NCBI RefSeq assembly: GCF_006345805.1
Contig: NC_043007.1
Location: forward strand, 38,130,001-38,194,000
Source: Octopus sinensis
Lineage: Eukaryota
Length of the DNA: 64,000 nucleotides
Direction of reading: 5' to 3'
Made by a program: the position numbers and the translations under genes. Positions 1 to 64,000 of the stretch are shown here, in pieces; within the stretch, counting starts at the first letter, position 1, and each line of letters opens with the position of its first letter. The notes below the pieces were generated by a model, which did not search any database, had not been told where the DNA came from, and was given only the letters and a program-made list of their open reading frames with translations.

Positions 1-370
1 GGAGATAAAATGATTTCTTTATATATCTTTTCTACTATAGGCACAAGGCCTGAAATTTTATGGGAAGGGATTAGTTGATTACATCAACCCCAGTGCACAA
101 CTGGTGCTTACTTCATCAACCCTGAAAGGATGAAAGGCAAAGATGACCATAGCGGAATTTGAACCTAGATATATATATATAAACAAATACATCTATAGAA
201 TACGTACAGGCAGTCACAAAGTCATAGACAGAGTGAGAGGAGTAGATCACACCGATATAGACAGAGACAGGAAGAGAAACAAAAAGATAGAGATGGAGAG
301 AGAGCAACACACACACACACAAGCCAATAAACAACCAGATAGCCAAGACAGAAACTGAAATCTCACAAAC

Positions 371-444
371 CTTGGTCATTTCCAATTCCTTTGTTAGTGC
401 TCTCACTGATCCTGCATAAAGCATCTGTTGCTCGGGTTTACAAC
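371..444 (-). CDS. GMF: Glia maturation factor (ADF-H/cofilin-like, Arp2/3 debranching factor), internal coding exon (74 bp); the gene continues left of the window
   Basis: Minus strand reads ttcttcag|GT TGT AAA CCC GAG...ACC AAG|gtttgt = (G)CKPEQQMLYAGSVRALTKELEMTK. This matches the GMF motif GCKPEQQMMYAGSK...LTK, and the phase fits the upstream exon. Confidence 0.95.
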
Positions 445-850
445 CTGAAGAACAAACAACATAATATTATAAATCAATGCAAAGAAATACATTTCAGAAA
501 ATTAACAGTTGGAAGAATTTCTGATGATAAATGATAACAATGATGATGGTGATGGTGGTGATGGTGATGATGACAATAATGACAGTAGTGCTACTCCTCC
601 TCCTCCTCTTATTATTAAGTTCTAGGAAGAAAATTGTTATCATTTGGATGATGAATGATGAGGAATTGGCAACGTCTTGTATGTGAATTTTTCCCGTTAG
701 TTGTGTTTCTGTTAATATTCCCAATAACCAGACATGTTTTCAGTGAAGATTGGAAACCACGCACACTACTTACATGATAGTGATGCTCATTTACAACTAT
801 TACGCAAAGCCACGGCAAGAAGACAGAAGCATACATACCACACACACACA

Positions 851-1140
851 CAATGGGCTTCTTTCAGTTTCCATCCACCAAATCCACTCACAAGGCTTTG
901 GCCAGCCCAAGGTTATAGAAGGAGACACTTGCCTAAGATGTCATGCAGAGAGACTGCATGTGAAACCCACATGCAATCGAACTCACACACACACACAATG
1001 GGCTTCTTTCAGTTTCCATCCACCAAATCCACTCACAAGGCTTTAGCCAGCCCAGGGTTATAGAAGGAGACACTTGCCCAAGATGACATGCAGAGAGACT
1101 GCACGTGAAACCCACATGCACACGAACTCACACACACACA
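851..1140 (-). repeat. Tandem duplication (~145-bp unit x2) of a SINE family A head fragment
   Basis: caatgggcttctttcagtttccatccaccaaatccactcacaagg... is repeated at 851 and 996. Confidence 0.85.
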
Positions 1141-1576
1141 CACACACACACATTAAAATACTGACTGTAGCTAATTAGATTCCTAATTGTCTACTTATGC
1201 CAACTTGTTTACTTCAATTCCAGTGATTATCTTTGATTACTTATGTGTTTGTTTATCTGTATACTAGCCAGATTTTTCTCTCTGTTGATTGTCTCTGATC
1301 TTTTTTTATTCATTATTACTCTCTCTCTCTCAATCCTACCTATCTATCTATTTCTAAGAATTGATTATATTATTGTTTTACCTAGCATCCAAATCTTTCC
1401 GTCTTCAGTATTCTGTATTTATTTACTTGCCAAACCTAAAATTATAAACCTCATGCTTACCACATCAAGTGTGTTAGCGCTTGCTTTTCCTCATACCAAA
1501 CCAGCGACCCATCTTCCTGCCTGGCATCCTGCCTGACTGTTAGTTTATAGATTGGAATAAATCAAAGTGTACTCAC

Positions 1577-1708
1577 CCTGTGGGCTGACGAAGATGAATA
1601 TCAGAGGATATGATACACGACCATCATCATGGTTATACACATAGCTGAGAACAATAAACCGGGGTTGTGAGACAGGTAACTCTTCCTGGATCTCATCCAT
1701 TGTACAAT

Positions 1709-1709
<1 letters not shown>
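1577..1709 (-). CDS. GMF: GMF internal coding exon (133 bp)
   Basis: ttattcag|GAT TGT...CCA CAG G|gtgagt encodes [44 protein letters not shown](G), containing the GMF signature QPRF...[10 protein letters not shown]. Confidence 0.97.
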
Positions 1710-1758
<49 letters not shown>

Positions 1759-1885
1759 TATAATAATATAATTATAATAAAATATAAGGAGGAGGGGGAG
1801 GGGAGGGGGAAAAGAAGAAGAAGAAGAAGAAGAAGAAGAAGGAGGAGGAGAAGAAGAAGAAGAAGAATGTAGAGCTGTTATAAAA

Positions 1886-2108
1886 GGCACAGCCAGAATA
1901 ATCAGGAAAGTATTAGATAGCTGAAAAGAAGGAATAGCATGATACCGTAGGCTGTTACAAAAGGTTTGCCTCCTTGGAACAGCCAGAATAATCAGGAAAG
2001 TATTAGACAGATGAAAAAAAGGATAGCATGATACCGTAGGCTGCAGGTAGCAAGCCCACTACACTCCAGGAGCTCCAACAAACCGGTGATAAAGAGAAAT
2101 AATAATAA
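1886..2108 (+). mobile_element. Two tandem 3' ends of a Dong/R4-clade non-LTR retrotransposon
   Basis: Encodes LQKVCLLGTARIIRKVLDR*, the typical C-terminus of (TAA)n-targeting Dong/R4 elements. Ends in (TAA)n; a ~65-bp segment is duplicated. Confidence 0.6.
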
Positions 2109-2300
2109 GAGCACTCAGAGAGTGCAAACCTCCACCAGGGCAACACCAACATCCTCTCAATGATTAGCCAGAGATGATTTTTTAAAATGAGCATTTCTCA
2201 TAAACAGGAATACTAAAAATGAACCCAACCACTCTCAAAAATTAAGTAAAAAAAAATGGAAAAATAATCCAGAATTCTTGTTCAGTACCTGATCAATCCC
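2109..2300 (-). mobile_element. Non-autonomous DNA-element fragment (Helentron/TE-X-like terminus)
   Basis: Terminus gagcactcagagagtgcaaacctccaccagggc resembles a widespread non-autonomous element end; family assignment is from memory. Confidence 0.35.
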
Positions 2301-3985
2301 AATGACAGTCATGGAATGTGAAGGTGGCTGTAGTAACAGTAATAAATAGTTTATCCTTATCTAATACAAGCCAAAGTTAACAAATTCACAAAGACAATGG
2401 GATAGTATAAAAGCAAAATACAAAGAAAAACAACAACTAAGGAACTGTGTGTGTGCAGGGGTGGGAATGGTACATCTAGTAAAATGACAAGATCAACAAT
2501 AACAATAAAAATATAATAATGTTGGCACCATTGCATGACTAATACTTTATTTTATCAAACCCGAAATGACGAAAGATAAAGTCAATCCCAGCAGGATTTG
2601 AACTCAGAATAATGAAGAGTCTATTTGCAGTCACATGGTTTCCTAGAAATAACAACCAAATCTCTCTTACCATCTTAGAAAAAAATGGCTTTTATGTTGA
2701 CAATGTAGTTTATATTGTGTCTGAAAGGCAAAAAAACAAAAAAAAAACAAGATGGTCACAGCTGGAACACCTTTGATTTTAAGGTCTGCAAGTTCAGTAC
2801 TGCCTTTCAGACAAACAACAGCAACAGTGACAATAGCAGCAACATTGCCCAGAGTATATTGAATGAGAGCACAGAACATAATTTGTAAATCATTACCAGT
2901 CTGTTCTTATGCAACCAACATACAAATATAATTAAACTGCATGTTTTCAGAGATGTTTTTTTTTTCCAAAACACACGCATGGTTCATAGGCTGATGATGA
3001 TAAATGATCGAATCTGATGCTGTCTGATGCTATATTGCATCTTCAAGATTAAAAATGGTGTTCTAATTCATGACACCATCAGTTACATGCCAAAATTATC
3101 TGAATAGTTTTTTTGGCTCAAATACAAGAATTTAACGAACACATTTCTTTTCTTTTCTTTCCTTTTCCTGTCACTGAGAAAAATGTTCGCATTTTATTAT
3201 TATTACTTTTTTTTTTTTGTATACATAGACCATTAGAAATGAAATAGCAGATTTAGAATATTTAACATTTTTAAAGAAATAATTCCATTTGGTAAGACAT
3301 AATTGCCAAAGATATTCAGTTAAACCTCAAACATATATTTGAATATTCAAGCCAAAGTCAAAATGTTATTTTTACAGTTATTGTTGAAAATGGTTAAAGA
3401 CTGTCTTGAATCTACAAGTTCATAAGAGTGGAACTTATCCCAATTTCTGTGGCATTTAAGCAAGAAAGAGCACAAGACATCCTGAAGGAAATGTCAGTCT
3501 GCTATGGCATTAACCTCTAGCTACCATTGGTACTCATTTTTGGCTGATTGGACTGAAACAAAATAAAATGAAGAGCCTTGCACAAGGGGACAACATGCTT
3601 TCCTGCCTAAGAATTGAACCCACATCCTAATGATCATGGTTCTAACACCCAAAATGCAAGGCCATCTGCCTTCACTTTCTTTCAAATAGCTAAAACAATA
3701 CTGATCTGTGACAGCTTTAAGACATATAATATTATTTACAATAATGTAATGTAGGGTGATATCAAGCTTTAATGTGTTGTGAAACAGTCCTATGATCAAA
3801 GGCATTTCAGGCATGGCCTCCACATCATTTTTCATATCTAGGGCAACAGTGTCCAAAATAGGGTATCATGTGATAGAATTTGGCTGCTATTTCTTGTAGG
3901 CTCAACAACCATGTAGAGGTTCCTCTTTGGCTCAAGTGTAGAGCACCGTTGTGCAGAGACTTGCAAAGTAGCGTGTGTGTGTGTG

Positions 3986-4028
<43 letters not shown>

Positions 4029-4203
4029 ATAAATATTAGGGAATAAATCCAAATTTACAGGGAAAAAATCAGATTTAGGATTAAATCCAATTTTATAGTA
4101 AAATATTATAAAATATTATTAGAGACAAAACCACTATTTTGCAAAACAAACAAGGAAAGACTTAATCAATACATAAAATTTTAATAAATAGTCAAAAAAA
4201 CCG

Positions 4204-4246
4204 CCACTACAATTGTTTCTTGTCTTGATCGACAATCTTCAGGTGG
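4204..4246 (-). ncRNA. Minimal type I hammerhead ribozyme (PLE-type)
   Basis: Minus strand: CCAC-CUGAAGA-uuguc gaucaa gacaa-GAAA-CAAUUG-UA-GUGG. Intact core, 5-bp stem II, palindromic stem III, GUA cleavage triplet. Confidence 0.85.
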
Positions 4247-6699
4247 ACTTCCAATCTAAAATATCAATATTTTAAAATATAAAAATAATAATTTTAAAAT
4301 AATTAAAGTATGAATGAAAAAATATAAATATATAATCCATATATAACCTATATATAATCCATATATAATCAATATATAAACAATATATAAACTAAAATAA
4401 ACCTATCAACAATTAAATATAAAATATAAAATATAAAATATAAAATATAAAACAAAACAAAAAAATAATAATAATATAATAATAAACTATATATACACCC
4501 ATACACATATACCTAATTATATATAACCATATCTAACTACATACACTAAATCACACACCTATATATATATCCCTATACATACACATAAAAACGTCTAGGC
4601 AACTATAAATAAATAAAATAGCTAAATACTTCAACACAATACTTATTCATACTCCCACACACACACACATACAACCCACATTCACGCTCTAGAAAACGGA
4701 CATCACTTAAAATTATGAACGGAGAAATGGAATAAATGGAATTAAAAATTATATTCACTTGGTAAAACGAACACTACTTAAAAATTATGAATGAAACAAT
4801 GCAATAAAACAACAGACATCGCAAATAGACACAAATTACTACGAATTCCTTAACAAACCTACCATGATAAACCAAAACTCATAAAAACATATAATGATAA
4901 AATCTCCCTTTACTAAACTCTATAACATACCTATATAGCAATCCCCCTAACCTAAACATTCACACACAAATACACACACGTAAACCACACACCCACGACA
5001 TATACAAATACCCACACCACTTACACATACCTATACATACATATAAACCTCAACATATACTCCAAAAACCCACTCAACCCCACACAGACAAATAAACACA
5101 AAATTATGTGTGTGTTTGTGTGTGAATGTGTGAATGTGTATATGTGTATATGGGTTTGTTATTTAGGTTTTGGGATGTATGTGTTAATTTGTCTGTGTGG
5201 GGAGGGAGTGGGTTTTTAGTGTATATTGAGGTTTATAAGTTAGTATAGGTATGTGTATAAGTCGTGGGTCTGTGGTTTACGTGTGTGTATTTGTGTGTGA
5301 ATGTTTAGGTTAGGGGGATTGCTATATAGGTTTGTTATAGAGTTTAGCAAAGGGAGATTTTATCGTTATATGTTTTTAAGAGTTTTGGTTTATCATGGTT
5401 TTTTTAGGGAATTCGTGGTAATTTGTCTATTTTCGATGTTGGTTGTTTTATTACATTGTTTCATTCATAATTTTGAGTGGTGTTCGTTTTGCCACGTGAA
5501 TATTATTTTTAATTCCATTTATTCCATTTCTCCATTCATTATTTTAAAAGATGTTCGTTTCCAGAGCGGTTATACTTTTTATACATATGTTAAGTTCTTG
5601 GTAAAGTAATTTTGTTTGGTGTATATGTTGAGGCTTATATGTACTTGTGGGTGTGTGTGAGTGGGGTGGGTGTTTGTATTTGTTATGGGTGTGTGGTTTA
5701 CGTGTGTGTATTTGTGTGTGAATGTATAGGTTAAAGGGATTGCTATATAAGTATGTTATAGTGTTTAGTAAAGGGAGGTTTTATCATTTATGTTTTGTGA
5801 GTTTTAGCTTATCATGGTAGTTTTATAAAAGAATCCATTCATAATTTTTGTGTTTATTTGTCTGTGTGGGGTTGAGTGGGTTTTTGGAGTATATGTTGAG
5901 GTTTATATGTATGTATAGGTATGTGTAAGTGGTGTGGGTATTTGTATATGTCGTGGGTGTGTGGTTTACGTGTGTGTATTTGTGTGTGAATGTTTAGGTT
6001 AGGGGGATTGCTATATAGGTATGTTATAGAGTTTAGTAAAGGGAGATTTTATCATTATATGTTTTTATGAGTTTTGGTTTATCATGGTAGGTTTGTTAAG
6101 GAATTCATAGTAATTTGTGTCTATTTGCGATGTCTGTTGTTTTATTGCATTGTTTCATTCATAATTTTTAGTAGTGTTCGTTTTACCAAGTGAATATAAT
6201 TTTTAATTCCATTATTCCATTTCTCCGTTCATAATTTTAAGTGATGTCCGTTTTCTAGAGCGTGAATGTGGGTTGTATGTGTGTGTGTGTGGGAGTATGA
6301 ATAAGTATTGTGTTGAAGTATTTAGCTATTTTATTTATTTATAGTTGCCTAGACGTTTTTATGTGTATGTATAGGGATATATATATAGGTGTGTGATTTA
6401 GTGTATGTAGTTAGATATGGTTATATATAATTAGGTATATGTGTATGGGGTATATATAGTTTATTATTATATTATTATTATTTTTTTGTTTTGTTTTATA
6501 TTTTATATTTTATATTTTATATTTTATATTTAATTGCTGATAGGTTTATTTTAGTTTATATATTGTTTATATATTGATTATATATGGATTATATATAGGT
6601 TATATATGGATTATATATTTATATTTTTTCATTCATACTTTAATTATTTTAAAATTATTATTTTTATATTTTAAAATATTGATATTTTAGATTGGAAGT

Positions 6700-6742
6700 C
6701 CACCTGAAGATTGTCGATCAAGACAAGAAACAATTGTAGTGG
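6700..6742 (+). ncRNA. Minimal type I hammerhead ribozyme (PLE-type)
   Basis: ccac ctgaaga ttgtc gatcaa gacaa gaaa caattg ta gtgg; predicted cleavage after 6738. Confidence 0.85.
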
Positions 6743-6829
6743 CGGTTTTTTTGACTATTTATTAAAATTTTATGTATTGATTAAGTCTTTCCTTGTTTGT
6801 TTTGCAAAATAGTGGTTTTGTCTCTAATA

Positions 6830-6860
<31 letters not shown>

Positions 6861-7239
6861 CAGAGGCAACTCCATGTCATCAGCATCACTTAAGCTCAAC
6901 ACAGATCTTGCATAAGACACATGCCTTCTCAAAGAATTTCTCGTTTTTCCGCTTTATTTCTAGCCCCAAATGGCTTATTTTTTTATATCTAGCACTATGT
7001 CTTTCTCTATTTCTAAGTTAAGAGTAAAAATAAAGCAACCCTGCAAAACACAACTGATCTTTACATACAGACAACAGAATAAGAGCAATCAAATAACAAC
7101 AGCAGAGTGCACAACAAACATCAGCGATCTGACTGTCGCCTGTACTCTTGACAAGAGATACCAGTTAGTCTTTTACACTTACCAGGCTTGTTCGTATTAG
7201 CCTGAGCTGCTGGATAATTTTTTGCTCCTTTAAGAATAT

Positions 7240-7810
7240 TATAGAACAGAAACTTTTCATAGATTGGAATTTAAATCCTAATCTCAACAGAAATTTATTG
7301 TTTCAAGAAAACATTGGATTTGGGTTACTTTGAATTTTTACGATTATAGATAACAACTCAGGCTGTACCTTCTGAGTCCAAGTCAGGCATGTGTGAATGA
7401 TGTCAAGAGAACATCTGCTACGAATGATATTTTTTGACACAGGGCACCTCTAAGATGCCCACCAGATGTTGAACGAAAATAAATGAACTGCAACCAGACT
7501 CAATAATAGGAGCCTGAGTTATTGGCTGAAATTACATACTTAAAGCCAGTGTTGGCAGAAATTAAATCAGCTTGCAAATACACATTCACTTTACTAAATT
7601 TATACTCAGGCTAAGACCGAAGAGCCTGAGTGCCGGAGTCACCACTGATAGTGTAACTGCCTGAAGTGGTCGTGACTTCTGGGACTTGACCGATGAAAGA
7701 AAGCCTAGAATGACCCATCTATCCTTCTAATTGTTGTTTCTCTTGTCCGCTTTTGTATCGTCTATCTGTCCAAACATTTGAATGCCCTCTGTTGCATTTT
7801 TGTTCCATTT
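7240..7810 (+). mobile_element. Possible degraded PLE 3' region
   Basis: Short frame EQKLFIDWNLNPNLNR resembles the PLE GIY-YIG C-terminus. Also a hairpin ctcaggct/agcctgag, a 'ccgatgaa' remnant and a T-rich tail ending in (TA)n. Confidence 0.3.
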
Positions 7811-8404
7811 ATATATATATATATACACACATACATAGATATACATATATAGAGAGAGAGTGGATGTGGTTTAGTACTTGAAATAGTTGCAATGATTTTA
7901 TTTCCTTCAGGAGATGAATTGGCAGAAACTGAAGAACACACCAGACTAAAATGTTTTACGATATTTTATATTACATCAACAGAAAGCCACCTAGATCAAC
8001 ATGTAAGCGTCTTGCGAGTCAACATTAACATAGTTTCAAATTTTGGTTGAAATAAATTCCCTCATATTGTTGATATTACCTGGAAAGGTGTCAACATCAA
8101 AATATCCAATCCTTCTGAATTTGGTTAAGCATTTTTTTAAAAATTAGTCTCAGCACTCTATATACAGAGTTTTTAACTCTTTTCAGGCTTAACTTTACTA
8201 CTCATCCATCAATGACTATCACAGACATTCCCATCCCACTTGCCTCTCCTCTTCTCATCAATCCTTCCCTAGGACCTTGCACTAGTCATTACACCCAGTC
8301 CTTCTTTCCCAGAATGACAGCCCCTTGAAATTCCCTCTCAGTTTACGTCTTTTCTACATGTGTTGCATTGCAAAAGCGCAAAACGAACTTTAATAGAATC
8401 AATC

Positions 8405-8762
8405 TCACCAGCTGACCAAAAAGACACTTGGGTTTTAATTGCACAAAATTTCCTTGATTGTGTCAAGAATGATGAAAACTTTTTGAAAACTATGCATAGG
8501 CACCTGAGCAGGTATTGCCAAGCTTTTGGCAAAATTTTATGCAGATTCTCTGCTCAACTTGCTCTGTTATGGTCAGTGCGATGATCACATGCTACACACC
8601 TTCCTTCCAAGCACTGCTGTAAACAGCAAAAGTGAGCTAGAACATTAAAACTCAGTGCACATGCAGAGCAAAGTGCAAAGTCAATCTGTGCCAAAGCGGC
8701 TTCACTCTGCATGCTTTAGCTCATTACTATGGTAAAAGTCCAGATACTTATTGATCAGACTA
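8405..8762. mobile_element. Mariner-derived non-autonomous element, partial, with internal inversion junction
   Basis: Reverse-complement homologue of 11100-11460; TIR-like end gatacttattgatcagacta. Confidence 0.75.
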
Positions 8763-9049
8763 TATATATAAATATATATATATAGATAAATATATATATA
8801 TATATTTAGGATTACATTGTCCAACAAGTCCTTATCTGAATGAAAAGAAAGAAATTTGGCTGTTGTTTTAGCAACCGCATTGGCTGTTGTTATTGTCAGA
8901 AAGGGTGCAGCTTGGCACTGCACTTAAAATATTATATATTAAGTAGTTTGGGAAGTCAGCAATTCAGAGGTAAGAGTTTAGCTGACATTAAATAAATCTT
9001 GTTTGGTTTGGTTCAGTTCCGTGGTTGAAATTGTGAGGATGATTGGGAA

Positions 9050-9213
9050 AGTGGAGGGGTGGTAGTGGTGAAGAGGTAATGGAAGGTTGGGGTGATTGCA
9101 ATGAGAGTGGTAGTACAAGGAGTGGTGGTGGTGGTGTTAGAAGTAGTAGAGAGTGATGTTGGTGGTTATGGTGTTAATAATGAGGATGGTAGCGGAGAAG
9201 GAACTGATGTTGA

Positions 9214-9263
<50 letters not shown>

Positions 9264-9620
9264 ACAGTAGTAGTAGTAACAGTAGTAGTAGAAGAAGCAG
9301 TAGAGGATGTTTGTGGTGCTAAAAGTCATGATGGTGGTGGTAGTAGTGGTAGTGATGGTGATTATAATTATGACAGGTCACATTAATTGCTTTTATGTGG
9401 TCAGCAGTGGTGGTCAAGTTGGAGATAAGTGCTGAGTAGGGGTGGTGGTGGTGATGATGATAAGAAGAGTGGTGACAATTGTGATGTTTTTGTTGCTATT
9501 GGTGATAGTGGTGGTTGTGGTGGTGGTGAAGTTAATAGTGGTGAAAATAGCAGCTGTGATGTTAGTGGCAGTAGTGGTGGTGGTGGCGATGGTGGTAGTA
9601 GTGATGGCGATTGTTATGGT
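9050..9620. repeat. (TAG)n/(GGT)n low-complexity tract
   Basis: Direct inspection. Confidence 0.9.
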
Positions 9621-10091
9621 TCCAAGCACTGCTGTAAACATAACTACAAACTATGTATAGGACTATGTAAAAGATAATATATCTACAAGTACAAATAACT
9701 GAGTTCATGAACTTGCTGTCAGTGGGATGGTTATAACTGCATTGATGTTATTTAGCCCCAAGTCAGTCTGGTCCGAAAGACAATTATCAAAGGCATTATT
9801 TTATTCTTTTATTCTTCTACTTGTTTCAGTCATCTGACTGCGGCCATACTGGAGCACCACTTTGAAGAGTTGTTTTAATCCAACAAATTGCCCCCCAGGA
9901 CTTATTTTTTAAGCCTAGTACTTATTCTATCAGTCTCTTTTGTTGACCCACTATATATATATATATATGATATAAATAACACACACACACACACACATAT
10001 AGTTAATCCAAACAAGAAAGCACAAAAAAACACAACAACACGAGGACGTGGAACAAATATAGTATTACTGGACGCACAGGAAAGAAGGAGG

Positions 10092-10126
10092 GTTTAACGT
10101 TTCGAGCGGAGCTCTTCGTCGGAAAC
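10092..10126 (-). ncRNA. Variant minimal hammerhead motif in a PLE-type terminal-repeat fragment (~10000-10160)
   Basis: Minus strand: GUUU-CCGACGA-A-GAGC ucc GCUC-GAAA-CGUU-AAAC; U4->C core variant, AACGUU palindrome. Confidence 0.55.
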
Positions 10127-10358
10127 ATAGGAGAAGGAAAGATCCAGAGAAGGGAAGGGGCTTGTATGATTGTGTATAGAGATATATATATTATTCAAAG
10201 GAATTCCAACTCTGTCTGTTTTTTATGTTTTATTTATATTCTTTATAATATTAACGTAGAATATAGAATATATAGTATAAATAATATATATAGTGTAAAA
10301 TGAAATGAAGTATTGATTGTCTTATTGAATAGATGAAATATTGAATATCAAATATTAA

Positions 10359-10402
10359 GGGACTAGTATACTTTCTTGCATTAAAGCAGTCTTCAAGGTC
10401 CC
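10359..10402 (-). ncRNA. Degenerate minimal hammerhead motif in a PLE-type fragment (~10190-10440)
   Basis: Minus strand: GGGAC-CUUGAAGA-cugc uuuaau gcaa-GAAA-GUAUAC-UA-GUCCC. 5-bp stem I, palindromic stem III, one extra U in the core. Confidence 0.55.
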
Positions 10403-10461
10403 AGATTGTGACAGGAGTGTTTCAACTGTGGCCATACACTCATATATATATATATATATAT

Positions 10462-10636
10462 GAGCGGCTGCATGGTAATTAGCTTGCTTACAAACCACAT
10501 GCTTCCAGGTTCAGTCCCACTGCATGGCACCTTGGGCAAGTGTCTTCTACTCTAGCCTCAGGCCGACCTTGTGAGTGGATTTGGTAGACGGAAACTGAAA
10601 GAAGCCCATCGTATGTATGTATATATATATGTGTGT

Positions 10637-10671
<35 letters not shown>

Positions 10672-10876
10672 TTGTGTGTCTGTGTTTGTCCCCCCAACAT
10701 TGCTTGACAACTGATGGTTGTGTGTTTACGTCCCCGTAACCTAGCAGTTTGGTAAAAGAGACTGATAGAATAAGTACTAGGCTTACAAAGAATAAGACCT
10801 GGGGTTGATTTGCTCGACTAAAAGCAGTGCACCAGCATGGCCACAGTTGAATGACTGAAACAAGTAAAAGAGTAAA
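10462..10876 (+). mobile_element. tRNA-derived SINE family A (internal microsatellite, tail ...gactgaaacaagtaaaagag)
   Basis: A/B-box-like head ggctg..tggtaa...ggttcagtccc and CORE-like accttgggcaagt; many copies in the window. Confidence 0.85.
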
Positions 10877-11024
10877 CGATATAAATACAGAGGGAGACAG
10901 CTAGAAAATGGTGAAAGAGAGGTAAAAAGGGGAATTTGAGAAAGGATGAGACAGAAAACAGTATAGATTAGAGTTGCATCAAAAAGAAAAACCTATTTGG
11001 AAATAGATGCGTGGCATTCAATCA

Positions 11025-11092
<68 letters not shown>

Positions 11093-11099
11093 GCATATT

Positions 11100-11621
11100 T
11101 ATGAGGTCTGACCAATAAGTATCCAGACTGTTGCCATAGTAAGAAAGCTAAAGCAAGCAGAGTAAAGCTGCTTGGCACACATTGACCTTGAACTCTGCTG
11201 TGTATGCACACTAAGTTTTATGTCCTAGCTCACTCCCGCTGTTTACAGCGGTGCCTGGAAGGAAGGTGTGTAGCATGTGATTGTCACACTGACCATGACA
11301 GAAAAAGTTGAGCAGAAGATCTGCACCAAACTTTGCCAAAAGCTTGACGATACCTGCTCAAAGGCCTACACAAAGTTTTCAAAAAGTTTTCATTGTTCTT
11401 GACATAATCAAGGAGATTTTGTGCAACTGAAAACCGAGGGTCTTTTTGTTCAGCTGAAAGCTGTTTTGTTACAAACTTAGCAGACACACTTCTCATACCC
11501 AAATCTTCAGTGATAATGGATTGAACTGAACTGTAACTAATATGCACATCCTCTGATAACTCATAGATGGTGATTCAATGATTTCCCCACACAGCTGCAG
11601 GCACATCTACGATGTTTTTCT
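11100..11621. mobile_element. Mariner-derived non-autonomous element with inverted 5' end
   Basis: TA-tgaggtctgaccaataagtatcc TIR and plus-strand MTEKVEQKICTKLCQKL N-terminus, joined to minus-strand ITEDLGMRSVSAKFVTKQLSAEQK (mariner WVPxxL-region homologue). Confidence 0.8.
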
Positions 11622-12713
11622 TAGTTCTGCTGGTTGCGAGTCCCTCAGAACATTTGTCAATATCATGGACAGAAAGACCAATTTTATGACACCCCCTTGC
11701 AGACTACATTGTTGACAAATGACAGGGATCTTCTCTTTGTAGCTGGTGACTTCAATGGATATGTTGGACAACATGCAGGGGGCTTCCATGGCGTACATGG
11801 AGGCTATGGTTTTGGTTCTCGCAATGAGGAGGGAACCAGGCTGCTGGAGATCTGCGAAGCAAATGATCTTACGGTTTGGAATACTAACTTCAAGAAACCT
11901 GCCAGTCACCTACCGATCTGGTAGACACACTAGCCAAATTGACTACATCCTTGCCAGAAAAAGGGAAAGATGGCTGCTTATAAATGCCAAAACCTTTCCA
12001 GGCGAAGAATGTACCCCACAACTTAGACTAGTAGTTAGCGACTTCAGGATCAGGGCTAAATGGATGACCAGAAGACAACCAGCATGAAGGAGAAGGGTCT
12101 GGAAGCTTAAAGATCCTGCGAATAGACAGAGATTTAGAGACATATTACTCAAAGCTTTTGACGAAATAGAGGGGGATATAGCATCACATAATGTGGAAGA
12201 CAACAGGAGGTTTCTATGGAACAACCTGCTGATAGCCACTGACCAGATCTGTGGATGGTGCAAAGTCTTTAGATATAAATAATTACAGAGGTATCAAGAT
12301 GTTGGATCAGGTAATGAAGGTCACAGAGAGGGTCATAGCTCAACTAATTAGGGAGAGAGTCAGTCTAGATGAGATACAGTTTGGGTTCATACCAGGGAAA
12401 AGCACCGCTGATGCAATATTTCTGGTAAGACAGCTGCAGGAGAAATACCTAGCCAAAGATAAACCTCTGTACTTGGCTTTCGTTGACATGGAAGAAAGCC
12501 TTTGACAGGGTCCCAATCCCTTATCTGGTGGTCAATGAAGAAACTAGGGATAGATTAATGGTTAGTGACAGCTGTGCAAGCTATGTACAGGGATACTGCC
12601 AGTAAATTGAGGGTTGGCAACGAGTACAGTGAAAAATTCCAGGTAGGGATAGGGGTACACCAAGGATCAGTCCTCAGCCCCCTCTTTTTCATCATAGTCC
12701 TCCAGGCAATAAG
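11622..12713 (+). mobile_element. RTE-clade LINE fragment (APE endonuclease + RT), frameshifted and internally deleted
   Basis: Motifs AGDFNGYVG...GGYGFGSRNEEG, QIDYIL, NYRGIK, QFGFIPGKSTADAIFLVRQLQEKY and GVHQGSVLSPLFF. Confidence 0.9.
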
Positions 12714-13518
12714 AGAGGATCCAAGGTCTGTACATCTTGCAACTGTCACCATCAAGGAAACCATTGATCATGTTCACTACAGAGTGATGGATGACAAGTG
12801 ATTGACTATAAATCAAATAGCCAACACTATTAGCATATCTGTGAGTGAGTTGAAACCATTCTGCACAATGAACTTAGCATGACAAAGGTTGCTGTTCGGT
12901 GGGTGCCACATCTGACACCAGATCATATCACAGATAGATCTGATATTGTTTGCAGCAAGTCCAGCTGGTTTCCTTGAATGTTTCCTAAGTTAGGGTGAGT
13001 GCTAGCTTCATCACCTTGAGCCAGAGGCAGAGAGACAATCCATGCAGTGGAAACACCCCTCCTCACTTGTTTTAAAAGAGGCCAAGGTTATTTCATCTGC
13101 AGGGAAGGTGACAGCCTCACATTTTTGGGATGGAAAATGCAATGTGTTTATTGATTATCTTCAAAAGGGCCATAATACCAATGGAGAATATTATGCCAGC
13201 TTGCTGAGGCAGTTACAAAAGGTTATCAAAACCAAATGTCCAGGAAAACTGACAAAAGGGGGTCATGTTTCACCAGGACATGCTCCAGTAAATAAGTCCT
13301 TCATTTCAATGACTATTGTGTGTGACTGTGGCTTTGATGATGTTTTTGACCGACAAGATGAAAGCTTCTTCACCAACAGGACCCAAGCACTGCAACACTG
13401 ATGAAAGAAGTGTGTGGACCACAAGGAGTGGGGTCTATGTTGAAAAAATAAACCTCATTTGGTCCCATTCCATGAAAGCATCTTGGTCAGCCTATGAACA
13501 TTTTAGCTGACCCTCATA
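12714..13518 (+). mobile_element. Mariner transposase relic with 3' TIR
   Basis: EDPRS...LTINQIA, 'cggtgggtgccac' (RWVP), SMQWKHPSS...AGKVTASHFWD...IDYLQKG...NGEYYASLL; ends ...gaccctcata. Confidence 0.85.
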
Positions 13519-14349
13519 CATACCATTACTTAAGAGAAATCACTAAAAAATTAAGAACAGACTTGGTTATTTACCCTGCTCTTCAAATTTTAACAATACC
13601 TCATCTGTTAGAAATAGAAGGCCTCCTTCAAATCACATGCTACTGCTTTGAATAGAGAAGGATAAAATACAAGGACAACGAGGTATGTTCCTGATGCACA
13701 AATAAGATGGGGTGGTCACAGCTACAATATCTTTCTTTTGTCATAATTAACCTGACCAGCCACTAAATACCCCCACCACCTTCACAAACGAACCACAAAA
13801 AATAACACCAGAGTAAAGGAGTTAAAAAAAGAAATCTCAGCTAAAACAGATAAAACCAGTTCTACAATCTTGATTACACTTTCCTTTTCCATTCTTTTTT
13901 CTTCTTTTTTTTTGACTATTTTCTCTCCATTACTTATTCATGCCAACAACTTGAGTTGGTGGTGGTGAGGTCAGCAGACTTCAATACTGTTAGAGCAATT
14001 TCTTATTGCTTCAACAGCTGGATGTCTGCCCTTTTTGTTCAGCTAACAAACCCAACCATGAAGTACAAGTGAAACCTGTTTGTCAGTCAGACAAGCCAGA
14101 CTAAGTATGGGTTAGATGGTTATGTACTTGGCCCAGTTAAATTGGGTTAAGCCCAGCTGATATATCTAATTATGGCACTAACTTCCAGTGAAGTGGTTAA
14201 AATGTCCTAAACATAACTAACACTTAATTTAACCATTCGGCATTCAGGTTGCTGTCAGATATAATACATACATAGTCACACTGATTTTAATTAATCATGC
14301 ATTATCTTGTATTCAAAAGATTTCAATGATGTGATTGTTGATTTTTTTA

Positions 14350-14904
14350 CCCATGCCGGTGGCACGTAGTGCCTCACAGAGGAAATGACGAAGACCAAGA
14401 CCTCTGAGATATACTGTGACTATGAAGACCCAACAAATGAAGTGAGTTCATGGCTCGCAGGACAGCCTGCTGTGCTAACCTTGGATGATGGAGTGACCTG
14501 CTGTTCTTGAGGAGACCTTGTGAGTCAAGTACATCAACACCAACATCAAAATGAAAATCAAATGGAAATTATAGTTAAGATACCCATGCCGGTGACAAGT
14601 TAAAAGCACCGTCCGAACGTGGCAGATGCCAGTACTGCCTGACTGGCATCCGTGTCGGTGACACGTAAAAGCACTAACCAATCATGGTCGTTTGCCAGCC
14701 TCCTCTGGCCCCTGTGCCGGTGGCACATAAAAAGCACCTACTACACTCATGGAGTGATTGGTGTTAGGAAGGGCATCCAGCTGTAGAAACACTGCCAGAT
14801 CAGACTGGAGCCTGGTGCAGCCTCCTGGCTTCCCAAACCCCGGTCAAACCATCCAACCCATACTAGCATGGAAAGCGGATGTTAAACAATGATGATGATG
14901 ATGA
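14350..14904 (+). mobile_element. RTE-type 3'-tail retroposon ending in (GAT)n; related copies at 29185-29470 (+), 32835-33128 (-) and 60632-60770 (-)
   Basis: Shared ttaggaagggcatccagctgtagaaac...catgctagcatggaaagcggatgttaaac(gat)n. Confidence 0.75.
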
Positions 14905-15460
14905 CATTGTAGGGTAGGTGTGATAAGCCAGATCTGACCAGTTTAAACATAAAACAAGTAGAATATATGAGCCAGATATGGCTAGTTTAATTGCTAAATG
15001 GTCAAATTTGTATGTCTCTCTGCTTGTCTGTTTTCCTATGTTATACATCTAGCTGTTCTTTCCTTTTTATTCTTTCAAATAGTTTCAGTCATAGGACTGC
15101 AGCCATACTGGAGCACCACCTACAATTTATCTTCTTTCAGTTTTGCTGTCTCTTTATCGTTGGATGTTGGTCTATGATTGAGTTTGTAGCAGCTGCTCTT
15201 CTCTGAGTGTAACTTTGAATGGTTAGTTGATCAAATTTATCCAATGTTTTTTTTTTAATGTTTCAGTAGAGGTTCCTTTTATATTTCTGATTTCTTTAGA
15301 TAGACAGTTGAACAATTGGACCTTTAAATCGATTAATCTATTCATCAATATATATTCACTGATGGGTGTCATGATTGATATTTTTCTCTCTGTCTATCTA
15401 TCAAAATCAATAATGATCTACATTGCTATGTACCTATGAATTTCTCTCTTTCTCTCTTTT

Positions 15461-15527
<67 letters not shown>

Positions 15528-16168
15528 GTATATATATATATGTAAGTAGATATGTGGCTGTGTGATTTAGGAGCTTCCTTCCCAACTATGTGGTTTTGAG
15601 TTCAGTCCCACAGTACAGCACCTCGGGCAACTGTCTTCTAATGTAGCCTTGGCCTGACCAAAGCCTTGATTTTAGTAAACAGAAACTGAAGGAATCCTGT
15701 TGTGCATATGTACATACATATGGATGTACGCATGCATGCACACACACACGTGTGTGTAGCCTTCTCTTCACATCACATAATGGTTACAAACAAGTAATAC
15801 CGTCACACAAGCAATATTGTCTTTTTTCAGTCTTCCATGAAAAACCTGTCTGGCATTAAGGAAATATGAGCTTGCTTGGAAACAGGTGAGAGTTAATGAT
15901 AAGAAGAGCATGCAACCCTAGAAAGTTTGTGTCAACAAATTCTGTCACGTCCATGAAAGCAAGCATGGCAAAGCAGATATTAAGTAATGATGATGATGAT
16001 GATGATGACCTGTGTGTGTGTACTCATGTGTGTTTTTTCGTGTGTGTACTTGTTTTGGTGTGCCCTCACATTGACACTGCTTGGGCACCAGTGTTACCTA
16101 TTTGTCTATGTTTCACATATACAACATGTTCAATAGCTTGGCAATTCTGTGCACGAAGACATAGAATA

Positions 16169-16571
16169 CTCTTTACTCTTTTACTTGTTTCAGTCATTTG
16201 ACTGCGGCCATGCTGGAGCACCACCTTTAGTCGAGCAAACTGACCCCAGGACTTATTCTTTGTAAGCCTAGTACTTATTCTATCGGTCTCTTTTGCCGAA
16301 CCACTAAGTTACGGGGACGTAAACACACCAGCATCAGTTGTCAAGCGATGTTGGGGGTACAAACACAGACACACAAACATATACACACACACATACATAT
16401 ATATTTACATATATACAACGGGCTTCTTTCAGTTTCCACCTACCAAATCCACTCACAAGGCTTTGGTCAGCCCAAAGCTATAGTAGAAGACACTTGCCCA
16501 AGGTGCCACACAGTGAGACTGAACCCGAAACCATGTGGTTTGTAAGCAAGCTACTTACCACACAGCCACTC
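16169..16571 (-). mobile_element. SINE family A, full length
   Basis: Reverse complement of the family A consensus. Confidence 0.88.
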
Positions 16572-16859
16572 AAAGAACTTTACTCATAAACAGTTAAGGG
16601 TCGGCATCAGGAAGGACAGTTACAATGCCAATAACAAAACAGTATGTACTGCTGATCTTTTTCAGCTGATTGACCAGATCATTATAGATTCAGCTATATA
16701 TACACATATATATATTTAAATAGCCAATCAAAGATTACTTGGCCATGACACAATATGAAACAGGTGAACTCACCTATTTGAGAGTGATGTATTTGTAGTG
16801 TTGTGTAGGTAAGTTAGTATTCAGTACAAAACGTAGTATGAAAAAAAAAGTGATCTTAC

Positions 16860-16909
16860 CTCATATTCTGTGTCTATAATAACCTTCAGAGTGTTTGTGT
16901 CCACTTTCA
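16860..16909 (-). CDS. GMF: GMF internal coding exon (50 bp)
   Basis: tttattttcag|TG AAA GTG...TAT GAG|gtaaga encodes (L)KVDTNTLKVIIDTEYE, homologous to GMF MKIDK...VVLDEE.E. Phases (1 in, 0 out) fit the neighbouring exons. Confidence 0.92.
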
Positions 16910-17381
16910 CTGAAAATAAACAAAATCCACCATTACAATCAACATCAGTATAAGACATGCAAACAAGGTAGCCTGTACATGGTTGCTTGATCTGCTAAAA
17001 ACAACAATGAAATCTCCTTTAAATTACATCCTAAAATACTAGAAAACAAGACTTGGATAATGTGGTTCTGAGATCCTTGCACATAGGCAAAAAATAGGAA
17101 GTTCATAGCTGGAATGTCTTTGGTCATAGGCTTGCTCAATCAGGATTGACCTGGGGTTAAACAGCAACATCATGATGAACTTCTATATAGTTGCTCAATT
17201 TATTAGAAAAGGAGCCAAATCTTACAGAAACCAAATCTTAACATCTTATAAATGGTAGATGACATAACCCTAGATATTACTGCCTCCATCATCACACTGG
17301 CATCATTGTCAACATTTTCATTACCATCAGTGGCGTCACCCATGCCACCAGCCTTATCAACAAAACCTCTGTCACACTGCT

Positions 17382-17717
17382 GTGACCCCCTTCAGTCATG
17401 ACTGACCATGAGATTGCACCTAGAAAGTTATCCTCCTCAGCACAAGTCCGGGCAAGGTTGTTTATGGAAGGCCAGCAGTCGCCCATGCATAACAGCCTCC
17501 CCCTCTCCATACCAATAATGTATCCAAGAGAAAGGCAAAGGCCGATAAAGCTTGGCACCAGTGATGTCACAACTCATTTCTACAGCTGAGTGAACTGGAG
17601 CAACGTGAAATAAAGTGTCTTGCTCAAGAACACAACACACAGCCCGGTCCGGGATTCAAACTCACAACCTCACTATCGTAAGCTCGGCACTCTAACCACT
17701 GAGCCATGCACCTTCAC
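17382..17717 (-). mobile_element. tRNA-derived SINE family E
   Basis: Minus-strand head gtgaaggtgcatggctcagtggttagag...gagtttgaatcccgg; shares its 5' body with family D. Confidence 0.8.
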
Positions 17718-18349
17718 AACTGTCACACTATAGATGTAAAATAACCTTTCTACAATAGATACAAAGCCTGGAATTTGGGGGAAGAAAGAAAGTTGATTAC
17801 ACTGACGCCCGGGGTGTGACTGGTACTTATTTCATAAATTCAAAAAGTATGTAAGGCAAAAATCAACCTTGAACTCAGAATATAAAGATATATAAAATGC
17901 TGTAAGTAAATACCGGAATATGAATTTTATTTGAAATAAACAGTTCCACCAAAAATGTTTTAAATGACTGACACAAATGTATAAATTCAGCTCACATACA
18001 TCAAATACACAGGTTGCATTGGTAGACACAGGGTCACTATGTCAGCAGATTCCAGAGATAATTTTATCTTAACATTTATACAGCTGAAATCAAATGCATC
18101 CACTCAAAATTTCATTATCCTCAACTGTGGAAAGCAGTTTCATGTATTAATCTATCTTTTGTTGAGGAAAGTCATGCTTGAAACTATTTTTTGTTGAGAT
18201 ACCTCAACTTTATTGAGGCAACATGACTCACAGAAAATACAAATTCTATCTTTTGACAGATTTTAACATCATTACAGGAATAATATGAAATTTAATTTCA
18301 GATTTTAAAAGGTTAACATTTCTGTACTGATTATTAAGATTAAAGATAT

Positions 18350-19240
18350 TTAGTCATTTTGACATTTTAAAAGCAGTGACCACAAGGTTATTATTGTTTA
18401 GAACTGAATCAGCAGTCATAGGTCAAACCTGATTAAACAACCTTATAGTCAAGGTTTAGGTATAATTTCTTATAGCATTTCTCACAGTGACTGAAAGATT
18501 TCACAAAACACTGCTCATTTTTCGCATTTCTAATGTCAACCCATAGACATTTCAAAAAGTGACCACTAGATTTTACTCTATACACAAGCCACAGTTATTA
18601 GCATTTAAAACAATGACAAGTAAAATTTCAAAATACTGGTCATTCTTAGCATTTCCACATTGACAAATTCATGATAAATCATGTAACATTTCAGAATTTT
18701 GTTTTCACAGAATCCTGGAGTTCCTCAGAGTTCACTTTGGAAACACTGCTCTGGCTTGATAAGTTGCTAGTTCAATGTTATTTTTACATTTTTATAACAA
18801 TTAGTTTGATTCCAGGACAATAGTCATATTGATATTTCTTCTGGTGAAGGACAAAAATTAACAATGGTTATTCTGATTTATTTTGATATAGTGACCACCA
18901 GATTTTAGGACATTTTCATTTGGTGTATCAATACAGATAACAGGAATGACAGACACTAGCCATGTTGACATTGGTTAAATGATTGCTAAGATTTTAGGAC
19001 AGTGGTCATTTTGATAAGTGTCCATTAGACTTCAAAATAGTGGTCATTAGCTATCAGAACTCTTAGAGATATTTCAGAACATTTGGACACTTCTATTACT
19101 GATCATCATGTGATTACTCTTTATTTTTGTAGAGTGACCACTTGAATTTAAAGCAATGGTCATTTAAACATTTTGGCCTCTGTAGATTGTTATCAGAATG
19201 TTGCTGGTCATTTAGATATTTCTGACTGCCTATGATCATT
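18350..19240. repeat. Ancient degenerate minisatellite with internal inverted motif
   Basis: Recurrent gtgaccac(t)agattt...gtggtcattttgacatttc variants across ~900 bp. Confidence 0.55.
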
Positions 19241-19479
19241 TTCAAATTTCTACCAACCAACTAAAAATGAACCAGAGAAAGAATCTCTACTTAATTACTC
19301 AATCTGCTAAAAACAATGACCAAATGTCACTCAAATTGCAACCTATTTTCTTAAGAAAGAAAGGATATGTTAGACAATGTAGTGCTAGATATATGCAAAG
19401 ATGGGGATAGGTATGGCTGGAATGCCTTTGATCATGGGTCTGTTTGTTTAAGGCTAACCTGGGGCTTAGCAACAACAAG

Positions 19480-19680
19480 AATTACCATATTTTTGTTGAA
19501 AATATACTGCATTTCTTTCAATCAATTTTGAAAATAATGAAGCATTTAGTAAAATAACTTTATTAAGCTGGTGTTTGGAACATAAATCAATAATAGAAGG
19601 TTTTTAACTTAGATCACCTGAAAACAGAAATTTGTCACAGAACAAGGTGATCTCAGGCACGTTGGTATCAAAAGTTGAGA
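19480..19680. mobile_element. Probable non-autonomous DNA transposon (piggyBac-like MITE) remnant
   Basis: Ends ttaccatatt... and ...ggtatcaaaag resemble a short TIR pair; termini are degraded. Confidence 0.3.
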
Positions 19681-20487
19681 ATGACAAACAGTCTGAAAAT
19701 TTTTTTAAACTGTCAAGGAAATATGATGCCTCTAGATAGTCACTCAACCTGCTAGAAGTAGTAATCAAATGACACACTACTGAGTGAAAAAAAGAAGAGG
19801 GCACACAGAACAAGATACTACTAGATACAAATAAAGCAAGGATATTTTATTTCCATATGTAACATCTTTGATCCTATATCAGTCTGCTTGTTCAGAACAT
19901 ACTTGATGTTAAATAATGAGAGCAAGAAAAGCCAGATCAGTGTTTCCAAAGTGAACTCTGAGGAACTCCAAGGTTCTGTGAAAACAAAATTCTGGAGTGT
20001 TGCATGATTTATCATGAATTTATCTTGTAAAACAACAAATGCTGTTTGCTATTTCAAAGTAACACATGAGAATATCATGATTTTCATGGGGATCACCAAC
20101 CACAAGGATGGTTAATTAATTAGATGTGGACTCATTAAAACAGAGTAAAATGTTCTTTACTATAGTTTATTAAAGACATAAGGAATGCAGAAACAATCTC
20201 ATATGTTATATATATATATATATATATTAGCATCTCAGCATTGCCTGGGTGTTATGACCAACAAGGACATTGTATTATTTGCTCCTGAATTATGGGCAGA
20301 GTCAGTACAGCTGATATATGGTTAATGGAATAATGGAAGTTATTGTTTGTTTAAAAGTGAAGGGTGCAGGTACAATTTGCATGAAAGTGCTTTCTATTCT
20401 TAAGAAGGATCAGAAACTATGTATTGTTTCATCATATAAAAGGTGGTTAATACAATTTTGTCCAGAAATCATGTTTTCAATATCTAA

Positions 20488-20997
20488 ATTTCCCCCTATC
20501 CCCACTGCAATTTCTTAATTTGTAATATTTTTTGAATTTTTTTGTTATCTACGTAGAAAAATAGAGAGATTACGAATCTGGGAAACATAAATACATTTTT
20601 TATACTTTAATTTTTCTTCAAGAAACACTTAAAGCCTCTTCCTCCACCTCACCCATCACCTACCAGCTTTCAAAAAGCTAAAATCTCCCAATCTTTCACT
20701 TTTGACTGATGTTTCCACATGCATAGAATTCTACTGAAATAGTAGACTTAAAAAATACCAGACCACCACCAGAAAATCCAACATGCTAGAAACAACAGGT
20801 AAACGATATTATTTCTGAAAAAACTTACCTATTTTCCAAAAGCTAAAAGTGAAAAATTGGGAGTGTGTAGATTTTTGAAAATGGTGAGGTGATGGGTAAA
20901 ATTCTTTAAAACTTCATACTCTGTTTTTTTCTCCATGTATTACCAATAAAAATTCGAAAAAAGTAAAAAATGAATTTGGTGTGAAGAGGGAGAACAC
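20488..20997. mobile_element. Degraded foldback MITE
   Basis: Inner arms 20651-20703 and 20845-20897 are diverged reverse complements; outer arms ~20529-20570 and ~20919-20962 also pair. Confidence 0.6.
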
Positions 20998-22570
20998 TAA
21001 AATATTGCAAGTGTTGCAATATTTTAGTGTAATTTTGGTTCAAATTGAAAGTGTGAAACTATTTTCATTTTCTAATGAAACCTAGTCGTTGTAGAGAAGT
21101 GTATTTGAAATAACTATAGCTGGTTGTTGAGATAACCTAGAAAATATGTAAAATAAAGTTTATTTGACATGTGTAATTGATTTTATTGTTCTGGTCGTAA
21201 CATCAGTTGGTAAGAATAGAAGTCATTTGACAACAACTTTTTATTTGTAATTGGCTATCCTGTTGCAGGTTCAATCCATGGAATATTGAAATGATACTCA
21301 TTTTGTCCATTCCACAGAATAAGAGTATACCAGAGAGCATCATAAGAGGGATGAGTCTGTGAAACATGCTTAAGGTTGTTATTTCAAACACAAATGAGAA
21401 TATCATGATTTTCATGGGGATCACCAACCACAAGGATGGTTAATTAATTAGATGTGGACTCATTAAAACAGAGTAAAATGTTCTTTACTACAGTTTATTA
21501 AAGACATAAGGAATGCAGAAACAATCTCATAGAATTGATAATATTGAAAACAGCAAAATATGCACATACGAAGTTCAAGTGTTGTTGTAACATTAATTTA
21601 AAATATTTGCTGAAAGATGTATGTAGCAAGATAAAAATTAATTTGACATTACTACATATTTTTTAACTGTGTAATGTTATAGGCTGAAAAATAAATACTA
21701 ATGCAATAAAAAGGTTGTGCGATGTTGATACTCACAGTGATGACGAATACAAGGACTATTAAAAAAACATTTTCTTGAAACTGGTTAGAAGGAGTGGAAT
21801 ATAACATTTCTGTGATTATAATGAAAGAGCTGCTGAGGCTTTCTACATCGCCAAGTTTCTGAGTTTGTTATAATAATCAGAATAACATTTTTTCAGATAT
21901 ATTTGTGAGTATTGTGAGTGGAGTTATATCAGCCAAATATTCATGTTGGTAGTTCTTCAAAGTGAACGCTGTTGTTCATTTGAAGTCCAGGCTGCAACTA
22001 AACTTTCGATATTGGCATGTTTTATTGTTGGTGGGACAAAGTTACATACATAAACTAACACACACACACACACACATTAACACACACCTGAAGCCTATCT
22101 CTGTTGCTGTGTGTGTCGGTCATCACAAAAATGTATGTATAGTGACAGACACATACACCGTCACACACATATACTTGTCAGTCATCGGTCTAACGTAGGT
22201 AACGAATGCGCGAACACACTCATATTGAAAATGTGACATCATTGTCATTGTGGTGGTGATAAATATGTCGTTTACAATAGGTGACTAAAAGAAAAATGAC
22301 AAAGTTAAATTATAAATTTTTGTAATGCAAATATGTGCATGAAAATATAGTTTAGTTGGTAGCCTACTGAATCTTTTGATACTCCATACGTCAAAATCAG
22401 CAACTCGGTTTTGGAATCATAAGGAACATATGCACACACACACACACACACATTCTCTTTTATATAAGATATATACATACACACACACACTCACACATAT
22501 GCACACAATACACACATACATATATGTGTGAGTGTGTGTATGTGTATATACATACATATATATATATATA

Positions 22571-22862
22571 TGACCAGGCTATCAGATGTTGTTACACATC
22601 GCTGGTTACAATGTGCTTCGCATTGTTTTAGCCTTCGAATGACGCCACCCCGCTGGCTAAGTGAGCAGGCCAACAGAAGAAAGAGTGAGAGAAAGTTGTG
22701 GCAAAAGAGTACAGCAGGGATCGCCACCACTCCCTGCTGGAGCCTTGTGGAGCTTTTAGGTGTTTACGCTCTATAAGCACTCACAACGCCCAGTCTGGGA
22801 ATCGAAACAGCGATCCTACAACCGCTAGTCCACTGCCCTAACCACTGGGCCATTGCGCCTCC
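22571..22862 (-). mobile_element. tRNA-derived SINE family C
   Basis: Head ggaggcgcaatggcccagtggttaggg...gtttcgattccc; homologous to 61963-62251. Confidence 0.85.
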
Positions 22863-22899
22863 ACACATACATATATATATATATACACACATAAATATA

Positions 22900-23188
22900 G
22901 TGAAGGTGCATAGCTTAGTGGCTAGGGTGTTTGGCTCGCAGTCATAAGGTTGTGAGTTCAATTCCTGATACCACGTTGTATCCTTGGGCAAGAGGCTTTA
23001 TTTCACGTTGCTCCAGTTCACTCAGCTTGCAAAACTGAGTAGTACCTATAATTCAAAGGACCAGCCCAGAGAACTATGTTAAAGGTATGTGTGTCTGTGG
23101 CGTGCTCAGCCACTTGCACATTAAATTTATGAGCAAGCAGTTCCATTGATCAGATCAACTAGAACCCTCATCATTGTAACCAATAGAG
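22900..23188 (+). mobile_element. tRNA-derived SINE family D
   Basis: gtgaaggtgcatagcttagtgg...gagttcaattcc head; homologous to 47930-48360. Confidence 0.8.
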
Positions 23189-23269
23189 ATATATATACAA
23201 ACATACATACATACATACATACATACATACATACATACATACATACATACATACATACACACATACATA

Positions 23270-23570
23270 TATATGATGGACTCTCCTGTCAAAGATGATG
23301 TATGAGTGTCTAGCTTTTTGCTGAATGACCTGTGCAAATGATTGGTTTATTGTGATCAGATGTATGTGTTGTACATTAGCTCACTCCATCCCACAAATCA
23401 CATTGCCTGAACAGGTACACGGTGTACCACGCGTCAGGTGTTGAAATGATTGCAGAGCAATGCGAGATGAAGTGTTTTGCTCAAGAACACAATGCACCAC
23501 CCGGTGTAGGAATTGAAACCACGATCTCATGATCACGAGTGCAACACTCTAACCACTAAGGTATGCGGCT
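23270..23570 (-). mobile_element. tRNA-derived SINE with RTE-like 3' tail
   Basis: tRNA-like head on the minus strand; tail matches the LINE 3' end at 62265-62301. Confidence 0.7.
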
Positions 23571-23700
23571 TAAAACCTAATTTTTGTTTGATTTAATATC
23601 TTACTAAAATTAAGGATGTCCATAAAATAAAAATATATAATTGCAATTTGAAGGAAATTATAAAAAACAAAAAAGAACTCTTGTGACAAAATAACTTTAA

Positions 23701-24097
23701 GGCGCAGGAGTGGCTATGTGGTAAGTAGCTTGCTTACCAACCACATGGTTCCGGGTTCAGTCCCACTGCATGGCACCTTGGGCAAGTGTCTTCTACTATA
23801 GCTTCGGGCCGACCAAAGCCTTGTGAGTGGATTTGGTAGATGGAAACTGTAAGAAGCCCGTCGTATATATGTATGTATGTGTGTGTGTGTGTGTGTCTGT
23901 GTTTGTCCCCACAACATCGCTTGACAACCGATGCTGGTGTGTTAACGTCCCTGTAACTCAGCAGTTCAGCAAAAGAGACCAACAGAATAATTACTAGGCT
24001 TACAAAGAATAAGTCCCGGGGTCGATTTTACTTGACTAAAAGGCGGTGCTCCAGCATGGCCGCAGTCAAATGACTGAAACAAGTAAAAGAGTAAAAG
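23701..24097 (+). mobile_element. SINE family A, full length
   Basis: ggcgcaggagtggct...gactgaaacaagtaaaagag. Confidence 0.9.
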
Positions 24098-24498
24098 AAA
24101 GAGACACCACTGAATCAGAGTCAATGAAGGGCAACAGTTCACTTTGACATTCAAAGTACAACTGAGTCGAAGGCTGTATAAGAAGCTAGTTTGTGGTGAC
24201 ATTATTCCCCTCACACTTCGGCTCTTTTGATGTTGTAAGAAAGTGAAGCAAAGTGAAGCAACGCAAACGGAGATCTGTCCCACTTAAAAAGATGTTCGTT
24301 TCCCAACAGCAACAGAGCCGAGCAAGTCGGTAGTCATAGCAACATGTAAGTGATGCGTATAAATGCATTCCAATCAATAAGAATTGAAAGTGTGCATGTG
24401 TGGGGGTGTGGTGGGTGTTTGGGTGGGGAGTTGAACGATATTACAATATAGAAATATAAACAATAACAACAATGCAACAGCAATGACAATAGTAGTGC

Positions 24499-24531
<33 letters not shown>

Positions 24532-24583
24532 TTCTTATGTAGGCATAAAAACAAAAATGTTTTCTTGAAACAAAAATACAACT

Positions 24584-24672
24584 GATGATGTTGATGATAG
24601 ATAATGGTGATGGCAGTGATGATGGTGGTGGTGGTGCTGCTGCTGATGATGATGACAAAAATGATGATGTGA

Positions 24673-24706
<34 letters not shown>

Positions 24707-24806
24707 GGTGGTGGTGGTGGTAGTGGTGGTGGTGGTGGAGATGATGATGATGATGGTGGTGGTGGTGGTGGTGGTGGTGGTTATGATGATGATGATGATG
24801 ATGATG
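24584..24806. repeat. (GAT)n/(GGT)n compound microsatellite
   Basis: Direct inspection. Confidence 0.92.
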
Positions 24807-25889
24807 AGAGGTTACAAAATGAAAACAAAAAACATGGGAATTCAGAAAATAAAAAAAAATTAAAAAGTAGATAAGAAAAAAAAACATTTTTTTTTTCTAA
24901 TATACAAAGTGGATCAAAGAAAATGACTTTCAAGAAGATCTTTGATTATTGCAAGGCGACACTGTCTGATACTATACATTAGACATGAAGCTGGTTCATT
25001 GATTCTATCTGTTAATCCGATCCCAATCCAGGTCACAGTGGTTAACAAGCTGCACAGCTAATGTATATCTATTACTATACAAATTACAGGAGAATCTGTG
25101 TGTGTGTACATATATATATATAAATACACATATACACACATACACATATATAGGTAGGGTGTGCTTATACACACGTATATTTGCACAAACTTTTTTACAT
25201 ATATGCATATGTGTGCATGTGTGTGTGTGTGTGTATGTGTGTGTGTGCACAGTGATTTGGAGATACATATGTTTGTATATATATATATAGTATCCTCCAG
25301 CCCCTCTTATTCCCTCCCTGTGCTTTCTGCACTCACTTCTACCTGCTTCTGTCCCCTTTTCTCTCATCATCCTCGATGGCTCTATTTCTTGAACCTTACA
25401 TGCCCATCTATCTCTTTCTTTCACATTCTCTTTCCCTTTCAGTAGCTGTTATAATACAGGTTATCCCCAGAATCCCCTACACAACCCACCTTACTACCAT
25501 CTCCCCTTCTTACTCACTAACTCTGACACTAATCCCATCCCTACCTCCTCCTAATAGTGTCTACAATGTTACTCTCTCTCCATTACCACCATCTCACAAC
25601 TATCAATTTCTCTCATCATCCTACTAAAAAAATCATCACCTGTAGGAGCTTTTTTTAGGCTCTTAGTCTTGGAAGCTGCAAAGTAATCTCACTAGTTCTG
25701 GTACCATGACAAAAACACCCAATGCACTCTGTAAAGTAGTTGACACTAGAATGGGCATCCAGCCATAGGAATCAAACCAAAGCAGACACTGAAACATGAC
25801 ATGGTCCTCCAACTCATCAAATCCTGTTAAACTATCTAACCTATGTCAACATGGAAAAGGGATACTAAATGATATTGATATGTATATAT

Positions 25890-26138
25890 AAATGGATGAA
25901 TGAATTATCCTTTGTTTACCGTTAACATGGAAAATTCAATAAACAGTTACCAGGGTAGCAAAATTCACGCAAGTAACAAGGATGTAGCGACCTATTCAAA
26001 GGTAGAAACTCCGGGTTAATGTGCAGTAATTTGTGTAGTATAAGTAAATAAATGGAGTTGAAATCAGGTGTTATTCAAATTCTTTTACTTTCGACATATG
26101 TTTCGAAGACAGCATTAGTTTTATTCCAAAGGAATAAA
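25890..26138 (-). mobile_element. PLE-type terminal fragment with the 3' half of a hammerhead
   Basis: Minus strand cuucGAAA-CAUAUG-UC at 26104-26093. It starts at a (TA) tract, and its 5' half is missing where a SINE begins at 26139. Confidence 0.45.
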
Positions 26139-26548
26139 GGTGCAGGAGTGGCTGTGTGGTAAGTAGCTTGCTTACCAACCACATGGTTCTGGGTTCAGTC
26201 CCACTGCATAGCACCTTAGGCAAGTGTCTTCTACTATAGCCTCGGGCTGACCAAAGCCTTGTGAGTGGATTTGGTAGACGGAAACTGGAAGAAGCCAGTC
26301 ATATATATGTATATATATATATATGTGTGTGTATATGTTTGTGTGTCTGTGTTTGTCCCCCCCAACATCGCTTGACAACCGATGCTGGTGGGTTTACGTC
26401 CCCGTAACTTAGCGGTTCGGCAAGAGAGACTGATAGAATAAGTACTAGGCTTACAAAGAATAAGTCCTGGGGGCGATTTGCTTGACTAAAGGCAGTGCTC
26501 CAGCATGGTCACAGTCAAATGACTGAAACAAGTAAAAGAGTAAAAGAG
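26139..26548 (+). mobile_element. SINE family A, full length
   Basis: Same head, body and tail as other family A copies. Confidence 0.9.
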
Positions 26549-26699
26549 AGAGAGGTGTAAAATAATGTAATCTTTGTAGTGAGAAGAACTTTGACACTAA
26601 ACAGTGTCAGTGTTTGACATTTTAATTACATAAATAATGCCAAGACACAATATTCATGCTTGCTGCTGCTTCATGCTCTTGATGAGACTGGGGTTATCT

Positions 26700-26960
26700 C
26701 AGGTTAGAAGTCCCAAAAATGTCATCATGCATAGAGCCAACCAGGTCTAACAGTGCTCTCCATTGCTAGTGGTCCTGTGCCAGCCCCTCTGCAACCTCCT
26801 GGGTTTGGCCTCATCATGGTGAAGGGACTTGTGTGTTCCTTAGATCTGAGAGAGTGTACCCATCTGGAGTTGGTCTCCCAGGGAGGTTTCAGACTAATGG
26901 TGACCCATGACAGGTTGACTCATTGCCAAGATGGTGGCCCCATCATCTGACTGTTCTGCA
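26700..26960 (+). mobile_element. Probable RTE 5'-UTR fragment
   Basis: ggcctcatcatggtgaagggacttgtgtgttcc resembles RTE/BovB 5' UTR sequence (recalled, not aligned). Confidence 0.35.
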
Positions 26961-27710
26961 AAGGATCAACAATTCACCCAGAAGAAACCAAAACTTTTGG
27001 AAAGAAACAAACACATAAACACACTGTTACACACACATGCATGCATACACACTTGGCAGGTTTCCATACACGTTCCATCTTCCAATCTTGTTGTTAAGGT
27101 CTTGTGAGCTGTGTTAGTCTTGGCCCTTCCTTGGAAAATATCAGTAGCATAGAGAGGGGAAACTTACATGCAAGGACAACCGCTGATCTTCCATAAATTA
27201 AAAATATCCTACTTGCCCCCTCTTGCTCTCTGCACTCCACAATGCATTGCTGCAGCTACCTTCCCCTCCACTGAACCATGAAGGTTTCTTCCGTAGAGTC
27301 CATCAGATCCAGTCTTCAGATGCAGAAGGAGGCAAGCCCTAATAATCTAATTAACCTATAGCTGGGACCCTGACAGGTGCAGCTACTCCAGGTCACTCTG
27401 ACTGACAGGGGTTATGTATACCTTTTATCTTTTATTTTTTATACATTCCAGTCATTGGAGTGTGGCCATGCATGGGCACTGCCTCAAGCTGTTTAGTCAA
27501 ACAAATCAATCAAGTTCTTTTTTTTTTTAAAGTCTGCTACTTATTCTACAAGTTTCTTTGACCAATCTACTAAGTTACAAGCAAATAAACAAACCAACAC
27601 TGGTTGTCAAGCAATGGTGCGGAGACAAAGAAAAACCACAACACACATTTTATATACACACACACACATATATACATACATACACACATATACATATATA
27701 CATACATATA

Positions 27711-28585
27711 CAAGGTGCAGTGAATATATTGTCTAAATTAAGCAAAAATAAAAATAACACTGACATCTCATTTTAACAGATATATTTACCAAAATTACAT
27801 TAAAATATCTTGAAATACTAAAGAGTAAATTTATTCGTTAAAATTGCCATTGGCTTCAACCACAGACTCTAGACAACTTTGAAATCTCCTGCAACTTTCT
27901 GGATGGTCTCCTTGTTTAAGTTGGTGGATGCTGCTATAATCCTTGTCTTTAGTTCATCTTTGGTGTTACAAGGAGTTTTGTTGGTGGCCTTGCTCAACTG
28001 CGCCCCACACATAATAATCAAGGGGGTTGCAGTCTGGGGAGTTAGGTGGTCAGATGTTAGGGTGATGTGGTTGCAGAAATTGTCTGACAGCCATGATTGG
28101 GCTTTCCTGCTTGTGTGGCATGGTGCAGAGTCCTGTTGCCAGATACAGGGTCTTCCAGCAGCTACCCTCTTCATCCAGGTTAGCACCAACTCCTCCAGGC
28201 ACTAGATGTAGGCCTCTGTGTTGAGTCTGAGGTCATGTAAAAAGATGGAGGCATAACATTGCTATCACTAGTGATCACTCCAAACACTGTGATGCTGACT
28301 GGATGTTTGATTTTTATCACTCTCAGTACATGTTTTGTGGACACCTCAAGCCAATGGTTTATTCTGTGTGTTCACCATCTGTTCGTATTAGCACTTCTGG
28401 CATGAATGCCAAGCAGTACAGCATATTGTTTCCAAATTTCTGGCAGAGTGAATAGCATTATGGTGCTGTTTTTCTCACAGACAGTGCCCAACTGACCCTA
28501 CTATACTGTGCCGCTAACAAAATAAAAAATAATACGCATGCGTGAAATTAAAAATATAAAATGGCAACAATTTAACCATTGCACA

Positions 28586-28588
<3 letters not shown>
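27711..28588 (-). mobile_element. maT-like (DD37D) Tc1/mariner element, internally deleted
   Basis: Imperfect TIRs caaggtgcagtgaatatattgtc / caatttaaccattgcacactg with TA flanks. WQQDSAPCHTS...PPNSPDCNPLDYYVWG gives ~37 residues between catalytic Asps after correcting a frameshift. Confidence 0.8.
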
Positions 28589-28623
<35 letters not shown>

Positions 28624-30414
28624 CAGGCTTCCACATAATTTCCTTCTACCAAATTTACTCACAAAGCATGATCAGTCCAGGGTTATAGTAGAAGACACTT
28701 TACCAACTTGTTGCACAGTGGGACTGAACCTAAAACCACATGTAACAATAAACTTTTCACACATCCTACCCCTAGAAACCAAACTTCATCTCCTCTTCTA
28801 AACTGCATTCTTTTCTTCCTCACATTTCCTCTTCATACATTATGATTATCTCCCACTCCCCATCCCTGCCCTCACTGCCTTGCAAACTATACTGCTGCTT
28901 TCCCCCACCCCATCTTTATACCCAGGTTTTCACCAGTCTCTGCAATCACCACTCCCTACTCACGCCTTCTTGACTATACCTGACTGCATATATTATGACC
29001 TCCATACCTTGAGGGTATGCCCTAGCAATTGCCACCATTTATCTCTCTCTTCCTTACTCTTCCGTTCCATCTACGCTCTGATCTCCGTCACTAGTGTGTA
29101 TACCCTGGCACTTAACCACTATCCCTCCCCTGCTCTCTCTTGCACTATTGCACCTCCCCACGCTCAAATTTCCTTATCTTGGTAATCTTGCTGGTACCAC
29201 ATAAAAGGTATCCAGTCCACAATGTAAAGCAGTTGGCATTTGGAAGGGCATCCAGCTGTAAAAACCATGCCAAACCTGATCTCACCTGTGCTGATGCCAT
29301 GTAAAAAACACAGTCCACTCTTCAGAGTGGTTGGTGTTAGGAAGGGAATCAAGCCATAAAAACCATGCCAAAACAGACACAATAGCTTGGGGTAGTGTTC
29401 TACCTGGCCAGCTCCTGTCAAACAGTCCAACCCATGCCACCATGGAAGCCGGATATTAAACGATGATGATATACACATACCATCATCATTACAATCATTG
29501 TTTTATTGTCCACTTTCTTTTCTGGAATGGCTGGCAAAACTGATTGACACAGACATTCTAAAGCTGAATGCTCTTCCTGTCACCCACTCTCACTTATTTC
29601 CAAGCAAGTTAATTTCTGAGTGGCCAAAAATGCTTTTATGGAAGACCGGAAATGAAAAAAATCTGCTTGCGATGAATAATTCAATAGCCAGACAGGTTTC
29701 AATAGCAGATTGTAAACAATGACAGAGTACGGAAGTGATTGTTTCCATTCCGTTGTGCAAACATCAAGACAAGAAGAAACCACAAACAAACACTGTCACA
29801 TACACATATCATCATCATCATTATCATTTATTGTTTTAAAATCCACTTTTTCATGTTTGCATGAGTTAAGTGGAATTCATTGAAGCAGATTTTCTACAAC
29901 CAGTTGGCCTTCCTGAGGCCAACCCTGACCAGTTTCCTAGCAAGATAATATTTCTCAGTGGCCAAAACGTGCTTTTTTTTTTATGGAAGACTGGAAATGT
30001 AGGACTCTGCTTGCATGATGATGATGATGCTCATTTCTAACTAACCTGTGATGTTAAGACAAACTAACACACACACACACACATGATTTTTTTGTCAGTT
30101 TGCATCTATTAAATCCACTCACAAGGCTTTGGTTGACCCAAGACTATAAGTATAGGACATTTGCCCAAAGAGCCACACAGTGGGACTGAACCTGAAACCA
30201 TGTGGTTTGGAAATTAACTTCTTAACCAGACAACATGCCAGCTTAATTGACACCGCAGTGGGTTTATTCTTTTATTCTTTTACTTGTTTCAGTCATTTGA
30301 CTGTGACCATGCTGGAGCACCAACTTCTTAATTAATCATTCTAGTCATTTAACTGTAATTTATTTTCAGTTTTTTTTTTTTTATGTGAACATTGGTACTT
30401 GTATGGGCTGAATT

Positions 30415-30805
30415 GAACAGACAGACAAGTAGACAGACAGACAGAGAGGGAGAAACTGGCAGAGAGATAGATACACAAATAGAAAAGCAGGCAGACAGAC
30501 AAGCAGACATACTGAGAGAGAAGTAGACAGACAAATAGATATATAGACAAGGAAGCAAATACAAATAGACAGACAGGGAGACAAACAGACAAAGACAGAC
30601 AGCAAGACAAACAGAGAATGAGAGAGAGAGAGATGGAGAGAGAAATAGACAGATAGAGAGAGACAAACAGAGAAGCAAACATAAATAGACAGAGAGACAG
30701 ACAGATAGAGAGACAGATACGCAATCAGACAGACAGAGAGGCAAACAAACAAGCAGAAAGGCTGAGAAATAGATATAGACAGCTTGATAGATAGATAGAT
30801 AGATG
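30415..30805. repeat. Degenerate (GACA/GATA/GA)n tract just downstream of the GMF exon-2 donor
   Basis: Direct inspection. Confidence 0.88.
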
Positions 30806-30819
30806 GATTTATAACTTAC

Positions 30820-30910
30820 AGATAACAGCAGCAGTACATTTATTGTTAGAGAAACGGAACTGTTTGATTCTTTCTTTAACACCATCATTCAGTTCACAAA
30901 CCGGTTGAGA
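30820..30910 (-). CDS. GMF: GMF second coding exon (91 bp)
   Basis: ttttttccttccag|TCT CAA CCG...GTT ATC T|gtaagt encodes SQPVCELNDGVKERIKQFRFSNNKCTAAVI, homologous to GMF S..VVC....L.EKLRKFRFRKETNNAAII. Confidence 0.92.
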
Positions 30911-31328
30911 CTGGAAGGAAAAAACAAAAAACAAAATAAGAGCAAAGTTCTTTGAATAAAGTCTCTAGTTCGTATTCTAGAATGTATTCATGCATTAAAA
31001 ATAATACAAATAAAAATAAAACTTATCTTATAAGTAATATTAGATCAGAGCATCTAATCAAGACAGAAAAAAATAAATAAGAAACAGGATCACTGACAAA
31101 TGACATAACAATTGTTTGTCTTGTAGAATGGAAACATTACCAATTACACTACAGAGAGTTTGGCATTGGCGGCAGTGGCATCATCATCATCATGACCATT
31201 GTTATTATCATTTTAATTTCTACTTTTCCATGCTTGCATAGAGCAGGTGGAATTCATTGAGGCAAATTTTATACGGCCAGATGCTCTTCCTATCACCAAC
31301 CTTCAACTATTTCCAATCAAGGTAAATA

Positions 31329-31895
31329 TTGGGTTGTCCAGAAAGTTCGTGCCAATTTATAGTAGCTTACCTTTCGACTTATTTTAGAACATGGTCCAGT
31401 TCCATAAAATAGGATTTGACTACACCTCCATTTAGAGCACAGTTTAAGCTATCTTTTTGTGGAAGAAGGTTTATGTTCCTATAACCTGTATTAATTCTGT
31501 AACCCTTTAAAATGGAAGATAAGAAAGTTCATTTTCGGCATTGATGCTTTGGGAACCAGACAAAAATTGCTGCGGTTCAGCTGGGATGTGTTACCCCTAC
31601 CCTCCATATTCACCAGATATTGCTCCTTTGGATTTCCACTTATTCAGGTCTCTGCATAATAGTCTTAATGGTAAAAATTTCAATTCCTTGGATGATGTAA
31701 AAAGATATCTTGATGAATTCTTTGCCATGAAACCACCTCAATTCTGGGAAGAGGGTATTTTCAAGTTAAAGGAAAGGTGGAAACGCATTGTACAACAAAA
31801 TAGTTCATATTTGGTTGATTAGAAATGTAATAGCAAGTATTTATTGACCTTTTTCTTTCTTTTAAAAATCGGCACAAACTTTCCGGACAACCCAA
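31329..31895 (+). mobile_element. Internally deleted mariner (mini-mariner), copy 1
   Basis: TIRs ttgggttgtccagaaagttcgtgcc / ggcacaaactttccggacaacccaa with TA TSD; YSPDIAPLDFHLF motif; inserted into another repeat. Confidence 0.92.
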
Positions 31896-33678
31896 TATTT
31901 TCCCATGGCCAGACATGTTATAGCAGAATATTGGAAATGAATGACACTGCTTGTATGACATGATATCAAGACAAGGAAGCACAAATATAAGCATTCACAC
32001 ACACACATAACAGTTAAGTAGAGAAGATACATATTAACCATTCCAAAACTCAGAGAAACTGTTAACTTTACTTATACATTTAATATTTCAGGATAAAATT
32101 TTAGTCATTTAACTACCACCTGGTCACTCACATATTTCCACTATATGACAGACTTTTTCATCTATTGCCAGGGCTATAGTAAAAGTTACACAGTGGGACT
32201 GAACCCAAAACCAAGTGATCAAGAAGCAAACTTCTTAACTACACAGCAACATCTTCACCTATACACAGCCAAGCTGAGACCTCTTTTCAAGTTATACACA
32301 ATAAAACTTTTGGTGTTTTTTTTACTATTATAACTATATTATTTATCCATACAATGGCTTGTTGCTAGCATGATAGGTTATTCTTCTAATGTCTGACACA
32401 ATGAGGTGTGTCACTTCAGTGCAATGTTTGCAAAGAAATATAACCCCATGAATTAACTGTGAATATTTTAATGTAAATAATTTATAAGTGCAGGCATCAC
32501 AATGTGGTTAAGAAATTTATTTCTCAACTAAATGGGTTTGGGCTAAGTCCCACTGCATAGCATCTTCGATCGGTGTCATTACTATAGCCTTGGACTAACC
32601 AATGCCTTGTAAGAGAAATTGGTAAATGGAAACTGCAAGAAGCTTGTTATGTTTGTATGTGTGAGTGGAAATTGTGACTTGATATGATGCACTGGTTACC
32701 ACTTGAGCAAAGAAGTAGTGGAGTCAACATTCCTTGTTGACATTATCACTGGTCACCCTGGGTTTTCAAACACCTCTGGAATAAAATAATCCCTTACTTG
32801 AAAACAGGCAAAGATTAGTGACAGGAAAAGCATCTATCATCATCATCAACATCATCGTTTAACATCTGCTTTCCATGCTAGCATGGGTCGGATAATTTGA
32901 CTGAGGGCTGGTGAACCAGATGGCTGCACCAGGCTCCAATCTTGATCTGGCAGAGTTTCTACAGCTGGATGCCCTTTCTAACGCCAACCAATCCGAGAGT
33001 GTAGTGGGTGCTTTTACATGCCACCGGCATGGGGGCCAGTCAGGCAGTACTGGCACCGACCTCACTCGAATGTTTTTACACGTGCCACTGGCACAGGTGC
33101 CAGTAAGGCGATGCTGGTAACGATCACCTGGCTGTGAAATCCTGCCTCAACTAAATCTCCATCCAAATCCATGCTAACATGGAAAAACAGGCATTGAATG
33201 AACAATCATGTGATATAAAAGAGTAAAGGCACCAATGTGAAACAGAAAAAAGAAAACGGGCCTATTCATGTGATTATAACCACACCTTATTACTTAACTA
33301 CACAACTGTCTACCAATAATACTACTAAGTATCTGCCACTCCATTACCTGAAATTAAATCCTATAATTTATTTCTGCATTACATCCTTAAGTAAATTCAT
33401 CAGTCACTTAGCTCTAGCAGGAGATGCTTTTCTTCTAATGTTACACCATTAAAATCTTAGCATTTAATTCATAATAACTTGTTTCAAAGTAAATTGTTGT
33501 ACACTTATGACGTAATCACTGGTATTCTTTTTCACAGACAGCATGGTCACAACTAAAACAGCTTTGATCAAAAGTGTACAAATTCAAAGCTGATCTAGGG
33601 CTAAACAAAAATAAAGCACAGGAAAAGAAATTCAAGTAAATACAGTTAACAGTTTTACATCAACTTGTATTTGTTAAA

Positions 33679-34073
33679 GGCACAGGAGTGGCTGTGTGGT
33701 AAATAGCTTGCTTACCAACCACATGGTTCCGGGTTCATTCCCACTGTGTGGCACCTTGGACAAGTGTCTTCTACTATAACTACGGGCCGACCAAAGCCTT
33801 GTGAGTGGATTTGATAGACGGAAACTGAAAGAAGCCCATCATATATATATATATATATGTATATGTGTATGATTGTGTGTCTGTGTTTGTCCCCCAGCAT
33901 CACTTGACAACCGATGGTGGCGGTGTTTACATCCGCGTAAACTAGTGGTTCGGCAAAAGAGACCAATAGAATAAGTACTAGGCTTACAAAGAATAAGTCC
34001 TGGGGTCGATTTGCTCGACTAAAGGCGGTGCTCCAGCATGACCACAGTCAAATGACTGAAACAAGTAAAAGAG
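33679..34073 (+). mobile_element. SINE family A, full length
   Basis: Same head, body and tail as other family A copies. Confidence 0.9.
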
Positions 34074-34712
34074 ATAATTCTCTCTATTATTAACACAAAG
34101 CCTGAAAATTTTTTGAGGAAGGGGCTAGCTGATTACATCAATCCCAGTGCTCAACTGATCCTGAAAGAATGAAAGGCAAAACTGACTTTGGTGGAATTTG
34201 AATTCAGAACATAACGCTGGAAGAAATGCAGCTAAGTATTTTGTCCAGCATGCTAACAATACTGCAACTTTGCTGCCTTGACCACACACACAATCATCAT
34301 CACCATCATCATGATGCTTATATGAGTTAGGTGGAATATGTGGATTTTCTACAGCTGTATATCCTTCTTTTCATCAATCCTGACCCGTTTCCAAGCAAGG
34401 TAATGTTTCCCCATGGCCACACACGTTTTTCATGAAAGAATGGAAATAAACAGCATCACTTGTATGACAGTGATGCCCATCTACAATCATCATATGACAT
34501 CAAGACAAGGGCACACATACATGTATATATGTACATATCCAGGCTTCTTTCATTTTCTGTCTACCAAATCTACTGACAAGGTTTTGGTCAGCCAGGAGCT
34601 ATAGTAGATTATGCTTGCCCAAGGCGCTGAGCAGTGGGACTGAACCCAAGACTACATAGCTGGGAAACAAGCTTCTCAACTACATACCCACACTTGCACC
34701 TAGCTACCTACC

Positions 34713-34938
34713 TATTTCTTTACACTAGGGGCTAAACACAGAGAGGACAAACAAGGACAGACAAACAGATTAAGTCGATTATATCAACCCCAGTGCGTAA
34801 CTAGTACTTAATTTATCGACCCCGAAAGGACGAAAAGCAAAGTTGACCTCGGCGGAATTTGAACTCAGAACATAGCGGCAGATGAAATACCGCTAAGCAT
34901 TTCGCCTGGCGTGCTAACGATTGTGCCAGCTCACCGCC
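34713..34938 (-). mobile_element. tRNA-derived SINE family B (Meta-domain-like)
   Basis: Head ggcggtgagctggca...gagttcaaattccg; central gactttgcctttcatcctttcggggtcgataaa..aagtaccag resembles the MetaSINE domain. Confidence 0.85.
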
Positions 34939-36014
34939 ATACTACCTACCTACACACACACACATACATACAGACTTACATCATTACCATCATCATTTGA
35001 TGTTTATTTTCTATTCTGGTACAGACTGGATGGTTTGCCAGGATCTAATGAGCAGTAGGACTGCATTGAACTCCAATGTCAGCTTTGGCATGGATTCTAC
35101 AGCTCATTGCCCTTCTTACTGTCAACCATTTTACAATGCATACGAAGTGCTTTTTTTATGACACCAGCACTTGTGACATCACCAAGTAACTTACAACACA
35201 AAGAAAATGCCCTCCACTCAAGTAAGAGGGAGTCTATTTGAGACAGAGGGAGGTGGTTTTATACAAAGTGTTGAAAACATTAATATGATAACAGGACAAG
35301 TAGTACAGTTACCTTGCTAGAAAAGAGATACAAGGCTATCCTTGCTTTATAATGCTGGATAGGAGTAAATGAAAACAAAACAAAAATAGTGGTGACTAAC
35401 TGCCAGAATGAACTCTCAAAGTACAAGGAGGTAGGTAGAAAAGAAAATACAGACAGAGGATCAAAGGGAAAGGGAGAGGGGATAAGAGTATAAGAGAGTG
35501 ACAGATGGTTAAAGGTGAATGTAGTGAATTATGAACAATAGTAAAGGTGTGGTTGATGAATATCTGTATGGAGGTGTGAAGGTGAAAGAGACTGAAGTGG
35601 CACAGGAAGGAGGAGGTGATGAGCAGCAGTACAGAACGGGTGGAGGACAGCATCAAAAACTTCCACATAGATAAGAAAGTAGGGAACCCGATGTGCAGTG
35701 TGTGAGAGTGAGGAGGGAGCTCCACAGTAACAAACAAGCTTAGAGGTGTGCAGTGGTTAAACTGAGTGGAGTGTGTAAGGGTAGGACAGACATGAGAAGG
35801 TCTTGATAATGATTGCAGATATGAGAAGTGTTAAAAATGAGGTATGACAGACCTAAGATGTAGCTCAGAGGAAATGGAGAGATTAATAGAAGGCACAGAA
35901 AAGATGGGAGAATGTTCTGAAAAAGAATGAAGGAAAGGTGTATGTTTAAGTCTGTGTGAGAGAAAAAGAGTACACACACACACACAAAATGTATTCTACC
36001 ACTGATTTTCAACA

Positions 36015-36406
36015 TCTCTATATATATAAAGCTGAAGTTGTCTGTGTATGGCAGGTTTGGTAGCCTTCAACTAATACTATCTCCTCCAAGATCCTGTGGC
36101 GCAAGTTGACCAAAATTGAGAGTATGATAGAAGAAGGCTTGCTCTTCCTTCCGTAGAAGAAAAAATTCAAATCGGACCATGTTAACACCAAAAATTATTT
36201 ACATAAAAAAGGCGCTTTTTTTCTATGAATATCCCTATTTTTTACGATTTTTTTACTTCTGTGTCGCCATTTTTTGGTGTATTTCAACCAGAAAAATTTT
36301 CACTTAAAGAGAATAACAAGCTACATAATGCAAAATTTTTACTTTTCAAAAATTCCAATTCTAAAGGGTTGAAACAAACCTGAGCAATGCCAGGCAATAC
36401 TGCTAG
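36015..36406 (+). mobile_element. Non-autonomous Helitron
   Basis: A|TC(TA)n...cctgagcaatgccagg hairpin...CTAG|T, no TSD. Confidence 0.8.
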
Positions 36407-38029
36407 TTTGAGCATTAATTCAACTGAGACACCAACTCATTGAATTAGCATGTCAGTTGGCTAAGTATTCCAAAGACAGCTGTACCTTTGATATAGTTTT
36501 CAAGTGCAATCAGTTTGACATGGTGTGTCAAAATTGAACCTTTGAATAACAAACACAATCCACTGGTAGGTTTCAAAATGATTTTCGTCAACCCAAATTT
36601 ACCTACAAGGCTTGAGTGTGACCTGAAGCCATGACAAAGTCACTTGCCCAATATGGTATTGAACCTCAAACTTCATAGTTGCGAAACAAGCTTCTTAACC
36701 TCTCAGCCACACGCGTACGCGCGCATCATTTGAGTTAAAAACGAGAGTCATGATTAATTAAAGATGGCTCGTAATTCTTTAATTCTTGGAAAACTCAGCA
36801 TCTGATCAATCTGAATCTTATGGAATTCAATAACTCTAAGATTCCATCTGCATGGAAAACAATGGTTAAGTTCGTGCTTACATATTCAATACAAAGACCA
36901 AAAAAGAGTCAACAAGATAAAACTGGAGAGAATTAAAGGGATAACAAGAAGTTACTATGTGCTGGAACAGATAAATAATTTAGTACAAACATATTCAATA
37001 TGCATAGCCCCTAACTCGTAAGAGTAACTTGGTACCCTAACATGCAGTGTACTTTCGCAAACGGTTTTCGGTGCTTTAAGTAGTCACGAGCAAACATAGA
37101 CATCTCTGGGCTTTTTCTACCGTTGTGCCAGCGAAACATCGAGGATGTGACAGCTGGAGAATGGTCTGCATCAGCACTCGGCTTGTACTCATTTCATCTG
37201 GGTTGACTGGAGCAACGTGAAATGAAGTGCCTAAGGACACGATGCATCGCCAAGTCTAGGAATCAAACACAGTATCTTAAGATTGTGAATCCAGCATCAA
37301 AACCATTAGGTCACGCGCCTTCATATTCTTTATAGGAAGAGTACTGAAAATGCTAACCAGAAATAAAAGGCAGGCAAGTTGGTGTTGTTATACAAGGATC
37401 ATTAAAAATATATGCTTTTGTGAAATTGGAATTGTTTATATCTCAAGTTGTCCCCCTTTTTGTAGTCAGAAGTAGAAAGGAAGCGTCTATCCATGATCCT
37501 TATCGGCCCCCTTCGAGACTAGTAGGAGGAAGGGAAGAAACCTAGCCCTCCTAAAGCTTGCAACAGTGTCCTCTGCTAAAAGGTACCTAAGGGTTAGAGG
37601 GTTAGATGATAGTGTAAGATTGGGCGACGTTTTAAGTCCATCACCCATGAACAGGAATGACTCCTAAGTAAGATTTCCACAGTGTCCTTATACCAAAATT
37701 CACTGAAAAAGCTTTGGTCGACAACTTACATGTCAAAAGTGCGACTCATGGGGATTGAACCCGAAGCTAAACAGCAATGCCTGCATCCTTGATTGAACAA
37801 AAGCATTCTAATCGTAATCCGTCTGTCTTTCTTTTCTCTGGGTACAGTAATCTCGGACTACACTATCCTAAATATCCTTGCTTTTTTTAAAACGTTACGA
37901 TACGATTTGATTGCAGTTTTGCTGTTATTTTTAGTAGGTTGAACGCAGAGGTTGGCTCGCTGTTAAATTGTCTTTAATATTCTTATTTTTATCCTTTGTA
38001 TCAGTTGTTCTTAAATTTAAACTTAAAAT

Positions 38030-38560
38030 CAGAGGTATTACGCATTATTTTCCTAGGCGAGTTTAAAGTTACCCTCGACTCTCTCGTGTATGTTGAACTA
38101 AGCATTTGGTAAAAGTGAAAGAACAGTTTCCGAATGAACATAGAATGCAGCATTGATTCGAAAAGTTTTGCAATGGAGACGAGAGTCCCAAATGGGAATA
38201 AAGCTTAAGGACCTTCATCTGCTTTTGAAAATAATCAACTAGTGGATATTAATGTGGAAAAAAAGCATGCAAACTATCAAACAAATGACACGCACGCAGT
38301 CATATTCTAAGTTATTATTTATTCAATTTCACGTAATCTAAAATAAAAAGGAGGAAGAATAAAATTATGTAGGTTTCCATTTGAATTGAACTCGGTCAAA
38401 ACTAGATATATTAGTCAAATGATGCTGCAGAAATCTACTAAATTGGGTTATCCGCCATATTCCCTAGATCTGTTACCCACTGCTTACCATTTAGTTCAAG
38501 CATTGAGGCGAGGCAACCCTAATAACTTTCAGTAAACCAGATGTATCTCAAATACATTAT
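38030..38560 (+). mobile_element. Highly degraded mariner transposase relic
   Basis: Fragments translate to QH*FEKFCNGDES (HTH region) and YPPYSLDLLPTAYHLVQAL (YSPDL motif). Confidence 0.55.
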
Positions 38561-39407
38561 AAATTAATAGGGAGACAGTGCTCATGATCTTTGCAAACCA
38601 TCCCAGCTTTGCGAAATAGATGCGGCAGATACCTAGCAAGAACATCTACAAGAAAACGTGTGATGAGGAGGGAACAGGTGTTCTGGTCCGAATGCTCAAA
38701 ACAAAGCGAACTCCACTAAAGGCACCGAAGAACTGTTGGAGTGTTTAAGTGCTCGAGCGGGCCGCATGACAGATTGGCAACCCATAGTAGTGAAGACAGT
38801 AAGGATGATGTGCTAGTATATATATGTTCAAAGTATAAGGTATTATGCTGTGATGAGGGACAGAAACCTGATCGAGTATTTAATTGCCTTCAGCAATATT
38901 TTGGTTTTGAAATCATAGATATTACTTCTGTCTCGGATATACTTCGTAAAAGAAAAGAAAAAAAGAAGAAAAAAACCCACTTATTTGAATGTGTGTACTT
39001 TTTATTAAGCCTATATTCAGTAACGAACAGAAGTAAAGGTATAGAATAAGGCCTCGGTAAAAGGATAAAAAAAATATTCGTTTTAATTCTCCAGGACTCA
39101 CTTGGACCGACGAACTAAGGAAAGGTGAGGAATAAATAAAGGTGGCAGGGTATATTTTCCGGAATCATTGCAGTGTCATTTCAGATAGAGTGATTGATGA
39201 AAAGATCTGAATGAATTGAGCGTATGAAAGGAAGAGTAAAAAAATTTCTAAATAAAACAAACCCTATTTAAAGCGAGACGGGTAAATCACATGATTCCAA
39301 AACCTGGTGGCTAAAATGTGACACTAATAAGTTGTCATATTAAAAGGAAAATTAATTAGGAAAAATAAATGCATTTGTATTTATTTAACCACTTAGTTCA
39401 TACTATT

Positions 39408-39450
39408 AGATAGATAGATAGGTAGGTAGGTAAGTAGATAGATAGATAAT

Positions 39451-39505
<55 letters not shown>

Positions 39506-39540
39506 GTAGGTAGGTAGGTAAGTAGATAGATAGATAGATA
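39408..39540. repeat. (GATA)n/(GGTA)n microsatellite
   Basis: Direct inspection. Confidence 0.92.
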
Positions 39541-40206
39541 GCTCGCTCGCTAGATGAATAGATTGACTGATGGGTAGGTAAAGGGATAGATATACATGAC
39601 TGGATTTTTTAGTTCGTCCAAACCATCACACTCTATAAACATTCTGTCATATCAACATATAGATTATTCACATTCATAAACACATGATTGAGTGTGAATA
39701 TGTGTGTGTGTAGCTAGGTATAGAAACAATTTCTGTATGTAAATGCGTATATGTGTGTGTGTGTGTGAGTGTGTAAAACAGTGAAACAATGTTTGTACCT
39801 TATTCTTTATTATTATCATCATTGTTTATCGAATATGTGTTTAGCAAAAGAAGAAAATGTGAGAATGATCACTTTTTCTGTTTCCACGTTCTCTTCAAGT
39901 ATCGGCACAGCACTTTGTTTAGAACATGTAAACACAAATTTATTGTTTCAAATCTAGTTTACATATCCTTAAAAAGAAAATTAATTTTAACATTTAGCTA
40001 TCAACTTTTAAAAATATAGGGTTTATATTTTCTGTAACTAGTTATATCATCGTTATATCACTTTGGTTAGTAGAAGTTTGTTTGTTACTTTTTATCATCG
40101 ACGTTTTAATGTCACATGATTTTATGATATTCAGGATGTCCAGCCATCAATGTATTCGTGCGTATATTTGGGTGCGTGTGTGTATACACAAATACACACA
40201 CGGATA

Positions 40207-40269
<63 letters not shown>

Positions 40270-40839
40270 AAAGATACATATATGTATATACACATCTATA
40301 CGTAGATCTGTGCATATAATACATACATACATGTACATACGTATTGTGTGTGCGTGCGCGTAGGCTTGTACATGGATATGTACACACAATATACACGGGT
40401 ATACATACATATACGCACACAGTCACTACTAGGAATCGACATTCACTATGCCTTTCGCTATTCTTTAGGTGCCTATGAAGTTGCGATAGCTTGCAGATAG
40501 CTACAACACACCCATCCTTAAACAAGTGGGACGTGGAAGACAAACAGCTGGACGATGACAGGGCTGAAAATTATATATATATATATAAATATGGTTATGT
40601 AAATACACATATACATAAATGCTTACGTATACTTACAAATGCTCATATATGGATAAATACTTATACAGACACATATATGGACACATACAAACACACATAT
40701 TTTATATATATTTATTTCTTACTATATCGAAAATAGGTATGTTATACATGAGCATGTACTGTGTATGTTGCTAAGTATAGATGTATAAATGAATGCATGT
40801 GACTAAAGAGTGTTTATATCATAATTTGTTCGAGTGAAC

Positions 40840-41400
40840 CAAGAGGCTGACATAATGGGCGAGAGGTATATGTGTGTGTAGTGCGTAAGTGTTACATGGT
40901 GGGCGGTGCTTGTTCCGAAACATGGTTGGCAAGAAAATTGCCGTCGCTCCTTTTTTGCATGTATAAAATGTATTTGAGCGCGCTTGCCTTAAGGGGAAAT
41001 TGACACAAGGTTCAAAGAAAGAAAGGAAGAAGAACGAATAAGAGTCATGAAAAGAACGTTCGTACAGATAGAAATGACAGAAATTGTTGAGGAAGGGAAA
41101 GTTGTGAGAGACTACTGGGTTATGAAAGAAAGAACGGGAGAGATTTGGGTGTGTGAGTGATAAAGTGTGATAGATATAGATAGACATACAAGCAAAACGA
41201 AGCCGAATTGCATCTGAGAGAAATAATTAGGAGACACACAGAACCTGTTTGTACAGATGAAAGAAAGACCGAAAGAAGGAGGCTCTGTGAGTGTGTGTGT
41301 GTGTGTGTATTTGAGCGAGAAAGCCGCTAAGTTGCGCGCGCGCACGTGTATAACAAAGAGAGGAGTGGTGGGGTGAATCAGTCGCACACCTTCGAAGAAA
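40840..41400. promoter_or_regulatory. Candidate promoter/enhancer island
   Basis: Non-repetitive and CpG-rich, with a GC box gggcgg (~40901) and gcgcgcgcgc plus E-box cacgtg (~41334-41348); lies 1.4-1.9 kb inside the first intron relative to the proximal ATG exon. Confidence 0.35.
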
Positions 41401-41816
41401 ATTTTCTTAAATATTAAATATGTGCGCGAGTATTTTTAGTAATGTCGTTAAGAAATGTAAACGTAAAGACGGTTTTCAAAAAAGAAAAAAAAGATGACAG
41501 ACAAAGAGTAAAAGGGGTGGAAGGTGATAAAATACAGTAGTAGTAATAATAGTAGTAGCAACAGAAAGTGTTAAATAATACATAAGTATATTGCAACATA
41601 TACTTGTAAGACTATATAAAAGATATATACGAAGACAAGATTCATGAATACGTGTCCATAAACATACACGTGTGTTTATACTATATATATTTTTTTTATT
41701 TGTATTTGTTGGTGGGAATTGTATACCGGAATTTAGTAAGAAATCATCAAGCATGACGAGTGTGATAATGATTTATACACACATATACATACATACATAC
41801 ATACATATATATATAT

Positions 41817-41879
<63 letters not shown>

Positions 41880-42745
41880 ATATATACGTGTTAACACGCA
41901 GGTTTCTGCTTTTACCGGATTTCGGACATTCATACCTTCTACACAAGACAGACATGCGTGCGTGTGTGTGTGTGTGTGCGGCCTCTGTGTGTGTGTGCAC
42001 AAATCCATCCACCCTTCAACGAGTCAAGAAGCCAATACATGGTCACTTGACAGGCTAGAAATAATAGCCAAATCTACCTAAAATTACAATCAGCTGTCGT
42101 AATAAAGGAAGGATACATAAATATGTCCTAAATACTCTACAACTGAAAAGATGCTCACAACTTGAACATCTGTGATCATAGGGCTGCTCAATCAGTTATG
42201 ATCTGATTGATAAACATTGCACCTGACACTAATAATTACTATTTTTATATACTGTATTATACAATAGGCTCGTTAGTTTTATATTATATACACTGACTAT
42301 TTTTAAACACACGTCTCCTGAGTTACGTCTATCCCCCATTCCGGTCACACGTACATGTTCTTTAACTCGATGTCAACCCTGTTTGGGCAGAACCTATGAT
42401 CAAAGATGTTCCAGCCATGACAGACAGTCCTGCAATTTTGTACATCTACGATTACATTGTCTGTTCTTCGTAAATTTGTCGTTGCATTTTCTTTTCCTCT
42501 TTTTTCTTTTGTTCTTTTGCTTTAATAATAGGGCGTGATTTTTGAGGAGGGGGGAGGGATGCGATTGCATTTTAGAGCAGATCGGAAGAAACAACCAAGT
42601 ACAAGTTGTCTGAGAGAAAAGTAGGGTCGTATACAACTTTAAATCTGAGTAAATAATAAAACGTGATGTGTATAACAAGAGAATAAATGCGTAAGTGAAT
42701 ACAAACATAATCAAACATCTTAATAAAATATCCTTCAAAACATAC

Positions 42746-42748
42746 CAT
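42746..42748 (-). CDS. GMF: Candidate GMF first coding exon (ATG only), proximal
   Basis: Minus strand reads taccaagATG|gtatgt. GMF genes characteristically have an ATG-only first coding exon, and exon 2 starts in phase 0. The site lies in a CpG-retaining domain. Confidence 0.55.
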
Positions 42749-43293
42749 CTTGGTAATTATCCGTGCCACTTGTCTCCGTTTTGGGTAATTAATAAGTACA
42801 ATAAGGCCAACTTTATGATTTCCTCGTACAATAGTTTGCTTTTTCTTTTACGTGTGTGTGTGTATATAAAGAGGGTGTGTGTGTATATATATATATTTAT
42901 ATATTATACTATATATCTATATTATATGGTTTATATACATATGCGCAATGTATGTCTATTCGCTACTGTAATATATTTATACAGTGTGTATATAGAGAAT
43001 ATGTGCTGTCGTTGATAAAGACAGGAGTGTTGTGTTGATTGTATTTTTCATTTGATGCTGCTGCTGTTTTTGTTATTACTTTTTTCCGAATTCTTGCTGC
43101 TCCTGTTGTTGATGTTAATGTTGTTCTTCCTGTCTCCACTTCTCATTCCTCAATCAGGCGGTTACTCTTCTACATCAACACATGCCTACACACGCAAATC
43201 TATCTATCTATATATAGAGAGAGAGACAGTGTTGTTTGTTTTTGTAGAGTTACTTGTTAGTTTTATTACAATTACATTAATTATTAAATCGAC

Positions 43294-43352
<59 letters not shown>

Positions 43353-43901
43353 TATATATAAATGCAATTAATTTAACAAAAAGGAGTCCAGAGAAAACGA
43401 AAGTGAGAGAAAAATAAAGTTGAAAGTTGAGGGAATCCCTTTGGCATACAATGTAGTATATATATATATATATATGTATATATTATATATCTGAATATAT
43501 TATATGTAAAGCTATTTAAAGATGTACAGCTATAAGCAATGATATAAAACAAACTAGTTTTAAAGCCGTTCTTGCGAAATAACCAGTGTTAATTAATGCC
43601 TCTTGTTTTTGTTTTTGTTTTTTAGTTAGAGTCAGTGCGATTATTCCGTGTGCATTGTCGGCATCTCTCCTCTGATCCTTTTTTTCCAGCACTTCCCCTC
43701 GCTCTGGTTTCTACAAAAGTCTGATTTCGTAATATAAAACGAAACGAAATATGGTTTCATTTTTTTTTTCTATTTTTTAATTTCTTTCACAAGTTCTCTG
43801 CCCATTCGTTTACCACCCTGTCTTCCTCCTCTTCTCTCTCTCTCTCTATCTCTATGTATGTATGTGTGGTATGTTGTATTTATGTATGTATATAGAATAT
43901 A

Positions 43902-43932
<31 letters not shown>

Positions 43933-43954
43933 GATAGATAGATATAGATATATA

Positions 43955-44178
43955 TATTTCTTATTGCCCACAAGGGGCTAAACATAGAGGGGACAAACAA
44001 GGACAGACAAAGGGATTGAGTCGATTATATCGACCCAGTGCGAAAACGGTACTTTATTTATCGACCCCGAGAGGATGAAAGGCAAAGTCGACCCCGGCGG
44101 AATTTGAACTCAGAACGTAACGACAGACGAAATACCGCGAAGCATTTCGTCCGGCGCGCTAACGTTTCTGCCAGCTCA
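43955..44178 (-). mobile_element. SINE family B, CpG-intact copy
   Basis: Colinear with family B; nearly all CpGs retained. Confidence 0.88.
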
Positions 44179-44208
44179 CACATATAAACATGTATATTTC
44201 GGGCACAG

Positions 44209-44404
44209 GTATGTATGTATGTGTGTATGTATGTATGTATGTATGTATGTATGTATGTATGTATGTATGTATGTATGTATGTATGTATGTATGCATGTAT
44301 GTGTGTGTGAATGCACATACATACACACACATACACACACACACACATACATACATACATACATACATACATACATACATACATACATACATACATACAT
44401 ACAT
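44209..44404. repeat. (TATG)n followed by (CATA)n, inverted microsatellite pair
   Basis: Direct inspection. Confidence 0.9.
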
Positions 44405-44877
44405 GTTCTCTTCTATTTTTAATTATTTGAAATACTCCAGGTTTCAACGTTGGAATGTAATTAATAAAAACATATTCACATTTTGAACTTGAGGAAAGTT
44501 TTACATATTTCTACTGTTCCACTTACACGCAAGTTAGTTGGTTTATTTGATTGTCTGAAAACCTCGGCTTATCCAGATTGTCACTTGGGAATTTTACTCA
44601 GAAAACCAAGTATACCAATTATAATTGGTATAAATGTATGAATTTTAGTATGTAGGCAGGAATTTATGAATGTATGTATGTATATTGATAAGACAATAAA
44701 ATACATCCAGATTCTATATATTGGTTAGTGTTAAGAAGGGTATTCAGCTTTAGAAACCATGCCAACCTGGACTACACGAGCGAGATGTGGTTCTACGACC
44801 TCTCTAGGAGGATAGTAATTCCGAATAAGAACTAATTCAGTCTATAACGATTCAACTAACTCATGTTAGCTTGGAAA

Positions 44878-45268
44878 TCTTTATATATAAAAGTGAAGTT
44901 GTGTGTCTGTCTCCTACGATTTAGATTCCTAACTACTCCCACATTTTGCGGTGCAGTTTAACCAAAAGCGGGTATCTTATAGTCGTGATTCATATCGAGC
45001 CCTTCTGGGTATTAGCGCGTGTCTACGATGAGTCTACGATTTAAAAAAAAATTTACCATCATTTTTTTCCATTTTAATGCATTTTTTCGCTATTATATAA
45101 GGGAAGTAACTCTCTAAAAATGTCTACGATGAGTCAACGATTTAAAAAAAAATTACCATAATTTTTTTTCCATTTTTAATGCGTTTTTTTTTTTTGCTAT
45201 AACTCTCTAAAAATGCTTATATAGTTATTTCCCTTACAAACCCGAGCAACGCCGGGCGATACTGCTAG
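44878..45268 (+). mobile_element. Non-autonomous Helitron with internal ~100-bp tandem duplication
   Basis: A|TCtttatatataaaag...cccgagcaacgccggg cgatactgCTAG|T; interrupts an RTE-tail repeat. Confidence 0.85.
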
Positions 45269-45401
45269 TAAGACAAGATGATTATGTGTGTGGGCGCTCA
45301 CAAATACAAACGCACACACGCACGCTCACGCACACACGCGCGGTAAAATTAACAACTTCGATTAACTGGTTGTCCTTACATTTAGAAGACTAAAGACTCT
45401 C

Positions 45402-45440
<39 letters not shown>

Positions 45441-46148
45441 GATGTGCTTAAAATCTGGAAAGTTAGAGTTGTCTTGAGGGAAATAACTCTAACAATATCA
45501 GCTTTTTCTAATATATTTCCTTCTTATTTGATCTTATCAACGAAGCAGATTCAGGTGATCTTTGTCCATTTTCTCTAACTTCAGCTGGCTCATTTTATTT
45601 GACGGACTCAGAACAGTTATTTTCATGACGCTCTGCTGCGGCCAGCTTATTTATCATTGGGATTTTATCTATTTATATGTGTGTGTGTGTGCGCGTAAAA
45701 ATAATTAATTAATTAATGCGACGAGCTGGCAGAATTGTTAGCGCGTTGGACATTTCGGCATTTCTTCCGGCTGTTTATTTTCCGAGTTCAAAAGCTGTCG
45801 AGGTCGACTTCCCTTTCCATCTTTTCGGGGCCGATAAAATACGTAGCAGTTGAGCACTGAATCAATGTAATCGACTCACCCTCCCCTCTAAAAAATTGCT
45901 ATCCTTGTAAAATGTGAAACAGTCATTATTGGTGTGTGTGTGTGTTTGAGTTTGTTGCTGTTACGCCTGTTAAATATTCTCGTGTATGAACTTGTAAAAA
46001 TTAATTGAATGCTTTCATTTATTTTAACCTCGCAAATGTAGCAACAATGCAGTCGCTTGAGCTCTTAGAAATCACAGTCAACTCTCCTTACAATCATACC
46101 ATTCCATCTTTAAAGAACAGCAAATACAAACACGCATACACACACACA

Positions 46149-46179
<31 letters not shown>

Positions 46180-47651
46180 CACAAGCAATTTGAATGGTTT
46201 CAAATTTTAGTACAAGACCAGCAGTTCCTGGGAGGGGGCAAGTCAATTACATCGACCCCAGTGCGTAACTAGTACTTATTTCATCGACCCCCGAAAGGAT
46301 AAAAGGCAAAGTCGACCTGGGCAGAATTTGAACTCAGAACGTAAAGACGGACGAAATGCCGCTAAGCACTTTGCCTGGTGTGCCAACGATTATGAATAAT
46401 AAGAATTATACTTAATTATACAAGAAATATTCTTTATAACTAACAAGCGGGCCGCAACAATGCGGAAAAAAAATAACCATTCTTCCGCAGCCTGTGAATG
46501 AAGTGATACTTGTTGAAGTGAAAGTTTGTCAAAGTGAAAGTAATACGCCAATCATAACGATTGCAGCATATATTTTACTTCAGACTGGAAAATTAATAAA
46601 TGTGAAACTGTAAGACTACTACAGTGTTTTTATTTTAGCAACAGAGAACACTCCACTGAGGTGTTTTCCTCAGACATATTGAGCATGTATGTATGTAGGT
46701 AGGTAGATAGGTAGGCAGGTAGGTAGGTATGCATTCATGCAAGCATGCTTGTATACATACATACATACATACACAACAGCTCTGAAGGAAATACCTATGA
46801 AAAGAAAATGAGAGATGTATGTATGAATGCGTCTGTGTGCATGTATGTATGCGTATATGTATGTATGTATTTATATATGTATGAATATATGTATGTATGT
46901 ATGTATGTATGAATGTATGTATGTATGAATGTATGTATGTATGTATATATGTATGTATATATATGTATGTATGTATATATGAATGCATGTATGTATGTAT
47001 GTAAATATGTATATATCTGTATATGTATAAATGCATGTGTTTGGACATGTATGTGTCTGTGGAAGATGGATCTTCGTCAAATTCGACGAAGAGTACTCCA
47101 GTTGTTTGATCAAGTGAATTATCTAGTTATCGATTTACATTTTTTAACTTGTCAATACATCATGCCAGGCTTTTAGTATAGTTTATTGATGTATGTATGC
47201 CTGAATGCATCTGTGTGTGTGTGTGTCCGCACGTTTGTATATATACATGTATATTTGGGTATGTATGTAAATATGTACATTTGTATGAATGTGTATGTAT
47301 AGATGATTGTATGTATATATATATGCCTGTCTACTGCATGCGTGCATGTATACATTTATGTATATATGCTTGTATGTCCTTTTTTTCCATTGAGCAGGGA
47401 TCTAAACAAAGCTCTTTCATTGGAATTTAGATATCAACTAAGTTATCATTCATACATGTACGTGTCTATGCATGTATGTTCGTCTGTCAGCGTGTATGAT
47501 TTATTTTTCTTTAAGTTTTATTTAATTTCTTCTTGAGAGAGTTCAAGACGGTCGCTGACAAAACAACAAGACGTTTTGAGTTAAGAGAGTTCCCGAGGGT
47601 TTGTCAATGCATGGTAGAGTTGATGTGTTGGTTGAGCTGTCAATGCATTCA

Positions 47652-47652
47652 C

Positions 47653-47683
<31 letters not shown>

Positions 47684-47713
47684 ATATATATATATATAAT
47701 ATATAATATATAT

Positions 47714-47755
<42 letters not shown>

Positions 47756-47853
47756 TATATAATATATATATTATAATATATATATATATATAATATATTA
47801 TATATATATTATAATATATATATATATATTATATATATATATAATATATATAA

Positions 47854-47928
<75 letters not shown>
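47652..47928. repeat. Long imperfect (TA)n tract
   Basis: ~275 bp almost entirely A/T. Confidence 0.95.
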
Positions 47929-47929
<1 letters not shown>

Positions 47930-47930
<1 letters not shown>

Positions 47931-48360
47931 TGAAGGTGCGTGGCTTAGTGGTTAGGGCATTCGGCTCACGATCGTAAGGGCGTGGGTTCAATTTCCGGCG
48001 ACGCGTTGTGTCCTTGAGCAAGCCACTTTATTTCACGTGGCTCCAGTCCACTTAGCTGCCAAAAGTGAGTAGTACCTGTATTTCAAAGGGTGATACTTTG
48101 TTGAAGTGAAAGTTTGTCAAAGTGAAAGTGAAACTCCAATCATAACGATTGCAGCATATATTTTACCTCAGACTGGAAAAATTAATGAATGTGAAACTGT
48201 AAGACTACTACAGTGTGTCACGCTGAATCTCCCTGAGAACTACGTTAAGAGTACACGTGTCTGTGGAATGCTCAGCCACTTGCACGTTAATTTCACGAGC
48301 AAGCTGTTCCGTTGATCGTATCAGCTGGGACCCTCGTCGTCGTAACCGACGGAGTGCTCC
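47930..48360 (+). mobile_element. SINE family D carrying a 127-bp local templated insert
   Basis: Colinear with the 22900 copy except 48090-48216, which copies 46503-46627. Confidence 0.85.
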
Positions 48361-48494
48361 TCCTCCATACATGTACACATGCATGTATGTATGTACGTAC
48401 GTATGTACGTATGCATGTGTGTATATGTCATCATTGTCACAATCATTTAACATCCATTTTCCATGGGTGTTTTTATTTTCATGACATCATCACT

Positions 48495-49220
48495 TGTAAG
48501 ACAGTAAAACTAAGAGTAGGGAGATAGAGAAGAAAGAGGCTTTATACCTAAGCCTAATGTAAGATCACCATTTGTAAGCCTGTTTGTATGTTTCACCATA
48601 CAAACAGGCTTTAAAATGTTGAGTCTAGAGAAAGACAGAATACCCATGACCTTTGCAAGTCAATCATCACTTGCAGGAAAGACATGAGCAGGACAATTTT
48701 CTGTTGAGGAAGAACTAAGAAAAGTGGTTAATGTGGGGATGCACAAAGGGGACACAGCAAAGGTGACATGAGATGGAGTGATGAGTTTGTAGTGGAGCCA
48801 TCTTGGAAATCTCCAGCACGCATGCACAGAGTCGGATTCTTCCGGCAGGCCTACTGGAAGTTCCCTCATGCGCATGTGCAGAAAACTAGCAGCAGTGAAA
48901 TTTCCCTCATATCGTCCTCTCGAACGCTGGCAGACGAACAAGACTATCGTGATTTAGCAGCTCTCTCAAGCTGCTACCTCGTGGCAGTTCTCCGCTATGC
49001 TTGAATGGATAGGATTTGGCTCACTACATTTGACTACTGCAACGAGCCCCTAGGCTGCCGATTCGCCCTGAAAGAAGAATGTATATATTGCGAATCCAGA
49101 AATAAAATATTTATACTGTTGAGGTTAATCGGAAGTCTTGACCCTTTCCTTCGATTAATATTTTAACGTCAAGGATGTGAGCTGCATCCATCCAGTGCAG
49201 GGACCTCTCATCCTGTTACA
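48495..49220 (+). mobile_element. Candidate solo LTR
   Basis: GC/CpG-richer block bounded by TGTAA...TTACA with AATAAA near 49101; no direct TSD found. Confidence 0.45.
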
Positions 49221-49935
49221 AGTTGTTTAGGGGTAACCAAGTAGAGGTGGTGCAAAACAAACCAATAAAAATCTATGTCACTACAGATCTTGCTAGTAAA
49301 ACAATCCTTTCTATTATAGGCACAAGCCTGAAATTTGGGATGGGGGCAGTCGAATAGATCGACTCCAACACACAACTGGTACTTAATTTATCAACCCTGA
49401 AAAGATGAAAGGCAAAGTTGACCTTGATGGAATTTGAACTCAGAACGTACTGACTAACTAAATGTCATTAAGCATTTTACCTGCAAGCCTAATGGTTCTA
49501 CCAGCCTGCCGCCTTCTTACCAGTAAAATAATGCAATAGTAAATACTCAACATATGGTGGAAAGCTGAAAGAAGCATTTTGCCTGTCTTTACGTTCTGAG
49601 TTCAAATTCTGCCAAGGTCGACTTTGCCTTTCATCCTTTTGGGGGTCCATAAAGTAAGTACCAGTTGTGTACTGGGGTCGATGTAACTGACTTACACCCC
49701 ACCTCCACTCCTCCACCCAAAGCTGCTGACCTGGTACCAAAATGTGAAGTCAATAATTACACAAAATGTGGTTTGTGTATTCAAACAACACATTTCAAAT
49801 CCTAATTTGTAACCTCACAACAAGGCTTACATGAACATGTTTGTAAAAATGTGCATTTGACAATTGTAGAAAAATTTATGGATATTTTTGTGCTTTCATT
49901 TCAAGGGAATGATTTGTTTTGTAGAGTTAGATATA

Positions 49936-50333
49936 GGCACAGGTATGACTGTGTGGTAAGAAACATGTTTCCCAACCACATGGTTCCAGGTTCAGTCCTG
50001 CTGTGTGGCACCTTAGGCAAGTGTTTTTCTACTATAGCCTTGGGCCAACCAAAGCCTTGTGAGTAGATTTGGTAAACGAAAACTGAAAGTAGCCCATTGT
50101 GTGTTTGAGTGTGCTTGTCTTTGCATCTGTGTTTGTCTCCCATCACCATCAAACAACCGGTGTTGGTATGGTTACATCCCTGTAACTTAGCAGTTCAACA
50201 AAAGAGAATGATAGAATAAGTACCTGGCTTAAAAAGGAAAATAAGTACTGGGATCACGTCATTCGACTAAAAATTGTTCAAAGCGATGCCCCAGCATGAC
50301 TGCAGTCTAATGACTGAAACAAATAAAAGATAA
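49936..50333 (+). mobile_element. SINE family A, older copy
   Basis: Diverged but colinear with family A. Confidence 0.8.
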
Positions 50334-50489
50334 CAAAAAAAAAGATGTACAAGCAGATAAAAGACTATCAGTAGAAAGCAAAAACAGTTAAACACATGTA
50401 CTTAAACTGGTTGAAATTACTCTGAAGAGGTTAGGCTAAGGCTAGTCTCTAGGAGGAAGAGTAAGTGTGTGTCAAATAGCACAGCTTAC

Positions 50490-50492
50490 CAT
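50490..50492 (-). CDS. GMF: Candidate GMF first coding exon (ATG only), distal/alternative
   Basis: Minus strand reads gctaccATG|gtaagc: strong Kozak context plus a strong donor, in non-repetitive sequence. Confidence 0.45.
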
Positions 50493-50970
50493 GGTAGCTA
50501 GTCAGGGAAGAGAATACTAAACAGCTGGTTATTTGATCTGCTATCAAGCGAATGACTCAAGAAACAGGTTGTGGGCATGAACAAATTTTCATTTGATTCA
50601 CCCTTTTGATACCAACTCTGTGTGTGTGTGTGCAGACTTGTGTATCTATGTATGTATGTTTGAATTAGCTTGTAGTTAAATGAGTTTTCTACACACATGT
50701 GCAGTCGAAAGATAATCCTTATCAAACTTAGATTGACACAGTGAGTTACAAGATAACCCCTTAGAATTACAAATGCAGTCCATCTAATGTGTTTCTATAT
50801 TTGAATGCAGGAATTGCCACATGATTAGGAAGTTTATTTCCCAGTTCAATTCCTGGTTCAATCTCATTGTGTGGTATCTTAAGCAGGTGGTCTTTTTTTT
50901 AAAACCAGACCCTCAGTTTGACTCTAGATTTATATCTGAAATTGATTGAGAGAAAAGTAATTGATAACTA

Positions 50971-51386
50971 AGGCAGCAAGCTGGCAGAAACGCTAGCACG
51001 CCAGGCGAAATGCTTAACAGTATTTCATCAGGCTTTACATTCTGAGTTCAAATCCCACTGAGGTCAACTTTGCCTTTCATCCTTTCAGGGTCAATTAAAT
51101 AAGTACCAGTTATGCACTGGGGTTGATATAATCGACTTAATCCATCTGTCTGTCCTTGTTTGTCTCCTCTGTGTTTAGCCCCTTGTGGGTAGTAAAGAAA
51201 TAGGTATTTCGTCTGGCTTTACATTCTGAGTTCAAATTCCACTGAGGCCAACTTTGCTTTTCATCCTTTCCAGGTCAATAAATTAAGTACCAGTTACGCA
51301 CTGGGGTTAATGTAATCGACTTAATCCCTTTGTCTGTCCTTATTTGTCCCCTCTATGTTTAGCCCCTTGTAGGCAATAAAGAAATA
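50971..51386 (+). mobile_element. SINE family B dimer with 19-bp TSD
   Basis: TSD agaaaagtaattgataact at 50951-50969 and 51387-51405; the second monomer is 5'-truncated and starts at 51203. Confidence 0.9.
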
Positions 51387-51961
51387 AGAAAAGTAATTGA
51401 TAACTGTGAATTCACTGTTTACAATATAATTAGCTGATATCAAGATGCACAGACAATATTGGAAAGTGTATTTGAAATTAGCTTCATGCATTCATTTATT
51501 AATACAATAATACCTATGTGTCTGCTATTTGAAAAGACTTTCAGTATTAATGGTGAGAGGCTTTCAAATATGAAGGATCACCTCTAAAACAAAAAAATAA
51601 AGATATTGAATATATTTTTGTAAAATTAGAAACCAACCAAACTTAAAAACACTATTACTTAACCATTTACCTGTGAATCACATGTGACATGTGGGACATT
51701 TCCCTGGCATTCATGCATCATATATGATACACATTTCCAAATTTTTTTAACAACCAGAGTAACTTGGGACTTATGAAAGGAAAGCTTTATATTGCTCAGA
51801 ATGTATGAAACAAGGTTAACTAAAAGTCTGAAAGCAAGCATAGATGTTTAGGACAAACTTAGGAAAATACTTTGGACAGGCAAAGAGTTGAAGTACTGGC
51901 TAATTTTAATGAAGAAGTGAAGGTGTCACAGGGTACCTCTGTAAAAATATGTGAAGATATA

Positions 51962-52193
51962 TTTTTCTTTATTGCCCACAAGGGGCTAATTATAGGGAGG
52001 ACAAACAAGGACAGACAAAGGGATTAAGTCGATTACATCGAACCCAGTGCGAAACTGGTACTTTATTTATCGACCCCAAAAGGATGAAAGGTAAAGTCGA
52101 CCTCGGCAGAATTTGAACTCAGAATGTAATGACAGACGAAATACTGCTGAGCATTTTGCCCAGCACGCTAACGTGTCTGCCAGCTCACCGCCC
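51962..52193 (-). mobile_element. SINE family B with 17-bp TSD
   Basis: TSD aaatatgtgaagatata at 51945-51961 and 52195-52211. Confidence 0.92.
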
Positions 52194-52759
52194 TAAATAT
52201 GTGAAGATATAATAAAGAAAAGACAACTGGAGAAGAGCCATTAAAATAAGCAACTGAAGAAGACAGACAGATAGGTAAGTAGGTAGGTAGGTAGGTAGGT
52301 AGGCAGACAGACAGACAGAAAAGGCAGGAAGAGAGAAAGACATTAATAAACAAAAGATTAAAATGTGTAATAGTGTGTGTTGACTAAAAATTAATTCTGC
52401 TTATAATCTACATTACAAAGTTCAAAGACAATCTCTATGTGTATATATTGACTGTGGTTGGGCTTCAGTATGTTTTTGTTGTTGTTGTTCACAGGATGGA
52501 GAGAAGAAAGCATGGACAAAAAGGGAAGAGGATGTAGAAAAAGTTTTGAAAACAATGAATGCAGTATCTTGAGGAATAAAGCTAGCTGGAACCAAAAATC
52601 ATTGTTGTTATTATTGTTGTAGAGGTGCATGGCCCAGTGATCAGGGGCATTTAGCTGTGCTGTCTTAAGGCATGAGCATACTGCACAGCTGGCTGAAGAA
52701 AATCTGCCTCAATACTCTCCATCTGATCCATACAAGCAAGGCAGAATGGACATTAAATC

Positions 52760-52983
52760 GATGATGGTGATGATGATGATGATGACAACAACAACGATGA
52801 TGATGAAAATGACGATGACAACGACGATGACAACAATGATGACGATGATGATGAAAATGATGATGACAACGATGACGACGACAACAACGATGACAACGAC
52901 AACAACGATGACAACGATGATGACGACGATGACAACAATGACGGCGATGACAACAATGACGACGACGACAATGATGATGATGT
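52760..52983. repeat. (GAT/GAC/AAC)n trinucleotide tract
   Basis: Direct inspection. Confidence 0.92.
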
Positions 52984-54067
52984 ATGTTTCATTTGAGAGA
53001 TGAAACTGGGAAAACAAGTTTATTGTTGTTAAAACCAGCTCATTGAAGAGCCAAGCCTTTCAAACATCTAGGCTTCATTTTGAAAATTCATTTATATAAA
53101 TTTATTAATCATAAATTTAGCAATTCAGCTACAGGTATGATGGGCATTTCGATGCTTTGGGTGATTTTGGTGTTGCTTTTGAGAATGTTATTGTTGTTAT
53201 TATTGCTAATAATGATAATGATGTTTTCAATATCACTACTTTTTTGTTTTTGCATTTAATTTTGCTTTAGGGCTTTGTCAGAGAAGAAAGGGGCAATAAT
53301 TGTAACTATTGCAGAACCTCTGAGACTTGTTGGTGAAAAACAGCTGAGACTCATAGGTGACTCTAGAAGGAACCAGCACATCTATCTGCGTCCACTACTG
53401 ACCTGAACCTAACATCTGCTATAAGATCATGTCTGTATCATGATCATTATCACCACCACCACCCACAAAACACCACCACCAGCACCAACCACCAACACCA
53501 CCACCACTAACCACCAATGCTGCCACCTGCACCAACCACCAACACCACCACCATCACAGCCACCACTGCCACCACCACCCACTACCACAACCATCACAAA
53601 CCATCACCACTGCTGCCACCACCCACTACTATCACTACCACCACCACTGCCATCATCATTGTCATTTTTACACCTGTTTTTCCGTGCTTGGATGGCTTGG
53701 TTTGTCCCTCTCCAACACAACTTCTTGTTGCCATCTTTATGAAGTTCAAAATCCTGAGGCCAGCTTTCACCACTTCTTTCAGTTTTTCTCATTAAAAAAG
53801 ATTTTTTTTTCTTCTTTTTCTGGTTCACAACATTAAGCCTGATAGTCTGCACTTAACTATGTGTTTTTCATGCAGAAGGCATCCCAGGAAATTTTCCCAC
53901 ATGACTTTGGATAATGTAATTCTGGATACACTATGATTAAATTAAGAATACACCCTTCATCACAAGTCTTTCATCATCAGTCAGTCAGACAGGGCTGAGC
54001 TGGGGTGGTGAGGTTAGGCTAAAAAATAATACTAAACAATAATACTTACATTGTATTATTGTTTACA

Positions 54068-54240
54068 GGCGTAGGAGTGGCTGTGTGGTAAGTAGCTTGC
54101 TTACCAACCACATGGTTCCAGGTTCAGTCCAACTCCGTGGCACCTTGGGCAAGTGTCTTCTAGTATAGCCTCAGGCTGACCAAAGCCTTGTGAGTGGATG
54201 GTAGACGGAAACTGAAAGAAGCCCGTCGTATATATGTATG

Positions 54241-54272
<32 letters not shown>

Positions 54273-54502
54273 AATATATATATATACATGTGTGTATATG
54301 TTTGTGTCTGTGTTTGTCCCCCCAACATCGCTTGACAACTGATGCTGATGTGTTTATGTCCCCGTAACATAGCAGTTTGGCAAAAGAGACTGATAGAATT
54401 AAATACTAGGCTTACAAAGAATAAGTCCTGGGGTTGATTTGCTTGACTAAAAGTGGTGCTCCAGCATGGCCACAGTCAAATGACTGGAACAAGTAAAAGA
54501 GA
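54068..54502 (+). mobile_element. SINE family A, full length
   Basis: Same head, body and tail as other family A copies. Confidence 0.9.
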
Positions 54503-55417
54503 TATGTTGTTCATAAGCAGAGATGTTGCAGAACAATATGCTAAAATCTCTCAAACTTGAAACAAAAGCCAGGCCTGATCCTTGATTGACCTTAAAAATC
54601 TGGGAGATGCCTGGAAGGACTATAGATTCTGCCCCACCTACTTGGATAAAAGGATTAAATAATAAATAATAAAAAAACAAGACTAAATCACTGGACTATT
54701 TTGTTAAATATGTATATGTGTGTTTGTGTGTGCACATACGTTTGTGTGTAGTGGATATATAGGTCATAAGGCAGTGTGTTTAAAGGTCAGAAGTCAAAAG
54801 TACATCTATCAACCAAATTTATCAAACAAAATATTTTAGCTGATTGCAGAATAATCACATGGGCTTTCTTTCTCTCTTTCTTTCTTTCTTTCTTTCTGTC
54901 ATTTAATGTATTGAACCATTAACAAAACATCCAGGACAGATAATTATTATTTTTTTATTATTATGGTTACTCGACTTTACCATATTTGCCACTTTTTTTT
55001 TTTCGAGGATATTAGCTTTCTCATAGTGTGGCTGTGTGATAAGAAGCTTACTCTCCAACTACATGGTTCCAGATTCAGTCCCACTGGGTGACACCTTGGG
55101 CAAGTGTCTTCTACTATAGCCTCAGGGCAACCAAAGCTTTGTGTGTGAATTTGGTAGATGGAAACTGAAAGAAGCCTGTCATATATATAAGTATATATAT
55201 AAAAATTAGAAAAAAAAACACCTTTTATCAATTCAAAATAAACAATTAAATTACACCATCTAGAAAATTACATAAATAGAAATATTAAAAATAAAATAAC
55301 AATAATATACTGATGATTAAGTAAAATTCAAATTAATAATATAAACTTATATATTTGTTTAATATTTCTATTTATGTAATTTTCTAGATGGTGTAATTTA
55401 ATTGTTCATTTTTTCTA

Positions 55418-55462
<45 letters not shown>

Positions 55463-55467
55463 ATATA

Positions 55468-55870
55468 ATGTCTCTATGAGAGATTTAGAAATTCAGTATT
55501 TCTTATTTTGATAATCAGTGAATAGACTTCACTGAATTATAGATATATACAATTACGAAGTTGAGACAAATATCACCAGCTGACCGGTGTCTGCTACTCT
55601 AGGCCGATGAAGGACAATGATCCTGAAACACGTGTCCCTAGATGCAGCTTCAGCAGCCGGGGCTGTTTGTCTCCCCTTCGTAAATGTATATAATGACACA
55701 GGGAAAAATGTGTCAAAGCCATCAGGACGCGTTCGATGCTTCCTAGGGCTATACAGCGGTCGTGTACCCCCTACTGTTACGTTCGTGTTAGATTGACAGT
55801 ATACAACCATTCTATCGCCCCACCACCATACATGTCTCTACGAGAGATTTAGAAATTCAGTATTTCTTAT
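55468..55870 (+). mobile_element. Retrozyme/PLE-like 364-bp unit with 39-bp terminal direct repeat
   Basis: atgtctcta(t/c)gagagatttagaaattcagtatttcttat occurs at 55468-55506 and 55832-55870. The unit contains a hammerhead and is flanked by (TA)n. Confidence 0.65.
55598..55642 (+). ncRNA. Minimal hammerhead ribozyme with CCGAUGA core variant
   Basis: tctagg-ccgatga-agga caatga tcct-gaaa-cacgtg-tc-cctaga: 6-bp stem I, 4-bp stem II, palindromic stem III, GUC triplet. Confidence 0.75.
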
Positions 55871-56454
55871 ATATATAATATTTTGTGAAATTTGATTTAG
55901 TATTTCTAAATTGAATTTTTCCCTGTAAGTTAGGAATAATATTCCCTCAAATAATTATTATAAGTATATATATATCTATGTGTGTGTGTCTGTGTTTGTA
56001 CCCCACCACTGCTTGACAGCTGATGTTGGTGTGTTTATGTCCCCATAACTTAGCGGTTCAACAAAAGAGACCGATAGAATAAGTACTTTGCTTTAAAAAA
56101 AATTAGTCCTGGGGTCGATTCATTTGACTTCAAGGTAGCACCTCAGCATGACTGAAACAAGTAAACAATAAAAGATACTAATGATTTCAATATCATCAAA
56201 ATTATATTTCAGAGTGTACATGCCAGACAAGTTACTTGATCTGAGACTATGTGTTGAAACTAAAACGATTGCAACATGGAAGAAGACATGTGTCAGCCAT
56301 TCACTAGCACATGAAGATGTTAATATTACTTAAACATTTATTATAGTAATTAAACATTAAAAGTAACAATTTCTAACTTTAAAAAGCTCCAGGCCCACTT
56401 TTGCTCTTCTCTGTCACAAGTTGGTTCTTATCATGATGTTATGATATTTGATAT

Positions 56455-56848
56455 TATTTTCTTCTTGCTTATTCCAGTCATTTGACTGTATCCATTCTGG
56501 GGCACAGCCCTGAAGAATTTATAGTTGAATGAATCAACCCCAGTACTTATTTTTTGTTAAGCCTGGTACTTATTCTCTCGGTCTCCTTTGCTGAGATGCT
56601 AAGCTACAAGGATGTAAATACACCAACCGCAGTTGCCAAGCAGCAGTGGGGGGGCAAGCACGGACACAAACACACACATATACACACAACAGGCTTCTTA
56701 TAGATTCCATCTACCAAATCTACTCACAAAGCTTTGGTTGGCCTGAGACTATCATAAAAACACTTGCCCAAGGTGCTATGCAGTAGGACTGAACCCAAGA
56801 CCATGTGGTTAGGAAGAAAACTTCTTACCACACAGCCACACCTGAACC
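56455..56848 (-). mobile_element. SINE family A, diverged
   Basis: Reverse complement of family A. Confidence 0.8.
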
Positions 56849-57023
56849 TACGTATTTTTTATAAATTTTCCATTTATTTCACTTGATGTGCCAGCCTCAC
56901 TGTTTGTGTTTTTATTTTTGCTTTGTAAAATATTTCCTCAATAACATACTAAGCCACAAAAACATAGTCTGTGTTAGTCCTGTATATACACATTTACATA
57001 TTTAGGGTATTTATGTCTGTATA

Positions 57024-57255
57024 GGGCGGCGAGCTGGCAGAAACGTTAGCACGCCGGGTGAAATGCTTAGCGGTATTTCGTCTGCCGCTATGTTGTGAGT
57101 TCAAATTCCGCTGAGGTCGACTTTGCCTTTCATCCTTTCGAGGTTGATAAATTAAGTACCAGTTACGCACTGGGGTTGATGTAATCGACTTAATACCCAT
57201 GCCTGTCCTTGTTTGTCCCCTCTATATTTAGCCCCTTGTGGGCAATAAAGAAATA
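57024..57255 (+). mobile_element. SINE family B with 17-bp TSD
   Basis: TSD ggtatttatgtctgtat at 57006-57022 and 57256-57272. Confidence 0.92.
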
Positions 57256-58095
57256 GGTATTTATGTCTGTATGTGTGTATGGAAGGTTATATGGATGTGT
57301 AGGGGGATGTCAGTTTTTTTCTATATTGAGATTTGAGAGAAAATTCTAAGATGACAGGTGCTATGCAACTTCATATCAAAAACCCACCAAACACTGCTTA
57401 TAATGCAAGAATTGAACCTGTAAATAAAAGAGATGGAAAAAAGATGTTGAGTATTACAGTTGTTTCGAAGGTACATCGGGTGTATCTTATGTGGCATTAT
57501 GAATGTACTGTAACTGTCCAGTGTACATTTTCCTTGGGTACATATGACACTTTAGTTGAAAATAGTCTACTGTAGTGGAGAATGCAGAAAAGAAAAAAAA
57601 TGGGAATGGAGATTGAAATCAGTAAAAAAACGAGGTGTGCATTACTAACCAATTACCTTAGCGAGATAGACAGGGGTGTGGTATCATTTCATTATCAGCA
57701 TGCTCAAATTTTTGCAGTGGCTGATAATGAAATGGAACAGACATATGTAAACAAGCGTGTGTGTATACATATGTGTGTATGTTTATCTCTATATATATAA
57801 AACTGAGAATGTCTGTCTGTCTGTGTGTTTCCCTATGTCTTCAGGTGCTTAGTCCCAGCTGGCGGGGGTGATTGCCTCCCCTTTGCAAATATAAGGACAC
57901 AGAAAATGTGTCAAAGCTGACAGAAGACATCAGTGTTTCCTAGGGCTAAATGGCGGTGGTGTAATTCCCTTACGGGACTGTCACATTGAGTTGACAGTAT
58001 ACGACCACTATATCCTTAAATTGATTTTTGTGTTATATAAAAAACAATAGACATGCAGTGCATGACTAGCATGTCTCAACTGCACCCCGCTGATA

Positions 58096-58149
<54 letters not shown>

Positions 58150-58156
<7 letters not shown>

Positions 58157-58375
58157 ATCAAAGCAATTAAGATTCAAGTCAATTCCAATGAATTTACTTG
58201 AATGTGGTACTTAACTTAGATGCACCAGAAAAACTATATGGTGTTAACCATACAGTAATGTGGGGTGATTATAAACGAGAAAGAAGCAACAAGAATGGAT
58301 TAGTTTTTAGTACAATTGTATGAAACAATTGTACTAAAAACTAATCCATTCTTGTTGCTTCTTTCTCGTATATAA
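58150..58375. mobile_element. PLE-type fragment with a perfect 45-bp foldback
   Basis: Arms 58275-58319 and 58325-58369 are exact reverse complements. The fragment contains GAAA-CAATTG-TA (a hammerhead 3' half) and has (TA)n flanks. Confidence 0.6.
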
Positions 58376-59149
58376 ATATATATATATATCTGAATGTAAT
58401 GTATTTATATATGTATGCATTTATGTATGTGTGTATGTAAGTCTCAACTCACTCTTAGTGCTACTTGTAACATATAACCCAGTACATCCTGATGCCTAAC
58501 ATGGTCAAGCAGTTGGCAACTACACCAGCAAACCTACTAAGCCTGCTTGCTAAAGAAGATGGCCTTTGTTGGATATCCTGCAGGATGAAAAACAAAACCT
58601 GTCAAAAGTTGGATGAATTCAGTAGAAACAACAGCTATTCTACAGCTGGGAGTAAGAAACTCCTAGTCTTTTCTTAAATAGCATAGCTCTCTATGAGAAG
58701 GAAATTTATAAATAAGACATGCCTCACTGTGAAGCCAGAAATCTTGTATGTTTCAGGACTAATCAGCTTTGCTATGAGAGTCTTGGCAGTACTGTACAAG
58801 CTCAGCATGAACATTGCTGACAGTTGCTATCTTTAACATCTAGGATAAGATAATTTCTCAGTGATGGTTATACTTGACTACAAGTTGACAACCACCATGT
58901 ATATATGTGTGTATGTATCCATGTGTGTGTGTGTGTCTAATAGAGGCCTCAAAAGATATTTTGAGATCCACAAAGATCGGAACTTAACTGCAGCTCTTGG
59001 TGGTCCAAAGCAGATATGCAATTTATGTAGGTGTCTTTTCAAAATATTGTCTGGTTTTAAAAAGCCCACATCAGACGCCATGATAGAGCTAAGGTGTAAG
59101 TACAAGAGGTGGTCAGACTCTGCATAATGCATAGGCAACCACCTATGAA

Positions 59150-60394
59150 CAGGGGCTAGATAAAATAACAGATACACCACTTTTTATTTAACAATTTTTT
59201 CTATTGGCAATATGAGAAATTGAAAACTGTTCCAGTCAGTATATATGTGTTCAAATGCATTATGTATACTCTGTATTTCATAATATAATGCTCTATTTAA
59301 CTTCTTTTTTTTTTTTGCAGATATATTTAAATTAATTAAAATATTTATCTGATTTCCAAAGAGGATAACTTTTAGAACATGGCTGGCTGATGCTTCAGTC
59401 CCTAAAACTGCTAAATTATGTAATGTTTTTAAGAGGTACAGTGTCTAAAATCATGTTGGCATTCCTAAACCAAAATAAAACCAGCTCTGGCAAGCATAAA
59501 TCTAGATGGAAGACAAATCTCACAGAGAGGGACTAAAGAATAGTGAAATGTATTGGGTCTAAAAACCATCAAACTACAGCAGCAAAAGTGACAGCAGAGC
59601 TAAACCACTATCTAACCGATTTTGTGCCAACTAAAACCATTCATTGTGAGTTCCATAAAGCCAGATACTATTGGGGGGGAAGGTTGTAAGTGCTAAATAT
59701 TTCCTGTTGCATCAACATTGTTAATTTTCTGTCCCATCAACATTAAGTGGGGGAAAATGGTGTCTAGATTATTACAAGTGGTCAATTAGTCAATGAAACA
59801 ATGTCATCTTCTCTGATGAATTATCTTCACTCATTTTTCTACTTTGCATCAAAGTCTGAAGACAGCCCGATGAGCACTTAAACTATAACTGATTGGCCCC
59901 TAACATGAAGCAATCTAGGTGGCTCTGTGATGATTTGGACAGCCATATCATGGAATTCTCTGGGCTCTTTAATTGCTCTACATGGCAGAATTTAAACCAA
60001 GGACTATTTTAGTATTTTGGCTGATCATATCCATCCTATAGTACAAACATTGTTTCCTGATGGTATCACAGTCTTCCAGGACAATAATGCACCAAATTCC
60101 ATGGTTAATATTATCCAAAATTATTAAATGAGCACAAAAGTAATATACACTGCTCCACACACACAATCACCAGATCTCAATACAACCAAAATTTATGGTG
60201 CATTTTGGAGAAAAAGCAAAAGCAGATCTTACTTGAAGAATGGCTCAAAATTCCCCTAATAACCATCCAGAACCTGTATAAGCCAATTCCTTAACATATT
60301 AAACCTGTGATAAAGGCTAAAGGTGGACCAACACTGTATAAAATAATAAAATTTCTATTTAACAAGGCATTTCCATTATTTTGTCCGACCCTTG
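59150..60394 (+). mobile_element. Degraded Tc1-type transposon
   Basis: Imperfect TIRs caggggctagataaaataac / cattattttgtccgacccttg-TA; remnants LSDFQRG, VIFSDE, VFQDNNAP, QSPDLN and VIKAKGGPTLY. Confidence 0.85.
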
Positions 60395-61005
60395 TATGTA
60401 CTTATGTATATAAGCCTGTATGTGTATGTATATATATATGCATGTATGAATATATATGTGTGTGTGTGTGTTCATACATACATACATATACACACATACA
60501 ATATGTATATTGTAATTGTCATTTTAGTAAATAAATAAATAAATTGACATAATATAATGTCTAAAAGTTGATGAATACCACCTATTGATCCCCTCCATTT
60601 TCTTATTGCTCTATATATGTATATATATATATCATCATCATCATTTAATGTCCATTGTCCATGCTGGCATGGGTTGGATGGTTTGACCGGAGCTGGTAAG
60701 CTGGAAGGCTGCACCAGACTCCAGTCTAATTTGGCATGGTTTTCTACAGCTGGATGCTCTTCCTAATGCTGGTGTACAGATGCTGCACACTAATCTGTCT
60801 GGAGTTATGAGGATAGGACGTGGTCTATAAGTTCATCATTCAAATAGGAGTTGAGTGAGGAACTGATTGACCATGTCCATAGCATTTGGTAACATCTTGC
60901 TCTTTTCAGTGCATCTTTTGGATTTCATTTTTAACCCAAAATTCAGATGCTATTATTTATAGATTTGTTTACTTCAAGATTCACTTTTCCAAAATAGAAT
61001 ATATA

Positions 61006-61564
61006 TTGGGTTGTCCGGAAAGTTTGTGCCAATTTATTGTAGCTTACCTTTCAACTTATTTTAGAGCATGGTTCAGTTCCATAAAATAGGATTTGACTAC
61101 ACCACCATTTAGAGCACAGTTTAAGCTCTCTTTTCGTGGAAGAAGGTTTATGTTCGTATAGCCTGTGTTGATTCTGTAACCCTTTAAAATGGAAGATAAG
61201 AAAGTTCATTTTAAGCACTTGATGCTTTGGGAACCAGACAAAAATTGCTGTAGCTCAGCTGGTATGTGTTACCCCTACCCTCCATATTCACCAGATATTG
61301 CTCCTTTGGATTTCCACTTATTCAGGTCTCTGCAGAATGGTAAAAATTTCAATTCCTTGGATGACGTAAAAAGATACCTTGATGAATTCTTTGCCATGAA
61401 ATCACCTCAATTCTGGGAAGAGAGTATTTTCAAGTTAAAGGAAAGATGGAGACGCATTGTGCAACAAAATGGTTCATATTTGGTTGATTAAAAATGTAAT
61501 GGCAAGTATTTATTGACCTTTTTCTTTCCTTTAAAAATTGGCACAAACTTTCCGGACAACCCAA
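61006..61564 (+). mobile_element. Internally deleted mariner (mini-mariner), copy 2, with intact 100-aa mini-ORF (61189-61491)
   Basis: Same TIRs and TA TSD; ORF MEDKKVHFKHLMLWE...PPYSPDIAPLDFHLFRSLQ...RWRRIVQQNGSYLVD. Confidence 0.92.
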
Positions 61565-61962
61565 TATTTATGTGATGTGTGTGTATGTACCTGTGTGTGT
61601 GTGTGTGTGTATCTGTGTGTCAATTCTTATGTATGTGTTTCTGGTGAGATGCTAAAGAACTGTACTGAGCCATTAGACTACAGACACATAACCTGATTAT
61701 AGATGTGAAAGCTTGTGAAAGACCTATTGCACTTTTTGGGAGAAACTGATAGCAGAAAAATGGAGCTTGTTTTGTGACAACTTCTCTGAACAGCATTCCT
61801 TGAGTTATATATCTGAGTAACCTTCTCCTAGAGTCATGCTTTAACAAAATCAAAGGCCTGTATCACTTGCAATATTCTTACAGTATGGACACCAAATCAG
61901 AATTACTAAATCTCCAATCAATCAATCAGTCAATTAATCCATCCATCCATGTATGTATGTGT

Positions 61963-62251
61963 GGAGGCGCAATGGCCCAGTGGTTAGGGCAGTGGACTCG
62001 CAGTTTCGATTCCTAGACCGGGCGTTGTGAGTGTTTATTGAGCAAAAACATCTAAAGCTCCACGAGTCTCCGGCAGAGGGTGGTGGCGATCCCTGCTGTA
62101 CTCTTTCACCACAACTTTCTCTCACTCTTTCTTCTGTTGGCCTGCTCGCTTAGCCAGCGGGGTGGCTTCATTTTGGAGGCTAAAACAATGCAAAGCGCAT
62201 TGTGACCAGCGATGTGTAACGACATCTGATAGCCTGGTCGGTCACAGTGAT
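61963..62251 (+). mobile_element. tRNA-derived SINE family C
   Basis: Homologous to 22571-22862. Confidence 0.85.
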
Positions 62252-62264
62252 GTATGTATGTATG

Positions 62265-64000
62265 TATATGATGGACTCTCCCATTGGTTTCGATGTATGA
62301 GGCTCCAACAATGTACTCTTTCTCTGTCAGTCATAATGCTTATGTTGAATGTGACATTTAAGTCCCATCGACGATTTGCAAAGGAGGCCATGGGTGTTGC
62401 AAGTATGAGGATTACAGATCAGTGCAGGTGATATATTTGCAGCCACTTTTCTCCTTTTCCTTGCACACCAAAGCCTGTTAATGTTGGTTGCAGCAAAATT
62501 TTTAATACCATTTTGACACAATCTCTATTTTGTTCATTCCAAGGCTGCTTGCTCAAAAGTGTTGTGAGCTATCTTCATCTCTAAGAGGTTAGTCTTCAGC
62601 TTACTTATATATTTAAGCCATGGTCAACCAACAATCTTGTGCCCACTCTCAAGCTGGCTGTACATGAGGACTTTGGGTATTCTTTTGACACTTATTCTGA
62701 TGACATGGCCAGCCCAGTGTGATTGTGATTGTATAAGGAAGCTCTCAATTCCCCCAATCTTACACTTACTAAACAGATCGCCATTAGAAACTTTGTCTTT
62801 TAGTGAATAACCACAGATTGTCCTCAGATAGTCTTTGTGGAAGATGTCTAGTTGGTTAATGTGTCATCTATAGGGTATCCACGATTCTGAGCTATACAAG
62901 AGAGTAGTAAGAATGGTTGCTTTATAGACCTGTTCTTTGGTGTCAAGTTTGATGCTCCTTTCATTCCATAGGTGATGACAGAGTTTGCCAAATGCATTGG
63001 TTGCCTTTGCAAGACGGTTGATGGTTTCATCATCGTGGGAAGCACTCAAATTCACTTTACTACCAAGATGACTTCACATAATTTAGGCTTTTCACATTAA
63101 CCTGTATAGGAGTGTTAGGAAAATTGTGAACCAGTAGCCTCTAGTTGACCCCTCGAATTTGTTTAGGAGTAGGGCAAGGTTTGTGATTTACTTCTATCTT
63201 CTTTGACTATCTGCTGATGGTCAAACCAAAGGCTTTATGTGCAGCAGAAAACCGGTCTAGAAGTTTCTGAGCTTCGTCTAAAGAGGTCGCTACTGGTGCA
63301 GCAGCATCTGCAAAAAGTAGATCACAAATGATACTGGTGCATAGCACTGATCTGGCTTTGAAACACTGATGATTGAATAGTCCACCACTTGTTCGAAACT
63401 GGAATTTAATACCATTTTTTTTTGTCACCAAAAGCAAACCTCAGCATCACTGAAAAGAAGAGAGTATAAACAAAATAGGGGCCATAACACAACCTTGCTT
63501 TGTGCTGTTTGTAACATTGAAGGAAGTCAAAGATTCCCTACTGTCTTCATTCCCTCATGAAAGGAGATGATAACATTCAATACCTTGTCAGGTATACCAA
63601 GCTTTTTCAGAACTTTCCATAGTGCTTGCTGGTTAACAGTGTCAACAGCCTTAGTAAGGTCAACGAATATCAAGAACAACACTTGATTTTTCTCACATAC
63701 CTTCTCCATGACCTGTCAGAGAGAAAAGATCATGTTGATAGTGCCATGACCAGAGTGAAATCTGCACAGTGATTCTGGATAGATATCATTTACAACATGT
63801 TCGATGATCCTGTCAAGAATGAGTCAAGCAAGAATCTTACCAGCAATAGACAGAAGTAATATTCCATGATGATTATCACAGACACTTCGGTTTCCTTTGT
63901 TCTTATAAAGATGCTGATTTGAGGCATCCTTGAAGTCCTGTGGTACATAGCCTACCATCTAAATGTTTATGAAGAGGTCATGCAGTTTCTTAGAAAACTT
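62265..64000 (-). mobile_element. RTE (BovB-like) LINE, RT region plus 3' end, degenerate; runs off the window
   Basis: Motifs FVDLTKAVDTVNQQALWKVLKKLGIP, KQGCVMAP, DLLFADAAA, FGLTIS and LLYSSESW; the 3' end runs into (TACA)n. Confidence 0.9.

What the first reader, a model, noticed from the sequence alone, without database searches (positions are those of the whole stretch)
4204..58369. Several hammerhead families, each with a different self-complementary stem III: a possible dimerisation code
Within 64 kb the motifs show GAAA followed by CAAUUG (4204, 6700, 58322), CACGUG (55625), GUAUAC (10359), CAUAUG (26093) and A-ACGU-U (10092). All are palindromes, with family-specific stems I and II. 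Palindromic stem III in PLE hammerheads is known. The diversity here suggests co-existing families keep orthogonal pairing keys, so that only like-with-like RNAs form active dimers.
Basis: partly seen in the sequence, partly recalled or inferred. Interest (0 to 1): 0.7.

Follow-up and report, generated by a model that had tools for sequence, protein, structure and literature searches.

The report
Penelope-type hammerheads, shared palindromes
These seven sites are copies, two of them cut short, of hammerhead (self-cutting RNA) motifs from six mobile-repeat families of a known kind; each family mostly keeps one short palindrome that likely lets two copies pair and cut, but unrelated families share palindromes, so the palindrome alone is not a private code.

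Summary
The motifs are real: 5 of 7 sites are complete type I hammerheads (two are arms of one insertion); 58322 and 26093 are 5'-truncated copies of families whose full motif has a long stem II. They belong to six repeat families of 233 to 12,814 pattern matches genome-wide: three with Penelope-like ORFs upstream in other copies, one 364-bp retrozyme-type unit, two unassigned. The palindrome is stable within a family (82-92 of the first 100 copies in four families) and changes between subfamilies by compensatory steps, with G-U intermediates (family A: 69 CGAUUG, 27 CAAUUG). This supports dimer pairing, which is published. The code reading fails: unrelated families share keys (CAAUUG twice in this window; CAUAUG, CACGUG, CUCGAG, CCGG elsewhere); 10 lineages use 5 keys against 7.6 by chance; stem III changes not significantly faster than stems I/II (p=0.17). 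In a double hammerhead stem I is also swapped between partners, so like-with-like pairing likely comes from stem I plus stem III together, as a by-product of divergence. Cleavage untested. The scan noted the same on other DNA.

The parts
4107..6839 (.). One 5'-truncated, inverted insertion of family A, the 3' part of a Penelope-like element with a long non-coding tail
   Evidence: Inverted arms 98-100%; 5107-6844 is 96-97% identical to L237/L254, which continue upstream into RT-like and endonuclease-like ORF pieces
4204..4246 (-). Family A type I hammerhead, left arm; CCAC CUGAAGA / ACAAUUGU / GUA
6700..6742 (+). Family A type I hammerhead, right arm; predicted cut after 6738
   Evidence: 2,600 genome matches, control 0
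10092..10126 (-). Family B minimal hammerhead, CCGACGA core, stem III reduced to ACGU
   Evidence: 12,814 matches vs 38 control for the CG-key pattern; 30 of 30 loci cluster with the window copy
10359..10402 (-). Family D atypical hammerhead, key GUAUAC, weak stem II
   Evidence: 320 matches, control 0, GTATAC in 83 of first 100; no ORF link found
26088..26143 (-). Family F hammerhead, 3' part only (core lost); key CAUAUG
   Evidence: 616 matches, CATATG in 82 of first 100; full copies have CUGAUGA about 55-60 nt upstream and PLE-like ORF pieces
55468..55879 (+). Family C retrozyme-type unit, 364 bp plus a repeated start of about 48 bp
   Evidence: repeat starts 55468 and 55832; tandem copies 355-369 bp apart elsewhere
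55599..55641 (+). Family C type I hammerhead, CCGAUGA core, key CACGUG; predicted cut after 55636
   Evidence: 233 matches, CACGTG in 89 of first 100
57834..58014 (+).
   Evidence: 93% to L168
58275..58369 (+). Family E end: perfect hairpin from inversion inside the hammerhead; 3' half GAAA CAAUUG UA at 58322-58333, no core
   Evidence: family has 260 matches, CAATTG in 92 of first 100, core 59-60 nt upstream in 11 of 12 loci

Best explanation
These are short-stem-III type I hammerhead motifs from six Penelope-like and retrozyme-type repeat families, and they likely cut only as a pair, two copies joining through the palindrome. Shown: the motifs, their families, key stability, compensatory key changes and key sharing. 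Inferred: in a double hammerhead each active centre takes the core from one copy and UH plus the 3' arm of stem I from the other, so both stem III and stem I must match across partners; the usual partner would be the next copy in a tandem transcript. Selection would then demand only self-complementarity, so each lineage's key drifts along a path Watson-Crick > G-U > new Watson-Crick (CUCGAG > CUCGGG > CCCGGG; CAAUUG <> CGAUUG). Different keys, and like-with-like pairing, would follow from divergence without selection for orthogonality.
For: Self-complementarity far above chance with the inner four letters left free: 54 perfect and 16 G-U self-pairing words in the first 100 of 6,120 matches (control 539), chance 6% and 14% for equal bases (hand count); 41 of 48 structurally good sites; 43 of 211 vs 6 of 115 in the unselected 1.06 Mb. 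Keys track clades on a tree built with the key masked. Wobble-keeping variants are amplified, their strand mirrors not: CGATTG 69 of 100 vs 0 genome matches for CNATCG; T-G 9 vs C-A 1 at the outer variable pair, while CpG decay in family C is even, 3 vs 4. Free co-folding gives the double hammerhead with swapped stem I for A:A and C:C (about -9 to -10 kcal/mol vs monomers) and 0 to -2.8 for mixed pairs. Keys shared by unrelated families; 5 keys in 10 lineages vs 7.6 expected. Key-sharing unrelated pairs have 0-2 cross pairs in stem I. Dimer cleavage of this motif type is published (PMC4209133, PMC7229834, PMC6765202).
Against: No cleavage or expression data here. Stem III shows somewhat more Watson-Crick-to-Watson-Crick changes (9 over 2 pairs) than stems I/II (23 over 8 pairs), p=0.17, on a weakly resolved tree. 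One retrozyme lineage alone uses seven perfect palindromes, and the CUGCAG subfamily is separated from its sisters by the key only, as selection for separation would predict. The wobble asymmetry rests on few independent source elements. At the inner pair non-pairing C-A (4) exceeds T-G (0). B:B and D:D co-folds are not double hammerheads. Copy 5' ends show no pile-up at the cut site in a biased set.
Confidence: 0.78

Rival explanations
1. Selected orthogonality: among sister subfamilies that still share stem I, key switches are favoured because they stop cross-pairing with relatives.
For: Seven perfect palindromes within one retrozyme lineage, keys clade-specific; the CUGCAG subfamily has compatible stem I (4-6 pairs) but 2 stem III mismatches with sisters; outer key pair has the most changes of 10 pairs; different keys pair poorly; discordant palindromes do lower partner choice in HIV-1 (PMC3605237).
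Against: Sisters L174, L179, L181, L321 stay fully cross-compatible; excess of changes not significant; unrelated families collide at or above chance; pairing in cis within tandem transcripts removes most of the need.
Confidence: 0.1
2. The hammerheads work as monomers (helped by proteins or tertiary contacts) or are inactive relics; the palindrome is inherited without a pairing role.
For: Low in vitro activity of minimal PLE hammerheads (PMC4209133); 8 of 9 Xenopus dimer elements did not cleave (10.64898/2026.07.22.740005); some invertebrate retrozyme monomers do cleave (PMC7229834); families A, C, D lack the G10.1-C11.1 pair; a high-copy CACGUG family has poor stems.
Against: A monomer's 4-nt loop need not be palindromic, yet the inner pair switches CG<>GC together (32 CG, 8 GC of 52); a 2-bp monomer stem III costs +2.4 to +2.9 kcal/mol.
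Confidence: 0.1
3. Chance words: GAAA plus a palindrome picked by eye from AT-rich repeats.
For: The bare word occurs 2.9 times per shuffled window; two sites lack a core; no Rfam hit.
Against: Every site belongs to a family of hundreds to thousands of copies with full motif and controls of 0-38.
Confidence: 0.02

Closest known systems
Minimal and small-palindromic-helix-III hammerheads of metazoan Penelope-like elements (Cervera and de la Pena 2014, PMC4209133; first two of four parts read)
   Same: Type I topology, short stem I, palindromic 15.2-16.2/loop 3, many consensus families per genome, U3-A8 core variant, opposite-strand pairs, intron end next to helix I, predicted dimers
   Different: Families E and F have a 55-60 nt stem II region; A, C, D lack G10.1-C11.1; keys are not tabulated by family in the parts read
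Lunse, Weinberg and Breaker 2017, PLE hammerhead variants cleave as dimers (PMC5785218; not held, known only from its title and from PMC6765202 and PMC6466107 passages)
   Same: Palindromic very short stem III, dimer cleavage
   Different: Could not check whether it tests heterodimers or lists palindromes
Metazoan non-LTR retrozymes (PMC7229834, parts 2-3 of 6 read; Li et al. 10.64898/2026.07.22.740005, part 1 and passages)
   Same: Family C: 364-bp non-coding unit, tandem copies, type I hammerhead; mussel units are 350-390 bp
   Different: Circular RNA and cleavage not shown here; this superfamily has switched keys many times
HIV-1 dimerisation initiation signal palindromes GCGCGC/GUGCAC (PMC3605237, passages)
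   Same: A 6-nt palindrome biases RNA partner choice; lineages differ in the word
   Different: Packaging signal, not a catalytic stem; effect measured (2.3-2.7 fold); here stem I must also match and nothing is measured

Membership tests
Type I hammerhead, short palindromic stem III | Core CUGANGA...GAAA...UH closed by stems I and II | tested here: met
   5 of 7 sites (U4C in B and C; D atypical); E and F complete in other copies only
Type I hammerhead, short palindromic stem III | Self-complementary stem III/loop kept by covariation | tested here: met
Type I hammerhead, short palindromic stem III | G10.1-C11.1 closing pair of stem II (usual, not universal) | tested here: inconclusive
   Present in B and F, absent in A, C, D, E
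Type I hammerhead, short palindromic stem III | Self-cleavage as a dimer | not testable with these tools
   Only computed folds
Penelope-like element | RT plus C-terminal GIY-YIG ORF upstream of the hammerhead | tested here: inconclusive
   A and F: collinear ORF pieces with RT-like motifs, no Pfam hit for them, Atlas neighbours carry RVT_1/HTH_animal in 11-67% of members; E: one weak endonuclease-region hit in 2 of 14 loci; none linked for B or D. The CCGG family outside the window has RVT_1 above cut-off and GIY-YIG below it
Penelope-like element | 5' truncation with inverted copies | tested here: met
   A and E in the window and in many head-to-head pairs (feature from PMC8557442)
Penelope-like element | Intron ending next to stem I, spliced and unspliced copies | tested here: inconclusive
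   Family A loci show two upstream forms meeting after ...TTAG; donor site not mapped
Non-LTR retrozyme (family C) | 150-450 bp non-coding unit with type I hammerhead, in tandem | tested here: met
   364-bp unit; tandem spacing 355-369 bp
Non-LTR retrozyme (family C) | Circular RNA | not tested
   No RNA holder on record; no reads laid
Orthogonal palindrome code | Key constant within a family | tested here: inconclusive
   82-92 of 100 in C, D, E, F; two cross-pairing keys in A (69/27); B searched with key fixed
Orthogonal palindrome code | Key unique among co-existing families, beyond chance | tested here: not met
   Shared keys; 5 distinct of 10 vs 7.6, P(<=5)=0.022
Orthogonal palindrome code | Heterodimers inactive | not testable with these tools
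   Predicted for unrelated families through stem I, not for several sister subfamilies

The most novel reading that the evidence does not exclude
Stem I and stem III together form a self-recognition address, and among sister retrozyme subfamilies that share stem I the palindrome is driven apart by selection, a reproductive barrier between selfish RNAs reached through G-U intermediates.
Probability: 0.1. Interest if true: 0.7.

Novelty: new member of a known kind. Interest (0 to 1): 0.3.

Why it matters
As it stands it adds families to a known class and gives a clean natural series of compensatory change in an intermolecular RNA helix, with matched pairs for the bench: same key with different stem I (A, E), same stem I with different key (CUGCAG vs CUCGAG subfamilies), and wobble intermediates. 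These make it directly testable whether such hammerheads pair in cis or in trans. If selection for separation were shown, it would be a self/non-self system among retroelement RNAs.

Tried and rejected
Rfam scan: only repeat-driven miRNA/snoRNA matches below gathering score. DNA search of the genome with the family A motif returned nothing; patterns were used instead. A short-stem-II pattern for family E gave 17 vs 38 control because its stem II is long. Single-strand folding z-scores of the four complete motifs are not significant (-0.03 to -1.18). A first collision test (4 keys in 10) was dropped because one of its families came only from a key-fixed search; one search replaces it. The second CACGUG family (stem II UGUACCUCAU, 9 of 30 loci) has poor stems and is not counted as a sure hammerhead. 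Copy boundaries at the cut site: no pile-up, set biased to full motifs. Lunse 2017 not held. Searches for a heterodimer or code claim found nothing relevant (0 papers; 23 papers, 20 listed, none on this by title); subscription papers and supplements were not seen and may tabulate palindromes.
Full report
Setting. The window is G000:C11:38130001-38194000 of a 2.72-Gb genome, AT-rich and full of simple and interspersed repeats, with no long coding frame beyond a transposase fragment at 13006. All tallies of 'first 100' below are hand counts of the first 100 places listed in genome order; they are not random samples and include both arms of some insertions.

Observation. All seven words are present. 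Five sites have a full type I hammerhead; 4204 and 6700 are arms of one inverted insertion. 58322 is a hairpin formed by inversion inside the motif and 26093 is cut by another repeat; both lack the core. Strict motifs with self-complementary stem III number 4 in the window and 0 in 30 of 30 shuffles. Rfam has no hit.

Families. A (4204/6700): 2,600 matches; CGATTG 69, CAATTG 27, other 4. The window copy is 96-97% identical to the 3' part of L237 and L254, which run upstream into RT-like and endonuclease-like ORF pieces; Pfam does not recognise these pieces, the Atlas places one near RVT_1/HTH_animal clusters. B (10092): 12,814 matches with the CG key fixed, control 38; 30 of 30 loci cluster with the window copy. 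C (55625): 364-bp unit with tandem copies, 233 matches, CACGTG 89. D (10359): 320, GTATAC 83, no ORF link. E (58322): 260, CAATTG 92; core 59-60 nt upstream in 11 of 12 loci. F (26093): 616, CATATG 82; long stem II and PLE-like ORF pieces upstream. A young autonomous element outside the window has RVT_1 (E 3.5e-8), a sub-threshold GIY-YIG, a U3-A8 core and key CCGG in 31 of 32 motifs.

The palindrome is kept for pairing. With the inner four letters free, 6,120 matches (control 539) gave 54 perfect and 16 G-U self-pairing words in the first 100. I fetched 98 of these places; 93 sites were recovered, 48 had good stems I and II, and 41 of those 48 self-pair. In 1.06 Mb not chosen by key (100 stretches plus the window), 43 of 211 relaxed hits self-pair vs 6 of 115 in the control. 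On a tree of 27 retrozyme-type copies with the key masked, keys follow clades: CACGUG, CAUAUG, CUGCAG, CUCGAG/CUCGGG, CCCGGG. Amplified variants keep pairing through G-U: CGATTG dominates family A whereas its mirror CNATCG has 0 matches; T-G 9 vs C-A 1 at the outer variable pair, though these come from few source elements; decay after insertion is even in family C (3 vs 4) and leans to the non-pairing side at the inner pair (4 vs 0). A monomer's loop need not be palindromic, so this points to pairing between copies (inference), as published for this class (PMC4209133, parts 1-2 of 4 read; PMC7229834, parts 2-3 of 6; PMC6765202 and PMC6466107, passages).

The palindrome is not a private code. 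A and E share CAAUUG with no flank similarity; a third lineage also uses it. CAUAUG is used by F, by a retrozyme subfamily with a truncated copy at 57834, and by a third lineage. CACGUG: 30 loci plus the window fall into clusters of 17, 9 and five singletons, the 9 being doubtful hammerheads. CCGG is shared by two elements about 50% identical in protein. Ten lineages from the key-free search and the window use 5 keys; a uniform draw from 16 gives 7.6, P(<=5)=0.022. Caveats: I chose the lineages and their majority keys, merged two by eye, entered A as CAAUUG, and the null ignores base bias and deep kinship. On 52 of 58 retrozyme-type sites stem III shows 9 Watson-Crick switches over 2 pairs and stems I/II 23 over 8, p=0.17.

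Mechanism. In a double hammerhead U16.1 and H17 come from the partner, and the 3' arm of stem I follows H17, so stem I is swapped too (topology; seen in the A:A and C:C co-folds). Unrelated key-sharing pairs have 0-2 cross pairs in stem I (A/E and the two CCGG families are clean cases; in three other pairs the copy tested has a damaged stem I), B and B2 keep 3, and retrozyme sisters L174, L179, L181, L321 are cross-compatible in both stems; the CUGCAG subfamily differs from them by the key alone. Different keys pair poorly, wobble neighbours well. So like-with-like pairing is probable between unrelated families, but from both stems and as a by-product; the likely partner is the next copy of a tandem transcript. 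No cleavage or expression was shown.

Comparison. This matches PLE hammerheads and non-LTR retrozymes; a 2026 preprint derives the latter from PLEs and has 0 occurrences of 'palindrom'. PLE insertion structure is from PMC8557442 (passages). The nearest true palindrome code is the HIV-1 DIS (PMC3605237, passages). Two searches for a heterodimer or code claim found none; Lunse 2017 and all supplements were not seen. Earlier notes of this scan reached the same view on other DNA; my reading was logged before I saw them.

Verdict. Real, known class, new families; orthogonal code not supported, narrow version about 10%. Interest 0.3.

Noticed in passing
L397 and L299 (families E and F): Hammerheads with a 55-60 nt stem II region holding inner hairpins; short-stem descriptors miss them.
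   Followed up: partly
L001-L030, just upstream of the family A hammerhead: Two upstream forms meet at the same point after ...TTAG, like unspliced and spliced copies of a pLTR intron.
   Followed up: no
window 4300-6650; L237, L254, L063: Family A has a 3-4.5 kb non-coding tail with internal repeats between the endonuclease region and the hammerhead.
   Followed up: partly
L139-L160 (9 loci): A repeated family keeps core and CACGUG key but has poor stems I and II; an alternative hairpin could hide the core.
   Followed up: no
window 10359-10402; L255-L284: Family D is short, flanked by (TA)n or other repeats, with an extra base before the core and a C-A mismatch at the base of stem II in nearly all copies.
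   Followed up: partly
L205-L234: Young autonomous Penelope-like family, ORF about 784 aa, many copies 97-99% identical, U3-A8 core, key CCGG.
   Followed up: partly
L071, L095, L046, L064, L128: Other key lengths in the unselected sample: 10, 8, 6, 4 and 2 letters, all palindromic.
   Followed up: no
window 13006-13401: Fragment with a partial DDE transposase domain (PF01359, E 3.5e-14).
   Followed up: no

What the first reader, a model, noticed from the sequence alone, without database searches (positions are those of the whole stretch)
55468..55870. 364-bp terminally redundant hammerhead unit: candidate cephalopod retrozyme / circular RNA template
One hammerhead, a highly structured body, no ORF and a 39-bp direct repeat at a 364-bp period are what reverse transcription of slightly more than one round of a circular or tandem RNA would leave. 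The size fits non-LTR retrozymes described in other metazoans; I do not know whether this family has been described.
Basis: partly seen in the sequence, partly recalled or inferred. Interest (0 to 1): 0.75.

Follow-up and report, generated by a model that had tools for sequence, protein, structure and literature searches.

The report
Dead copy of Penelope-mobilised hammerhead retrozyme
This is one truncated copy of a scattered, protein-free repeat family that carries a predicted self-cutting hammerhead RNA; its back-to-back insertions almost always end at two different fixed sites, which likely records a borrowed Penelope-type enzyme copying one, probably circular, RNA from both cut DNA strands.

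Summary
In detail: 38/39-bp direct repeat at period 364, one type I hammerhead fold (U4C core, cut after 55636), fold z about -5, no ORF. The locus is a single-armed, 403-nt insertion in (TA)n of a family with over 1,000 end matches. The 39-bp redundancy is incidental: fixed 3' end plus random 5' truncation. With one hammerhead this copy could not excise a monomer, so it is a product, not a circle source. The family runs head-to-tail with no ORF, so it is not a pLTR of a coding element. Insertions show the Penelope footprint: two 3' ends 55 nt apart, head-to-head arms, (TA)n targets, 7-13-bp duplications. Of 91 two-armed insertions with both ends classed, 90 pair the two different ends; arms share rare variants, pointing to one template. 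Copies read cleanly through the cut site, so the template was circular or uncut; not resolved. No partner element, cleavage or circular RNA shown. A 1.7-kb ORF1-like element inserts site-specifically 35 nt upstream of the core in other copies. New member of known non-LTR retrozymes; this scan reported the same anatomy before on other DNA of this genome.

The parts
55468..55870 (+). Whole insertion: one arm of 403 nt (1.1 units), 5'-truncated, ending at fixed end A
   Evidence: 94-96% to best copies; 9 private positions
55468..55506 (+). First copy of the 39-bp overlap (unit positions 1-39); start is a random truncation point
55832..55870 (+). Second copy of the overlap; 55870 is fixed 3' end A
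55591..55647 (+). Predicted type I hammerhead: helix I 55598-55603/55637-55642, core 55604-55610 (U4C), helix II 55611-55624, GAAA 55625-55628, helix III/loop 55628-55635, predicted cut after 55636
   Evidence: compensatory changes in sister family L186; activity untested
55544..55692 (+). Long predicted hairpin with the hammerhead at its tip
   Evidence: (self-complementary match)
55816..55870 (+). 55-nt 'tail' between fixed end B (55815) and fixed end A (55870)
55569..55585 (+). Target site (empty here) of a 1.7-kb one-ORF element found in other copies
55421..55467 (.). (TA)n tract at the 5' flank; short TA run also follows 55870; target duplication not resolvable

Best explanation
The locus is one 5'-truncated, single-armed insertion of a dispersed, non-coding 364-nt repeat family with a predicted type I hammerhead, likely pasted into a TA microsatellite by the reverse transcriptase and endonuclease of a Penelope-like element acting in trans. 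Shown by sequence: head-to-tail units, no ORF, two fixed 3' ends 55 nt apart, variable 5' ends, head-to-head arms that pair the two different ends, short target duplications, TA targets, both arms of one insertion from one haplotype. Inferred: arrays with two or more hammerheads are transcribed and cut to monomers that are ligated to circles; the enzyme nicks both target strands and primes each on the same RNA, one at end A and one at end B; the two cDNAs stop at random and join by microhomology. This copy kept only the A arm, ran 403 nt, and with one hammerhead would not release a monomer. I put the family assignment at about 0.9, Penelope mobilisation at 0.85, one RNA molecule for both arms at 0.6, circular template at 0.55.
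For: Copy counts 1,282 (end B), 474 (end A), 130 + 202 (core forms), controls 0. Pooled 119 distinct two-armed insertions: 90 A+B, 1 B+B, 0 A+A, 28 with an end elsewhere (sets). 105 of 148 A/B ends are followed by TA repeats; 15 of 18 non-TA two-armed insertions show 7-13-bp duplications. Arm junctions mostly overlap by 1-4 nt. Arms agree at subfamily sites 392/408 (220 expected) and 544/557 (344 expected), and share rare variants 8/10,224 vs 5/90,233 control sites and 26/9,255 vs 8/75,697. 51 of 146 arms cross the cut site, 4 twice; 5' ends do not pile up there (6 vs 4.4 expected, P 0.28); 1 of 103 scanned cores has an extra base at the cut junction (the four sets overlap). Family polymorphisms inside the hammerhead fall at N7, loop 2 and loop 3, none in core or helices. 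Sister family L186 (62%) keeps the fold with three compensatory pairs in helix I, one in helix II and U3-A8. Open-frame RT + GIY-YIG elements exist in the genome, one family with two 3' ends of its own. Tail, inverted copy and microsatellite bias are Penelope traits (PMC8557442 passages; PMC11167929 parts 1-2).
Against: No partner found: the unit has no DNA match to the coding-element ends in 60 loci picked by GIY-YIG (the only long match was a sister retrozyme lying in L186). The tail is 55 nt, longer than the 30-40 nt described. U4C strongly lowers cleavage in vitro (PMC3088659 passage) and helix II opens with A-U, so activity is uncertain; 8 of 9 Xenopus dimers did not cleave in the 2026 preprint, and in PAc uncut RNA was the main insertion substrate. 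Five of six arms with two full units have near-identical neighbours (0-3 differences in about 362 nt, against about 2.5% for partial laps and arms): these look like later duplication or assembly, not extra laps, so long arrays are not evidence for a circle. Shared variants cannot tell one RNA molecule from one source locus. In vitro PAc showed no strand difference in start-site use. Outside the hammerhead, common variants keep predicted pairs in only 9 of 16 site rows. End classes (34-50, 342-349) were set after seeing the data; the duplication count had no shuffle control.
Confidence: 0.8

Rival explanations
1. Same family and enzyme, but the template is an uncut linear transcript of a genomic array; the hammerhead is slow or vestigial and no circle is needed.
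For: U4C core; uncut RNA is the main PAc substrate; 13 arrays with two intact same-strand cores exist among the loci fetched; no arm in the end-selected sample exceeds 642 nt.
Against: Hammerhead fold is kept with compensatory changes across sister families; laps within an arm differ no more than arms do (2.5% vs 2.7%); no fixed 5' end marking a transcription start; related animal repeats are shown to be circles (PMC7229834).
Confidence: 0.3
2. The unit is the pseudo-LTR (3' end) of a coding Penelope-like element and the copies are its truncated stubs.
For: All insertion traits are those of Penelope elements; the genome holds many such stubs, one at window 55190-55412.
Against: Long arms continue into the same unit, not into an ORF; among 69 single-arm 5' flanks, apart from pairs that were one locus fetched twice, the only shared upstream sequence was the 1.7-kb insert, which has a target duplication and no RT; no match to 60 GIY-YIG loci.
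Confidence: 0.05
3. Cut linear monomers are the template and the enzyme jumps end to end.
For: Explains more-than-unit copies without ligation; template jumping by retrotransposon RTs is recalled, not checked here.
Against: No excess of 5' ends at the cut site and only 1 of 103 junctions with an added base.
Confidence: 0.07
4. A satellite spread by DNA-level duplication, with the 39-bp repeat a target duplication.
For: Extra full units in five arrays do look like local DNA duplication.
Against: Dispersed over most large contigs, fixed 3' and variable 5' ends, own target duplications; the 39 bp are internal family sequence.
Confidence: 0.02

Closest known systems
Metazoan non-LTR retrozymes (Cervera and De la Pena 2020, PMC7229834, parts 2-4 of 6 read; Li, Clavereau and Pollet 2026, bioRxiv 10.64898/2026.07.22.740005, parts 1-3 of 5 read)
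   Same: Type I hammerhead in 150-450-bp head-to-tail non-coding units, GC under 50% (43%), self-paired fold, target duplications longer than 4 bp, coexisting Penelope elements; mussel units are 350-390 bp.
   Different: U4C core; two loop III forms (palindromic tetraloop, 130 copies; one base longer, 202 copies); mostly short head-to-head two-armed insertions rather than long arrays; cleavage and circles not shown; neither paper covers cephalopods in the parts read.
Endonuclease-bearing Penelope-like elements (Craig et al. 2021, PMC8557442, passages; Arkhipova et al. 2013, PMC3846280, passages; Frangieh et al. 2024, PMC11167929, parts 1-2 of 4; Cervera and De la Pena 2014, PMC4209133, parts 1-2 of 4)
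   Same: 5' truncation, partial tandems, inverted 5' copy, tail at one end only, two start sites, AT-rich or (TA)n targets, 8-10-bp duplications, hammerhead in the repeat.
   Different: No RT or GIY-YIG frame; canonical-size rather than minimal hammerhead; tail 55 nt; near-strict A+B pairing and same-haplotype arms are quantified here.
Target-specific L1/Tx1-type non-LTR elements and ORF1-only derivatives (recalled; search listing only)
   Same: For the 1.7-kb insert: CCHC knuckle ORF, fixed 3' junction in a multicopy target, 9-17-bp duplication.
   Different: No RT frame in the unit; the target is a retrozyme, 35 nt upstream of a hammerhead core.

Membership tests
non-LTR retrozyme | Type I hammerhead motif | tested here: met
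   All helices and core positions present except U4C; covariation in L186; no Rfam hit
non-LTR retrozyme | Head-to-tail units of about 150-450 bp | tested here: met
   Period 347-369 nt, arrays up to about 3 units
non-LTR retrozyme | At least two consecutive hammerheads at the locus ('active' in Li et al.) | tested here: not met
   One hammerhead in the window copy; met by 13 other arrays among the loci fetched
non-LTR retrozyme | No protein coding | tested here: met
   Longest ATG frame 59 aa sense, 85 aa antisense
non-LTR retrozyme | Target duplication longer than 4 bp | tested here: met
   7-13 bp in 15 of 18 non-TA two-armed insertions; not resolvable in the window copy
non-LTR retrozyme | Self-cleavage | not testable with these tools
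   Needs an in vitro assay
non-LTR retrozyme | Monomeric linear and circular RNA in tissue | not testable with these tools
   Only contigs of runs guessed to be RNA were available
autonomous Penelope-like element | RT and GIY-YIG frame | tested here: not met
Penelope-type insertion footprint | Inverted 5'-truncated copy and tail at one end | tested here: met
   90 A+B of 91 classed two-armed insertions; tail 55 nt rather than 30-40
Penelope-type insertion footprint | Microsatellite / AT-rich target bias | tested here: met
   105 of 148 ends followed by TA repeats
Penelope-type insertion footprint | Sequence link to the pLTR of an autonomous partner | tested here: inconclusive
   No match in 60 GIY-YIG loci of 5,029 first-look candidates
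plant LTR retrozyme | Type III hammerhead in long terminal repeats, 4-bp duplication | tested here: not met
   Type I fold, no fixed terminal repeat, longer duplications; primer-binding site and polypurine tract not tested

The most novel reading that the evidence does not exclude
A Penelope enzyme dimer holds one RNA circle and primes its two subunits at two different fixed sites, one per nicked DNA strand, which would explain the inverted repeats and one-sided tail of all Penelope-type insertions; and the retrozyme is itself the specific landing site of an ORF1-only element that sits 67 nt upstream of the cut site and would use the hammerhead to finish its own RNA with target-homologous sequence.
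Probability: 0.3. Interest if true: 0.68.

Novelty: new member of a known kind. Interest (0 to 1): 0.4.

Why it matters
The locus itself is an ordinary dead copy. The family matters because how Penelope-type elements build their tandem and inverted insertions is still called undefined (PMC8557442), and mobilisation of animal retrozymes by these elements rests on co-occurrence and pLTR similarity. A short non-coding family with over a thousand insertions gives countable rules (A+B pairing, same-haplotype arms, clean read-through of the cut site) that an in vitro system like PAc can test. Searches for retrozyme + octopus, retrozyme + cephalopod, hammerhead + octopus + ribozyme and Penelope + twin priming + pLTR listed no paper describing such a family; supplements and Repbase were not seen and may hold it.

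Tried and rejected
Rfam: no hammerhead hit. Expression: no RNA holder listed on record; contigs of four runs guessed to be RNA cover the unit in pieces, including a 250-nt contig over 55486-55662 from a second organism label, but contigs cannot show ends, strand, level or circularity, so this is not used as evidence. Partner search: GIY-YIG search and 60 of its loci gave no DNA link to the unit. Long arrays as proof of rolling-circle copying: rejected, five of six look like later duplication. Pile-up of 5' ends at the cut site: not found. Link between the longer loop III form and the 1.7-kb insert: rejected (12 of 20 with, against 14 of 25 in the end-selected sample). Whole-unit structural selection: weak. 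My first sample (exact palindromic core) missed the commoner loop form, so end statistics were repeated on an end-selected sample. Dropped before counts: clusters within 80 nt of a locus edge, duplicates, short internal self-complement hits, and 2 arms abutting the insert. Host gene: cofilin/ADF-family exons at the window start on the minus strand; its upstream exons were not located, so intron or intergenic position is unknown. Sequence look-up in earlier findings returned nothing. The output was cut; I cite only what was shown.

Full report
Coordinates. q is the position in the window copy (q = window - 55467); the unit is 364 nt, so q403 equals q39.

Observation. The direct repeat is real (38 of 39, period 364). 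A type I hammerhead fold lies at 55591-55647 with 6/6 pairs in helix I, 4/4 in helix II, a 2-bp helix III with a palindromic tetraloop, and a predicted cut after 55636. This matches the canonical animal architecture described in PMC4209133, except U4C and an A-U pair opening helix II. Rfam does not detect it and the motif alone is no more stable than shuffles. The 403 nt fold at z -5.1; the minus strand folds even lower, so this does not define the strand. No ATG frame over 59 aa lies on the sense strand; GC is 43%.

Family. A search of the own genome gave 2,199 first-look candidates, 40 scored, best copies 94-96% identical. Exact patterns gave 130 and 202 matches for two forms of the core, 1,282 near q348 and 474 near q403, each with 0 in the reversed control. 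I analysed two partly overlapping samples: 116 insertions from loci L001-L146, chosen mostly by similarity or core pattern, and 101 insertions from 115 loci chosen by end patterns.

Ends. 3' ends cluster at A (q39, window 55870) and B (q348, window 55815); 5' ends fall all round the unit. In the end-selected sample 65 of 101 insertions are head-to-head two-armed; median arm 173 nt, 26 of 146 longer than one unit, longest 642. Pooled, 119 distinct two-armed insertions give 90 A+B, 1 B+B, 0 A+A and 28 with an end elsewhere, several of them interrupted by later insertions. 105 of 148 A/B ends run into TA repeats, and 15 of 18 two-armed insertions outside TA tracts show 7-13-bp duplications, so the two arms are one event (no shuffle control). 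Arms join mostly through 1-4 shared bases. These are the traits listed for Penelope-like elements: partial tandems, inverted 5' copy, tail at one end, microsatellite bias (PMC8557442 passages; PMC3846280 passages), and the tail equals the distance between two RT start sites in vitro (PMC11167929).

The window copy. It is a single A arm of 403 nt between TA tracts, with 9 private changes. Its 39-bp redundancy is simply 403 minus 364. With one hammerhead it could not release a monomer. Candidate sources are arrays with two intact same-strand cores: 14 such pairs in 13 arrays among the loci fetched.

Template. Both arms carry the same subfamily haplotype (392/408 against 220 expected; 544/557 against 344) and share rare variants far above same-haplotype controls (8/10,224 vs 5/90,233; 26/9,255 in 15 of 65 insertions vs 8/75,697). 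This points to one RNA or one source locus; the data cannot separate the two. 51 of 146 arms cross the cut site, 4 twice; 5' ends show no excess there (6 vs 4.4, P 0.28), and 1 of 103 scanned cores has an added base at the junction (overlapping sets). The template was therefore covalently continuous: a ligated circle or an uncut multimer. Against over-reading: five of six arms with two full units have neighbours differing by 0-3 bases while partial laps differ by about 2.5%, so those extra units look like later duplication or assembly; only L023 (9 of 360) looks like a true run of over two laps.

Is the hammerhead under selection? Of 30 common polymorphic sites, those inside the motif fall at N7 and loop 2, plus the loop III insertion; none falls in core or helices. 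The sister family in L186 (62% over 291 nt) keeps the fold with three compensatory pairs in helix I, one in helix II, U3-A8 and canonical U4; U3-A8 is a known variant. The longer loop III form would allow a third base pair and loses the palindrome, so the two forms are predicted to differ in dimer dependence (inference). U4C lowers activity in vitro but sufficed in a viroid (PMC3088659 passage). Cleavage is untested. Outside the motif evidence for structural selection is weak (9 keep, 7 break; rare changes 109 keep, 269 break).

Not a coding pLTR. Long arms continue into the same unit. Among 69 single-arm 5' flanks the only recurring upstream sequence, apart from loci fetched twice, was a 1.7-kb insert. 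Penelope elements with open RT + GIY-YIG frames of 775-781 aa exist, one family with two 3' ends and a variant hammerhead, another with a CCGA core like ours, but none of 60 loci matched the unit. The partner is unidentified.

The insert. In 10 loci with host sequence on both sides it spans 1.6-5.3 kb (one to three copies), 3' junction at q102 (q104 once), 5' junction at q110-118. It holds one frame of about 490 aa with a sub-threshold zinc knuckle and no RT; nearest atlas clusters are CCHC proteins at 0.90-0.91. Of the 30 best matches to its 3' end, 19 run directly into the retrozyme at q102, 7 into a short target piece and the next copy, 4 elsewhere. Of 30 loci picked by protein, the 15 closest lie in or beside the retrozyme and 15 of a sister subfamily do not. 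An L1/Tx1 ORF1 origin is recalled, not tested. That it borrows the hammerhead to end its RNA is a hypothesis. Earlier notes of this scan had mentioned such an element.

Comparison and verdict. It works like, and at family level meets the testable features of, the non-LTR retrozymes of coral, mussel and axolotl (PMC7229834) that a 2026 preprint derives from Penelope elements. The organism label 'octopus-like' rests on earlier notes and recall, not on a test. Four literature searches listed no description of such a family; a squid genome paper only counts 235 hammerhead matches; supplements were not read. The scan has reported the same anatomy many times on other DNA of this genome, which is not independent evidence. 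Verdict: new member of a known kind; ordinary dead copy, mechanistically useful family; interest 0.40.

Noticed in passing
L104:1629-3362, L269-L275, L278, L279 (target = window 55569-55585): 1.7-kb one-ORF element (CCHC knuckle, no RT) inserted site-specifically at q102 of the retrozyme with 9-17-bp duplications, often in tandem; a sister subfamily has another 3' end and another target.
   Followed up: partly
L061:1523-1589 (-) and L114:1537-1604 (+): Two loci hold only the 67-68-nt hammerhead module with the same boundaries (q115-181/182), each followed by a piece that looks like the 3' part of another retroelement; L061 is single-copy, has a repeated 12-bp flank, and is bridged by contigs of four runs guessed to be RNA. 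Possibly template-switch chimeras; unexplained.
   Followed up: partly
window 55190-55412: Head-to-head stub matching the 3' region of a GIY-YIG Penelope family at 76-79%, in the same TA region just upstream of the finding.
   Followed up: partly
window 57856-58014: Older relative of the unit (74% over q184-299, plus q326-349), no hammerhead left, ending near end B.
   Followed up: partly
window 58269-58375: 51-bp near-perfect hairpin belonging to another repeat found in several fetched loci; not identified.
   Followed up: partly
L186:4780-5290 (-): Sister retrozyme family, about 360-nt unit, 62% identity, U3-A8 core, conserved sequence before end A.
   Followed up: partly
window 3988-4491 and 6455-6860; 18728/19958; 10122 (-); 63366 (+): Further inverted pairs and hammerhead-like cores, probably other Penelope-type insertions.
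   Followed up: no
window 116-466 and 1545-1877 (-): Exons of a cofilin/ADF-family gene; upstream exons not located.
   Followed up: partly
L178, L180-L183, L179: Young Penelope-like families with open 775-781-aa RT + GIY-YIG frames, variant hammerheads near the 3' end and two alternative ends.
   Followed up: partly
L008, L018, L030, L096, L123: Extra full units nearly identical to their neighbour: later local duplication or assembly artefact.
   Followed up: partly

Follow-up and report, generated by a model that had tools for sequence, protein, structure and literature searches.

A 5'-truncated retrozyme of Octopus sinensis and its conserved RNA fold, a likely binding and start signal for a Penelope-like enzyme

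Positions 57834-58014 of the analysed window (64,000 nucleotides of the Octopus sinensis genome) are best explained as a 5'-truncated copy of a non-LTR-type retrozyme, the fold of which is likely a binding and start signal for the reverse transcriptase (RT)/endonuclease of a Penelope-like element (PLE); we give this reading a probability of about 0.6. Judged by sequence, this copy (subfamily B) and a neighbouring one (subfamily A) represent two subfamilies of a large superfamily dispersed in the O. sinensis genome, and it is very probable that the superfamily consists of retrozymes mobilized by PLEs. The superfamily has a unit of 354-365 nt (354 nt in subfamily B and 364 nt in subfamily A), a hammerhead motif, a covarying domain, two preferred end points and insertions with two arms. 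The retrozyme is already a known class of element; our literature search turned up no account of either this domain or retrozymes in octopuses.

The window copy and its neighbour

The features of the two copies and of the adjoining repeat are as follows.

57786-57835, plus strand: start (50 nt) of another, Helitron-like repeat family, overlapping the subfamily B copy by 2 nt (TA)
57834-58014, plus strand: 5'-truncated retrozyme copy of subfamily B, unit positions 159-339 of 354, without hammerhead core or tail
57834-57845, plus strand: hammerhead remnant in the B copy, by comparison with full copies (3' side of stem III, GUC triplet, 3' strand of stem I); predicted cut position after 57839
57840-57893, plus strand: 3' arm of the long rod in the B copy, partner arm absent; contains a G-rich/C-rich stretch able to fold locally
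57896-57912, plus strand: hairpin H1 (GACACA/TGTGTC), stem near-invariant, loop variable
57915-57947, plus strand: hairpin H2, with AGCY/GGCT base, conserved internal loop and covarying upper stem
57953-57961, plus strand: 5' strand of the closing helix P4, the 3' partner strand lying beyond the end of the window copy
57967-57997, plus strand: the two inner hairpins of the P4 junction (CCC/GGG and CTGTCA/TGACAG)
57998-58014, plus strand: AC-rich single-stranded linker with the first preferred end point (site 1) at approximately 58013, where the window copy stops
55468-55871, plus strand: subfamily A copy consisting of a full unit and a further 39 nt; its end coincides with the second preferred end point (site 2)
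55598-55642, plus strand: type I hammerhead motif of copy A, with CCGATGA core at 55604 and GAAAC at 55625; predicted cut after 55636
55688-55851, plus strand: structured domain of copy A in full, including both strands of P4 (55756-55764 and 55821-55829) and a tail hairpin

The initial annotation described the B copy as a diverged second copy of the sequence at 55640-55815. The similarity itself is genuine: 57856-58014 and 55651-55816 are 71% identical over 168 columns (blastn E-value: 3e-16), with an alignment score of 169 compared with a maximum of 71 in 1000 dinucleotide shuffles. The window copy is not a local diverged duplicate, however, as it is 94-97% identical to 39 other matches of its own family. 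Nor does it represent a type of copy that lacks a hammerhead. Full subfamily B copies have a hammerhead of their own, and all 29 of the other subfamily B loci extend upstream past the start of the window copy and into it; the window copy lost its core by 5' truncation, because it starts only six bases before the predicted cut. Its first approximately 60 nt are the 3' arm of the rod. As it has neither a catalytic core nor a P4 partner strand, it is predicted to be a dead, inert fragment. The domain of copy A scores 115 bits with our covariance model (copy A is itself among the model sequences).

Two further features of the window lie outside these copies. Positions 55870-55975 match another repeat end (77-82% identity to loci L184, L190 and L213-L215), while 116-466 and 1545-1877 on the minus strand are exons of a cofilin/ADF-family gene (Pfam PF00241), which we take to be GMF-like.

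Junction with a Helitron-like repeat

A Helitron-like 5' end had been placed at 57786, and it is real (a 24-mer of this head has 163 exact matches versus 0 for the control), though it belongs to another repeat family. The Helitron label is based on the TC start, the GTCT repeats and, in some copies, the hairpin-CTAG end, features that are typical of Helitrons. That a Helitron captured the domain and now spreads it, as was suggested from this head, is extremely unlikely. A true head does adjoin the window copy, but none of the 25 other heads runs into the domain, the 29 other subfamily B copies have no head and continue into the hammerhead, the rest of the Helitron-like family was not found downstream of 58014, and the 3' end of the copy is the PLE-type site 1. 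Where a Helitron with captured cargo would have a 5' TC head and a 3' hairpin-CTRR enclosing the cargo and moving with it as a unit, only the head was found. The junction, unique among 25 heads and 30 subfamily B loci, is a one-off.

The superfamily and its unit

A first-look search with the subfamily B sequence gave 2634 candidates, of which 40 were scored at 94-100% identity (the 39 others being full-length, at 94-97%), and the neighbouring A copy gave 2200, of which 40 were scored at 93-100% (the others at 93-96%); candidates overlap between these searches, and their counts are not copy numbers. Two motif patterns had 1627 and 3846 matches in the genome, compared with 16 and 3, respectively, for the controls. 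By following motif matches, about ten subfamilies were sampled, down to approximately 65% identity. The full unit opens with a tail containing two short hairpins, followed by another hairpin, by a long rod with the hammerhead at its tip and then by the domain. Tandem units, with two hammerheads 355-365 nt apart, are present at 6 of the 28 subfamily A loci (which were chosen for full length) and at none of the 30 subfamily B loci; neither copy in the window has two hammerheads. Long open frames in 60 loci proved to be microsatellite or unrelated sequence, and no ORF with RT and GIY-YIG was found among them. At 354 and 364 nt without a protein, the units fall within the approximately 170-400 nt of a retrozyme unit.

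A spacing variant of the motif pattern matched only twice, both times near A or C types, and metagenome contigs contained 0 matches to a 21-base pattern. Viral contigs gave 69 pattern matches, none of which passed the nhmmer inclusion threshold, and these were taken as chance. An origin as a tRNA-derived SINE was rejected: ARAGORN detected a tRNA at 0 of 11 loci and the B-box pattern was found in 1 of 38 bodies.

The conserved folded domain

Downstream of the hammerhead rod lies a multi-helix domain of 165 nt, made up of H1, H2 with its internal loop, the 9-bp closing helix P4 and the two inner hairpins. In sequence-only alignments, 93.3% of 1172 cells are paired and 15 of 31 pairs show double changes. 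This pairing score was reached by none of 500 shuffles, and slid structures were only 32-47% paired. When RNAalifold was given ten copies, one per subfamily, it returned the same helices unprompted, plus the tail hairpin; given all 34 decayed copies, it returned H1 and H2 only and missed P4. Alignment A1 (34 rows) was assembled by dropping 8 of 42 candidate bodies, along with several redundant or truncated ones, and adding 5 by hand, while alignment A3 (38 rows) excludes the window copies. Majority units of subfamilies A and B fold at z-scores of about -7 to -8 (minus strand: -6 to -7), and the window stretch folded alone is weakly better than its shuffles (z -2.0).

The initial annotation had read structure-biased conservation from the two window copies. 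These two copies cannot carry that claim, because most stems are simply invariant between them, but compensatory changes across distant subfamilies bear it out. The formal covariation signal is modest. In a tree-aware test (our own, R-scape-like implementation), 3 of the 31 proposed pairs reached E<0.05, as did 0 of 11935 column pairs in the all-pairs test; a separate covariation test gave 2 of 30 pairs at E<0.05. Internal branches carry approximately 16 double changes, and pairing is preserved in almost all of these, compared with a mean of 1.2 and a maximum of 9 under a re-pairing null (2000 re-deals). Rfam has no family for the domain: at gathering and relaxed thresholds there was no match, the only hits below the cut-off being microsatellite-driven miRNA matches. 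Taken together, these results support a conserved, structured RNA domain without an Rfam family, and its assignment to a retrozyme is likewise supported. Readings as an IRES, SECIS element, HDV ribozyme or tRNA-like structure had no motif or Rfam support and were dropped.

All five motif pairs that had been quoted for this segment are present in the sequence, and three of them, GACACA/UGUGUC, AGCY/GGCU and CUGUCA/UGACAG, hold as helices. The proposed helix between GCGGUSGUGUA and UAUACRACCA does not: only 56% of its cells are paired and no pair-keeping double change falls on an internal branch. The true partner of the GCGGUSGUGUA strand is CACCACCGY (90% paired), which lies downstream of 58014 in the unit and is absent from the window copy. 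That the other helix appears in the fold of the window copy is due solely to the absence of this P4 partner.

Hardly any change is seen in H1 and at the base of H2, and neither gives a covariation signal. Their conservation by sequence, together with the need of the unit for some promoter, would suit a reading in which the conserved motifs act as DNA (an internal promoter or an endonuclease site) and the pairing is incidental. We consider this highly unlikely. G-U pairs are tolerated on the plus strand (8 of 38 rows at one H1 pair and 13 of 38 at an H2 pair), a pattern consistent with pairing in the RNA; P4 is a long-range covarying helix; and the B-box and tRNA counts given above (1/38 and 0/11) lend no support to an internal promoter of that kind.

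Copy ends and insertion pattern

We mapped the ends of 84 A-, B- and C-type copies relative to the TTGACAG anchor: 39 end at +16 to +29 and 33 at +69 to +85, while 6 run on and 6 end elsewhere. The peaks are at +23 (site 1) and +78 (site 2), 55 nt apart, and the two clusters hold 72 of the 84 ends. The 30 subfamily B loci in this set were selected with a query extending to +24, so that earlier ends could not be found among them. The window B copy ends at +24 and the neighbouring A copy at +78. Site 1 is located inside the domain, within the AC-rich linker enclosed by P4, and it recurs in distant subfamilies (17 of 73 matches, and 7 of 11 secondary matches). At 32 of 58 loci there are arms on both strands, and in 27 of these 32 two-armed loci one end is at site 1 and the other at site 2. 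Inverted 5'-truncated arms and partial tandems are also present among the mapped loci. Judged by eye and with no background count, most ends run into (TA)n or AT-rich DNA and a few into (TC)n.

Insertions of PLEs are marked by 5' truncation, partial tandems, an inverted 5' copy, a one-sided tail and (TA)n targets (10.1101/2021.04.23.441226). In vitro, a purified PLE protein initiated at two sites within the RNA, both located downstream of the hammerhead and one of them in an AC-rich stem-loop, and the tail of the insertion is the sequence between the two start sites (PMC11167929). The corresponding tail in the octopus superfamily is 55 nt, compared with the published 30-40 nt. As the copy end points lie in the conserved fold, the domain would probably be a docking and start signal for a Penelope-type enzyme; the only link between fold and start site is their position.

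Two other loci have a related layout. At L324, three two-armed insertions of subfamily J stand head to tail with a spacing of approximately 565 nt and (TA)n flanks, an array that is a local tandem duplication after insertion. In the window, a near-perfect 51-bp inverted repeat with a 5-nt spacer (58269-58375), situated between (TA)n runs, is probably another two-armed stump.

Hammerhead and rod

Upstream of the domain we collected 102 distinct hammerhead cores. The GUC triplet is present in 89 of them, stem II has 3 bp or more in 79 and stem I has 4 bp or more in 72. The sequences of stems I and II change in concert between subfamilies. Two subfamilies have a U3-A8 core variant that is known from PLEs (PMC4209133). 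The hammerhead motif of these copies was not scored by Rfam. Core position 4 is C in most A copies (CCGATGA, window positions 55604-55610; 24 of the 102 cores) instead of the usual U, and a loose motif scan of the window detected further hammerhead-like cores at approximately 10090-10122 on the minus strand and at 63366 on the plus strand.

A unit with a hammerhead might contain a second catalytic RNA, and the conserved internal loop of H2, the multi-way junction and the lack of an Rfam match could be taken to mean that the domain is a new ligase or nuclease, or a tertiary helper of the hammerhead. This is very unlikely. The unit is already supplied with a hammerhead, conserved unpaired bases in the domain are few, and the fixed ends fit the tail pattern of PLEs: two-armed insertions finish at one of the sites on one side and at the other site on the opposite side, an arrangement that self-cleavage would not produce. 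From the sequences examined, nothing points to the domain being itself catalytic, and the position of the copy ends points instead to a signal for reverse transcription.

From sequence-only alignments of decayed copies, RNAalifold recovered no helices beyond H1, H2 and, in the hammerhead region, stem II, and the rod was therefore tested by cross-pairing. Alignment A2 holds 21 of the rod candidates, apparent inversion products having been left out. The duplex between rod arms is -50.5 kcal/mol within the same copy compared with -30.1 kcal/mol across families, and the partner from the own family is best for 19 of 21 upstream arms. The rod arms thus co-evolve, with the caveat that the inversion mechanism of the family could itself re-make rod complementarity. 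The GGGG/CUCCCC helix of the initial annotation lies in the 3' arm of this rod and is not supported as drawn. A local hairpin can form in 21 of 21 copies, but once the upstream arm is included the rod takes its place in 20 of the 21, and in a fixed-column test it is no better than slid controls. The local hairpin is possibly an alternative state.

The rod bears most directly on an alternative in which the fold serves a circular RNA, through stability, nuclear export, binding of a host ligase or polymerase, or viroid-like switching between rod and hairpin, with start sites falling there only because the linker is unpaired. The unit size, the rod with a hammerhead at its tip and the strong self-pairing match the expressed retrozyme circles of mussels (PMC7229834), and both the tandem two-hammerhead units (6 of 28 subfamily A loci) and the co-evolving rod arms speak for this alternative. 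We nevertheless regard it as unlikely, as the stability of a circle requires neither near-invariant H1 and H2 sequences nor end points fixed at homologous positions across subfamilies that are 65-80% identical, and hammerhead cleavage was dispensable for PLE insertion in vitro (PMC11167929).

Search for a PLE partner

GIY-YIG elements are numerous in the genome (149 matches scored of 5029 candidates), and the partner search covered a small sample of these, 50 GIY-YIG loci. A covariance model run over 49 GIY-YIG loci and the window showed every occurrence of the domain to be an insertion of its own, bounded by microsatellite or unrelated DNA, and none to lie in a terminal repeat of the PLE itself. 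An RT + GIY-YIG family of the same genome shows the same two-end pattern. The PLE family that was examined has its two ends approximately 75 nt after the hammerhead and no such fold, so PLE enzymes do not all need the domain. One PLE 3' motif resembled the 5' strand of P4 by eye; the likeness was dropped because no complementary strand follows.

The domain could also be a legacy of an autonomous PLE, extinct or unsampled, in which it formed the 5' leader or terminal repeat and had a role in translation or splicing; the non-coding derivatives would since have carried it passively. Vertebrate retrozymes are related to PLE terminal repeats (10.64898/2026.07.22.740005), and the region after the hammerhead in PLEs is the start of the transcript or ORF. 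Compensatory changes, however, lie on branches between ORF-less subfamilies, so that selection acted in non-coding lineages, and no parent element was found among the 49 GIY-YIG loci and the window. We therefore consider passive inheritance quite unlikely.

Several PLE-related sequences were encountered in the course of the search. A two-ORF PLE family (L215:1174-5979; L222:450-1200) has intact-looking copies with overlapping frames of 479 and 781 codons, a Zn-finger before the GIY-YIG domain, a U3-A8 hammerhead core and, immediately upstream of ORF1, a tail of 35 nt. In L295, L296 and L297, which belong to one subfamily, the stretch upstream of the hammerhead resembles the hammerhead region of this family by eye, a likeness that, if true, would be a lead to the partner. 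The insert at L215:6250-6800 also bears a hammerhead but is of another kind, with a long stem II; it is duplicated upstream of the PLE together with flanking DNA, possibly by 3' transduction. In the window, 55181-55412 holds an inverted and a direct fragment with 75-86% identity to the 3' region of a GIY-YIG/PLE family (L194, L226, L227 and L230), which accounts for the inverted repeat at 55235-55412; it lies directly upstream of copy A, with a (TA)n run between them.

Proposed mechanism

In our preferred reading, that of a retrozyme with a PLE binding and start signal, a tandem or read-through transcript would be made, and cleavage of a dimer by its hammerheads may yield an RNA of unit length or a circle. 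The protein of an autonomous element would then bind the domain in trans and nick AT-rich or (TA)n DNA, and cDNA synthesis would start at one of two places: site 1, in the AC-rich linker within the P4 junction, or site 2, which lies 55 nt to the 3' side of it. Where synthesis stopped early, a 5'-truncated copy would result. For the window copy, this would mean a start at site 1 and a stop six bases beyond the hammerhead cut.

Penelope-like enzymes are the closest relatives (sister group) of telomerase. By analogy with telomerase RNA, the domain might be an RNA module of an RT holoenzyme, in which H1 and H2 anchor the protein and the P4 junction presents an enclosed single-stranded template, a tentative and rather doubtful proposal. 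If it were true, about ten co-evolved natural variants would map how PLE enzymes pick an internal start, and the alternative between rod and local hairpin would switch the RNA between cleaving and priming states.

Comparison with known systems

The non-LTR retrozymes of metazoans (PMC7229834; 10.64898/2026.07.22.740005) have in common with the octopus superfamily a type I hammerhead, a non-coding unit (350-390 nt in mussels), monomers, partial tandems and dimers, high self-pairing and PLEs in the same genome. The portions of these sources that we used describe neither a conserved covarying domain beyond the hammerhead nor mapped end points, and octopus is not among the animals they treat. They report circles and cleavage for their own species, whereas the octopus family is known from genomic sequence. 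The present results tie animal retrozymes to PLE mechanics by insertion footprints and not by co-occurrence.

Among autonomous elements, insertions of Neptune and Naiad PLEs share 5' truncation, partial tandems, an inverted 5' arm, a one-sided tail and (TA)n targets with the octopus copies (10.1101/2021.04.23.441226), and endonuclease-bearing PLEs share the U3-A8 hammerhead variant (PMC4209133). They differ in that the octopus unit has no RT or GIY-YIG ORF, and no sampled PLE has the domain. A parallel in organization is the Poseidon PLE of the green anole, PAc (PMC11167929), in which a hammerhead is followed by an RNA region needed for insertion, with two internal start sites, the first of them AC-rich, a tail between the sites and AT-rich targets. 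PAc is autonomous and this region is ORF, in contrast to the non-coding octopus unit; its tail is 30-40 nt compared with 55 nt, and its first site is approximately 90 nt after the cut compared with approximately 175 nt. The in vitro study bounded the needed RNA region by truncation only (PMC11167929). In the octopus superfamily, the RNA is compact, its fold is supported by covariation and its two putative start points are mapped from the ends of genomic copies. A priming assay could therefore disrupt and restore the helices one at a time, and the superfamily bears on how Penelope-like enzymes recognize RNA and start inside it.

SINE/LINE pairs share 3' stem-loops, such that the non-autonomous RNA keeps a structured cis-element for the RT of its partner. 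Compared with these stem-loops, the octopus fold is larger and multi-helix, has an internal start in place of a 3'-terminal one and is accompanied by neither a tRNA head nor poly(A).
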